Part shown: piece after piece, positions 1 to 64,000 of the stretch
How positions within the stretch are numbered: the stretch's first letter is position 1
Layout: the number at the start of each line of letters is the position of its first letter
Assembly: GCF_030684315.1 (NCBI RefSeq)
Contig: NC_081373.1
Location: 28,745,989-28,809,988, forward strand
DNA length: 64,000 bases
Source of the DNA: Stegostoma tigrinum
Taxonomy: Eukaryota
Reading direction: 5' to 3'
The notes under the pieces: model-generated
Database searches by the model: none
Seen by the model: only the letters and a program-made list of their open reading frames with translations
What the model was told of the DNA's origin: nothing
Translations under genes and position numbers: made by a program

Positions 1-760
1 ATATACCACCAGGGATTTCCTTGATCCCAGTTGCCTGTTCCTGAGCCATGTAGCCTTTTTTTCTAGTCAAAGCCTCAACATCTCTTGTCATCCAGGGTTC
101 CCTACTGTTGACAACCTTGCCTTTTACCCTCACAGAAATGTATAGACCTTGAACTGGAGTTATTATGCTTTTAAAGTTCTTCCACTTGCCAGAAGTCCCT
201 TTGCCTGCAAACAAACTATTGCAATCAACCACTGCAAGTTCTTGTCTAATTCCATCAAAATTTGCCTTGCCAAAATTTAGAACTTGAAACTGTGGACCAA
301 TTTTGTCCTTCCCAATAACTATTTTAAAATTAATAGAACAATGCTCACTGGTCCCAAAGTGCTCCCCCACTGTCACTTCAGTCACCTGCACTGCCCAATA
401 TCCGAAGAATAGGTTTTGCTCCTTCTTGAGTAGGACCCTCTATATACTACTTGAGGAAATTTTCCTGAACATGCTTAACAAATTTCACCCCACCTAAGCC
501 CTTAACTCAATGGCAGTCTCAGTCTATGTTAGAAAAATTAAAGTTCCCCACTATGACAGCCCTATTTCTCCTGCAAGTCTCTGCAATCTCCCTGCATATT
601 TGTTCCTCTAATTCCTGTTGACTATTTAGGGGCCTTTTAGTACAACTGCCAAAGTGTCACAATTCCCTTCTTATTTTTTAGTTCAACCACAAAGCCTCAT
701 TGGATGATCCATTAGTTATTTCACCTCTGACTACTGTTGTGATACACCCCTCAATCAGTA
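1..760 (-). mobile_element. Degenerate CR1-type LINE fragment (ORF2 AP-endonuclease region)
   Basis: The reverse strand of about 320-495 translates to GVKFVKHVQENFLK*YIEGPTQEGAK...QVTEVTVGEHFGTSEHCSINFKI. This matches the CR1 APE motif FL.QYV..PTR.GA.LDL...V.V.EH.G.SDH, with stops and frameshifts. Confidence 0.75.
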
Positions 761-1108
761 CTGCCCCTACTGTGATTTGGACAAATCTAAACATTAATAA
801 AGTTCTCAACCCCTGAACAGAGCATCGCCTATCTCTTCTTCTGAGGATGTTTGGCCTGGCAAAGGAGACCCCAGGCAAGAGAAAAATCCTTCCTCCTTTA
901 ACCCTGTAGAGCCTGGTGATAATTCTCTGATAATCTATGTTTTCTGCAATGTCATGCTTCTAGTTCTTACTTTGACAGGCAAGATCTCTGACCTGGAAAT
1001 CAGTCTTGTGAGTCTTGACTGAAAACCTTAAATGAAAGCCCTTTGTTTTGCTGAAATTTGAGAACAACTTTAAGCACACACATTGCTGATGATGTTAGAC
1101 AATGAGAG

Positions 1109-1998
1109 ATCTCCTAGTTTGGCTGGCATCCCTCCTTGCCATGAATGCCTACTGGCATGACCCTGTCTCCATAAGATGAAGGGGCACCTGATATTAGGTA
1201 GTGGTGCCTCATTCCTCTCTTGTTTAATCACTGATGGGTGTGCAGGAGTGCAGGTGCCACTGCATGGTTGGTAGTCACTGAGTGTGCTATTAGAGCTTTG
1301 TGTCAAAAATGGTTGCCACCCTCTCCATTGAGACAGACAAATGGAACATCAGCATCACCTTCTGATGGGGAAGGTACTCCACCCCTTTCAGTTTAGCCAA
1401 TCTTGTCATCGCCAGGTGGTGTAATGAGCTTACAACATGCACACAAATATATATTTAGAGAAGTGCAGGCCAGATACATGTAATGGATTTCTGTACTAGC
1501 CATGGACCCTCAAATCATCATTCTATGCCAATCAATATGTCAAGGTGTTGCCTGACATCTCCAGTGAGGTGGAGGCAGCCTGCCCAGTTATATGCTGGGT
1601 AGACTGTGATGTGTTTGACAGTCGGTCTTTGGTTGCTCAAAGCCCTAACGGTCCTGGCCTGTTCAGGGTCTCTCTCCTGGTGCAGATGCATTCTCCTCGG
1701 CCTAATTAACTAAAGGTAATGAGGTCATTGGAAAAGGGAAAATAGAGATGCAGGGAGCATCCTGAGGTGAATCTCCTAGTTTGGCTGGCATCCCTCCTTG
1801 CCATGAATGCCTACTGGCATGACCCTGTCTCCATAAGATGAAGGGGCACCTGATATTAGGTAGTGGTACCTCATTCCTCTCTTGTTTAATCACTGATGGG
1901 TGTGCAGGAGTGCAGGTGCCACTGCATGGTTGGTAGTCACTGAGTGTGCTATTAGACCTTTGTGTCAAAAATGGTTGCCACCCTCTCCATTGAGACAG
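1109..1998. repeat. 228-bp near-identical direct repeat (1109-1336 and 1771-1998, 434-bp spacer)
   Basis: Both copies run ATCTCCTAGTTTGGCTGG...CTCTCCATTGAGACAG. Only 2 substitutions were seen by eye, and the ORF track shows the same peptide twice. Confidence 0.95.
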
Positions 1999-3050
1999 TG
2001 AAATGCTCACATGCTCAACCCATGACAGTAAACAGAACTTGGATGGACTCCGCAATCATTTGCACTCATCCACTGAGGATGTCGGACACCACTGCCTGAT
2101 GTTCCTCTGTCAGTTTGCATGTTCAGCAAACCACTTGTGGTTGAGTACAGAAGCATAGGCAGTACAGGCTGAAATCCATTCTAGGTTTGTACCAAATTAC
2201 ATTTATACATTGCTCCTGCAGGTTGAGAATTCATTTCTGGCAATTCACTCCTCTTACAGACATTACTCTGCAATTGCCTTTTTCTTATTTATCTTTTGTA
2301 AATACTTTTTTAATTGTCAGTATTTTAAAGGAAACAGATTTAGTTTTCTTTAAATTAGTCCACAGATGTGGTTGATGCTCACATATATAACTCAGGCTCA
2401 GCTTCAATAGTCCTTAGGCAATTGTTATAATGAAAGTTTGGTTTAAAAATATAAGAGTTCATTAGAAGAGTATTCTGCTGTCCTTACCCAATTACAATAA
2501 TGTCTCTTTTAAAACACAGCACTGAATTTCACTTCAAAATTAAATATTAATTCAGACTAGTGCATCTGTAAGTATATCTTGGTATGTTTTTATAATCCTT
2601 CCTTTCTCGATGATGATCTGTTCATACAGTACAAAGGCCATTAAACATATGCCTTTCTATTGAAAACATAATGATTTTTACATTCAAAAATTAAAAGTTA
2701 CAGTACACCTGCATTAATAATCAAAGAAGCTGCAATGAAATAGGTAATGACTCTAATCTTTTCTATATTTTCCATTGATATCAATTTGTCATCAATTTCC
2801 TCCACTTGTTTTGGATGCTCGCATACCATAAGGTCTCACAGAGAGATTTTTGTTTCTCCGCAATGCTCTTGAATCTGAGTCTCCTGAGATGACTCCACAC
2901 TGAAATAGGCATTCGTTTTCCACACTTGTCATTACACCATGAACATTTTTTGTCGTGTAACTCTTCCTAATTCCAATTTATCACAGACCTTTCCTTTTGT
3001 TCTTCTTCCCTATCTTCACTCGTTAATTAAAACCATCTCTAACTTTTCCG

Positions 3051-3136
3051 AGTTCTGATGAAAGGTCACGCACCTGAAATGGTAACTGTTTCTTTCTCCA
3101 CAGACGCTGCCAAGCCTGCTGAGCCCTTCCAGTATT
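3051..3136 (+). mobile_element. Short PLE-derived repeat with minimal hammerhead motif (degenerate stem III)
   Basis: AGTT-CTGATGA-A-AGGT(CACGC)ACCT-GAAA-TGGT-AACT has stem I AGTT/AACT and stem II AGGT/ACCT. It is followed by the tail CTCCACAGACGCTGCC..CCTGCTGAG shared with other copies. Confidence 0.7.
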
Positions 3137-3358
3137 AGAACTTAGAACTTAGACTCCATATAGTGTAGAAGCAGGCCCTTCAGCCCAACTAGTCCACACT
3201 GACTCTCACAGCATTCCACCCAGACCCGGAAGAATAACCACTGGCTCTTTGGGTGAGGAGGTGACCTCATTGCACAACCATCATTGTTACCTTTGGGGAG
3301 AGAAGAACTGAAAACTAAATTCTCGGATGAAGTTATCAGAAATTTACACCAGCATCTT

Positions 3359-3383
3359 TGTGTGTGTGTGTGTGTGCGTGTGT
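3359..3383. repeat. (TG)n microsatellite
   Basis: TG run with one CG interruption, read directly. Confidence 0.95.
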
Positions 3384-3922
3384 CAGTTTCATTTTTCTTT
3401 TGGTTAAACAATGGTCACTGATATATTCACTTGGCAAACATCTGGAAGGAGTTACTGAGTGGACAGCGTGAATAAATTGATTTAGTGTCAATGGATAATC
3501 ATGAACCCAGCAGGGCCTCAGTGTCCGCTGTTCGTATTCACTTATCTTGCTCACCATTTTATGGCTCGAACCCATCCATCAGCCAGTTTCTCGCCACCAA
3601 AATTCAGCAAAATAAAAGCACCATTAAAGGCAGCAATAAACGAACAGGAAATGACAATTCTGAGCGACAGCTCGATCGAGGAGACAATAACCGTGACATC
3701 TCATAGGGCATGTTTGAAACATAGGAAATAGGAAGAGGAGTAGGCCATTTGGCTCTTCATCATACCGTATACAGTCAAGAGAAATTTGGCGCATTAGACT
3801 AAATACGGATGACAGTGCTGGCACTTGAAGTTCCCCAAATTGTTTTTTTTTGTAATTTGTACTCATTTCATGCATAAGATAAAATCAACTAACTAAGATG
3901 CAACCTGATGCAGGGAATTGTA

Positions 3923-3936
3923 GCGCCATCAACTGG
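3923..3936 (-). promoter_or_regulatory. Candidate CTCF site
   Basis: The minus strand reads CCAGTTGATGGCGC, one mismatch from the CCASYAGRKGGCRS core. It lies at the left edge of the CpG-retaining domain. Confidence 0.35.
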
Positions 3937-5620
3937 TGTCGGTGCGCGGTGTATATCTTTTCAGAAGTGTTGAGGAACCCAGGGCTGTTCTCGTCTTTTC
4001 GCTGCGAATTCTAAAAACAGAAATCACTTTTCTTCCCTACTCTGGCAGTCTAGTGTTTGGTGGAATTCAGGTTCACAGACACTGATGAAGTTTCGAATGG
4101 ATTGTGGGCATTTGTTGAGGGCGGTGAACTAATTGATTAGAATGTGGGCGAATTTAATTGAAAGAAACATGTTGACCGATTGTTGCCGTGTTGTTTCTTT
4201 TCTCTACGCCCTGTGCCTTGAAGAATTCGAGGCAAAATAGACTACAAGAATACCAATTTCCATAATTGTCAGAATAATGTTGACACAGGCTTCATTCAGC
4301 AGTAGGAACTGTGCTTATCATTTCGATAATGCTGGATAATTACTCAGTTTGGCAATGAAGATTTCTGAGAAAGGAGTAAGATCAGGGGCCACGGGTAAAA
4401 TGTTTTACTGTCATTTCTCGGCTTAATAAACAGACGCAGGGTTAAAAAGTAAAGATAACAGCGATGCTTTTTTTAAGCCACGCCGGTTACAGCCTTTTCT
4501 CCCCCAACACTTAATGTGAGACAACGAACAAATACTTATTATTGATTTTAATATTAAACAGGCAAATTTCAAAAAGTAATAACGCGCTGCCTGTGCTTAG
4601 CATTTAAATATGAATAGCTGAAGAGAATCTGCAGTTCTATAATTAAATTGAGTAAATGTTCTATTTAACTTTAGTTAAATATTTTATCCTTTTTTAAATT
4701 ATGCGCTTTATGCCATAAATCATATGCATCTGTGTTGTATGAATTCATCTGGACCTCCTAATTTCAATGGAACATGTCTGGACTAAAACAACATTGAGGT
4801 CTTTTTGCCCAGGATTGTACTTAATTGGAGCCAGCCCTTATAATATTGAATGGAAATCCGCAGTTTCTAGCAACTAACGAAATTCTGTTAACGTTATGCA
4901 TTAGAGAGGACGGTTTTGCATTGCTCCCCACCACAATAATGATTTCAGAGTCACACGCACTTACTCAGCCAGCTCTATACTGCACGTTTTTGGACATCTG
5001 AATTTATGCTGTAAAGTCGGGTTCATACACTTGCAGTTTTAATAGAATCCGAAATTCACTGCTTTCCAAGTGGTATTTTTCCCCCTCGAAATCCTTTTAA
5101 AGATTAATCAATAAGGGTCCTTGGCATCAGGTCAATGGGCACAGGAATAACATTTTGATTTACAGAATTGGGGCCTGGCGGGGTCCGGTTAGATTTCTGA
5201 TTAAGAGAAAGCTAGCAAGTAAGATATTAATAGCTTGTATTAAATGTTTGGTGATACCCTGCGTAACTGTTGCCTTTGTTTTAGGCAAACACATCGGATA
5301 GATCGAGCGGTAGATGCACATGCTGTTGTATATAGAAACACTGCATTACTCTATTTTAGTCAATGTCTTCCTTGAACATTTTCGTAACATGCCTTTCCTC
5401 GCCTTGTTAATCAGGAACATGCACTTCAAGAACTTTTTAAAAAAAACGAACGTCAATCGGTCAAACTATCGTGTCCAAGTGTAACCGCAGAGGGAGAAAA
5501 ATAACAGTCCCAATATGAAATGTTGGTTCGCTTCTGGGCTGATTCTACTGCAAATCGAGCCTGAAATCAAACGCACTAACATTGTTGGTGCAAAAAATGT
5601 GGCAATCATTATCACAATGT

Positions 5621-5716
5621 CTGAGGAAAGATCACTGGAACTGAAAGGTTAACTCTGCTTTCTCTGCCAGACGCTGCCAGACCTGCAGAGTTTCTCTGGC
5701 AATTTCTGTTTTTGTC
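5621..5716 (+). mobile_element. Short PLE-derived repeat, degenerate hammerhead motif
   Basis: CTGAGGA-A-AG..CT-GAAA-GGTT-AACT, then ...CAGACGCTGCCAGACCTGCAGAG, homologous to the copies at 3051 and 51438. Confidence 0.6.
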
Positions 5717-8700
5717 ACAACGCCTGCGTCCGTTTACTGCCATATTGAGTGGAGCGATCTGTTGGGGTCCCAACACTGAATGAATAACTCACGCTATCTC
5801 TGTAACTAAATCTGAATTATATTCTCTCCGGCCTAAACCAGGTCTTAACAATGAACGACGACTCCAATATTAGATGCCAATGAGCCACTGAACGTTCGTT
5901 TGGATAAATTATTTAGAACAGAGGTGAAGTTAGCATTTTCTCTGTTACGCATTCCCCAACCTTATCATGATTCAGAGCTTTCACTTGGAGCATTCATCAT
6001 GACCGAGCGCGATAATACAATAATATTTAATTATTCACACAACCTCGAAATTGTTTTGATCGGACATTGCCTTTTTGCCAATGAAGGAATTATGGCATTG
6101 ATACTGATGGCATTCCTGAAGTGCTCTAATTATAGTGATGAATATTGCAGCACGGAATTATTCGCATTTAACTTTGCATTTGCCGACACGTTATTGTTAC
6201 TGTCTATGTCATTCCAGTTCTGCCTTTTCTTCCAAGACTCTGATCTACTTTGGCGTTCGGGTGTTTTTTTTAATGTTTAACTTACCAGGCAATCCAGAAG
6301 AAATTAATGTTTGTGTTACTGATGTTTTCATGCAACACTGTGCAAAGGATTTAACAACAATACAATGTTTAAAATGTTAAATAGCCTGGGTAAAGTACTG
6401 GAACTCCACCGTCACAATTATCGAAGAACGACGATTGGTTTGGCAATATATTGTTGTGCTCCTGATATCAGCCTGATCTGCACAGTAAATATTCAATTTG
6501 GTAATGTTCAGACCTCGAGACTAAATCATAATAACTTCTACATTTTAATACAATGTGTAAGACAGAAAATCAAATGGCGTACACAATTTAAACCCAGCTG
6601 CTGATGCGTCTAGCAGCTGAGTAAATGTAGGATGGAACCAGTTTGTACCAAATCAGAGACAACTATAAATGCCTACGGCTCACATTGGATTGCTGTGTAC
6701 TTCTAACCGTCTGTTTTTGCCTCAGGTCTGCAATGCTTACTCCCTATTTCTGACACCAAGTCTAGTTTGAGTTCTAACAACCTATTCAAGCAATCATAAA
6801 AAGGGCGAGTAAACCAAGGATTTCCCTCTCTCTCTCTCTCTCTCTCCACTGGGTTCTTAATCTGGACATGTGTAAACAAACAATTCTGCGTATTTACAAA
6901 TATGTTTGCTTACAACGTTTCTTTTTAAAAGCCTTCTGAACAAATTAGGCCTTCATTGATCACCCCGACACGCCCCAAGCCCCCCGCCACCACCACACGT
7001 ACACATATACACCCCAAAATCAAACCAGTTGATTTGAAATGCATCTAAAATTATATTTCTTTCGCGGATTGTTGATCGATTCATTCACGTTTAAATTTGT
7101 GTCAGCTTTTTATGGGGTCCCTTCTAGCTTTCATGCCCATTATGTTGAAAGCAGCTAAAGGGTGCTGAACATAAAATTTTGAAGTGCCTTCTTTTTTTTG
7201 TAAGTAATTTCCTGACACTGCGTAAAAACAATCCGAAGTAGCTAACATTTCATCAGAGGAATTATAAAGAAAGGTTTCTGATTTCACTCCCTCTTTTCTT
7301 CCTGAGCGTTTGTAATGACTCTCAAGTTTAAAAATACAGGTCTCATTTTCGTTCATTGTTACTATTGAGCTGGAAAAGGATTCCAATTTCCATCGGGATC
7401 GCTTTGAATCAATATCGTCAGTTCACATATATGTTGTCAAGAATCTATTAGAATCATGTGCTCCATGTAAATCAGCCCCGAATTCAGTGATTACCGGCTC
7501 GTCTCGAGTCTTGGAATTAACCCGAACGTTACATTAAGAACTAGATTTATGTAAGGAAAACAAGTCCAATACAAGCAACGATCCCTAGGAAATGGCAAAT
7601 CCAGCACCTTTCAGTTTCATAAACACTGCTTTCTCAGATTTTCACAAACTTTGCTTTTGGTTTTCAGATACGATTCTGAAAGTCTTCTTTCGGCTAATGC
7701 CAGACATGCTTTTATTCTTATAGCTCCCAACTCCAACAAAACTGAAAGAATGTACACCAGGTTTTGCTGTTCCAAATAGAATAGCAAAATACGTGTGGTT
7801 GACCTGCAAAGTACTGGTGATAAGGATCATATTTATCAACAGGGGGTGCTGTACAAAAAACGTTCAGCACACAACCCCTGTGTTAATTGTGAATCACTCA
7901 AGCCCTCCATCTGTCGTATTTCTTCGCCAAAAGTGACGGGAACTTGTTCCTGAACACAACCTTCGTGAATGGCTTCATCAACCAGATGAGGAAAGTTAAG
8001 GGTTTAACATTCATGACATAACTTTAAACTCCGAGAATTAATGGTGTATTTCCCCACTAAACTGCTCTGTTTCCTGCCACAAGAAGTAACTTATCCCCTA
8101 GTCATGAAAGAACGTATGCCAAACGGCAGAGTTTCGCCGAGATAACCCTGCTCACACGACACCGACGAAAAATAGAATTCCGAAGTGTGGTTTCAAACTC
8201 TCACTGCTCTTTCTGCAGCAGACAAAAGGTTAATTGCCTTTGGCTTCCTTCTGTTTTTGTCTAGTGACATGATTGTCATCTTTTAAAGAAGAAACTGAAA
8301 AACAAGAGGGAAAAAAGAATCATTCTCTAAAACGATATAAGCCTTCCACATTCAGGGACAACACCTAAGTATCAAGCAGCTCGTTTATCTCTTGTTTCAA
8401 GACTTCATATTACAAAGGAGCTCCCTGATGATAAGTATCTGCTGTCAGAGAGATTGACTGCCCTGATGGACATGTTCGCGGTTTCTGATGTCTTCTCCTC
8501 AGGGGTTGTTTTAAGACCTCTAAAGGTGTACCTCTCTGATCTGTCTTCTCATAACCTGAAGGGAAATGATTAGCAGCAAAAAAGATCAGTGTGTAACACA
8601 ATAGAGGGACGAAGATGATCTCCAAGCAGCATCAGAGAGAACAATGCATTCCTTTAGTGAAAGTCATGTAATTAATAAGCTGGCCGTGTGAAAAGAAACA

Positions 8701-11700
8701 CATCGTCCAAATTAGATGTCCAATAGTTTGTTCTAACCACTGATTGCCGCATTCAAAACGAAGCTGAATCAAAGTCTGTTAATGATGCTTTTAAGCATGA
8801 CTGTCTAATTTATGGATTGAGTACTGCTGCAATATTTGTATCATATTTAATAATAAATATCCAGTTCATTCACTTGAATGATGTTCACGATTTTATACCC
8901 AAGCCCCAAACGTTTAGCCGAGTTCTAGAAAAGTCACTGTAAATTTTGTCTAACTTTTTGGTTTGCAGTACACTGATGATTGCAGAATTCTGGTCTATAC
9001 GTGAATTTATTGTGGCTTCGTCGACAACACTTATGAACCTTATTTTCAAATAGAAGACTTTGGTGTAATTTGGGAATCTCTGTATTATCCTTATATTTGA
9101 ATAGTGCTTTGCTAAATGAGGAAGGGAACGAATTCATCTAAGTAATATGTGGTGGAAGAAAAGTACAGAGACTTCATCAATTGAATCATTAAAATATATT
9201 CAGGAGTCCGGGTGATTCAAAGTATCATAAATGAACATTTACCTGTCTCGTGAGAGCAGCCTTTTATCTCAATCACCAGTCTTTCATAATATATGCATGT
9301 ATCTTCCAAGGTACTACTTACATTGCTGTTAATCTGTTTACCACTGCCAAACTGACAAAGAGAAGCATAATGTTGTATTTATGGCCTTTGAAAGCGTAAA
9401 ACAGCTATTATATACTCTACTTGAGCCATCTGATATCACAGCACTGTTCCAAACATCTGATAAGATAATTCACTAATAAGATATTTAAAGTATTAAAGAC
9501 ATGATGAACGATGAGGACATGGAATCTAAGAAAGCGAGGACTAGATAGTGCAGGTGAATATGATAAGAATAAGATTTTTAAAAATCTTTAGCATCTCAAA
9601 TGTATTAAAGTTGCTGGACCATTTGCATTAAAACTTTAAACTAGACTCGCTTGTTGGTCTGCAAAAACTGTAAATTGTTATAGAAATTATGGCATTCGTT
9701 ACACATAAGGGCATTCCGATTTTAGTTTCATTATCACTGGTTATTTCACATAATTGTATCAATTAGCCTGACCCTATCACACATTGATTGTTGTTAATGT
9801 AATTAATGGTGTTGCATCCTATCTACTTCCTATCAACATGAAAATTAATTCAACTATAATATAAAGAGACGATAGAAAAGTTCCCAAAGGATAACAAAGG
9901 CTAAATGTGTTACTTGGCTGATTCTAAGGAAAATCTGCGCAAGTCACCTGCATGTGCCTACACAAACTGAGATTCATGTTTTGATGTCAAACCTTTCTGG
10001 GAGTGGTGCTAGTGGCCGAATTTTGAATGAGGAACTGCGGTGTTCAAAAGTTATAATCGACTAATTCTATTTCTAATCTAGGAAGGCATCGATCAGAAGA
10101 AACTCCAAACGTATTCACATTTCATTTAAAAGTCCTACTTCGAACATTATTTGGATCATTCTTCCACAACTTCATCCATTGCATGATCCTTTTGAAGGCG
10201 CCTATTTTAGATTTGTCTGAAAGAGACAATATACATTGCTTTCCATTTGAGTAACCTATGGATATTACACATATGTATACGATCATTCAGCAGGTACCTT
10301 TAAACAACCAACTGGTTTGCCACCCATCTTGCAGCAACACCCCCCCCCCCCCCGCCGCATAGAATCTTCCAAACAATCGCGTTCAGTCTGCTTGACTATA
10401 TTTCAGTTCTCAGGCAAATATGCAATATTGTAGAACAAAGGAGCTTTATAGCGTTGGCGTAATGAGGTTCGAACTTTAGAAGTAAGTCCTGTCCTTTTTA
10501 CAATGACTATAAACACAACAGTCCGTCTGTGCGTGCAGGTGATTCTCTCTTTGAAAGACAAATTAATTGTAAATGCAAATCATGAATTATGCTGCAGCCC
10601 GTGGGGTATTGCATTGTAGTTGTAATTATCTTTGCAGCAGCTACCTTTACTGCCCTGTATAATCGTTAACATGTATTTTGATATATAAAGTGGTGCACCC
10701 ATGATTCATTTTCCCAACAGATTTGAGTAAATGTTTTCTGGGTATCATGGCGTGTAGTATTGCTTAATTTGCGTCTATCAGAATGGACAATGATATAATT
10801 GTAACAGGTGTTGAAAGATAAAACGTTGTCGAATTGTAGATGCCACTAACTAAATGCAAGAGTCAACGGCAAATACCTGGTACACTAGTCTGGCCGTTTG
10901 CAGTAAGATACAGCCTAGTAATCTGTGGAATGGCACTAAGGTATGCACATTATCACTCAACCAAATGAAACGAAATGTAATATTGAGTAAACAGCAAAGG
11001 CTGTAGGTTGCAAATTATATGCGGAGAATGATGATGGGTATTTCAATTTCGACACTCACCCATCCCAATGTGTTGGCATGTTCGTCAGTGCTATAAATTA
11101 TCTGAATTATAGATAAAAGCTGGGCTGTAGCAATCATTTTCTATTATATACTCTCGGGCCAAACTGCAAATTGACGACATGTATCTGCTTACAGTTCTGG
11201 AACATTATGTAAATATGTAAGAATACAAACAGTGCTGTATTCACGGTTAACGTAAAGGAAACGCATGTGTAATATGAAAATGTAGATAAACTAAATGAAA
11301 TCCTTAATTAAAGCTTTCAAAGCAAATACAATCGAATTCCCATACAAAACCCTGTTATGTCGTTAGCCAAACCGAGTTGGCGCGCTGTGTAGAATGAAAG
11401 GTCTGTCGTGAGATTTGCAGCTGTATAAATTAGAATAATAATAATCAAAACAGGCAGTCCTCAGTTGACATTCACCAAAACTAAATGTTATATCTAAGTG
11501 GTAGCTCAATATAAAATTGTTCCCGTTTACTGACAGGATATGTCACCTTCTTCAACTCTTCTACTAAATTAACGTTGTAACGTTTTGTTTTGTTTCCATT
11601 GGGTTATAAGCTTTGCCAGAAATAATGCTTGAAAAAATATTACAATCCTTTCTGCTTGTATTTTAGGAAGTAAATGTGCGCAAGCAAGTCGAGATATTTG

Positions 11701-12309
11701 TGTGGGGGGTGGAGGGGGGCTGGCGAAGTGGAGGTTAAAGCCAGGCAAACAGTGGAAATGGTTTGTCTCTATTAAATGAACTCATGAGAAATACAATATA
11801 ACATTAAAATGACATATGCGAAATTCAGCTTCAATCTGAGGTCACAGCATATCCGTTCTACTTATAAATCTTCATATACAAATTGGGCTTGCTTCCATAA
11901 TAAAATTATTGCTATTTCTTGCAGTGCTACACTTCATAAAATCGCGTTTTAATGTGCCATATATCCCTGGCATATAACACTTTATCACGAAAACCTCACA
12001 AACTGAACGTCTCTTTTCAAAACCGCATGGAATACTGCCTACACCTCTTTGCGAATCTGGCCGCTTCGTAGGCGCAGTAGCTTTATTTTGTGTTATTACA
12101 CCATCCAGCCAAGATAGAAACTAGCCTTTAAATGAGTACAAAGCCTGGAAAGTAACCAATTTATAGAAACCAGGTTGTTTTGTTTTCTCATTGTAAAATG
12201 CGCTGCCTCAATGGGCACAAACCAAGGCTTGAGGCGCTCAAAGTGACAGAGGAGGAAAAGCCTGGGCACTTTAAACAAATTTCCCCTCCAGATGGAAATG
12301 AAGCAGCGT

Positions 12310-12440
12310 TTTGTGCCAATGGACAGGAGTAAGTCATTTGCCTACTGCTCGTCTAGTGGTGGTTTACAGGACGAGTTTCTTTTGTGGTATTAGTCTCGTC
12401 CTCATTTGCTGCCTAATTGGACTATATAAAGCCAATAACA
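12310..12440 (+). promoter_or_regulatory. HMX3 core promoter candidate (CCAAT boxes + TATA)
   Basis: TATATAAA at 12423-12430 is flanked by ATTGG (12416-12420) and CCAAT (12432-12436). A further CCAAT lies near 12316, and the TATA is about 360 bp upstream of the ATG. Confidence 0.5.
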
Positions 12441-12787
12441 GGCGAGCTCTTATAGCCTTAAGCGAAGCGCAAAGTATAGGGAGGTGGACTCATTACATGC
12501 CATTCTTTTTTTTCCTTCGATAATCCTATTTGCCATTGTGCGTGCCCAATCGCCGTATACTTTCTGCATTTAACTTGTATGACATTTTTATTTCATCATT
12601 ATCATCTGGCGCCAGATTGAGGCTGAATGCCTCCGACTCTGTTGCAAATTGGTGTGGAGTTCCACTGTCCCCACATGCAAAAGTTTGGTGCGTTTTTCTG
12701 AACTCCCGGGATTCTGAACAACGCAGTCCGCTTTCTTGCCCGAGCCTCCGCACGGTGCCTGCAGTGACTGCTCGGAGTCAAACAGCC

Positions 12788-13082
12788 ATGCCCGAGACAG
12801 CAGCGCAGGAGAATCCCATCCAGCCTAAAGAGTCCTCCTTCTCCATCAAAAACCTGCTGAACTGTGATCGAAAGCCGTCGAAGCCCAAGACTTTGCTGTC
12901 GGCAGTGAAAGGGGTGGTCGAGGGCACGACTTTCTCCTTACCTCACTGCAGGGAGCCCGGCTTCCCCAGGTTTGAACTCCCAGCGCAGAGATTTGCTTTG
13001 CCGGCGCACTATCTGGAGAGGTCCCCCGCCTGGTGGTACCCCTGCACACTCACATCAGGGGTGCATCTCCCGCGGACGGAAG
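12788..13082 (+). CDS. HMX3: Homeobox protein HMX3 (Nkx5-1), coding exon 1
   Basis: GCC-ATG start gives [24 protein letters not shown] (eh1/TN motif)...[17 protein letters not shown]...PRTE. It ends at a phase-1 donor G|GTAAGT. Confidence 0.95.
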
Positions 13083-13156
13083 GTAAGTGATCTTTAAGCA
13101 CGGTCTTCTTTCTGATTGTCCTGTCTTCTTATAGCTGTGGCCTGCAGCATGTCTAA

Positions 13157-13786
<630 letters not shown>

Positions 13787-14283
13787 TTTTATTTTAATAT
13801 TTAACTTGTTATTACTTTTTTGTAAGATTAGACATTGTAGTTTTGAAGCAACGAATCACAAGAAGACCAGATATAAATGTCTACATTGCTAACATCGTTT
13901 AACTTCAGCTGTACCCCTTTAAAGGCCAGTCTGAATTTATCAATTACTCTCATTTTATTTGACCAATTCTTTTTTGTAAGATCAAGCCATGTAGTTTTGA
14001 GAGGATCTGCTGTAAATGTCTTTTTGTAAGTACTTAAAAGGAGTGGTGAAAATGTTGTTCCTTATTATGGTTTCACGTATCTGTGCAATATTGTACTATA
14101 GAAGTTAAAGCACTGTTTTGGAGTTTACGGAAAAATCATTGCAAGTTGAAACCCAATTTATATTGGTCTAAACTGGAATAACGTGTGACGAGTAGCGATT
14201 CTGAACGCTATCAAATTTGTAATGTTCAAGGCGCTTTAACTGAAGGACAATCAAAAAATATTTAAGGTTCTTTTTATTTATTT

Positions 14284-14556
14284 AATAAATGTATCGTTTA
14301 CGTGGTGACAACGTATGTTAATTTACCTGGATTGTAAATTTATTGACAGAGGTCAAAAGATAAAATTTCTAATTTTTTTCAAATATTACTGTTCCGTTTA
14401 TTATTTCTGATTATTTCACCAGATGTAACATAGGTATTTACTGCGATAATAATGCGTGTTCTGTATGTTTTAGACGAAAAATGAAATAAAATACTTGCGT
14501 TTTTGATATTGTAATGCTGAATTTTGTTGAACAGACTTGTTGTGAACTAAAATAAA
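14284..14556 (+). terminator. HMX3 candidate polyadenylation signals
   Basis: AATAAA at 14284, 14485 and 14551 in an AU-rich 3' UTR. Which one is used cannot be determined from sequence. Confidence 0.45.
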
Positions 14557-17500
14557 ATATAAGCAGTCCTTGTTGCTAAAATGTGTAGTTTCGTACAAAC
14601 ATTAACTCAAGAAACAGGGAGATGCTGTTTTGCTAATAAATTATGACTAACAACACTAGCAGCCAAAAACGACACGATATTTGCTGAGAAGTAAATTCTT
14701 ATGGCGTCCATGCTTGCGGACATAATTATTTAGCGGGAAACGAGCTGGATGGATATTTTACACTATGGGTACCCAATCTGGGGAATACGTTATTCCACTT
14801 GACAGAAGAAATCCCACCTCAGCTTTTATATAATTATTCTGAAGCATTCTTAGCCAGCGATTATCTGATACAGGGTGTATTCTATTCCATGTTCGGTGTA
14901 GTGAGAGGTTCTCGTTTATTTGGTGAGCCACATTTCGCAAAACAATCACATCTAAATGTCTCCCTTCACTGGCAATGTAGCATTGAAATCTCAGACAGGG
15001 TTTAATTAAACTAACTGTAACATAACTTAGGAAAGTGCTGTAAAACCAAACAAAACTTTATTTTTCAAAAGCCCCTTTAATTGACAATGAAGAATATTGG
15101 GAGGACTGATTGATTCTCCAAGAGTTTGCTACGCTGCGACTATTTACAAATAACAGCTATAACCTGTAGATATATTTCGCAGTAGCTGGAGAGGTCCGTC
15201 ACGGTGCATTTCACCTGGTAAGTGGTTGTTCACAGACCGGAAATGAATCTATTTAATAATTAAATAATAAAACTTAACGCTAAATGACAGTTCTTTATTA
15301 TTAAGTGAAACTGCTACATGTACGAGGTCTTTTAAATGAGAGCTTTAAACTGATCAAATGCCGTTGCTTGATCAAGTACAGACCAACTGCTTTCAGTAAA
15401 CTATTGAACGCACAGATATGTGCCGGTTCTTGTATACTGATAATATATCTTAACCATTCCCATTTTTACAGAAGGTCACAGTTAAAGTCCTTTACAGATG
15501 AACAACTCGAGGTTATTCCGTGTATATTTTTATGGTTGACGTCCAAGAAACCAGCAGCGTCGTGTTCTGATTTTCAGATAGCATTGCTGTTGGTTTATCG
15601 CGTGAAAGCTGTCAACAGAGCTGTCAGATGATTCACAAGTGTCAGAGCGCTAAAAGGAGGCTCTGCGCCTTTGATTGTGTTTTAATTTGTTATGCACCGT
15701 GGCTGAAAATAAACACAACACAGAAGCCAAAATATGTCGCTCCTTGTATGAAGTAACAACAAAATTGGGCCTTGTATTGTTGGCGATACTAACTTTATGA
15801 CAACAGTGTCAGCACGAACTTTTTAGGAGGTTTATACAGCAAACATTCAACCGTTTAATCAACAAAAAGCAGCGACTGCAAATATACAAAAGTACTTTTA
15901 CTTTATATTGAGTGTCCTAAAATTACTTCGTCCAACCTAATCTACGCTCTATCAAGAACTGGCCGATAAAAACAAGGTTATACATAATATCTTGCACGTT
16001 GATAGCATTTTAGAATTGATCAAGTTGTGAAGCATTTTCTTGCAGACGCTCTTCTACGAGAAAGACGTGGTGCCCTGTTACTGATGCTGCTTTACTGATA
16101 CAGTAACTGTGTTCTACTGAATCATTACCAACCTGTGGAAACCTGTTTCACGCCAATTCAATTCAATTTAACTTGAAATAAAAGAATTTAAAAGTCAATT
16201 GTTGGATATTTTTGTCTTTGCGTGATCCACCCCACGCGCCCTCTTTCATTGGATTCTATATTTATGTAGAACTACTATCTATTTGTTAATTAAGACCGTG
16301 TGGAAATATAATGAAATACAATCACAGTTTTGATCATGCGATTATTTTAAATAGAGCTAAAATCAATTAACTATAAGTCCATATGGAAGATTTACGCTTT
16401 GCAGCAATCCACCCTCTTCAAAATTATTATATTATTACTTTAGTAATTTTGTCGCTTCACGGTTACTAAGTTCTTTCTACTCGGGTGCATTTCAGTTTTT
16501 CAGGTTGTATTCACAACAGTAGACTGGCATTTCTTCAAACTTTCCATACAATTTCGGGAAAAGAATCGGTTTCTTTCCATTCTCGTTCTTATGTCATTGG
16601 CACTACAATGTCACTGATCCAAAATAAAATACTTGACAGAAAAATGTAGACTCGTTTCTTGTTCAGGCCTTTCTTTAATTTATCTTCTTGGCTTATGTTA
16701 TAGAAAGCTTCTCATCAGCGCTATCTTAGCCACTAATGTTACTCCTCATCACCCCCACTTAATAATTTTCTCTCTCGATGTTTAAATTCATTGGCACACA
16801 ACTACCATTGCGCGAAAATTGCGTTGCAAAATACCTTCTGAATATCACTTCCACAAACCAGCATCAATGAAATCATCCTGCTCAGAACATGTAGCTAAGA
16901 AGCCTTTGCACCTTTACCACAATGGTTATCCAAGAATCGCTGTTATATGAACACCAGCTGTTCCGTTATTCGGCAGAACTTTACTTTTAAGAGAACATAA
17001 GAGTGCTTGAAGCTTGTTTCATGCCCACTAAGCATGTGAATAATTATTTAGGCAAGGCTTAAGCAACCGTCGTTATAATGTTAAAAAAATGCAGCTTATA
17101 TATTTATGCTAAATATGAACAACAGTTATGTTTTAAAGCTATACTTTGAACGCATTGGCTTGCATATAGAAAAAGGATCGTTTTTGTTACACAGAGTGGT
17201 TTGTCAGAAATCAGGGGCACAATATGTACAAAGGCTTATCATGAATGTGAACAGTCGCTGCTTTGCACTTAAACGTTCCGGTTTCAAAATCTCTGCTTTT
17301 GTTTGATGCATCGTCATCCCTGCTCAAATCAGTAAACATGGCTGCAGACATGCCGCTGTCATGTTTGTACCTTATACACACATGTATTTCTTTTATTTGG
17401 TGCAAAATACAGTGAACTTTTGTATAGCCAACACAACAACAATTCCAAACAGATATAACCTTTCCATCACTCCCCCAAAACAGGATTCAGAACCACCATG

Positions 17501-20500
17501 CAGATCATATGTGCTGAGCTCAGTTCAGCTTCGGCGGCCTGCGGCTATTTTACAGTTTAACAACTGCACTAATTTGCGTCGATCTGTCCAAAATATCTGT
17601 TTAACTGTGGCATTAATCTGTACCGAACTTTCAGTTGTACTTAGTGACTTTCGAGGGCAAATCGGTGGCATCTGATAGGTCAGTATGTTTGGTTGCAAAC
17701 TTTGTGTATGCAAAATGTATTTATATTATCAAGGGGGGGGGGGGCGAATTGCAACGTATCTTGGAAATAATCACGTTCCTGTATCGACTTGGACGATGCA
17801 AGCTCTGCGAGGGGCCATTAAAGAGCATTAATAGATTGGCATAGCATTATGCTTTAGTACGTATTGATCGCAAAATGTCTGTAAAATATTGTTTCAATGA
17901 GCTGCATTGTTCACCGTCTGCTCTTGGAATTTTGTGACCTTGGGTTGTTGGCAACGAGGGGTAAAAGGGAGTCAAAATTAGCACATGATATCCAGGTACC
18001 TTCAAATTTGCTGCCTGAACACACTATATGTTTAGACACATCATACTGGAAACAAGCAAAGCCCGAATGCAGTTCAATTGAATGTCTTCATTCAATGGAT
18101 GTATTTTGTCTCTTGTGAAGGCATCTCTCAAATAGGTTGACTCAGTAATTAACTAGGATTCACACTCGATTCTTTAATGCTGCACAACAACATCATTAGA
18201 TAGACAAAATAAATTCCGGCTTTGAAGTATCTAATGCTCAGTTGGGAAACAGCACCTTGCTGTACCTGGTGTGAGACTTGAGCCCGATCGAGCATCACCC
18301 GGATCTATTTTTTTTAGAAACGCAGTTTAAAGAATCCGTTGCACCTCCGAGTCCCATTCGCTCAATGATGGAGTGTAACCATCAGATTTTCATCAAAGTT
18401 CTATTAAGTGAAACATAGGTTGCAGGGCACCTCTGATTGAAACAGTTTAAATTTTAATTGTGTTTTTAATTTGACATATAGTTGCTGAAAAGAATGACAC
18501 TACACGCTACGGGGCGGTCGATTTTCTTAATTCATCCCTGAGGAATTGATGAGTCTATCAGTCCAGTAGATTGGAAACCCATTAACGCTCTATGGTTTAC
18601 GCGTCTTAGGTTGTTAATTGGAACTTGATGGATTGTGGCCCTTTGATAGGCTATGCTGATCTAATCTCGATGACTTCTGTTTTCCAATAAATTACACAAT
18701 TCATTTTCCAGCCCCGATTACATAAATTGTACACCTCCAGGCTCCAGTGGAATAGGGAGGCTCTCTGCAGCCCGTTGTGAGATGTCATTTGTACCAAGAA
18801 CAGCAAGCTTTTGAACGAAAATCGAAACATAATCAACGTTTATACTTAGAAAATTTATTGATATCATTTTCTTCGGTAATTTCCTTATTTTAAAGTTCGA
18901 CGCGCCATACATCATAATACACACGTGTAAAAGGACTGTGTTTAATATTTATCGAAGCTTGATTCGCAGATCAAACTTGTTTATGACTTCATCTGTCACT
19001 GCAGGTGGAACCTTTGCAATATCATAGGCGGTCAGGAGGCGATTTTCCAGCAGCACAAACCCACTGAAGATCTATTTTCATTAGCAACAATGCGCGCCTG
19101 ACATAACCCTATACTTTTTTATTCGGTGGGGGGCGGGGGGCGCTGGGGCGGGAGGAATCCATTGTCTGTGCTTTTGCAATCTGTGCTTAACGCTTAACAG
19201 GCGTGATACATTCGCAGTGATTACAGAGCAGTTTCAATTTAGGCAGGCTTCCTCTCTCCACAGTACAAAAGAAAATATCAGAGGAAGGCGAGGGGGAGAA
19301 CACATTCAAGTGCTATTTACACGAGCTGTAAGGACATAAAACAGCAGAACTGGGTTTAGGACGAACCCGTTTCAAAATAGGTGATTTGAAGCGCTCTCTT
19401 TAAGCAGATGCGCGCTTTTTAAGAGGCATTTAAATAGTTAAGGTTCACAAAATGTGGCTATTTAAGACGCCAAGATAGATTTCACGCTTTATCTTTATTA
19501 CCTTCAAACTCCATTCAAACACAAATTCCGGCTTAGCTGCAGGCAATATATCACATGATAAAATGTTTGCTCCCGTGCACATATGGTGACGGATTTGGAT
19601 TTTAGTTGAGTAACTTGAAGGGAAACTTAATTATCAGGACTTATATACGGCGCAATTAGCTTAATTTAAATACAATACTATTGCAACTAGAGTGTGCTAA
19701 GTAAGGTACAGTATAACTCCACGCCCGATACAATGCTTGCAGCGAATGTATCTTTGTTATCTTCTAGAAAAGATGGAAACGTTGCTTCGGCGAAATGTGT
19801 TTAACATTACAAATCATACTATTTGAAAGTTCTAAATAATTTCAAATCAATTGGACTAGATTGTGTGGTCACATAACGAGAAGTATCACAACCATGTTTA
19901 GTGTCCACATTAGGAACCCAGGGCATAATTACGCTGTTTGTAACTTTCTGCGACTGCTACAATTTCTATTTGTAGTTTAAATACTGGCTGCAGCCCCAGA
20001 GCCTGACTGAGAGCGGAATGAAGACTGATCATGCAGCGCTGTTTGCAAGGGCGCGCCACGTTAACGAGCTGACACAATGATTAAAGCTGACCATTTGTAA
20101 TGTGTCGCGACCCCGTGAAAGCATGAAAAGGTTAATGTGGTAGAACGGTGCAGGGCTCTCACACCTGCCGCCCAGAGCAGGACAAGAACTCAGCCCCTGT
20201 CAATCAATCAATTAACCATGCCCTTTCCGCAATCAGCTTTCAGCAGCCGGCACCATAATCAAGTAAACAAAGTCGAACTCCAACAAGATCGATTCAGGAT
20301 TAATACAGAAAGCTCCAGTTTTAGAAGCAAAGTATTAGCTGGACCTACATTTCCAAATAACACAAGATACATCAGGAGGCGATCTTATTAGATGCTGCTG
20401 TATTGGAATTAATCTAACGTAATAAATAATACTCACTTTTGGAGCAAGGCCCTATACCTATGACAATCAAAGTATATTTATGAATCGAGATGCTTTTTGG

Positions 20501-23467
20501 CAAATGTAGATTCGGGACAATTCACTAAAGTACAGTCGCCAAGGTCCATAATTTATAAGGAAAGTGAATATAATTGGGCTGAAAGTCAAGTTTAATGTCA
20601 AAGTTCTGATGATCAGAAAAGCCAGATCAGTGCAATTTTATGATCATGACAACCCCCTCAAAAGTTAGTTTCAATTAATCTCATGCTTACAGGAGAGCAC
20701 GAGTAATGAGGTAATCAATAGAAGAGATCAAACTAATCTTTCGACAATCCAACAAGTTTATAGGCAAACTCGAATTGCCAGTCAAGTCAGCAATGCGATA
20801 CTTTGGGGGAGTTGATATACCTCGAAAGTGATTTAAATCTAATCGGCAAAATTCTAGCTTGTGTTTATTATCTTGTCATTACTATTATTTTTCAAAATCA
20901 TGTCATGCTATAAACTCTGCCTGGTCAGTGCGGTTAATGTGTTATTCTAATGATTCACATATCTATACATGGGAGATACTCAGATTATGGGATAGGTGCA
21001 TGACCGGTTAACCAGAGTTCCTTAATTAAACCCAGGATTCAATTAGACAGTCATAAATTAATCCACTTCTTAATGGTACATCTACCTCTACTAATCTAGC
21101 TGGGGTGTTGGAAATTTTACCATCGATCAAAGACCTGATTAATTTATTCACTAATCAACTGACTGTCCAATGTGCTCCAAATACGGATGTGTTACTGGTA
21201 TTTGCATGTCTGTTGGCATTTGAAAACGTCTACACTTTGTTCACTGTGTCTCTGACAACAGCTGCCAATGTTGCTCGACTTTGCTATTCTATGAGACTGC
21301 AAAGTGTCAGTAACATTTACAACGCGGTGATAGCGATCAGAAATCGTGTTTAATACTTATTATAAGGTGTCTTTTTAAAAAAAAGTGCTTCATATGCCTG
21401 TTCTTGCGTACTTCCGCGGGATCTATATTCTTTGATAAATTGTTAAATGCAGATTAGATGCAATTCCAGAAATACCCAGCAGCACATCTCTATTTGTTTG
21501 GTTCAACGCCTGGAATTTTATTTCGACAACTAGACGTGCAGCTTCTTCAAATGCTTTTATGGAATTTAACTTCCGGAAACTTTATTCCAGTTAGTTTGCT
21601 TCTACCCCTGACCTCAGGAATGGAACATGAAGTGGCCAAAACACTATAATCTCTGTGGCGAATTAACCATCGATCCAAGCATAAAGGAAGGTTCATTTGA
21701 CATAAATTATTCAATCTCATCCATTCCAATAGGAAAGGCAAGTAACTGTATCTGGCCACTGATAATCCTGGTCTAATTGAATACTAATGACGAGTTTTAA
21801 AATACTAGCATCAATTCCTTTTACTAAGTTGTTTATCTTCTTTTTCCTCCTATTATATCAATAATTTGTTGAACGTCTGTTGCGTTCTCGTATTGCATCT
21901 TGCCCGGCGTCGCCGTGATGCCTGACGCCGAGAAATGTACATCCAATGCAGTTGTTGTACCTGGTACATGATCCTCTAGCCGTACTGAACCTTCGTTTTA
22001 TAAACTGCAAAAACAACTATTCATAAATTCAGTTGTGTGTTAACGCAACTCCAATGCCAAACCCACCGTAAAAGGAAAATAAGCATCCTTCAGTTCCTCC
22101 AATCTCAGCGTGCAATGTTAGATGAATCTTGCTTCCAGCTTCAAACCACTGGACAGATTGGGAAACGAATTTACAATTATCCCCTTAGTTAGCAGCCAGA
22201 CTTTGGTGACGTTCAAATGACTCAGCCTCAACCAAACTTGCCCACTGTGACCAGGTTCCCATTCAATACTAGTACCCCTAATGTTATGTGTAGTTACTTC
22301 GTTAAACTTGATTGTGGCAAATGATCAAGCTTATTCAGCCTTCGGTTAAGTATCATTTAAGATGTAAGTACTTATAGACATCATTCGCATCTTTAGCAAC
22401 CAGAAATTATCATCAACGAAAATCCATCAAAAGTTTGTACAAGTTCAAGAGTATTTGTAACCCATTTATAACCATTCCGGTAGTCACAGGCTGGTAGCCA
22501 GATTTGATCCAAACTAACAGTCAGTGAACTGTCTCGATACGCAGTCACAGTACCTTCGCCATGAAATCAGACTAATTACAAATCTCGAATGTATTGTGCT
22601 TTTTGCTGACTTTTGTCACCATTTTCCACTACAATATTAATAGCTCAAATGAGATCACGATCCTCATCCCCACTCCCAGACCAAATGTGAAATGAAAACT
22701 CAACTGCAATCTCATTTGTATATCTAAGAAATAAGTGTTTCGCGGATTTCCAGGTTGAAGCATATTCCATTTTTTGTTGCTGGGGACACTATTGCTATCT
22801 GCTCCAGCTACAGTCTCGTAACTGCTTACACCACCAATCCTGCATTGTAAATGAACGCGGAAAAGCTTACATTAAACTCCACGTCAAATATGACACAATA
22901 GAGTGAAGACGTTCACCATTTTGAGATTTTCTGGATCTTTTAGTAAGAAAAACAACGTGAATTTTGTGATTTACTTTCCAATGCGAATCGTGTTTACTTT
23001 GAAATCATTCAAAACGTTTCATAATTGTGAAAATTCGGATTCCTGCGACTCTTGTACCCCACACCCACTATCTACTCAACCCACGTAAAGCAACATCGCC
23101 CAGAACTCAGGTGCAATCCATTTACCAACTGAAACTACCATTTGTTTTACGCCTGTAACTATGACTCGCCCCGGTCCTGATTTTCAAGGAGCAATAAGTA
23201 ATTTCCTCTGAGGCGAGGATCTGGCCAGACAGTCACACTGACCAGCACCGCAGCCTATAGGTCAGTAAAACTTTAAAGACATCAGAGTCACCGCGTGCGC
23301 CTTTTGGGGCACTATCTATTGTCACACAGCACTGCATCATCTTCTTTCAAAGCAAAATTATTCTTACCATCTCAAAACATCAACAATCAATCAAAGTCTT
23401 GGTTTAACCTAATCATCCCTCAGCTCGTGTAAAGTTCAAAAATTTCCGGGACTGACTGCTGTTTTTG

Positions 23468-23510
23468 ATTGGCTGCAGCAACTCAAACCTACATGCAAAT
23501 CAGCCAACGC
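23468..23510 (+). promoter_or_regulatory. HMX2 proximal promoter elements (reverse CCAAT, octamer)
   Basis: ATTGG near 23468 and a perfect octamer ATGCAAAT at 23493-23500, about 190 bp upstream of the ATG. Confidence 0.4.
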
Positions 23511-23678
23511 CACTGCCTCGGCAGCAGATCAATACAGGTTTACGGGACGCTGAGAATGCATTCAGCTAGTGCATGCTCAGGGAAAACGACTGCAGAACAA
23601 AGCCACAACAATTTACGCCGCCTAACACGCCTGCAAGCGATTGTAAGTAAGTTTCTTTCCTTTTTTTATGAACACAGA

Positions 23679-23943
23679 ATGAGCAACAAAGACGACATCA
23701 CAAAGTGTTCCCCTGCCCCGATCTCCAGCTTTACGATACAGTCCATACTTGGGACATCGTCGGAGGAAGAACGCACAGGTTGCAATGACAATGCAAAGGT
23801 AAATACCAGGAAGCGCTGTTTGTCCGACTCCTCGGACGAAGAGTTAATCGAGGAAGGATACAAAGACCTCGCCTGCTTCTGTTCCGACGCTGGCCCCGCA
23901 GAGCCCTGTCGCAGACACCAGACTATCAGCTACACTTGTGTGA
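23679..23943 (+). CDS. HMX2: Homeobox protein HMX2 (Nkx5-2), coding exon 1
   Basis: MSNKDDITKCSPAPISSFTIQSILG (eh1 motif)...RKRCLSDSSDEE. The phase-1 donor A|GTAAGT at 23944 matches the exon 2 frame. Confidence 0.9.
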
Positions 23944-24990
23944 GTAAGTGAAGCAAGAATCTTTATTTTTACGGTCCATTATTGCCTTCAATTTCTTTCA
24001 GTGAATAGTTTAGGAAAAGATAATTTTATATGAGGCACAATGCCTTTGCCCTGTAAATGAGATTTTTTTTTGTGGCGCTCTCCTAACATAGTTTCATAGA
24101 GCGTATACACGTATCTTACACTATTATCGCTAACGTCCAAGCAGGCACCAATATTATCGACCACGTCAACAATGACTCTTATTAAAAAGTGAAAAATTCT
24201 GGAAGGTCTGGGTAGATCAGATAACATCTACCGACTGCTTACATTTGGGATGGGGTTTAGTCGGTGAAATTGCATTGTGCAAACTTAAAGGGTTTTCATA
24301 TTTTACTGCGGACAGAACATTCACACAATTTGCTTTCGACATCTAAGTTACACAAAATAAAATGGTCATTCAGTAAACAGAATACAATTAATAGTTTACT
24401 TTGTGACTGGAACCCAGGTAGCACACGACAACAGCAATTCTGTTTCTTCCATCATTCACAACATATTGACTCTGGATAATAACATATATACGCGACTATT
24501 TATTGAAATCAAATTCAGCACGATATATTTCAATAGAAATTAGGCAATGAGCTTAGTGGTCATATTTAGCTAAGCGTTTACAACGCCAGACTAACTGAGC
24601 CAAGCAGCGGCATTTTGCAAGATTATGACAGTAAATACAGGTGGGACGCGTTTGGGGTTCTTTGCTAATTAATTGTACAGATAGCCAGAGAGTTAGAAAA
24701 TGCATTTTCTCATCATGAAGTGTCAAATAAAGCTCATTCTTTTTTGACAGCTTGTATAATTTTAACTATACTTAAAGGGGGTTTCTTACGTGAAGTTTCC
24801 AGGCAGTGACGCATTTATGCACTCCAGAACGAAAGAGAATTTAAAACGAGGGAGGGTTTATGTATCAGCGCGTTATTCTGGCCGCATGGGCAATACGAGT
24901 GAATTTTCTTTTCTTCTAGAGGTACAGTAATAGCGAAAAGACGAGGAATACAAAGAACATTTCTGAGACATACTTTTTTTTTATTTTTAG

Positions 24991-25532
24991 GTAATACTAA
25001 AGGAGTTGGCACCGCTGGGCAGGAAAGTGCGGAGAGAAGGCAGCAGCAGTACCTGTCGCAAGATGGTCAGGTTTACAAAGAAGAAAAAGAGAAAAATTGC
25101 ATGCAGACATCAACAGACAGACAACGAGAGGGAGACAGACAAGGGAATCCGACCAAGAAGAAGACTCGCACGGTTTTCTCTCGCAGCCAAGTTTACCAAC
25201 TAGAATCCACCTTCGACATGAAGCGTTACCTTAGCAGCTCGGAAAGAGCCTGCCTCGCCACCAGCCTCCAGCTCACAGAGACGCAGGTCAAAACCTGGTT
25301 CCAGAACCGCAGGAACAAGTGGAAGCGACAGCTCTCAGCAGAACTCGAAGCAGCCAACATGGCCCACGCGTCAGCGCAGACTCTGGTCGGAATGCCACTC
25401 GTTTTCAGAGACAATTCTCTTTTGAGGGTTCCAGTCCCCAGATCAATTGCATTCCCAGCTCCTTTGTACTACCCAGGCAACAATCTTACAGCTCTTCCCT
25501 TCTACAATCTCTACAACAAAATCGAATACTGA
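24991..25532 (+). CDS. HMX2: Homeobox protein HMX2, coding exon 2 (homeodomain)
   Basis: A poly-T tract and TAG| acceptor precede [85 protein letters not shown]...YNKIEY*. The spliced CDS is 807 nt, 268 aa. Confidence 0.97.
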
Positions 25533-28429
25533 CATTTTCTGCTCCACGTATCTTTATAACTGTTTAACAATTAAATTGTATATTTATATAATATCCGTAT
25601 CTGTTTAAAATATATCTTTCTTATATGCAGCCACTTGCATAATTATAAAGACAATGTGCTTCTCTATAAATTGTATTAAATATACAGTGCATATATGGAT
25701 TATTTGCAGTTTTTATTTGAAAATGAGACACTTAAAATTGCAGACGGGCGCATTATGATAAAAATGTTAATATGAATATACCGATCAGAATATGAAAAAC
25801 ACACATGAAGAAAACATGACAGTACGGATTTTAAGAACATTTCTTCGTGTCTGACAGGAAACCATCCGATATCCTTCCGATCTGATGGTATTAATGGACT
25901 TTCCTGATAGGAATTCATTTTGAGATAATAGCATTTTTGACAAGGGGCAATTAATAAGCAACAATGACACGGGAGAAGAAGTATACATGCATTTGTTTTT
26001 TTTACACACTGAGAGTTACTTGTTCACTCGCCGAAAAAATCTGACATAATGTTATTTACGACAGGAAACTCGGACAAATGTTTACTAATGGTCAGATACA
26101 ATTAAGGATGCAATGTATTAATACATTGAAAATGTGAAACAGAGAAAACATATTAGAATGTTGTGTGCACGGTTACCAGAACGTTGTATTCACAAAGTAA
26201 CCTGCATGTTTCTCAGCTGACCCCGAAAGTTCCTGAGCGACAGATGATAGTTCCGAATTTTCACAACCAGTACTTTCCAATCTTATAACTTTTATGATGA
26301 AATTAACATAAAAAACTGAAACATTGAAGTAATAATGCAGTAACGACGTACAAGAATGGATACTTCAGATAATTTGCTTACTTTTAAATTCAGTACCTTT
26401 AATATCAGGATTAAGTTTAAGTTAGAATGTTCGGAATAATACATTGGGTAAAGGTAAGATTAATTTAGGATGTTCACTTAAAATTTTGAGAGGCAATGTT
26501 TGCTAATTTAAATAATTAATAAAGGCATCTTTTCGCTCTATTAAACTCAGTTTCAAAAATGTTAAACCGTATTTCATTATTCACGGCAACGGAATGACAG
26601 TCTTAAATAATGGAAAAGAGCAAAGATTGAATTTTTGAACTAACTATGGCGTGACAGAAAATTACATTTATCATAGACAAATTCGCGTTGCGCGTCTCTT
26701 AAAATTTAAATTTAATATATTTATTATAATAATTTAGACACATTAATACATTTTGGATGCAACAAATAATTAAGAAAATGTGGAGGAGTAATTTTCACGT
26801 GGTTTATGTGTATTATTATGTATTATTACAGTCATGCACCACATATATTCACATTTCTCCTTGGTGAAAATAGGTATTTTACTTTACTGATAAGTTTCTA
26901 AAATGAATAATTATTATTTTCAACAATTGTTGAAATTGCTAATCAACATATGATTCGTTAATGTGATGCTCAGGCCAGTTTGAAACTCCACACCTTTTTG
27001 CAAGAAATCTATTCTCTATCAGCATAAAACAAATTACGATAATATTTATCGTTTATCATTTAATTACCCGTTCTTAAGATTGTAGGAGCATGTTCTCCAA
27101 AGATCATTGTACTTGCGTTACTTTTTAATAAAAAAACATTTTTTCTATTGATTTTTTTACCCTCTTTATGAAACATGGTATTTCGGTTTTATTTTTACTC
27201 AATTGAATTTTAATTGAAATAACATAAGCTGTTCTTGTATTTGGAAGTTGCTTATAGATTTTTAATGTCATAAACATGTTGCATAGTAAAGCAATCAAGA
27301 CATTTGAACAATAGTGTAGAATATAAGACAGCGAATTTACAGCTCCCGAAAATACAGAACATACGCCAATCTGTCAGAAAAAAAGTCTGTGATGTATTAT
27401 TTTCATTAAACAAATTATTTTAAAATTGTAACAGCTCCTCAAAATGTTGCGTGGCAGCAGGAAGGTTATGATAGTTTCAAATTTTCCATTGTATAGTACA
27501 ATGCAATATAAGGTACTCTGAACTTATGTATGTGAATGAGTACAAATGGAAATTGAGGTTTTTCACGAGAATCAGACTCGACTTTTACACAGTATATTAA
27601 AACATCTTTATGTAGCATTGTTGACATTTAAACAAGAATATTCAAACAGAACTGATAGAATCCTCAACTGTGGCAAGTTTAAACAATGCTCTGAAATGTG
27701 GAATAGACATGTCTCATCAAGAAAACCATTTTGACCAACTGAAAACAATTCCAAAGTCTTCATTTGTACTAATTCCTTGGATCATTTTTGAGATGGAGGC
27801 ACTTACTTTTACAGCAATAATAGGTATTACAAATACATTGGTGTTCAACATAAAACAAAAAAAAATGAAGTACAGGTATTGAATGTTAACCACCGCAATT
27901 CAAATATATATGTCCATTTTATGAAGAACGTCAATAAGTTTTAATAACATGCATTGATAATAAGTGTGCATTAGCTCATGGTATTAAATGTCTGGATAAC
28001 AACGCAGGAAGGCAACATTCATCGATGATGTTTCCTTGGTATATACTACTGATGTACTCAATATAGTCTCCATCCATAACACGTTACAGTATTGCGGATC
28101 CATTAAAAGTGTAAGAGTTACTTCCTTCATGATCGAAAATAAAAACCATGACCTTTTGATGTAATGATTTACAATATTTTAACATTGACATTAATATTGT
28201 GTTTTTATGAATGCCACGTTTACAAAGTATTTGAACTGTTGCATTTCTCCAAAGTTGCTGCTCATCACGAGATTGCACAGTTTATCCTAAAGAAAAGCAA
28301 CAATATCATCTTTAATTTATGGTTCCTATATAGCACTTTCCTTCCTTATAAACGAAAACGTCCTTCTATTTCAATGTTACCATACTCTGAGTTCAAGGTG
28401 AAGTTGGCACACTGCAGCTTTAAGGAAGA

Positions 28430-28960
28430 AACAGGGACAAGGAAACGTCACGTGAGCTGATGACCATGACGTCACATCCGCTACCCAAATAGGCGCCAAA
28501 GCCGCCCGTCTTCGAACCGACCAATCAGGCGAAAGAATTGTGAACGGCGGCGACGGGGACGGTGGTAGTGCCTTCTGGAACAATCCGAGTGAAATTAACG
28601 GAGGTTTGAGTTTACGTTCAAAATAAAGAGGACGACAAGGTAGGTGACGGGAAACAAGAAGTTGCAGGCCGGTTATTCACTCAGTGCGGGCTGTATTGTC
28701 GGCCTCGTGCTTCCCTATCATCCGTAGCGTTGGTTGTGTTGGAGGCCGGCGCCATCGCCGCTAGGCCGCAGCTGACGCCTGCGGCTCAGTTTCCGTGTCT
28801 GTTCGTCAGGAGTTTCTAGTGTCGCGGGCAGTGGGTGCGGCGTTACGTCGCTATCTCGTTTCCGCCAGGTTGGTGGCTGGCGAAACGAAGGGCGTTTGGG
28901 GATTCCGTCTCAGGCTGAGCGCCGGCATTCACGTCAGTTTAATACGGCAGCCATCTTAAT
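28430..28960 (+). promoter_or_regulatory. BUB3 CpG-island promoter with cell-cycle-type motifs
   Basis: CpG-dense region with E-box GTCACGTGA (28447-28455), CRE TGACGTCA (28467-28474), E2F site GCGCCAAA (28493-28500) and CCAAT (28521). Also CHR-like TTCAAA (28617-28622) and YY1-like GCAGCCATCTT (28947-28957). Confidence 0.75.
28545..28639 (+). other. BUB3: BUB3 non-coding exon 1 (start approximate)
   Basis: Donor AAG|GTAGGT at 28640 lies inside the CpG island. The first coding exon begins directly at cag|ATG, so an upstream exon is required; splicing gives AAG-ATG with A at -3. Confidence 0.65.
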
Positions 28961-29784
28961 GGTGGGATGCAGTTCAATTTTAGTTTCCAAATATTGAGGC
29001 CTCTTGCAAATAGCTGTTCCCTTCGTCAGTTTTATCCCCTCATGTTTAAAGTTCATTCAACCACTGACGGTTGTATGGCTAATTCCGTCGCTACAATGTA
29101 GTTATTAAACTGCATAAATAGAAGGGTTAGTATGTCTTAATAATGGTAGTTTGCCCCTTGTTTCTGTTGTAACACTGACAGCCAGAGATGCTAACTGCCC
29201 ATAATCAAAATGGTGTCAATGGTAGAAGAGAAACAAGGGATACTATTGTTTTGTTCTGGAGACATGTTATTTCAGGAAATAATATATCCTCTCTGTCAGC
29301 TTGACTGTCTGCTGTAACATTGTGTTTGTAAGTGGGAGAATTATTTTCAATGAAGTACAACTTTTTTGTCATTGAAATGCCATTCCTTACGAAAGGGAGA
29401 AATACTCACTTTGCTACGGTGGGGGAAAATGCAAACTTTAGTTGGGGTGTGAGAGAGTTTGGAAAGAAGTTTAGAGTTCATGAAGAAATTTGAACAGGGG
29501 AATGAGGGATTTAAATTGAGTGTGTTGTCCCTTAAAGACCACATAGGCTAGTAAGGGGGGAGGTGGTCACCGAGTGGAATTTGTGGAATGTAATAGGAGT
29601 ATAAGTGTTACATGGTATGTTGTATGTCTAACAATATATTGGAACAGGTAATAACACCATGTGAGTTTCAATAGTAGATTATTTTAGATGGTATTTATGG
29701 CAGGTTATGTCAAATATTTTGCTTAGACGGGCTTATAAATTATGGCAGATTTGTTTAGTATCTGCAGGTATTTAGAGTAGTTAG

Positions 29785-29945
29785 GCTACTGGAGTGTGCA
29801 GTTCCTGCAAAAGGTAGATATGGATAGGGAGGGAAATCTCTCCTTGGTGGGGTCAAGTTGCAGGTGGTGGAAGTGGCAGATGATGTGTTGGATGTGGAAG
29901 TTGGTGACTTGGTGAGACCAAGTGCAGATTTGGTGACTGATTGGC
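29785..29945 (-). mobile_element. Penelope-like element fragment (RT-to-GIY-YIG linker), inverted relative to neighbour
   Basis: The minus strand reads TNFHIQHIICHFHHLQLDPTKERFPSLSISTFCRN, resembling the PLE linker I..II.RHF..LQ.DP....FP..P...F.R. Confidence 0.55.
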
Positions 29946-29989
29946 GGAGCATCTGTGCTGTATATGCTATAACCAGCAACACCTTCTGA

Positions 29990-30503
29990 TTGCCAACCAT
30001 TTTTAACTCTTTCCTCTCTCCTCCTCCTCTCTTCCCCCCCCCCCCCCCCCCCCCAAATTTTGATGCATGTCCATACTGGATCGCCTCCGGTGCCACAATG
30101 AAGCTGTGCACCAACTGGAGGAACGACACCTCATTTTGCCTCAGCTGCCTGCAGCTTGATGGCCTGAACGTAGAATTGATCAGTTTCAAAATCTCCCCAC
30201 CCTGGCCTCATTCCACGTCCAACCCTCCCTCTCTTCCCCACCTCCTTGACCTGACACAACCTGTCCATCTTCTTTCCCACCAAACACCCCAACCTTCCCA
30301 CTGACCAATCCCCACTACCCCTGACCTGCATCCACCTATCACCATCCCTTCTATTTATTCTGCAACTCTCTTCTCCCTCCGCAGTCATGACGAAGGGTCC
30401 CGACCAGAAATGTCGACTTTCCAACTCCTCTGATGTTGCTTGGCTGGCTGTGTTCCTCCAAGCTATTGACTCTGACTCCAGCATCTGCAGTTCTTGCTAT
30501 CTG
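29990..30503 (+). mobile_element. Diverged Penelope-like element 3' fragment with degenerate hammerhead (30383-30418)
   Basis: Contains ANHFNS...LEERHLILPQLPAA/CLQLDGLNVELISFK (GIY-YIG C-terminus) and a pyrimidine-rich tract. It continues AGTC-ATGACGA-A-GGGTC..GACC-AGAAA-TGTC-GACT and the CCAGCATCTGCAGTT tail. Confidence 0.75.
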
Positions 30504-30539
30504 AGTTCCTAATCACAGACCTCCAGGCAGAAAAATAAC

Positions 30540-31820
30540 CCTCTAGCACTGCCTTCTGTTTCCCACCTTCAAGCCAATTTTGGAGCTGATTGGCTAGCTC
30601 GCCTTGGATTCCATGTGTTCTAATCTTGTTAGAAGTGGAATTTTGTCACTTCAAAAACTCTATCAGTGAGACATGATTTCCCACACAAAGCCCTGCTGAC
30701 AATCCCTAATCCATCCTGTCTTTCCAAATACATCTAAACCCTATCCCTCAGAATCCCATCCAACAACTTACCCACCGCTGACATCAGGCTCACTGGTCTA
30801 CTGTTCCCTGTTTTTTCCTTACCACCCTCCAGACTTTCAGCATCTCACCCATGGCTACTGATAAAAATTTCTCAGCAAGGGACCCAACGATCACTTCCCC
30901 AGCATCCCGCAAAGCTCTGGGATACGCATAATCAGGTCCCATGGATTTACCTACCTTTTATGTGTTTTGAGACAACCAGCACTACTACGTATTCTATAAT
31001 ATGGAAACTTTTCATGATGTCACTTTTTTTATTTTCTGAAGTTCTGTAGCCTCCATGTACAATTCTCCACAGTAAATACTAACGCATATGCTCATTTAGT
31101 ATCTCGCCCATCTCTTTTAGTTCCACATAGGTGGCCTTGTTGATTTTTAAGGTGCCCTATTCTCTTGGTAGTTACTGTTTCCCTAACATATTTGTAGAAT
31201 CCCTTTGAATTCTCCCTAACCCTATTTGCAGAACCTATCTCATGTTTCCTTTATTGTCTTCCTGTTTCCCCTTTGACATATTCTTTCTCCCCATATACTC
31301 CTGTAGGGAGTCACTCAGTCCCAGCTGGCTATACCTGACATATGCCAGAGCCTCAATTTCACTAGTCAACCAGCCTTCCCGTTTACATTAACAGGAACAT
31401 ACTGTCCCTGAACTCTTATCTCATTTTAAAAGACCTTCCACTTTCCAACTATCCTTTTACCTGTGAATAGCCTCCCCCAATCAACTTTTGAAAGTCGTTG
31501 TCAAAATTGCCTTAGTCCTTTTTGTATTTTAACTTTTAGATCAGTTGTCTCCTTTTTGATGACATTTTAAAACAGTGAGAATTATGGCCACTAGCCCCAG
31601 AAGGCTTCCCCACTGACACGTTTTGTCACTTGCCCTGCCTTATTTCCCAAGTAAAGGTCAAGTTTTGCCCCTGTTGTGGGTATGTCTGTGTACTGATTAA
31701 GAAAATGTGTTCGTACAAACTTAGCAAATTTCTCTCCATCCAAGCCCTTAATGCTGTGGCAGTCCAGTCCATGTTTGGAAAGTTAAATCCTCTAATGTTA
31801 TAAGCCCTATTATTCTTATA
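30540..31820 (-). mobile_element. Degenerate CR1-type LINE (APE to start of RT)
   Basis: The minus strand shows FNFPNMDW..HSIKGLDGEKF..FLNQYTDIPTTGAKLDL (about 31620-31790) and RPVSLMSAVGKLLDGILRD (about 30740-30800). Confidence 0.75.
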
Positions 31821-32728
31821 CCTGAAACATTTTGAAAGATTTATTATAATTAGATATTTTCACTTGTGTTTTACAGCGGGATGCATGCTAGGCAATGAAA
31901 TGCCTTTTGCTTAGCCTAATATTGCGCTTGTGTATTATACTAAATTGCTCCAATACAATAAAAATGCTCTTCACAACATTAAGATGAGCAGAAATTATCT
32001 ACTAATCACAGCACTCCTTATGTAACTAAGTTATGAAAGGGGCAAAGATCCCTGGCAAAAGGAGTCAATAATGGTGCTAATGTAAAAAGAAATGATGAAA
32101 CTTAAAACATACTGGTTGAGGGGCAGAAAAATGTCAGCATCTACCAGGATGGAGATACTTGCCTGACCTTGGAACGGTAGACAGAGCTGAAATGCACCAT
32201 CCCACAACAGTGCATCAGTAGGAATACATGCATTCATCCAGCCTCACAACTTGGATACAGCTATCCTCTCTGGACAACAACTGGTGTCGAAGAGAGAAGG
32301 GGAGCAATGGTCAAGGCTCAAACATTGTAAAAAAATTCTAATGAAAAGATTATATCCCTTAAGTTTACGTTGAACTTTATTGCAACAGTGTAGTTGGCCA
32401 GGTATGGAGCAACCCAGGGAACTGGAGAGTTAAATGGCAAGTAAATTGTGACTCGGGGTCATGTTTGCTGATGAACACGAAGCCTTTCTTTAAAAATTGT
32501 GTATATTTATAGTTAAGACCAGTTTTTGTTTAATCAGGAAATTACTTTTGTGTTTTTAGGGTTATATATTCAGTTACTACTATTTTAGTACCTATTGCTC
32601 CGTTATGACTTGCTGCCACTGTCGTGTTACCAGTTGTAAATACTGTCACTATGTGACAAAACACAGCACAGGCACTTTAATATACAATGATATTTGCTTC
32701 CAGAGCAAATCTAAAAAGATCTTAAGAC

Positions 32729-33505
32729 ACACCTCCACTCGGTTCGCACCCGGTGTGGCTACCTCTACATTGGGGAAACCAAGCGGAGGCTTGGGGACTG
32801 CTTTGCAGAACACCTCTGCTCGGTTCGCAATAAACACCTGCACCTCCCAGTCGCAAACCATTTCCACTCCCCCTCCCATTCTTTAGATGACATGTCCATC
32901 GTGGGCCTCCTGCAGTGCCACAATGATGCCACCCGAAGGTTGCAGGAACAGCAACTCTTATTCCGCTTGGGAACCCTGCAGCCCAATGGTATCAATGTGG
33001 ACTTCAACAACTTCAAAATCTCCCCTTCCCCCACCGCATCCCAAAACCAGCCCAGTTCGTCCCCTCCCCCCACCGCACCACACAACCAGCCCAGCTCTTC
33101 CCCTCTACCCACTGCATCCCAAAACCAGTCCAACCTGTCTCTGCTTCCCTAACCTGTCCTTCCTCTCACCCATCCCTTCCTCCCACCCCAAGCCGCACCT
33201 CCATATCCTACCTACTAACCTCATCCCACCTCCTTGACCTGTCCGTCTTCCCTGGACTGACCTATCCCCTCCCTACCTACCCACCTATACTCTCCTCTCC
33301 ACCTATCTTCTTTTCTCTCCATCTTCGGTCCACCTCCCCCTCTCTCCCTGTTTATTCCAGAACCCTCACCCCATCCCCCTCTCTGATGGGTCTAGGCCCA
33401 AAACGTCAGCTTTTGTGCTCCTGAGATGCTGCTTGGCCTGCTGTGTTCATCCAGCCTCACATTTTATTATCTTGGATTGTCCAGCATCTGCAGTTCCCAT
33501 TATCA
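32729..33505 (+). mobile_element. 5'-truncated Penelope-like element (GIY-YIG C-half + pseudo-LTR tail, broken hammerhead)
   Basis: Encodes CG.LYIGETKRRLGDCFAEHL..VANHFHSPSHSLDDMSIVGLLQCHNDATRRLQEQQLLFRLGTLQPNGINVDF and is nearly collinear with 56990-57745. Hammerhead remnant CTGATGGGTCTAGGCCCAAAACGTC at 33383; possible TSD TTAAGAC (32722 / 33506). Confidence 0.9.
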
Positions 33506-34357
33506 TTAAGACTTTTAATGTAGCTTGAAGAACAGAGTATATTGCATTTTATCCACTTCTTGGTCCAAATGGTTTGCCTGAATAGCCTGTTAGACAGGAT
33601 TGATTGCTAAGAATTTTCAGTGCAGAAGTTGGCCATTAACTCTATAAGTTCATAGTGTTGCTGATGTTGGCCAGGGAGACAACTGATATTGTGCGCTTGG
33701 GTATCCTGAGGTCTAAAGTTATATTTGACTAGGTTAATGCTTTTAAAACAACTTCATTCAGCATGTATGGGTGGTGCATATATTATGTATTTTCACAAGA
33801 TATTGACAATTTCATCTTTCATTTGATTTATTATGCATTAAGGATGATTCAGCTTTTATTTTCAGTTGTGCTCTGGCACTGTTTGATTAGTATGCGAAGG
33901 AGACAATTTTTGTAAAGCCCGTTAAGAAATAATATAGTTATACAGGAAGCAGTCAGACCCTTCAGTCAATTCGTCCATGTCGACTAAGCTAGTTCAGTTG
34001 CCTGCATTTGGCTTGTATTTCTGGAACAATGATGACCCATTTTACTCTTCTGGTCATTCTCCTTATTGAAATTAACATTCCTATTACTAAGTCTTCATCT
34101 TTAAGGTAAAGATAGCTGTAGCTATTGTAGTTGATACCATAATGGGAAAGAACACAGAGCTCTGGCTTATTGACTGAAGAAATTGCTTACCTTGTCCTTG
34201 CTTTCCCTCAAAGTACTAAGTGATATTTACATTAAACCAGTAGTGATCATTATTGATGGTTGTAACAAATCAATCCTCTACACTGTTTCTTTGATCTTAG
34301 TTTTAAATTTAATAATTAGAACTGACATTGCTGAAATATTATGTTGCTTTTTTCCAG

Positions 34358-34552
34358 ATGACTGGATCAAATGAATTCAAACTGAACCAGTGCCCTGAAG
34401 ATGGGATCTCTGCCATTAAGTTCAGTCCGAACACCTCTCAGTTCCTGTTGGTGTCATCCTGGGATTGTACTGTCCGTTTGTATGATATCACATCAAATAA
34501 CATGCGCCTCAAGTACCAGCATTCAGCAGCTGTCCTGGACTGTGCTTTTCAT
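34358..34552 (+). CDS. BUB3: Mitotic checkpoint protein BUB3 (WD40), coding exon 1
   Basis: ttccag|ATG gives MTGSNEFKLNQCPEDGISAIKFSPNTSQFLLVSSWD...AVLDCAFH|GTAAG; 195 nt, phase 0. Confidence 0.97.
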
Positions 34553-36134
34553 GTAAGAAGGGATTTATTGTGCTGCTGAATTTTGATTACCTGGAATGTT
34601 TGAAAATTGTTTTATCTGCTAGCAACATGGATATCTATCTTGGGTAGCTGTATAATATTGCCAGTTTGAGTTCACTGTCAAATGTCTTCAACATCAGCCT
34701 GAGCCTAAGCCGTTTGTGTTAATATACCATACTCCATTAAGCAATTGAGCGTATCATGAGTACCACAGTTTAATTTTTTTTGCATTATACTTTAAACTGA
34801 AAGCTCCCTGTTTGATAAGCTTATTTTAATTCCTCTGCTTTCTAACTTTTTCTTGTTTTCTTATTCCTTTAATTTTCCTTTTTTGTTTCTTTGTGTGTTT
34901 TCTTTTATCTTGTCACATTAGGTTACTTTCTGTGCAGAGCATTCGTTATTCTTCTGGTATGAGGGCATTCATTACCATCTCTCTTTAACAGTTTTTTGTT
35001 TTTAACCGTTTAACCTAGGAGATGCCTCACCACTCATGACAACTACACAGTGTGTGTTTACTCTCCTGAAGAAAAACTACATGACTACTTCTGTGTTTAA
35101 AGTTACTAGAATAATGTACAGTATGTGTATGGGGGACTCACTAATGCTGTCGAGAGTTTGGTATAATTTGAGTATTTGTGGTCTGCTGTATTTGCATTTT
35201 TGCTAATATTAAAGTGTTTGGACCCAATGCTAGCACATTGTAAGTATTAATTAAACTCTTATTCTGATCATCATATGCTATAGATCAAAAACATGTACTG
35301 AAAAATGACTAAAATAGCTGTGCAAAACATTTACATTTATCAATATTAAATATGGTTTGCTGTTTGCAATAGCAAAGCTAATCACGATCCTTCTGCAGTT
35401 ATTTAACTGCATTGTTTGTCCCTATTGATCTCCACATTTCTGTCAGCAGATTGACAAACTGTTTCTTTTTGGTAACCTTAAAGGTAATGCACATAGTTTT
35501 CATATAGTACAATACAGGCACGGTCAATTTGAGAGAACGTTTAAAAAACAAATGAGCCTGTTCTGCCAAATCTAATTCTGAACTCTTCCATGCTTCACGG
35601 TCTCCATATTCCTTAATTTCTGTAAAGAATTTCAAATGTTCACAACCATTTCAGTTAAATTACTCATCATCTGAGCCATAAACAATTAGCTCTTTATTCT
35701 GAGACTCTGGCCTTGTGGCCTAAATCCTAGTCTCTAACTTGGGATGGAAAGCGTTGAAACTGCAAACTTTTATAGCTTAAACTTTTATGCTTGTAGACAC
35801 AGTGGAATATTGTTGTACTTGATATACCATTTCAATAAGTTGGTGTTTGTTGGCATTAATCCCTTTATAAGTTACAGAAAATTTTAATTTTGAAGTGTGA
35901 AATGCAGATTGTAATCACTTATGGTCGTTTCATTTTGTCTAGAGATGAAAAAGTATGTTTATTTGAGATGTTTTTAAAAGTGCAGGGCGATTTTTGAAAA
36001 GAATAAACTTAAATGTTTCTATTTGGTGGTGAACATGGGATCAATGTTTGTTTCATCAAAGTACCAAATTAAGCTGTGCTGTAACGGTGTTTAATTTTTC
36101 TCAACACCTTCATCCCCTCTACCCCTGTAAATAG

Positions 36135-36204
36135 GATCCAACTCATTCATGGAGTGGCGGGTTGGACCTTTCGCTGAAAATGCGTGATTTAAATACCGAC
36201 CAGG
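36135..36204 (+). CDS. BUB3: BUB3 coding exon 2
   Basis: atag|DPTHSWSGGLDLSLKMRDLNTDQ+G|GTGAGA; 70 nt. It is absent from the ORF track and was found by reading the sequence. Confidence 0.93.
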
Positions 36205-36299
36205 GTGAGAAATATTTATAATAAATATGCTATTAAGGAGTTGCATGATGTTCTTGAATAGCTTTTGTTTTTGTACAAATTATGCTTCCAAGTTGAGAA

Positions 36300-37403
36300 T
36301 GGCTGACTTTGTAGTAAAGCTGTTGACAAGACTGTGCATGATAAACTGATTAGTAAAGTTTGATCACATGGGATTCACGGAAAACTTGCCAAATGGATAC
36401 AAAATTCCCTTGACACAGAGAATTGGTGATGAAAGGTTTTGGACTGGAGACTTGTGACCAGCGTTGGGTCCACTTTTGTTTGTGATTTATATAAACTATT
36501 TGGATGAGAATTTAGGAGGCATGGTTAGTTTGCAGATGGTACCAAAATTAATAGTATAGTGGACAATGAAAACGGTTATCCAACATTACAAAGAGCCTTG
36601 ATCACTTGGGCCAATGACTTGGGGAATGGCAAATGGAGTTTAATTTAGATAAAAGCAAGTTGTTGCATGTTGGTAAAATGAACAAGGGCAGAAATTATAC
36701 AGTTAATGTTAGGACCCTCATTGACACCAAGGGGTTCAGATACATGTATCTTTGAAAGTTGCATCACAGATAGACAGTGGTCAAGAAGGCATTTAGCGTA
36801 CTTGCCTTCATTGCTCAGAGCATTCAGTATCGGAATTAGGACGTCACGTTGAAGTTGTACAGGATGCTTGTGAGGCCACTGTTGGAGTACTGTGTGTAGT
36901 TCTGGTTGCTCTGGTACAGGAAGAATAATTAAATTGGAGAAGATTCAGAAAAGATTCACCAGGATGTTGCTGGGACTGGTGGGTTTGAATCATAAGGAGA
37001 CACTATAGGCCAAAACCTTACCCACTGGACTGTAGGAGGTTGAGAGGTGACCTTAGAGTTTTATAAAATCAGAAGGGGCATAGATAAAATGAATGGCAGA
37101 AGTATTTTCCTTCGGGTGCGGGAGATCAAAACTAGGGGGCATATTTTTAAGGTGAGGAAAACTATTTAAAAGGGATCCAATGGGCAACTTTTTCAGAGGG
37201 TGATTTGTCCGTGGAATGAACTGTCAGAGGGAATTGGTAGATGTAGGTACATTCCAAAAGACTTTGGGCAGGTACACAAATGGGAAAGGTTTGGAGGGAT
37301 GTAGGCTAGGCACAGGCAAGTGGGACTTTTTTTTAGTTTAGGAAAACCGGCCTGGGTGAGTTCTCGGAACGGTCTGTTTCCCTGCTGTGTGACTCTGACT
37401 TTC
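36300..37403 (+). mobile_element. CR1-type LINE 3' portion (degenerate RT + 3' tail)
   Basis: DF.KA.DK..H..L-like segment at about 36305, FADGTK (FADDTK) at about 36530 and RPLLEYCV.FW at about 36873. It ends ...CTGTGTGACTCTGACT. Confidence 0.85.
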
Positions 37404-37457
37404 AATAGTCGAACAAGTTTGACGGATTATGTTAAACAAACAAAACAAAAAGTACCT

Positions 37458-37537
37458 ATGAAGGGTCTAGGCCTGAAACGTCAGCTTTTGTGCTCCTGAG
37501 ATGCTGCTTTCATCCAGCTTCACCCTTTGTTATCTAT
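37458..37537 (+). mobile_element. 80-bp PLE tail insertion beginning at the hammerhead core
   Basis: ATGAAGGGTCTAGGCCTGAAACGTCAGCTTTTGTGCTCCTGAGATGCTGC, flanked by AAAAGTACCT (37448) and AAAAGTGCCT (37538). Confidence 0.8.
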
Positions 37538-38996
37538 AAAAGTGCCTCCTGTTTCTTTTTGATATAGCCTAATGTTTTGTTCTAATTTCTATTTGCCCTA
37601 AACAGCCCATGCTAGTGTTATCCTACTAACAGTAGGTCTAATTATTTGCTCAGTCTGTCCATTATCGCTTTATTTTTCTTCCCTTCAAACACCTTTCTAA
37701 GCTATTCTTAAATATTGTCATTTCTTCAGTTTTGATAACTTATCACACATTGTGCAGTTTTTCAGCCTTCTATGAAATTTTTTTTTGTCTTACCAGCTCA
37801 GATTTGCTCAGTTTTATACCATTGCTCTAGACTCAACTATTGTGAAGCCAGTTTATATTTCCACATTCTGAATCCTTCATAATTTTAAACTCCTCTGGTG
37901 TTCCTTCTACTATCTGATGTAGAATTTGGTATCCACTGATTCTAGTTGCAGTTTAGAAGTGTACATTGTTGAGATATCCTTGGTGACCTTATGATGGATG
38001 TTCTTTTTGTACTTAAAGGTTGAGAAAGAAAATGGTACATATATCCATTTTCATAATCTTTAAGAATCTGCTTTTATAAGTTTAAGATATAATGTTTTAC
38101 TGCTTAATGGCCAAATTTCTTTAATGTCTTCACTGTCGATTGTAAAACTGCTGAAGAATGATAAAATGCAAGGCACATTACAATAAAGCTGAAGAAGAAA
38201 TGAAGTTGAGGCATGATTTTGCTGTTCTGTTAATATATAAGTACACCTCATTTCAGTGAGCCAAAACCGGTATGTCAAAGATGGGTTGCATTGCAAACAC
38301 ATGGAAGATTGAGTCTATGGAGTAGACTTATTATACCAATTGATTTGTGTTTTGGAGGAGGGTAATCCCTGAATGACCCTTGGATTGGTTTGGACCTCTT
38401 TCCACTCCTACCCCTGGTTTACACTCTAGTCGCTCCTTATTATTGATGTCACTGAAGTGGGCTAATGGCAGAAATGTTAGTTATTTTTAAGTAGATTTAT
38501 TCTCTAATCTAAATAGCGTTGGAGGAATGCTTTACGCATGAACATATAGACTAGCGAGATTCCAATCTTCATTTTGTGGCCAAGTTGGCAACCTTGAAGT
38601 CCATGTCTCTACGTTATGTTCACCATTTGTAGTTCTGGCTCACTGCTCTGTTCTAATTGATGATGTGACCTTTAAGTCATGGTGGTTTTCATTTGCTCAG
38701 TGCATGGCTGGATGAATTGTGAACCTGTGAACATTTTTAATATCCAGAACCACAAGATAGTGAAAACATGTTATGAAAAGGCAATATTTCCTGTACTTGA
38801 GATGGATATCTTAGTCCCAATGTAACCTGAGATGGAATACGTGGGTGACCCATCGTAGACTTGCTGGTCTTTGAAGGATGTATCCCCAGACCTTCACACT
38901 GGTAGTTATAATGACAATAAACAAGTCCCACTTTTCTCCAATGAAAGATAAATAACCTGCTTTTTCCCTTTAAACGAAATCAATTTTTTTTTTTAG

Positions 38997-39148
38997 AATC
39001 AATTGTGGGTTCACATGATGCATCAATTCGTTGTGTTGAATACTGCCCAGAAGTGAATGTAATGGTGACGGGAAGTTGGGATCAAACTGTCAAGCTATGG
39101 GATCCTAGAACACCTTGCAATGCTGGAACATTTGCACAGCCTGAAAGG
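38997..39148 (+). CDS. BUB3: BUB3 coding exon 3
   Basis: Poly-T TAG|(E)SIVGSHDASIRCVEYCPEVNVMVTGSWDQTVKLWDPRTPCNAGTFAQPER|GTATG; 152 nt. Confidence 0.97.
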
Positions 39149-42100
39149 GTATGCATTAATATTGTTTATGACATAATACTCATTGATTGATTGTAAATAA
39201 AGGTGCAATTGCATGTTTCTGTAAAGCTATTTTCATTATTCACAATGTTAGCTTTATCTTTTGGAGTATAGAGTAGGATTGGGTAACTATATTGTAAATC
39301 ACTATGTTGACTTGTATTCACTTGAATATAGAAGATGAAGGGGTGATGTGTTTGAGCATGGTTAAATTGATATCAGAAAGTATTCTTTCGCATAAAGGGT
39401 GGTGGAAGTCATGGAATTCTTTCCCAGAAAACTGAACTTGGATCTGTTGAAAATTTCTTAACCCAGGATTGCACATTTGTATGGCTAGGTTTAAAGTATG
39501 AGGCAAGGTGCAGCTTATAAGAAAACATATTATGTGTAACCAAATTGAATGTCCGAAAGGGCTGCCGAGGCAAAATGGCTGACTTTCTGTTTCTGCATAA
39601 GGTGATTTCGGCTAGTATCATATTCATTTTGTTTTACTTTGTTGGTAGGAGTTTAAAAATAACTGGAGTATAAAATGTGTACTCAAATATAAAAAAGAGC
39701 AGCATTTTCCAGAGGTATTTACCTAATTCTGTTTTGGAATACGAAAATCCTGTATCCCTTGCTTGAATAAATTTGTAATTGAGGGGAAAATTCTCGAATT
39801 TGAAAAGTTTTGAAAAATACTTAAATGTGTAGTCTTACCATCTTGCTTTAAGATAATGCTTTTGATGTAAGACCATTAATGAAGAATGGGGTTGTAACTA
39901 AAGCATTAAAGAAACAGGCTCCACTCCAGCGTAAAGTATAGTCATTGCCATTTTAAATAGATTATGTACTTCCTTTTGCTGATATGCAGTTACGTTATTT
40001 TCCATTTCCAGGTAGAACATTTTTAAATGTGGTTTAGTATTGTGGAAAATAAATTGACATTCTTAGTGGAATAAACAATGTTATCAATGTGGGGTTACAT
40101 TTTAATGGTTTTTGCTTTTGACCAAGTAATTCTAGCTAAGGCTTGAATCTAGTACTTTATAATGCATGCATAGTAATATAGGTAAATTTTGTGTAATCAG
40201 CTGCTCACCTTAAGCACCCTATTCTTACTGTATTATCTACTAAGTGACCATGAAGTCACTCCATTACTCTTAGTGTAATTTTTAGTAAGATCTTAGTTTA
40301 AAGAAAATAGCCTGTGGTGAATGAGAGTATGATTTATTGCATGTTAGCTTCCAAGAGCTAGTGATGAATCTGTGACAGAATGGAGTGGAACAGACAGGCA
40401 TTGTCAATGGAGCTGTTTATTGGTTCATAGGGGCTCATTATGGCATCAGGTTTTTTATCTTGAGTGAGTAATACTTCTCCTGATGAATGTGTGCACAGAG
40501 TAGACTGGCAGAATCTGCATGACCCATCAGTTCTGCAGTTTGATTTATGAGTGCTTAGGAGTTCGGAAGATCACATTTGCAGTGTGGAAAGTACTTGACA
40601 AGCAGTATTTCTAAAGAGGCACATGTATTATCTGTTAGTCCAAATTACAAGCTTGAATTCAGTGAAAAAATTTTAAAACAACATATATGAATAAATAAAA
40701 GATTGCTAATTATGGGTGTTTCCTTTTGGGAATATAAGTATGAGAAATAGCTGGTCTGCTCTAACTGCAATCAAACATTCCAAATAGTGTGCATATGTGA
40801 TTTAAAAGGTGCATGCATTACTGAAAACAACTGATTTAGTTCATGAAACTGCCCTGTGCCTGTTTTATAATTGACATTTTAATTATCATAAATATTCTAA
40901 GCAAATTGTGGTTTGGAGTTGTGGTGATGCGAATAAAGATGACATTTTAAAAATTATGGCCAAAGGGTAGGTCTCAATTTAAATGTGTTTAGGATCATGG
41001 AAAGGAGAATCTGAAATGTAGCTTAAGGTAAAGGGAGATGGCCAATTGTCAGATATTTATGAAGTTATTAATTCTGCACTTGGAATGAGAAAGCTGAGAT
41101 TGCTATCTTGAGAGAATCCCTGCAGAATTTCAGAACAAAATTTGTGATTAAATTTGTTGTCATACATCCACTAGTCTTAATGACTGTACAGATCTGTCAG
41201 TGCTGGTTTCAGTTTCTGTCACTTGACAATGTGCATTGTACTAAAGGCTAACGCTTCTTGCATTCCTTTACATTCTCCACTTTTTCCAATCAGGCCAGAA
41301 GAGCGCATCCCTAACATAAAAGCCCTGCTGGCAGTATTCACTTGACAAATGGGTGGTCACACCCACTAGGTCCAGAACAACCGAGTAAGATTGATCAGAA
41401 ATTGAGATAAATGACATTGTCATTTAGTATTTTCTGCAGAAACTCAGTTGCACTCTGGGCCTAATGCTCAGTTGGATGAATTCTTTAATCTGTTCAGCAT
41501 CCTCCATTTACTTGCTTTTAGGCAGATTCAAAGCAATGATAAATGCTCTGAATTTGCAGGGTTTTTGATGGTGGACTGTGATCCCAGTTTCAAGATCTAC
41601 TGCAGATTAATGTGTCCTGAACTTGCAGTCTGTCGTTCATTGCTTTGCTGCAGGCAGCACTGTGATCCTACTGTCCCATCAGAGCTAGCAATATGGCAAA
41701 ACCCTCCTCTGTTTAATGAAGTAATTGGATTTTTGTTGGTAATAACTGCTGCTGAACAGCCAATTTGATCACCAGAAATAATCTTGCATTTGTAGAATGA
41801 TAAATGTTTCCAGATCTAGATTTTAAATAATTGAAATTAAAGTTTGTTCATGGTCTTTCAGCTTCCAAATTTATGCCCCTGTTTTTGTCTCAATCTTTGT
41901 GTGTTCTAATCAATGTAAAAAACAAGTGCTTTTGATATCCTAGTTGGCTTTTTGAGCATTCCTCAATGTGAATTGCTGCTTGCATAGCTGAAGACGTCAC
42001 TTGAACTTGACTCTGTATTCCTATTAAACAATACTGCAACTAATCAAGCCGTGAGAAAGTTCTTGACGCAGAATTTAAGGTGTTTCACCAAACTTTCTTT

Positions 42101-45100
42101 TGCAGTAAGTTCAGAGCATCTTTGTTTTGATAACAAAATCTCTAGGCCACTGTCTTTGGGTGAGGTTTTTATAAAACGTCTGATTGAGGTGATTAGTATA
42201 TTATGTGTAGTCTTAACATTCACTTTTTTTTTCACTCTTTGGGATATGCTCACCTACTCTTTAAAGCTTGAACCTTTTGCTCCTGTTAACATGTTGCTTC
42301 ATTTGCTAGTCTGCCCAGGTTTTGTGGATGTTTGGAAAGGGCTGTCTGTAATGTTTTTCTCTCATACTTGACACATGTTTAAATCTGACCAAATCATGTT
42401 ATATTGGTCTCAGCTACTTAAGATTCTTGTCTGCTGCCAAAGATGAAAAGCTATCTTATTGGTGTTAAATTTGTTTCAATCATAGATTGAGCATTAAGCA
42501 ATTTGGAATTCGTACTTCAGTAAGGTATCACGTGCTGCCCTTTTCCAAATTTCAGGCTGCACAATTCAAACAGAAGCAAGCGATGAATGAGGATTAAGTG
42601 CAAATTGAAAGCAATTGATTGGGTTTTGAGATCACACTGCCAAGGCTGAGTGACTACAATTTTTATATCATGATCTTGATAATTTATGGGGTTCGATATG
42701 GTCATGCTACTTGAGATTAAATATTTGGAGAAGAAGAACTGAAGATAGATAAAAGGGATGATGTACTCCAGTTTTTTTACTTGGTTAAATGCTCAGTCAG
42801 TTCTTTCAGAGTAATTCTTAGATGGCAAGTGTGACTAAGCTTAGCTGAAAGCCAACTCAGAACAGACCCTCCACCACAAATGATCGCAATAAGTCCTCTT
42901 AGGTCCATTTGAGGATGAAAACTATCAGCCCTTTGGTAAAATCAATTCTGAGAGTCTCGTGACTGAAACAAAGATGAGCTATTTATTTCTGGCAGAGAAG
43001 AAAGGAACTCAGTCTATCAAGTTCATTGTGTATGGCACTTTCTAAACCTCTGCTGATGCATTTCTGTGAATCTTTACTTTCATTCTCTCCTTGTCGCAAT
43101 GTAATTTGTGCAATTCCTGCCATGATTTTTCTGCCAGTGGCCTCAAGGGGTACATCCCAAGAGTTTAATAATTGTTTGACTCCCGCTTCTAGTTGCCTAC
43201 TGCCTTCTTGATTTCTGCAAGTAAGATGTTCAGTTTCCCTTAATCTTGCATTCTACTGCTGTGTTCTGTTGCCTGATTATTCAATGTGTTTAAATTTGAA
43301 TACTGTTCCTGCCTCAAAGCTTGTTTTCAGGTGTGATCTTAAACTAGGGCTCTGTCTGTTGGGTGGATTTGAAATATGTCACAACTTGCATCACCAAGGA
43401 GTTATTGCTTGTGTGCTACTGTTATTTGTCCAACAAGCAACATCACAAAAAAAACACTATCTGGCAGTTACCACTAACATCTGTAGAAGTTGCCGAAACA
43501 CACATTAGCTATTGTGGTTTTTGCATGCAGCACTGCTTCTGCTTCAGAAGTACTTGGCTTTAAAATACTTTTGGGGAGTTAAGAAATCATGATAGTCCAA
43601 ATGACTGCTTCAATCGCTACCATTATGTCATTGCTAATGAAATAGTCAGTTATATCTATCAGTTCCAAGATAAACTTCTTTTGTGGGTTCCTTGTCCAAC
43701 TTTTATGAAGACTATGTTTTTGATTGTGGGCTGAAAAAGGGAAGGGACTGTTTTTAAAATTTAAGGATTGTGGAAGGGACTGATGTACTTAAAAGCACTT
43801 ATTTATACTGTTGTTTTGTTTAAGCAGTCTGGGAGTTGTTTTAGTTGCAGACAAACTGGTACTGGTTTGTGTACAAAAGCAAATTTGACAGGCAACAAGC
43901 AGCTGATTTGGTTTGTGGAGTGGTGATCAGATGGTGATGACACTTGGCCTTGTGCCTGGCAGCAGTAGTTGGCTCTCAAGTTGCTATACAGCTTGTGGAC
44001 GTGAATGAGATAGGCAGAAATCCTTCAACCTCCAGAAAGCGAAGTGCTGTCTTTTTCTCTCCAATGAAAGATGCCTGAAGAAAACCAAATTAATTTCCTT
44101 GCCAATTGCTGTAAGCTGTGGTTTTTTAACCCATAGTTTAGAGATGTTATAATTTGCAATTGAAAGTCACTCTGCCTCCTGAAAGCAAGTGAAAGTACTT
44201 GGAGATCACTGATTTGAGAAGCAGCAGGTCCTTGCATCCCAAAAGGATCATCTCCATGAACCCTGTAGAGACGAACCAATTGAACTGCCTTCCAGTTTTT
44301 CTCTCCCACCAGTATTTGTCTCTGTATCTGCATGTGTTTGTAGGTGGTTAAAATACACCACCTAGTTACTTAAAATCTATTTGACATAGTAACTATTGAG
44401 CAGCGAAACGCGGCCCAGCTTTCTGTGAACCTGGGCCTAAAAAGACAAATAAATCTAAGAAATTTTGCCAACCTTTTAATTACATTGACTTTTGTGGTGA
44501 TTCCGGGAATAGCAGACCCTGATTTTAAAGTGCTGTACCTCAGTGAGGTGTAACACCTGTAGCAGAGCTACATCCCGTACCAACTTCCGTTGTCTCCTTG
44601 CCATACAATAATCTTGTTAATATTCATATGCTTACTGATGGATATATGAACATGCAAACTTAATAAGCCCTCCATGCCTTCTGCTGATTTTTGTCACACT
44701 GGGTCTATGGCAAATGGAGAAGGAACCAATGTGAGAGATATCTACTTGACCATGTCCTCGCCTGCCACAGATGTTTTAGGAGTATTGACAACCACGCTAT
44801 TGCTGTGCTGACTGGAATAGATTCCAAACAGATTCTTGCAACTCATGTCTGGAGCATTTCGTTAGGTGCTGTGGGCTATCAGCACAATATGTAATCTAAT
44901 GATCTGGCCTATCTCCCAATATACCACTACCATTAGACCAGGAGTACTGGTTTAATGGGAAGAGCAGGATGGCGTACCAGGAGCAGCATCAACTATAACT
45001 GAAATTTGAAGCATCAACTTGGGAAAGCTATGGTTCAGGATCACTTGTATACCAAGTTGTAAGCAGCATGGAGTAGACAGGGCTAAGTGTCCCCAAACCA

Positions 45101-46512
45101 GCAGAACAGGTCTAAGCTCTGCGGTTCTGCCATGTGTAGTCATGATTGGAATTAAATAACTAATGAGGTGGGACCTCCACAAACATCCCCATCCTCAATA
45201 ATTGGGAACCCCAAAACATTAGTTCAGAAGGTAACACTGAAGCATTTCAGATGTAAGTGCCAAATGGCTGATCCTTCTTGCTCCCCTCCTCAAATTCCCA
45301 GCAAAATAACTACAGATGCGTGCCCATAATTTGCTATGCTCCTGAATTACCCATGCCCTGATTCAAATTTTCAGTATAGTTTATCTCATTGGTATCTATC
45401 TGGCAGTGACAGATTTATCTTGGTATGTCCATATACAAAAGGCAGGATAAATTCTGTGAGATAACTACTATCCCACCACTCTAATCTTGATCATGGACCC
45501 TGAATGTGTTGTCTTGTGCCACAATGGCAATTGCTTGACATTAACCTGCTAAATTTGGGTTCTTTCAGGCCCACTCTGCTCCTAACCTCATTCATGCTTG
45601 ACCCAAACACGAACAAAAGAACTAAACCCGAGGGAAGGGAAGATGGCTACATTTACCAAAGTCTGTTATCAAGGAACTCTAGCTAAACTGGAGTCAATGG
45701 CATTCTGCTGGTTTGAGTTACTCAGTATCAAGGAAAGTGATTGTGGCTGTCAGGAGTTAGTCATCTTAGGCAACGGACATTATGACAGAAGTTCATCAAG
45801 GAGCAGTGTAAGCAGCATAGCAAGGACAGGAACTAGTGTTCTAGTTCCATCAATCAGTTTCTCTTATATAGGATGTGAGCATTGCTACCAAGGCCAGCAT
45901 TTTTTTGCTCATCCCTAGTTGCAGTTGAACTGAGTGGCTCACTAGGCCATTTTGAGACAATAAGTCATAGAATCATTGAATCAACAATGTTGGTGTGTGC
46001 CTGGAATTGCATGTAGGCCAGAACAGACACAATGACAGATTTATTCCCTAAAATGACATCAGTGAAAGGTTGCCATTAGATTTAGATCTTAGATTTTATT
46101 GAATTCAAATTTAACCATCTGCTGTAATGGGTATAAAATCCTTCTGCCTAGAATATTACCCTTAGGCTCTGGATGAAGTCAGTGACCTTCCCTTTTTAAT
46201 ATGGTTAACACATAAGCATGTTTCTGAATGATGGTGTAGTGTTTGGTATCATTTATTACTACTCAAATACCGAAACAGCCTGTTCAATTACAACAAGACC
46301 TGAACAACATCCCAGGGCTTGGCTTTGTTAGGTGGCAAGTAGCATTCATGCCATACAAATTCTAGGCCATGGTTATCTCAAACAAAAGGGAGCCCAACAT
46401 TGTCCCTTGATATTCAATGACTTTACTGTTGCTGAATTGCTGTCAACATACTAGAGTTTACGATTGACCAGAAACTGAACTGGATTAGACATATAAACAC
46501 TGGCCACAAGAC

Positions 46513-47688
46513 TGACCTGTGTTGTGCCATAAGGATTGGTGTTGAATCCCTTGTTTTTCATCATTTTATATAAATGATTTGAATGTGAATGTAGGGTATC
46601 TTGTTAGTAGCTTTGCAGGTGACACCAAAACTGGTGGTGTAGTGGACAGTGAAGAAGACTATCGCAGAGTATGATGGACCTTGATCAGATGGGCTGATGA
46701 GCAGAGGAGTGGCAAACAAAGTTTAATTTGGATAAATGAGGTGTTTGCATTTTGGTAAGGCAAATCAGGGCAGGACTTATAAACTTAATGGTAGTGCCCT
46801 GGGGAGTGTTGCTGAAAAAAGGGACCTAGCGATGCCAGTAGACAGGGTGGTGAAGAAGACATTTAGTAGCAGAGATAGTAGGAACTGCAGGTGCTGGTGA
46901 ATCTGAGATAACAAGGTGTGGAGCTGGATGAACACTGCAGGCCAAGCAGCATCAGAGGAGCAGGAAGGCTGATGTTTTGGGCCTGAAGGGTCTAGGCCCG
47001 AAATGTCAGCCTTCCTGCACCGCTGCTGCTTGGCCTGCTGTGTTCATCCAGCTCTACACCTAAGACTTTCAGTATGCTTGCCTTCATTGGTCAGTGCGTT
47101 GAGTTTGGGAGTTGGGATGTCAAGTTGCACCTGTACAGGACATTGGTTAGATTACTTTTAGAATACTGCTTTCAGCTCTGGTCTCCCTGCTAGAAGAAAG
47201 ATGTTGTGAAACATGAAAGGGTTCAGAAAAGATCTACAATGATGTTGGGGGTAGGAAGGCTTGAGCTATAGGGAGAGTTTGAATAGGCAGGGTTTCCCCC
47301 CCCACTGGAGTGTTAGATGTTGAGGGGTGACCTTAGAAGTTCATAAAATTATGAGGAGCATGGATAGCGTGAATCGTCAAGGCCTTTTCCCAAAGTAGGG
47401 GAGTCCAAAACTAGAGGGCATAGTTTTGAGGTGAGAAGGGAAAGCTTTAAAAGGAACCTGAGGGGCAACTTTTTCATAGAAGGCGGTGCATGTGTGGGAT
47501 GAACTGCCAGAGGAAGTGGTAGAAATGAATACAATTACAACATTTAATTGGCACTGAGATGGTATATGAATTGGAAGGCTTTAGAGGGATAGAGGCAAAA
47601 TGCTAGTAAATAGAACTAATCAGTTTAGAGTATCTGGTTGGCGTGGTCAGATTGGACCAAAGGGCCCATTTCCATGATGTAAAATTTA
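46513..47688 (+). mobile_element. CR1-type LINE 3' portion (same family as 36300-37403)
   Basis: VP*GLVLNP (VPQGSVLGP) at about 46524 and FAGDTK at about 46612. It is collinear with the 36.3-37.4 kb copy and interrupted at 46869-47061. Confidence 0.85.
46869..47061. mobile_element. Palindromic PLE-tail mini-element nested in CR1
   Basis: Arms at about 46915-46984 and 46994-47060 are reverse complements. The centre is GAAGGGTCTAGGCCCGAAATGTC (hammerhead remnant). Flanks are AAGACATTTAGTA (46856) and AAGACTTTCAGTA (47062). Confidence 0.85.
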
Positions 47689-48959
47689 AAGACAGATCAG
47701 AGGCTGGTAATTTGGAGAGTATTTCTCATCCTGTCTCCCCAATGCCAGTCCATTGTCTACAAGGCACGTATCTGCTGACTGATGGAGTGCTGTTCAGTTG
47801 TTCAGATCAGTGCAGCTCCAATACACTTATGTTTTACTCTTGATTCTATAAAGCTTCTCACTTGACTAGCATTCCTTCAGCCCCTATAACATTTGTTGCC
47901 TCTATTACTGACTGCAGCAACCCACCCAGATCCTTTGGTACTTTACATATCCGTACCCTTGACTGTCTAAAAAGATCAGGACAGCAGATGCATGGGACCA
48001 CCATCACTTGCAAGTTCCACATGAAGCCGTACGCCATCCTGACTTGGAACCCTGTTGCTGGTTAAAATCTTGGATTCGCATCTGAATAGCAGTGAATGTT
48101 CCTTCACCCCAAGAACTGCTGTAGTTCAAGATGGTAGCTCACGCCCACCTTCTCCACGATAATTAAAGCTATAAATGCTGGTGTAGCCGCTGATGTCCAC
48201 TTTCCCTTTAACAAATAACAACATGATTGTCTTTGGGAATTTGGATTTTTAAAATGGAAACAGATATATTTTGGTTTTAATTTTTGTGAATGTAACTTTT
48301 TTGAGAGTAGAAAGTTGTTTGGAATGGTGACCTAAATACGTCATGAATAAGAAAGCATGTTTCACTTAAGTGTCTAACAGGATACTTGTGTGTTATAGAT
48401 GAATTCTTTATACTGCTGAGCTTAGGACAGAGAGATAATAGACTGGGGTCACTAGTTTAGTTTGACTTCAGTTCAGAGAATTGGGAGTTTAATTCCGGAG
48501 AACAATTTCCGCTGAGCAAAAGAATCCAGATTTTAGTTCAGAAGAAACTTCTTATCTTCGAATTTTAGTTTGTGAAGTCTAAACTATATTTGTATAGAAA
48601 TTTTCAACTTGGTGGAACTAAAGGCCAACTGAACTGGAAAGCTTTTGTAAACTGCAATTTAAGAACAACTAGGGAACAAAAATAAATTAGTAAAGTTAAG
48701 TGTTGAGTGATAGTTCTCTTGGACTTAATATCTGTGGAGATGTTGAAGAGAAAGTGGTTGAAACTTTATTTACTGTTTGTTTAAAATCTTTCAAAGTTGT
48801 CTTTTTTTTCTTTTGCGCTGTGAACTTTTATGTTCTTGTATTACAAAACTTAAGCAGCTTCATGTGAACATGTTCTGTGACTGACCATCTGAAAAAATAA
48901 AACTTATCTATCAGACTGCTTTCCAATCTGGAACTTGGCTCGTCCAGTCTTGCCATTAG

Positions 48960-49165
48960 AGGTAGACAGCCGGGAGGCTGGAAGAACACAGCAAGCCAGG
49001 CAGCATCTGGAGGAAAGGAGTAGTCAATGTTTTTGGATTGGAAGAAGGGATAATACCCAAAACATTGACTTCTTTCCTCCAGATACTGCCTGGCTTGCTG
49101 CGTTCTTCCAGCCTCCTGTTTGTCTACCTTGGATTCCAGCATCTGCAGTTTATTTTGTCTCTAAG
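48960..49165. mobile_element. Palindromic PLE-tail mini-element
   Basis: Arms 48960-49035 and 49058-49129 are reverse complementary. The centre is GAAGA-A-GGG(ATAATA)CCC-AAAA-CATT-GACT. TSD CAGTCTTGCCATTAG (48945) / CAGTTTTGCCATTAG (49166). Confidence 0.88.
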
Positions 49166-49525
49166 CAGTTTTGCCATTAGCCTGAATCATAATGATTGGA
49201 ATGCAAGTGTATTTGACGCTATATAATTTTCAAAACCAATCCAAAAGATTCTTGGAAAATGCACCAACTGTGTAGAGCTAGTACTGTCACTTCAGATTTT
49301 AATGAGGTGTGAAATGTTTAGTTATATACTGGATGTTTATAACATGACATGCTAAATGCAGATTGCCTTAAGATGTCTGCTGCCATTATCAAATAAAGAG
49401 TGGGCTGTCCACTTAATTGCTATTTTCATTCCTAGATAAATTAGGATTGTGTTGCGTCGGTATTTTCTTATTTCTCTTTAATATGAGCAAGTATAATATA
49501 AAGCGTTACTTGTTTTTCGCTTTAG

Positions 49526-49684
49526 GTGTACACTCTTTCTGTTTCTGGAGATCGCCTAATTGTGGGTACTGCTAGTCGCCGTGTACTGGTGTGGGACCTG
49601 AGGAATATGGGATACGTACAGCAAAGGAGAGAGTCCAGCCTGAAGTATCAGACACGCTGCATTAGAGCATTTCCAAATAAACAG
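49526..49684 (+). CDS. BUB3: BUB3 coding exon 4
   Basis: tttag|[53 protein letters not shown]|GTATT; 159 nt. Confidence 0.97.
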
Positions 49685-49789
49685 GTATTTAATGTATTGT
49701 CCATGTTTAACAATAGTCATATGACTTATGCATCTGACTTTATAATTGGCTCAATTGTGTTTTAATTAATTTGTAAAGTTAGTTACTAT

Positions 49790-49982
49790 AGCCCTCTGAG
49801 ACCATAGGGTAGGCCTCTGCTTCAAGAGACAACTGGTGATGGTTTAACCTGAGAGTCACCACACGTCAGGTCAGGGAAGAAATTGTGAAGGCTTTCATAG
49901 CCTCAGCCAGCTCAGGAACTGTACCCATGCTGCTGGCATCACTCTGCATCACAAACCAGTGGTCCAGTGAAGTGAGCTATTG
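49790..49982 (-). mobile_element. Degenerate tRNA-derived SINE
   Basis: The minus strand starts TAGCTCAC..CTGG (A-box-like) and contains GGGTACAGTTCC (B-box-like) at tRNA-like spacing, followed by a non-tRNA body. Confidence 0.45.
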
Positions 49983-51437
49983 ACCTTTGCACTCTATATC
50001 AAAGTATAGAAAGCAGGATCTCCTAAAGTCTTTGAGAAGGGGTTAGAAAGGATGATTTGATGCATTTAGGATTATTACACCTGATAGAATGGCATGTCTT
50101 TATACAATTTTTAACTTCCATATAAGGCTGTATCTAGGGGTGTGTAAAACCTAGGCTGAAGGAAATCATGCAAGCTCCAAGAGACTTATCCATTGTACAT
50201 TGCAATGTGAATGAACTAATTCCTTATCTTCTAACTGGCAATGTTCTCTTCTCTCTGAAACTTGTCAAATTCGTGTGATTGTGGGAAACTCTGTTTTCTC
50301 GAAATATGGAAGTTGGTTGCAGATGGCTGATTCTGAAGTAAATCCTGTAAATGCATCTTGGTAGCTACCTATTTTGCACACTTGCCCCTGACTTCCTGTC
50401 ACTGAAATGTGTTTGAATACTATCTAAAGAAATTGTATCTGGAACCTTTCTGGAAAAAAAAATTACCGCTTAAAAATACATTCCTCCAAAATAATAGCCT
50501 CGGTATTTTGAAATTTTATTCTTTGAAAACTCTGGTCTCCATCTGGTAATTGTCTTCTGCAACTTTTCCACAGCTTCCCTATTTTACAGCTATGGGCTCC
50601 AGAACAGATCAGTGATTTCAATTGCAAATATATAAAAATCCTTTGTTCTATAGATGTTGCCTGACCTGTTAAGTATTTCCAGCATATTTTAACTTTATCT
50701 CAAGTTTTCAGAATCTCCATTACTTCGTTTTTTTACAATAACCCTGTATGGTCTAGGTTTTATATTCAGCAGTCCTAATAATTTAACCTTGAGTTCTGGA
50801 TTTCGTGGCCATTGTAGAAGCATTAGTGTCTGTTGACTTCACAGAGATGTGACCTTAACCTGCTTTTTTGGCTGCAGTTAGAACTTTCTCTTGCTGCAGC
50901 AGGGCATAGCACCGGGAGAATCTGCAAGCTGTTAACATTATACTGATAAAACCTTGATGCTGAGGAGTTAGAGACCAACCCTTGAGGCCTATTTTCAGCT
51001 CATTGGCAGAAGAGTTATTTTAAACCAGTTATGACATTTTTTTAAATTTAAAAAAAAGTTTGACTTTTAAATATCGCTAATATATCAAGTTTATAAATGT
51101 CAGAATACTGAGCCAGTGATGAGAATGGGACAGACACCAGCATCTGAAAGTTCTGTGACAGTTATCAGTCCTTGTATTAAAATACTGGACAAGTTATCTG
51201 TGATTGGCCCAAATTGTTGCACTCCAGATGTCTGAGTTTCTTACTGTTAAACGGTCTGGGACGCACTACACTTTTTCTTGGTGCACCTTGTGAGCTATAA
51301 GCTCTTAACTTTTTCTCATGTTTCTTGAGTAAGCTCCTTCTTTAAGTTACCATTTCCACCTTGAGGTACCGCAATTGTTGCACTTTACCCAACTTATTAT
51401 ACTTCTAATTTTTTTCAGCTAGTAAAACAATAATGCA

Positions 51438-51570
51438 AGTTCTGAGGAACGGTCACGAGGTCTGAAACATTAACTGTTTTTTTCTTCACAGATGCTGCCA
51501 GACCTGCTGAGTCTTCCCAGCAACTTTGTTTTTGTTCCTGATTTACAGCATCCGTAATTCTTTCAGTTTT
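51438..51570 (+). mobile_element. Short PLE-derived repeat with hammerhead motif
   Basis: AGTT-CTGAGGA-A-(CGGTCACGAGGTCT)-GAAA-CATT-AACT plus the CACAGATGCTGCCAGACCTGCTGAG tail. TAATGC occurs on both sides (51431 / 51571). Confidence 0.75.
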
Positions 51571-52539
51571 TAATGCCTTATTAAAGGCTTGGTCAAAGGC
51601 AGGCAGCAGTGCTTACTAGAGTATTCATGAAGTATCCATCAGCTTCTCTCTTTACCAATACAAAGTACAAGTGCTTTGACTTTTCTTAAAATAAATAATT
51701 GATGTGGTCCTTGGATATGTAATGTAGGGTGTGAAGGTTTATGGATTTCCTCATGCTCTAATAGGATGCATGAGGTAGAAGGCTCAGTTGCACATATGGC
51801 AGCCAGCCTGATGGCAACAATTTTTCATGTTGACTTTTTCTCTGCAGCTACTTCTACAATTCATTCTGTAAAAACTGAATTATTTTCTGATTATGGTGAT
51901 ACAAAAGATGGACTTGTAATTAAACAGCTTTGTTAAACTACTTGCAAATTGCTACAAGGTAGCTATAGGTGCCCACTGCGATATGGTTAAATACCTGAAA
52001 GCACTGACGAGTGTTAATATCTACTAGATATTGAATGATGATTTTGACTTGACATCATGATGAGTTCCTGCTCAGTGAAAACCAATGTTTGAGTAGTATC
52101 CAGAAGATTCATTCTACTTGTGTCTTTTGTGACATTAAAATATCTCCAGTAATGTTGAAAGGGAAGCAGACTATAACAGGATATGAAGGTCACTGGGTTC
52201 AAGCAAAAATGCATGTGGAAAGGTATTATTGACGAGCAAGACGTAGATGGTGATTCTATTTAGCCTATTAATTAAGTACTTTGTGTGTTCATGTCAATTC
52301 TACCTGCTCTCATTTAGCTGATACCAGTAATTTCTAATATTAGTGTATTCGCAATATGTTTTGAGCAGTGTTAAATGAGAGCTAAATTATGTATTGATTT
52401 CTCCTGTCTTGTATCTAATGAAGAAGTATTAGAATATTGTGAGGATCGACAGCTGTTGATTTATGCGGAAAGGTTTTCATTTAACTAGTTTTGGTAACTT
52501 CTGGAGTTTTCATGGGATCAAATCTTTTATGCTTTTTAG

Positions 52540-52717
52540 GGTTATGTTCTGAGTTCAATTGAAGGACGTGTTGCAGTGGAGTACCTTGATCCAAACCCAG
52601 AAGTGCAAAAGAAAAAATATGCTTTTAAATGTCACCGACTAAAAGAAAACAACCTTGAACAAATTTATCCTGTCAATGCCATTTCCTTTCACAGCGTTCA
52701 TAACACGTTTGCTACAG
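52540..52717 (+). CDS. BUB3: BUB3 coding exon 5
   Basis: tttag|GYVLSSIEGRVAVEYLDPNPEVQKKKYAFKCHRLKENNLEQIYPVNAISFHSVHNTFAT+G|GTACG; 178 nt, absent from the ORF track. Confidence 0.96.
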
Positions 52718-54509
52718 GTACGATGTAATATAAAACATGAATTAACTAATTTTCTGAAATAGTCATATTTTTATCTAATTACATTTTCTGTTATTTCAAA
52801 TTAATGTTTGTAGTTATTAACGAGTTTGCATGTATAGAAACTTGAATTCGAGTAGGCTGAATCAATTTGAACATTTTCGTCAGATATGTCTTTGTTCATA
52901 CAAACATTTTTGATTTTTAAGTTTGAAATTCTTCATCTGTTGGATGAAATCAAGACTGTCACTTCAGTTCATACTGTTTTGGATTTTTATCTGCTTCATG
53001 CTTGTTAACACCAAATTGGTTTGATTTCTATAATCAAATTAAAGCTACTTTTTATACGCTATATTTCTCCTGTCCTTGGCACGGTTGACTACTACTTGGA
53101 TTCTTCAGCTGGTTACCCACATCCACCAATACCTGTCATTTTTTTTAATTTTGAAAATGTTTTAAAGCGGAGCTGACTCACCACTGTGCATTCTGTTGTT
53201 ACTTTCCCATACCAGCTGCTGGGCTTCAAAAACCTGTCAGTGAAATGCCAGAGGATATAGAGGCTGTTTTATACTGCTTTTGTTTTTAGTTTTGTGGGTT
53301 AAGTAGCACTGAAAACAGGAAAAGTCTGTCTGCTTTTCGCACCTTGGTAACCGGACAGCAGTTCAATCATCACACCAGATTATTTTATGGTTTATAGTTG
53401 TAAGTAATCACATCCTGACCATGTGAAATTTTACAAGTTTTCAGAAAATATTCATCGCTATTGTGTGATTTGGAATCACTTTAACCATGTGACGGTTTTA
53501 AAAATAGATTCTAACTTCCCAAACCCGCCCTCCAACTGCAAGTCAAGGTCAGAATACTCTCTCCATTTGCCTTTGGGAGTACGGCTTGAACAGAATTAAA
53601 GCTCAACACCATCGAAGTCAAAGCACTTACTTGATCAACACTCCATCCACCAACTTGAACATTCACTCACTCCGCCACCGATAGTGACAGGAGCATGCAT
53701 TTTAAGCATCTGTTGCAGCAATTCTCTAAGGCTCGTTCAGCAGCACCTATGACTTCTACACCCTAGAAAGACAAGTGCAGCACATAAAAGGATACCTATG
53801 TATGTTGCTCAAAGCAGTACAGTATCCAGACTTGTCATCAGTCCATTTCCTTCACTGTCACCCATTGAATTCCTTTCCCAGTGACCCTGCAAGTGGTCTA
53901 CAGCATTGAGTTGGAGATGGACAACAAATGACTTGCAATAATGTCCACATTCCATTAAAGAATAAAGTAATTTCTTTGCAGATAATTTAATCAAAGCTAT
54001 TTAGAAAACATGAACTTTAAAATTGATGTGAATTTTTAATGTCGATAGAACAAGTTAATGAAATGTTTGTGATTAAAAACCGATAAAAGATTTTGGTTAA
54101 TGGACTGGAGCCCTGGAGTGACACTTTTTTCTGAAGCTTGGTGGTGTATTAAAGTTAAACTTACTATTGTTTAAATTTCCAAAGTAACATTTTCAGGGAA
54201 AGTGCATCTCCTGATTGATTGATCAGTGTTTCTTATTAAGCTATGCTTTTGATTCTGCTGAAAGCTTTACAAAAAGGTCCTAATTTTCTTTAGTGTTCAG
54301 GAATATTCTGGCATTTTTGGCCAGATAATTTTAGCTAATTTTTAAATGTGGCTGAATTTTGAATATGTGTAACCTCATGTAAAAACAATTTTTGTTTATC
54401 TGCTAGAAGCAGAAGTGATCTTGCAAACAGTAGCTGTGGGGAAAGAAATGCTCCTTTGACAACCCAAGCTAAAAATCTTTGCAAGAACCCTAACCATAGT
54501 TTTACCAAT

Positions 54510-54700
54510 GAGCTTGTTGACTTGCTTGCCGAGCTGGCTGGTTATCGTACAGACATTTCGTCACCATGCTAGGTAACATCATCATTGTGGCCTCCAATGA
54601 AGCGCTGTTGTTCTACTTTGCTTGCTATTTATATGATCCAGTCTGTTTAAGTTTGGTTGTCATTTCTGGGTCTGTATATGGGGACTAATTCCACATATTT
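54510..54700 (-). mobile_element. Fragment of a different PLE-like family with a long-stem-II hammerhead motif (54550-54587)
   Basis: The minus strand reads CA-ATGATGA-T-GTTACC(TAGCAT)GGTGAC-GAAA-TGTC-TG, with a 6-bp stem II and the core C3 mutated. Confidence 0.55.
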
Positions 54701-56124
54701 GATTATATTCATTATTCTTAAACCAGTGGTGACTCCTTGCTGTTACCATATTTTAACACCTCCCTCTAAATGGCAACATTGCCTCCCATAACTGTAGATT
54801 CTTTCTATGTTTTTGAGCACTTTGAATATATTCTCCCTTGCTTTGCCTCTGTTGTTATTTGTAGAACCTTTTAGCTCTTTATTCTTTCAAAACGCTTACT
54901 CAGAGCCTCCTCTTTGCTCCGAGCCATCTTTTTAAGGTATTTTTAGTTTAACGCTGTTTCTTTCAGTTGATATCCTTTCACGTGGCCATCAAGACACTTT
55001 ATAAATAAAGATAACTAACATTTGAATGTGCTGTTTTGATTATTTGTATATGGATGTTGACCACGTGCTTCTGAATTATCACTAGGTGTTATGTTCACAC
55101 CTTTTGAAAAGGAAGTTGAAGGTGAAGCTGTAAGTACAGATGAGCATGTGGTTATGAAGGCAAAACTATTGGAGTCACTGATGTCATTGTGCAGACTACT
55201 AATAGAAATAAGAATGGATCATGGAAATAAGTTGATGAGAAATCTTAGAGCAGTTGAAAGGCAGAAGGAGAATGAAAAAACTGAGCCTCTTAGGTACAAG
55301 GTATAATTTTTCATGTTGCCCAGTGCTATTTGACAGGTTAGTAGAAGTTAGATTGGAGGACTTCAGAAAGAAAATATGGATAAAATATATGTTACTAGAT
55401 TTTGGAGAAAGAGATGAAGTAGACAGTAGTGGAAGTTTGCATGTTTGTTTTTGAGAGCAGTTGAAGATGCTGAGGGCTGGCTGATGAGCAACATTGCCGC
55501 TCCTTCAGAATTGCCTTTAGGTGTCTAGAAATATAAAATTGTAATCTCTTCAGAATACTCATTGAGAGCAAAATTCAGGAGAAAATCTAGGGACATTAAA
55601 ACAACTTATTTTTTCTTTCAAATATTGGAGTCGATCCAAGTGGCCGAAGGCTTTTTTAGTCAGATTGAAGATTAATCCAAATGGTTAACAGTTTGTTCCC
55701 TTACCAGTTGAAGTGGGAAGACAATTGAGGATGAGCTAGTGGTGGGAGTCCAGATTTAAAAATAGAAACTCAGCAGGTCTAACAGTATCTCTGGGGACTG
55801 AATATGAAAATAGAATTCTAGTCCTATTTAACTTAGTCTAGACCAATACATTGGGTGACTGTTGGTGTGAAAGAAGAGCTGGGATGAGATAAAGGGATAG
55901 AGCCTCTGTATTAGCAATCTAATTTCTATGAAAGGTTATATTTTGAGACACTAATATTTCTTTGGTACTGCAGTATTTGTTCAACCTTGGAGTTACTGCT
56001 AGATTGCATAAATCAAAGCAATTTTTCTGAAATCCACCCAACCCAAATGACATCTAGTACAAGATAATAAAATGTGAGGCTGGATGAACACAGCAGGCCA
56101 AGCAGTATCTCAGGAACACAAAAG

Positions 56125-56156
56125 CTGACGTTTCGGGCCTAGACCCTTCATCAGAG
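56125..56156 (-). ncRNA. Minimal type I hammerhead ribozyme motif (core intact), antisense to BUB3
   Basis: The minus strand reads CT-CTGATGA-A-GGGTCTAGGCCC-GAAACGTC-AG. Confidence 0.7.
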
Positions 56157-57615
56157 AGGGGGATGGGGAGAGGGAACTGGAATAAATAGGGAGAGAGGGG
56201 GAGGCGGACCGAAGATGGAGAGTAAAGAAGATAGGTGGAGAGTGTGTAGGTGGGGAGGTAGGGAGGGGATAGGTCGGTCCAGGGAAGACGGACAGGTCAA
56301 GGAGGTGGGATGAGGTTAGTAGGTAGCGGGGGGTGCGGCTTGGGGTGGGAGGAAGGGATGGGTGAGAGGAAGAACCGGTTAGGGAGGCAGAGACAGGTTG
56401 GACTGGTTTTGGGATGCAGTGGGTGGAGGGGAAGAGCTGGGCTGGTTGTGTGGTGCAGTGGGGGGAGGGGACGAACTGGGCTGGTTTAGGGATGCAGAAG
56501 GGGAAGGGGAGATTTTGAAACTGGTGAAGTCCACATTGATACCATATGGCTGCAGGGTTCCCAGGCGGAATATGAGTTGCTGTTCCTGCAACCTTCGGGT
56601 GGCATCATTGTGGCAGTGCAGGAGGCCCATGATGGACATGTCATCTAGAGAATGGGAGAGGGAGTGGAAATGGTTTGCGACTGGGAGGTGCAGTTGTTTG
56701 TTGCGAACTGAGCGGAGGTGTTCTGCAAAGCGGTCCCCAAGCCTCCGTTTGGTTTCCCCAATGTAGAGGAAGCCGCACCGGGTACAGTGGATGCAGTATA
56801 CCACATTGGCAGATGTGCAGGTGAACCTCTGCTTAATGTGGAATGTCCCCACACCTCCTCCCTCACCCCCATCCCAGGCACCTGTCCCCACACCTCCTCC
56901 CTCACCCCCATCCCAGGCCCCAAGATGACATTCCACATTAAGCAGAGGTTCACCTGCACATCTGCCAATGTGGTATACTGCATCCACTGTACCCGGTGCG
57001 GCTTCCTCTACATTGGGGAAACCAAGCGGAGTCTTGGGGACCGCTTTGCAGAACACCTCCCGCTCAGTTCGCAACAAACAACTGCACCTCCCAGTCGCAA
57101 ACCATTTCCACTCCCCCTCCCATTCTCTAGATGACATGTCCATCACGGGCCTCCTGCACTGCCACAATGATGCCACCCGAAGGTTGCAGGAACAGCAACT
57201 CATATTCCGCCTGGGAACCCTGCAGCCATATGGTATCAATGTGGACTTCACCAGTTTCAAAATCTCCCCTTCCCCTACTGCATCCCTAAACTAGCCCAGT
57301 TCGTCCCCTCCCCCCACTGCACCACACAACCAGCCCAGCTCTTCCCCCCCCAACCCACTGCATCCCAAAACCAGTCCAACCTGTCTTCCTAACCGGTTCT
57401 TCCTCTCACCCATCCCTTCCTCCCACCCCAAGCCGCACCCCCAGCTACCTACTAACCTCATCCCACCTCCTTGACCTGTCCGTCTTCCCTGGACCGACCT
57501 ATCCCCTCCCTACCTCCCCACCTACACTCTCTCCACCTATCTTCTTTACTCTCCATCTTCGGTCCGCCTCCCCCTCTTCCCCCTATTTATTCCAGTTCCC
57601 TCTCCCCATCCCCCT

Positions 57616-57647
57616 CTCTGATGAAGGGTCTAGGCCCGAAACGTCAG
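57616..57647 (+). ncRNA. Minimal type I hammerhead ribozyme motif (core intact), sense to BUB3
   Basis: CT-CTGATGA-A-GGGT(CTAG)GCCC-GAA-ACGT-C^AG has the conserved CUGAUGA and GAAA boxes, a palindromic ACGU in place of stem III and a GUC cleavage triplet (57643-57645). Stem I is only 2 bp. Confidence 0.7.
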
Positions 57648-57889
57648 CTTTTGTGCTCCTGAGATGCTGCTTGGCCTGCTGTGTTCATCCAGCCTCACAT
57701 TTTATTATCTTGGAATTCTCCAGCATCTGCAGTTCCCATTATCTCTGACATCTAGTGCAAGTAGTTTCCACAATCTTTTTAGCTGGAAAAGGCAGTGCTG
57801 TAAGATGTGTGCGTGACCTTTAATCAATTGACAACACAGTTTTTCTAATGTGCTGATTTGTAGACCTTGGTGAAGATTCTAAAATTGAG

Positions 57890-58700
57890 CTTGTAAGAAT
57901 GATTTGTTTCCAAGCAAGGATGTTGAGTAGCTCGGGTGAAAGCTTACAGGTGTGTGTGTCTGCTATTCTGTTTCTTCTAGACGGAGGTGGTTGTGGTTTT
58001 GAAGGTGTTGTCTAAGTATACCTAGTGAATTTCTACAGTACGTCCTGTAGAAGGTACTCACTGCTATTGAGCATCGGTGGTGATGAGACTGAATGTTGGC
58101 TGATTTAGTGCCACTCAAGTAGGCTAATTTGTCATGCATGGTGCCAAGCTTCTAGAGAGTTGTTGGAGCTGCACTTGTTCAGGCAAGTGGAGAGTATTCC
58201 ATCACACTGCTGACTTGTACCTTGCAGATGGTGGACAGGCTTTGGAGAGTCAGGAGGTGTGTTAATTAATTGAAGATTCTCGACCTCAGACTTGTTGTAG
58301 CCAGTGTATTTATATGGTTAGTCATTCGGTTAATAGTTAACGGTAAACCCAGGAGATTTAGTATGAGTTGGTGATAGTAACACTGAATGTAAAGAATGTC
58401 AAGATTCTCATTAGAAATGGCCATTGCCCAGCGCTTGTGTGGTATAAACGTTATTTGCCACTTGTCAACCCAAAGCTGGATATTATCTAGGTCTTGCTAC
58501 ATTTGAACATGGACTGCTTCAGTGAGAAGTTGTGCAAAGTGCTCAGTATTGATGATTGCACAGTAAATGTATCCACACCCCCCCCCCTCCCCCTTATGAT
58601 GGAGGGATGGTCACTGAAGCAGCTGAATATGATTGGGTGAAAGACATTTCCTTGAGAATCTCCCGAGATGACTGACCATCAGAAACCACAGCCATCTTCC
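57890..58700 (-). mobile_element. Old non-LTR RT element fragment
   Basis: The minus strand of about 58190-58240 reads LSTICKVQVSSVMEYS (cf. the L.TIYKAQVRS.MEY thumb motif). It is homologous to 46200-46500 and 47700-47830. Confidence 0.55.
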
Positions 58701-60057
58701 TGTGTGTTGGGTTTTGGCTGAAGACTGCCCTCTGTTGCTGGGATACCTGAAAGAGGCTGATATAGATCATCCACTTGCCAGTTCTGACTGAACTCTTGAG
58801 GACAGTTTAAGAATATTTTGTGTAATTTTTATTTTAATTTGCTCAAAGTATTGACTAGATCAATCATCCAGGAAATTGTTTTGTATAGCTAAAATAGCTT
58901 GTTATTTAAAATCTGACTTATGGCAAATGATTTGAGGTATTCTGATTCAAAATTGCTATTTTATGATGAAGTCCATTTTCAGCTGGATTAATAAAACTGC
59001 ACTGATTTACTATTCCTAAATTTATTGATATTTTTGGAAAATAAAATTTGAAAAAAAATTCTAAAGGTGTTGACTGAACATGCTGTTTAGTCTTTTTGCA
59101 TGTTTTTATGCTGGCATTAATATGACAAAGCTTTGAGTGGAAATTTTGATTTTCAGAAAGTACTTTGGAAACTAGGGCCATTTTCACATGGGTTACAGAT
59201 TTGGCTCCAAAGTGGATACTCTGCCTATGTTTCTTTGTTTGAGCTGGAAACATATGTATCTGGATATGCAGACAAATGTTTCAATTATTTTGAGAATTAA
59301 TCACCGAAATGTATACAAGAAGACCCTTGACTTTAAAAAAGCTGTCTTCATTTTACATTTTAAGAGTAGCTTTGATTTCGAAGAGACGGGGAGGGAAGGG
59401 ATGAAAGCCAACCTGAGTTACTTCAAAACATACAATTTTGCTGCTATTTTACTTGGTTGATTTCTTCTGGATTCAGCATCTGAAAAGATTAATAATCTTT
59501 AGCTTCCTTTCAGCTGTTGCTTGAGCAGCTGCAGCCAGTGTGATGAAAGGTGCTGTGATGCTGATAAGGTTAAATTCGTGGAACATAATAGCCTATTATA
59601 ATAAAATAATAGCAATATATTTAAAAGTTAGATTGGTGTGTGGTTTTGAAGTGATGGTGTTGCTGCACACTTGCTGTATTCTCCTTTTTGACACAGATTT
59701 GCATTATAACACTATTGTATAACCAAAAATTGAAACAAGCCAGATTGGCAGTAATATAGAAAAATAGTGAACATTTGAAATGTGCCAATTGAAGGGTTGA
59801 TTTGAAATATTACATCTTTGTGATTCCAGCTCTCCTTTTTCTTTGTAAATTGCTCTGACGTATTTTGAAAATGTCATTTGTCTAAAGTATTTGCATGTAA
59901 ACGAAAATTGAATGGATTTCAAATACAGGATAATGTGACTCTTTAATAACTCAATTTACTAAGGTGATATTTTGATAATCAGACAAAGCCAACAAGTTCC
60001 ATGTCTAATATTGAACAAGTGGGACTGAACTGTTTGTTTTTGATGTTTACATTTTAG

Positions 60058-60274
60058 GTGGCTCTGATGGATTTGTGAATATCTGGGACCCCTTCAATAA
60101 GAAAAGATTGTGCCAGTTCCACCGCTACCCGACCAGTATTGCATCTCTTGCTTTCAGCAACGATGGCTCTGCAATTGCTATAGCATCGTCATACATGTAC
60201 GAGAAAGGTGAAATTGAGCATCCTGAAGACAGTATCTATATTCGACAAGTGACAGATGCGGAAACAAAGCCCAA
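60058..60274 (+). CDS. BUB3: BUB3 coding exon 6 (ends at phase-2 donor; read-through stop at 60276-60278)
   Basis: tttag|(G)GSDGFVNIWDPFNKKRLCQFHRYPTSIASLAFSNDGSAIAIASSYMYEKGEIEHPEDSIYIRQVTDAETKP-AA|GTGAGT; 217 nt. Confidence 0.96.
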
Positions 60275-62663
60275 GTGAGTTTCTCTGCAACGGGGTTTTA
60301 TCCTTTCTATCGTTTATCCAAACATTTATTAATTTTCCTAATTTCATGAAAAAATATTGATGTTCAGTAGATAACAGCTCCCAGCAGAGTTAGTATTGAT
60401 TTTATCTTGTTCTCCCAAGCTTTCAATATCCGTTGTATGATAGACGTCACATTGATAAAAATGTGCCTACTTGTTTTCTGAGGCAGCATGTCAAATAGTG
60501 TCATTGTCTTTTCTATATAATGCAGCTTGGATCACTGGTCCTTTGCATTAGAAATATTTTCTCCAAATGGAATTTTTTAAAAATTTAAGACAATAACTGA
60601 TAAAGGGGAATTGGAAATTCAGTTGGCGACTACTTGTGCAAGTATTGAATTGGCATAATTCTGCTTCCTATATCAAATTTTCACCGTTCTGTGAAATATT
60701 TAATTGGCATAGAAATACTGAACTCTTAATGTTAATGAACAGTTCTCAAGTTCACTTAGCTTCCCATCCGAATTAGTGCTGGCAAAGGATTGATAAGATA
60801 GCACATAGTTAACTGCCATCAGCAGAGGATTTTTTAAATGTCCATTTTGTAAATAACCAGTTTCTAGTCATTTGAGTAAATTTACAATTTGTTTTCTATT
60901 AAAATTGAATTGTAATCATTGTTTAATAAGTTATGTTCTGAAAGTGTTACATGTCTTGCTTTAAATTTAATAAAAACATTAATTAAATTTGTGATCTTGT
61001 TTGTTTTTTGCCAGTGGCAAATATTTGCATTCACCCTATGACCCATGACAGGGAATTTTGAACATAAAGTAGATTCCAAGTTCAGTTTCTAGCTTGTGCA
61101 GATTTCAGCTGAGATGTGCACTTGGGGACAGAAAAGAAATTAGATGAAGATCCTGTATTTGGCTGCTGTATTCTTCTGGAAAGTGCTCAAGTTGGAGTCT
61201 GTAATTCTATCAATGAAAAGCCACCTGAATTTGTTTTCTGTATTCTTGTAAAGAATGGCTAATTAGATAAGCATCCAGTGCAGACATCCATAGCACTCTT
61301 CAATTAACAATGGTATGTGCAAATGAATTGCTGCCATCATCTGAACAGCACTGTGGTTATTCCACTATTTGGAAGTGTAGACATTCAGAAGCAACTGCAT
61401 GTGTCTACAGTCCTATCAGGAGTACCATTTGTTTCACATTGCCTTCTAAATAACAACATCAACAACTGCCATGACTAGCTCACTTTGTACACATTTAAAG
61501 ATAGAATTCCTTGCCTGGGACAGCTTTTGAATTTCTAGTCATCTTGGTCAAGATTTTAAAAACATCTTCTGAGTTCTCTCTTCCCATCTTTTAAAAATAG
61601 ACCCCTGTAACATGTTTATGGAGAGGTTGTTTATGTAATTATGTAATTTTTTTATGTATGAGTGAAGTTTGTTGATATGGTGAGAAGTAATTGTCAAGTC
61701 CTTGGAAGTATCTGCCAACTGTACATGCATGCTGTGGTTAATGTACGTTGTTGCTCAACATTGGTTCTTATTGCTGAAAAACCAGCCTCACGTTAGGTTG
61801 TCCTAAACCAAGTCCATCATCATTTGTGTAACTGAAAAGAAACCAATACTTATTGGTCATACCAGAATTTCTCCTGACTTTTCTTTGAATTTGCTTCCAA
61901 GGGAAGTTTCTTCATGACATGTAAGTGAGCCCTTCCAAGAGCTTCAGGTGAAAGGATGGCAGTTTAGTTTCAGTATTCTAAATAAAGGTTGTTCCTATCC
62001 CTAACCTGCATCTGTTATCCTGATTGATTGCAGTAAGAACCTTACCTGTGTTCTCTTACTAACTGTACAGTTTTAGTGGACATCACCAGTATGCCTGCAC
62101 AGACTTGAATGCTCAGGTCTTTATCAATTTATAGCCTAAATTTTCATTATTTGGGCAACAGGCCTCCTCTGTCTATTTGGAATGTGTGGCAATTGTGCTT
62201 TTACCTTCCAATCAGGAAATGTATCTGTAAACTTTGCATTTGCTTCATTTGTAGATTAATCCTGATGGGTTTCTGCCTGTGCATTACCATGGACATGCTC
62301 AGTCAACTACTTGCATTGAGGAAAACATGTCAAGATTATGAATTCCTTGTTGGGTTGCATCTGTAGAATGTTGACCGACAAAAAGTAATGCCTGTTATTA
62401 ATTACATAGGGATAACTTTAATAGGCACAAGTTGTGAAACCCAAGAAAAGAGGCAAATAGCAAGGAAAATGTCAAGAATTCATACTTGAGTAACAACATT
62501 GCAAATTTGTAGTTTAAGATAAATCTGTTCAGTTGTGATTTGAAGAAATAAGCTATCAAACTAGGTCATTATGTTTCATTGTCCATAGGTTTGAGTTTTC
62601 ATAAAATTATTTTGCATTTTAAAAGAAGCTAGTGCTAATTTTAATCCTATGTTTTCTCTTCAG

Positions 62664-62676
62664 CCATTTCCAGTAA
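62664..62676 (+). CDS. BUB3: Candidate BUB3 terminal coding exon (adds ...KP-NHFQ*)
   Basis: Branch-like GCTAAT and a GTTTTCTCTTCAG| acceptor. A phase-2 join gives AAC CAT TTC CAG TAA. There is no homology support, so this is tentative. Confidence 0.3.
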
Positions 62677-64000
62677 ACTACTGTAAATAGGGATTGGTGT
62701 GGTCCCTTCAAGATGCAAAAAACACGCTGAATATTAACTTCAAGAAAAGCAGTTCTTGGTTTATTAGAAAAAGTGTTTGTTTGAGAGCTTCCATTTCCTT
62801 GCAGTTTGATAACGAGAATAAAAACAGCTATAGTGAACTAAACCTGGAGAAAGCTGAGTGTAAAGTTTGGTAATTTCTGTAAAACTTGCAGTAAATTTTT
62901 GGATCTGCTTGTCTAAATAAGAATGGTATGTTGTCTTGGAACTTGATCTTACTGGACTGGAGAAAGATGATAAATCCATATCTCAATGGAAGTTTTTATC
63001 ACCAATGCACCTGTTCACAGTCTACTTGAATTCTATTGATTAAACTGCAGGGCTGTGAATATGTGTAACTTGGAGATAGTGTAGTTTATAATGGAACTAT
63101 ATTCCATTATAAGATAGAACCCCAGAAGGAAGAGCCCCAGAGACTGAATTAATCGTCAGTTAGGTGGTTAGTGTGAGATTTGAGACTGCACTTTGTGTTG
63201 CTACTTATGTTTAGAAGTGTGGGATACAGAGATGTGCATAAACAGAGTTGGTGGATACATCTTCATGCTGATATTAAAGGTACTTTCTGCATGATATTTT
63301 GTTGCTACAGCATGTAGAAACTTGTGTCTGATGTTTAGGGACTTTTTATTGCAAAGAAAAGGACAGCCCCTTTCATTTTGAGGTTTTAGTGGCTTCTGAC
63401 CAGATGTTTACAACTACACTGTGTTCAGTCTCCTGGAAGTCCAATTGAGTTGTTTGCTGGCTTTGCAATCAACAAGTGGCCACCACTTCACAACCAATCA
63501 GCTAAGTATTGCTGGTTGAATCTTCATTTGTACACACCCCTGGTCCTAGCCCATCTATAATCTTTACATCCCTTTACCAACACCATTGTTTGAACAGGCA
63601 GCACAGTAAACATCTCCTCAATGGGTCAAGTATTTTTTAAAAAAGTGCAAGAATTTCTTCAGTAATTATTCCCAATTCAGCCAAGACTAAAAATACAAAA
63701 AAAGTGGTCTTTTTAACGCTATGAAATGAGCAGTCATATTCACCCTAGTGCTCACTCTCAACAATGACGTCTTAAAATCAGATTGTCTGGCCATATTGGT
63801 TGTGAAATCTTGCATTATGAAGATTAGCTGCTGTGTTATTAGCCAGTGCAGTGCTTTATTGGCTTTAAAGTGACACCTGAGATCATGAAAGGTGTTATAA
63901 AATTGCATGTTGTCTCTATTTCAGTCTCCAACCTTTCACACAGGTACAAATTGGAATGAGATCATCCCTCATTATAATGTCCTTTACTAGCCACGCTGAA

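Follow-up and report, generated by a model that had tools for sequence, protein, structure and literature searches.

Minimal hammerhead ribozymes (min-HHR) have been known since 2014 in the pseudo-LTRs (pLTRs) of metazoan Penelope-like elements (PLEs) (Cervera and De la Pena, PMC4209133). In these min-HHR the core is of type I, a single extra base follows A9, G10.1 pairs with C11.1, loop III is absent, 15.2/16.2 is palindromic and stem I is short; many families occur per genome, mostly as solitary copies or on opposite strands. The motifs that we analyzed in the zebra shark Stegostoma tigrinum have all of these traits in common with them; the hammerhead class itself is already known, and the find is in this respect ordinary. 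One of the two supplements of that paper contains none of the cartilaginous fish terms for which it was searched. Non-LTR retrozymes, which resemble our copies in their type I hammerhead and PLE origin, have been described from one chondrichthyan genome (Li et al. 2026, 10.64898/2026.07.22.740005). Their defining trait is a series of tandem units, every one of which contains a hammerhead, whereas the copies described below are solitary or inverted.

Two groups of PLEs offer a further close comparison. Our elements are like Poseidon_Ac of Anolis carolinensis (Frangieh et al. 2024, PMC11167929) in a hammerhead at the pLTR/ORF junction and, on our reading, in two internal priming sites that give the tail and in uncut RNA as the main substrate, which it is in vitro for the anole element. 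Unlike Poseidon_Ac, our family A has a CX4CxxC linker of the Neptune/Nematis type, and the first Met of its long frame lies about 165 nt downstream of C3 and not in stem II. Its likeness to the EN+ PLEs Neptune and Nematis (Craig et al. 2021, PMC8557442) extends to an RT with DKG, a zinc-finger linker and, at the C-terminus, a GIY-YIG with CCHH, as well as to a partial tandem, an inverted 5' copy and a 30-40 bp tail.

The features of the window, a stretch of 64,000 nucleotides of contig NC_081373.1, are as follows (signed positions in the text are counted from C3).

3050..3132, + strand: family B stub that begins at the edge of stem I (AGTT at 3051); position 3050 is G, and the core is damaged at U16.1
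5620..5718, + strand: family B stub with stem II decayed
29893..30493, + strand: old family H end, a decayed GIY-YIG fragment and a hammerhead (30383-30421) with C3 changed to A
32748..33505, + strand: truncated family A end containing a GIY-YIG fragment; its hammerhead, at 33383, is broken
37458..37535, + strand: family A stub starting within the core
46870..47061, no single strand: family A/E stubs paired as a fold-back, each arm starting within the hammerhead
48960..49150, no single strand: fold-back pair of family F stubs
51438..51536, + strand: family B stub that begins at the edge of stem I; G10.1 is mutated
54522..54587, - strand: family C/D remnant with a 6-bp stem II, an extra U and C3 changed to A at 54585
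56060..57745, no single strand: head-to-head pair of 5'-truncated family A ends, each arm with a GIY-YIG fragment, pseudo-LTR and tail
56125..56156, - strand: intact minimal hammerhead of family A, C3 at 56154, predicted cut after 56127 (descriptor)
57612..57619, + strand: polypyrimidine initiator-like sequence; transcription of the family probably starts at the C at 57614, -4 from C3 (from genome-wide 5' ends)
57616..57647, + strand: intact minimal hammerhead of family A with a 2-bp stem I, C3 at 57618, predicted cut after 57645 (descriptor, 28-mer count)

All 11 sites named in the original prediction coincide with hammerhead-type repeats, and two more partial copies are present as inverted arms ending at 46972 (-) and 49032 (-). 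CUGANGA, which the sites were said to share, is literally kept in only five of them, with C3 at 3055, 5621, 51442 and 57618 (+) and 56154 (-); the other six are damaged or start within the core. C3 is changed to A at 30387 and 54585 (-), the copy at 33383 has a 3-nt deletion plus G12 changed to A, and the copies at 37458, 46984 and 49041 have their first base within the core. Damage also affects U16.1, which is G in the 3055 copy, and stem II, which is mismatched in the 5621 and 51442 copies. A strict descriptor (core CUGANGA, GAAA and UH around stem II) fails 9 of the 11 and passes 57618 (+) and 56154 (-), in agreement with the claim that only the motifs at 56125 and 57616 keep a full core; the cut after GUC had been correctly placed at 57645. 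The two intact hammerheads lie on opposite strands of the head-to-head pair, which is flanked by an 11-bp direct repeat that we read as a target site duplication. No array of tandem units each with a complete hammerhead was found in the window, and a search of the window against Rfam (E<=10) gave nine matches, none of them to a hammerhead family. The miRNA matches among them were rejected as spurious, their source being the fold-back stubs, as in the family F pair.

The hammerhead motifs are not a product of chance. The original prediction had called for a genome scan, and our descriptor model gave 128 matches in 1,144,000 bases of the genome (109 stretches, the window included), against 0, 0, 1, 1 and 0 in five Markov resamplings and none in reversed sequence. 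The 28-mer of the family A motif at 57616..57647 alone has 92,176 exact copies, and extrapolation yields about 360,000 descriptor matches genome-wide, compared with about 4,000 in coelacanth and 9,000 in Xenopus tropicalis, obtained with a different descriptor (PMC4209133). The predicted single extra nucleotide and near-absent, palindromic stem III were borne out among the 128 matches: the base after A9 is A in 112 and T in 16, loop III is absent, and 15.2-16.2 reads CG in 78, CpG decay products in 45, GC in 2 and others in 3. The family majority motifs have the G10.1-C11.1 pair, with CpG decay of C11.1.

These data support that the window repeats are minimal type I hammerheads in the pseudo-LTRs of several PLE families. 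They had been predicted to be ribozyme-bearing PLE tails, and the copies at 33383, 56154 and 57618 do sit behind a GIY-YIG frame, and that at 30387 behind a decayed one. Longer copies encode an RT with YIDD and DKG motifs. In the full-length element L088, two hammerheads 3,528 nt apart, one in each pLTR, surround an RT and GIY-YIG frame, and 44 nt are retained upstream of the 5' hammerhead, suggesting that some templates start further upstream. A 456-aa family A frame (L061) contains an RT followed by a C-terminal GIY-YIG domain; its Pfam scores are both under the curated cut-offs (GIY-YIG, E 2e-4; RVT_1, E 4e-3), and it has 148 homologs at E<=1e-20, mostly with PF00078 among the matches listed. 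Family A translations contain the CX2-5CxxC linker, the CCHH and the DKG motifs when compared with PMC8557442, a Neptune/Nematis match at the level of motifs. Families C/D look Poseidon-type. In two copies of these families, an endonuclease fragment lies 340-385 nt upstream, with a motif that we take to be of the Poseidon type; the C/D copy in the window is without a coding part. At least two endonuclease types occur among hammerhead-bearing families. The nine junction copies of family B did not establish a link to a coding region, since they share only 75-207 nt upstream and one of the nine has a decayed RT/EN match. Finally, an inverted arm is present in 101 of 186 copies, and 3' ends fall preferentially at two sites about 33 nt apart, near +92 (+88..97, 60/186) and +124 (+115..130, 115/186).

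Covariation had been taken to imply past selection on the fold. Between families, stem I pairs in 28 of 32 cases versus 15.7 in shuffles, none of 20,000 shuffles reaching 28, and this pairing lies outside the descriptor requirements; the families are related, so that the test overstates significance. Stem III covariation (6/8 pairs, p 0.13) rests on one family. Pairs were counted on motif-anchored families, since MAFFT alignments put families C, D and G out of register and were not used for the count. The claim holds for stem I and for master elements; it does not extend to the window copies, for inserted copies decay without sign of selection and in the main family the core decays at the same pace as its flanks. 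Folding z-scores of seven window pieces were not significant (-0.93 to +0.94). In the minimum free energy structure of the monomer, the core is closed by pairing (-11.4 vs -3.6 kcal/mol), and that of the homodimer is likewise closed, a duplex. The shut fold and 2-bp stem I of family A, and the overlap of the motif with the inferred start site, could be accommodated by a conserved protein-binding or promoter element that resembles a hammerhead and is none. We find this scarcely credible, however, given that every catalytic position is retained by the majority in each well-sampled family, that stems I and II change in pairs, and that cleavage of similar motifs is on record for multimers (PMC4209133) or in the presence of protein (PMC11167929).

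The 5' ends of the copies probably indicate which RNA was copied. They pile up in a wall just before the core, with 35 of 186 in the 10 nt from -8 to +1, and their density falls about tenfold upstream, where 82 nt contain 12 of 186. In families that differ in stem I, the wall coincides with +1 of a sequence resembling an initiator, and 14,663 copies match the wall pattern. In addition, the base preceding the start is G in 74/100 copies of family A, 55/100 of E and 47/100 of B, compared with 31-38% expected by background; the excess is weaker in B and E (p 0.006 and 0.0005, respectively, versus a stricter background). At an internal truncation site used as control, G precedes 6 of 44 copies, or 5 of 24 without arm joins (all counted by hand, from the first 100 rows listed). 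In full-length LINE-1 insertions, an extra G at the 5' junction has been read as a copied cap and marks capping (PMC11702581). Unlike those insertions, the G-bearing copies here are the shortest ones, presumably because priming occurs within the RNA and close to its 5' end. We found neither the wall nor the G excess described in those parts of the PLE hammerhead literature that we searched. A splice acceptor was rejected as the cause of the wall, as the G excess holds with a preceding T and there is no shared upstream exon.

The wall might instead reflect, in the same elements, an RT stall or template end set by a folded or protein-bound hammerhead, the G being a non-templated base or a microhomology preference with no cap. 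Consistent with this, 5' ends are dense within the motif too (42/186 in +2..+26), and of the nine wall copies (of 25) with a target duplication of at least 9 bp, three have the G inside the duplication, as part of the target. Of the remaining six, only two have an insert ending in G and four have no G, which also counts against the cap reading; in favor of a cap, the G of copy L183 sits between target duplication and element. The lack of G excess at the internal site, the fall in density upstream and the position of the wall on an initiator across families of differing stem I argue against a stall, which we regard as unlikely. Alternatively, the stubs might be a non-autonomous element in their own right, retrozyme- or SINE-like and derived from master stubs with a genomic 5' G, which would fit the sheer number of wall copies and the tail-to-wall tandem joins seen in contigs of run X2. 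This is still less probable, because the stubs match the end of the autonomous family and have the same two 3' ends, upstream flanks of family A wall copies differ from copy to copy, 13 of 22 copies whose flanks are unrelated have the G, spread over six registers, and the window is free of tandem hammerhead arrays.

A third alternative, proposed in 2014, is that self-cleavage makes the template, cut monomers or circles being reverse transcribed, which would explain partial tandems. The two hammerheads of L088 could pair in one RNA, and this copy is longer than one unit. Furthermore, 5' ends show a modest peak at the cut site, where +28 has about twice the count of its neighbors (251 vs 105, 138 and 133), and some templates may therefore be cut. 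Yet +28 accounts for only 5 of the 186 5' ends, including two from one palindromic join, compared with 35 at the wall, and cleavage was rejected on these grounds as the main route to stubs; moreover, ribozyme mutants of the anole element still insert in vitro (PMC11167929). As a general account, self-cleavage is very improbable, but a minority of long copies can have arisen in this way.

We thus consider it probable that these are pseudo-LTR hammerheads of several PLE families, and that the short copies are dead-end reverse transcripts running from the tail to the probably capped start of uncut RNA, a cap that the preceding G likely records. In our working model, RNA polymerase II would start about 4 nt before C3, on an initiator overlapping stem I, and the element protein would nick DNA and prime within the RNA, at one of the two tail sites (+92 or +124), as has been demonstrated in vitro for the anole Poseidon. 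Where priming takes place at the 5' tail copy, the product would be a stub of 95-130 nt that reaches the cap, and the cap G may be copied or anneal to a target G; where it takes place at the 3' tail copy, the products would be longer and truncated at random. We predict that the monomeric ribozyme is shut and that cutting requires a dimer or assistance from protein; it would act at some step apart from the production of the main insertion template. More tentatively, with somewhat less than even confidence, we suggest that the initiator is fused to stem I, the stubs, which number tens of thousands in the genome, forming a fossil cap map of uncut RNA, and that the ribozyme is off during insertion and serves as a protein-gated decapping or circularizing switch and not as template maker. 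In that case the ribozyme would be the first 32 nt of the capped RNA, a cut would remove the cap, and each stub may carry a whole internal promoter.

The role of the hammerhead in PLEs is still called unclear (PMC8557442). On the order of 10^5 recent copies in this shark amount to a statistical record of which RNA got copied, and this record suggests, from genomic copies, that the copied RNA was for the most part uncut, with a cap that probably lay immediately ahead of the ribozyme. With such a record, the role of the hammerhead becomes a testable question.

The original prediction placed at least 11 minimal hammerhead motifs in the window, and a hammerhead-type repeat is indeed present at all 11 sites named. 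The accompanying claim of a shared CUGANGA stood in part: CTGANGA is literal in 5 of the 11 but altered or partial in the remaining sites, with C3 (the core reference base, from which offsets are counted) changed to A at 30387 and 54585 (-), a deletion inside the motif at 33383 and core-internal starts in the copies at 37458, 46984 and 49041. Just two copies, 57618 (+) and 56154 (-), satisfy a strict descriptor (core, a single extra base, 4 or more stem II pairs, GAAA, two bases, UH), in agreement with the statement that only the copies noted at 56125 and 57616 keep a full core. These two hammerheads bound a head-to-head insertion bordered by an 11-bp direct repeat and, since they lie on opposite strands, they cannot pair with each other in a single transcript. 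An Rfam search of the window gave no hammerhead match, and no hammerhead copy was found from 5718 to 30383. Both tandem homeobox genes listed below resemble HMX/NK5-type genes; the translation of 2-439 (-), which has no Pfam match, resembles a LINE fragment.

Features of the window (coordinates; strand; description)
56060-57745; both strands; head-to-head insertion, outer ends formed by hammerheads 57618 (+) and 56154 (-)
12524-13786; +; homeobox gene (Pfam Homeodomain, E 2e-22)
23469-25532; +; homeobox gene, in tandem with the preceding one (Pfam Homeodomain, E 2e-21)
1109-1343 and 1771-2005; n/a; 235-bp direct duplication, 98% identity
321-542/31564-31787 and 36486-37241/46565-47523; n/a; older dispersed repeats, ~70% identity

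The identification of these repeats as tails of Penelope-like elements (PLEs) was borne out, as hammerheads 33383, 56154 and 57618 sit behind a GIY-YIG frame. Another 10-kb stretch of the genome (L061) holds an open 456-aa frame in which RT (YIDD) is followed by a CX4CxxC linker and then by GIY-YIG with CCHH; its Pfam matches are weak and below cut-off, and 148 longer proteins match it at E ≤ 1e-20. A full-length, frameshifted element in L088 has the order inverted arm (an adjacent inverted copy), 44 nt of pseudo-LTR, hammerhead, DKG-bearing frame and second hammerhead, the two hammerheads being 3,528 nt apart. Among the eight hammerhead-bearing families (A to H), C and D have another kind of endonuclease 340-385 nt upstream (two copies), which we assume to be of Poseidon type. 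Family A, the main one, is of the Neptune/Nematis type, as judged from its sequence by the features listed in PMC8557442. In the L088 element, a short upstream frame begins within the hammerhead core, and a pyrimidine run with CAG at +130 to +200, just ahead of the long frame's first Met, resembles a splice acceptor, for which a matching donor was not identified. The family A frame is closed by a 39-bp tandem repeat of variable copy number (33021-33132, 56399-56510 and 57265-57378).

The descriptor matched 128 times in 1,144,000 bases from 109 stretches (108 of 10 kb out of three contigs, plus the window, a non-random sampling), versus 0, 0, 1, 1 and 0 matches in five Markov resamplings and 0 in the reversed sequence. 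Single-base core changes gave 0-5 matches each, with the exception of G12>A (20), G12 being a CpG site. The 57618 28-mer has 92,176 exact copies in the 3.2-Gb genome (control, 0) and a tail 29-mer has 115,739; extrapolation from the non-random stretches would predict ~360,000 descriptor matches genome-wide.

In the majority motifs of the eight families, the core is constant and the stems differ. The predicted covariation of stem I, whose pairing is absent from the descriptor, was recovered: 28 of 32 family-level cells pair (shuffle mean, 15.7; 0 of 20,000 shuffles equal it), a p value that is optimistic because the families are related, with F and H sampled by one copy each, G by two, and 2 of 128 matches without family. 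All 40 stem II cells are paired, as the descriptor demanded, and 6 of 8 families keep the 15.2-16.2 pair (p 0.13), where one change from CG to GC is seen. Within family A, core and tail are conserved about equally at non-CpG positions, mostly at 90-100%, and conservation goes down to 82-90% at CpG positions. This equality argues that the proposed past selection on the fold acted in master elements but not in present copies. For the family A monomer, the predicted fold joins CUGAUG to CGUCAG (-11.4 kcal/mol) and is favoured over the one with stems I and II (-3.6 kcal/mol).

The ends of family A copies were counted in 186 tail-bearing matches (192 minus 6 close to stretch edges). Two clusters of 3' ends, at +88..97 (60) and +115..130 (115), make up a two-site tail like the pattern tied to internal priming in PMC11167929. 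An adjacent inverted arm occurs in 101 of the 186; an earlier model, in PMC3846280, proposes that head-to-head arms derive from an antisense template, and it may apply here. The 5' ends pile up in a wall at -8..+1 (35), with 12 at -90..-9, 67 further upstream, 42 within the motif (+2..+26), 23 at +30..50 and 7 at +27..29, 5 of them at the predicted cut site, +28; the reference copy deviates from the family at -1, so that the peak at 0 (26 copies) merges several registers. Genome-wide, matched patterns gave 105 5' ends at +27, 251 at +28, 138 at +29 and 133 at +30, an approximately twofold excess at +28, for which flank composition and microhomology are confounders; the wall pattern is matched 14,663 times. 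Short tandem arrays with units of 42-65 bp (G000:C9:76466124-76466352, C4:118161643-118161801 and C1:149364421-149364500) start at or beside the family A predicted cut site. In L030 and at L136:6030-6120, stubs, the short copies, are joined after a piece ending at ~+200 in the frame, which suggests a third priming or template-jump site.

An extra G often precedes the wall. In a hand count of the first 100 of 1,065 family A rows, which required T at -6, the CTCT at -4 was preceded by G in 74, T in 17 and A in 9 (background G, 0.36; p 2e-14). At an internal control, +19, 44 truncations gave G 6, A 21 and T 17, the other 56 of 100 rows having been left out as double mutants or deletions. Families E (G 55, A 24, T 21; 100 of 908 rows) and B (G 47, A 34, T 19; 100 of 782 rows) also have G excesses (p 1e-4 to 6e-3), and a script count over 22 wall copies whose flanks are unrelated found G in 13, in six registers. 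Among contigs of an RNA run that may share species or sample, a single inserted G (element strand), within -4..+2, appears in 6 of 12 listed joints with inserted letters, out of 177 such joints. Target duplications of at least 9 bp accompany 9 of 25 wall copies examined; in these the insert ends in G (2), G lies within the target (3) or there is no G (4), which speaks against a straightforward cap reading. Annealing of a cap-derived C to a target G would account for the middle three. At L183:1480-1680 (-), a family A stub is inserted exactly at the predicted cut site of a family B hammerhead; it has one extra G and a target duplication of 10 bp.

In family A, -4 is a C within a pyrimidine run, a region that we liken to a TCT initiator. 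In junction copies of families B, E and H, -4 is the A of a match to YYANWYY, the initiator consensus in PMC4422821. We propose that transcription starts ~4 nt upstream of C3 and that priming occurs at the tail; stubs would arise by run-off at the RNA cap, longer copies would begin from the 3' tail, and read-through RNA, template jumps or circles may produce the partial tandems. In the literature, minimal hammerheads show no cleavage as monomers and weak cleavage as multimers (PMC4209133), and the anole hammerhead requires protein and can be dispensed with when insertion is assayed in vitro (PMC11167929). The start-at-hammerhead arrangement is not universal, since D. virilis has both its start site and an intron upstream of the motif (PMC2377424 and PMC4209133).

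The hammerhead motif and its PLE host class have been in print since 2014. A search, mostly of listings, of the literature outside subscription papers and Repbase/Dfam found no description of these families or of the cap signature; further related papers are PMC6155905, PMC6765202, 10.64898/2026.07.22.740005 and PMC11702581. What our analysis adds is a testable model of the RNA start position and of copying from uncut RNA.
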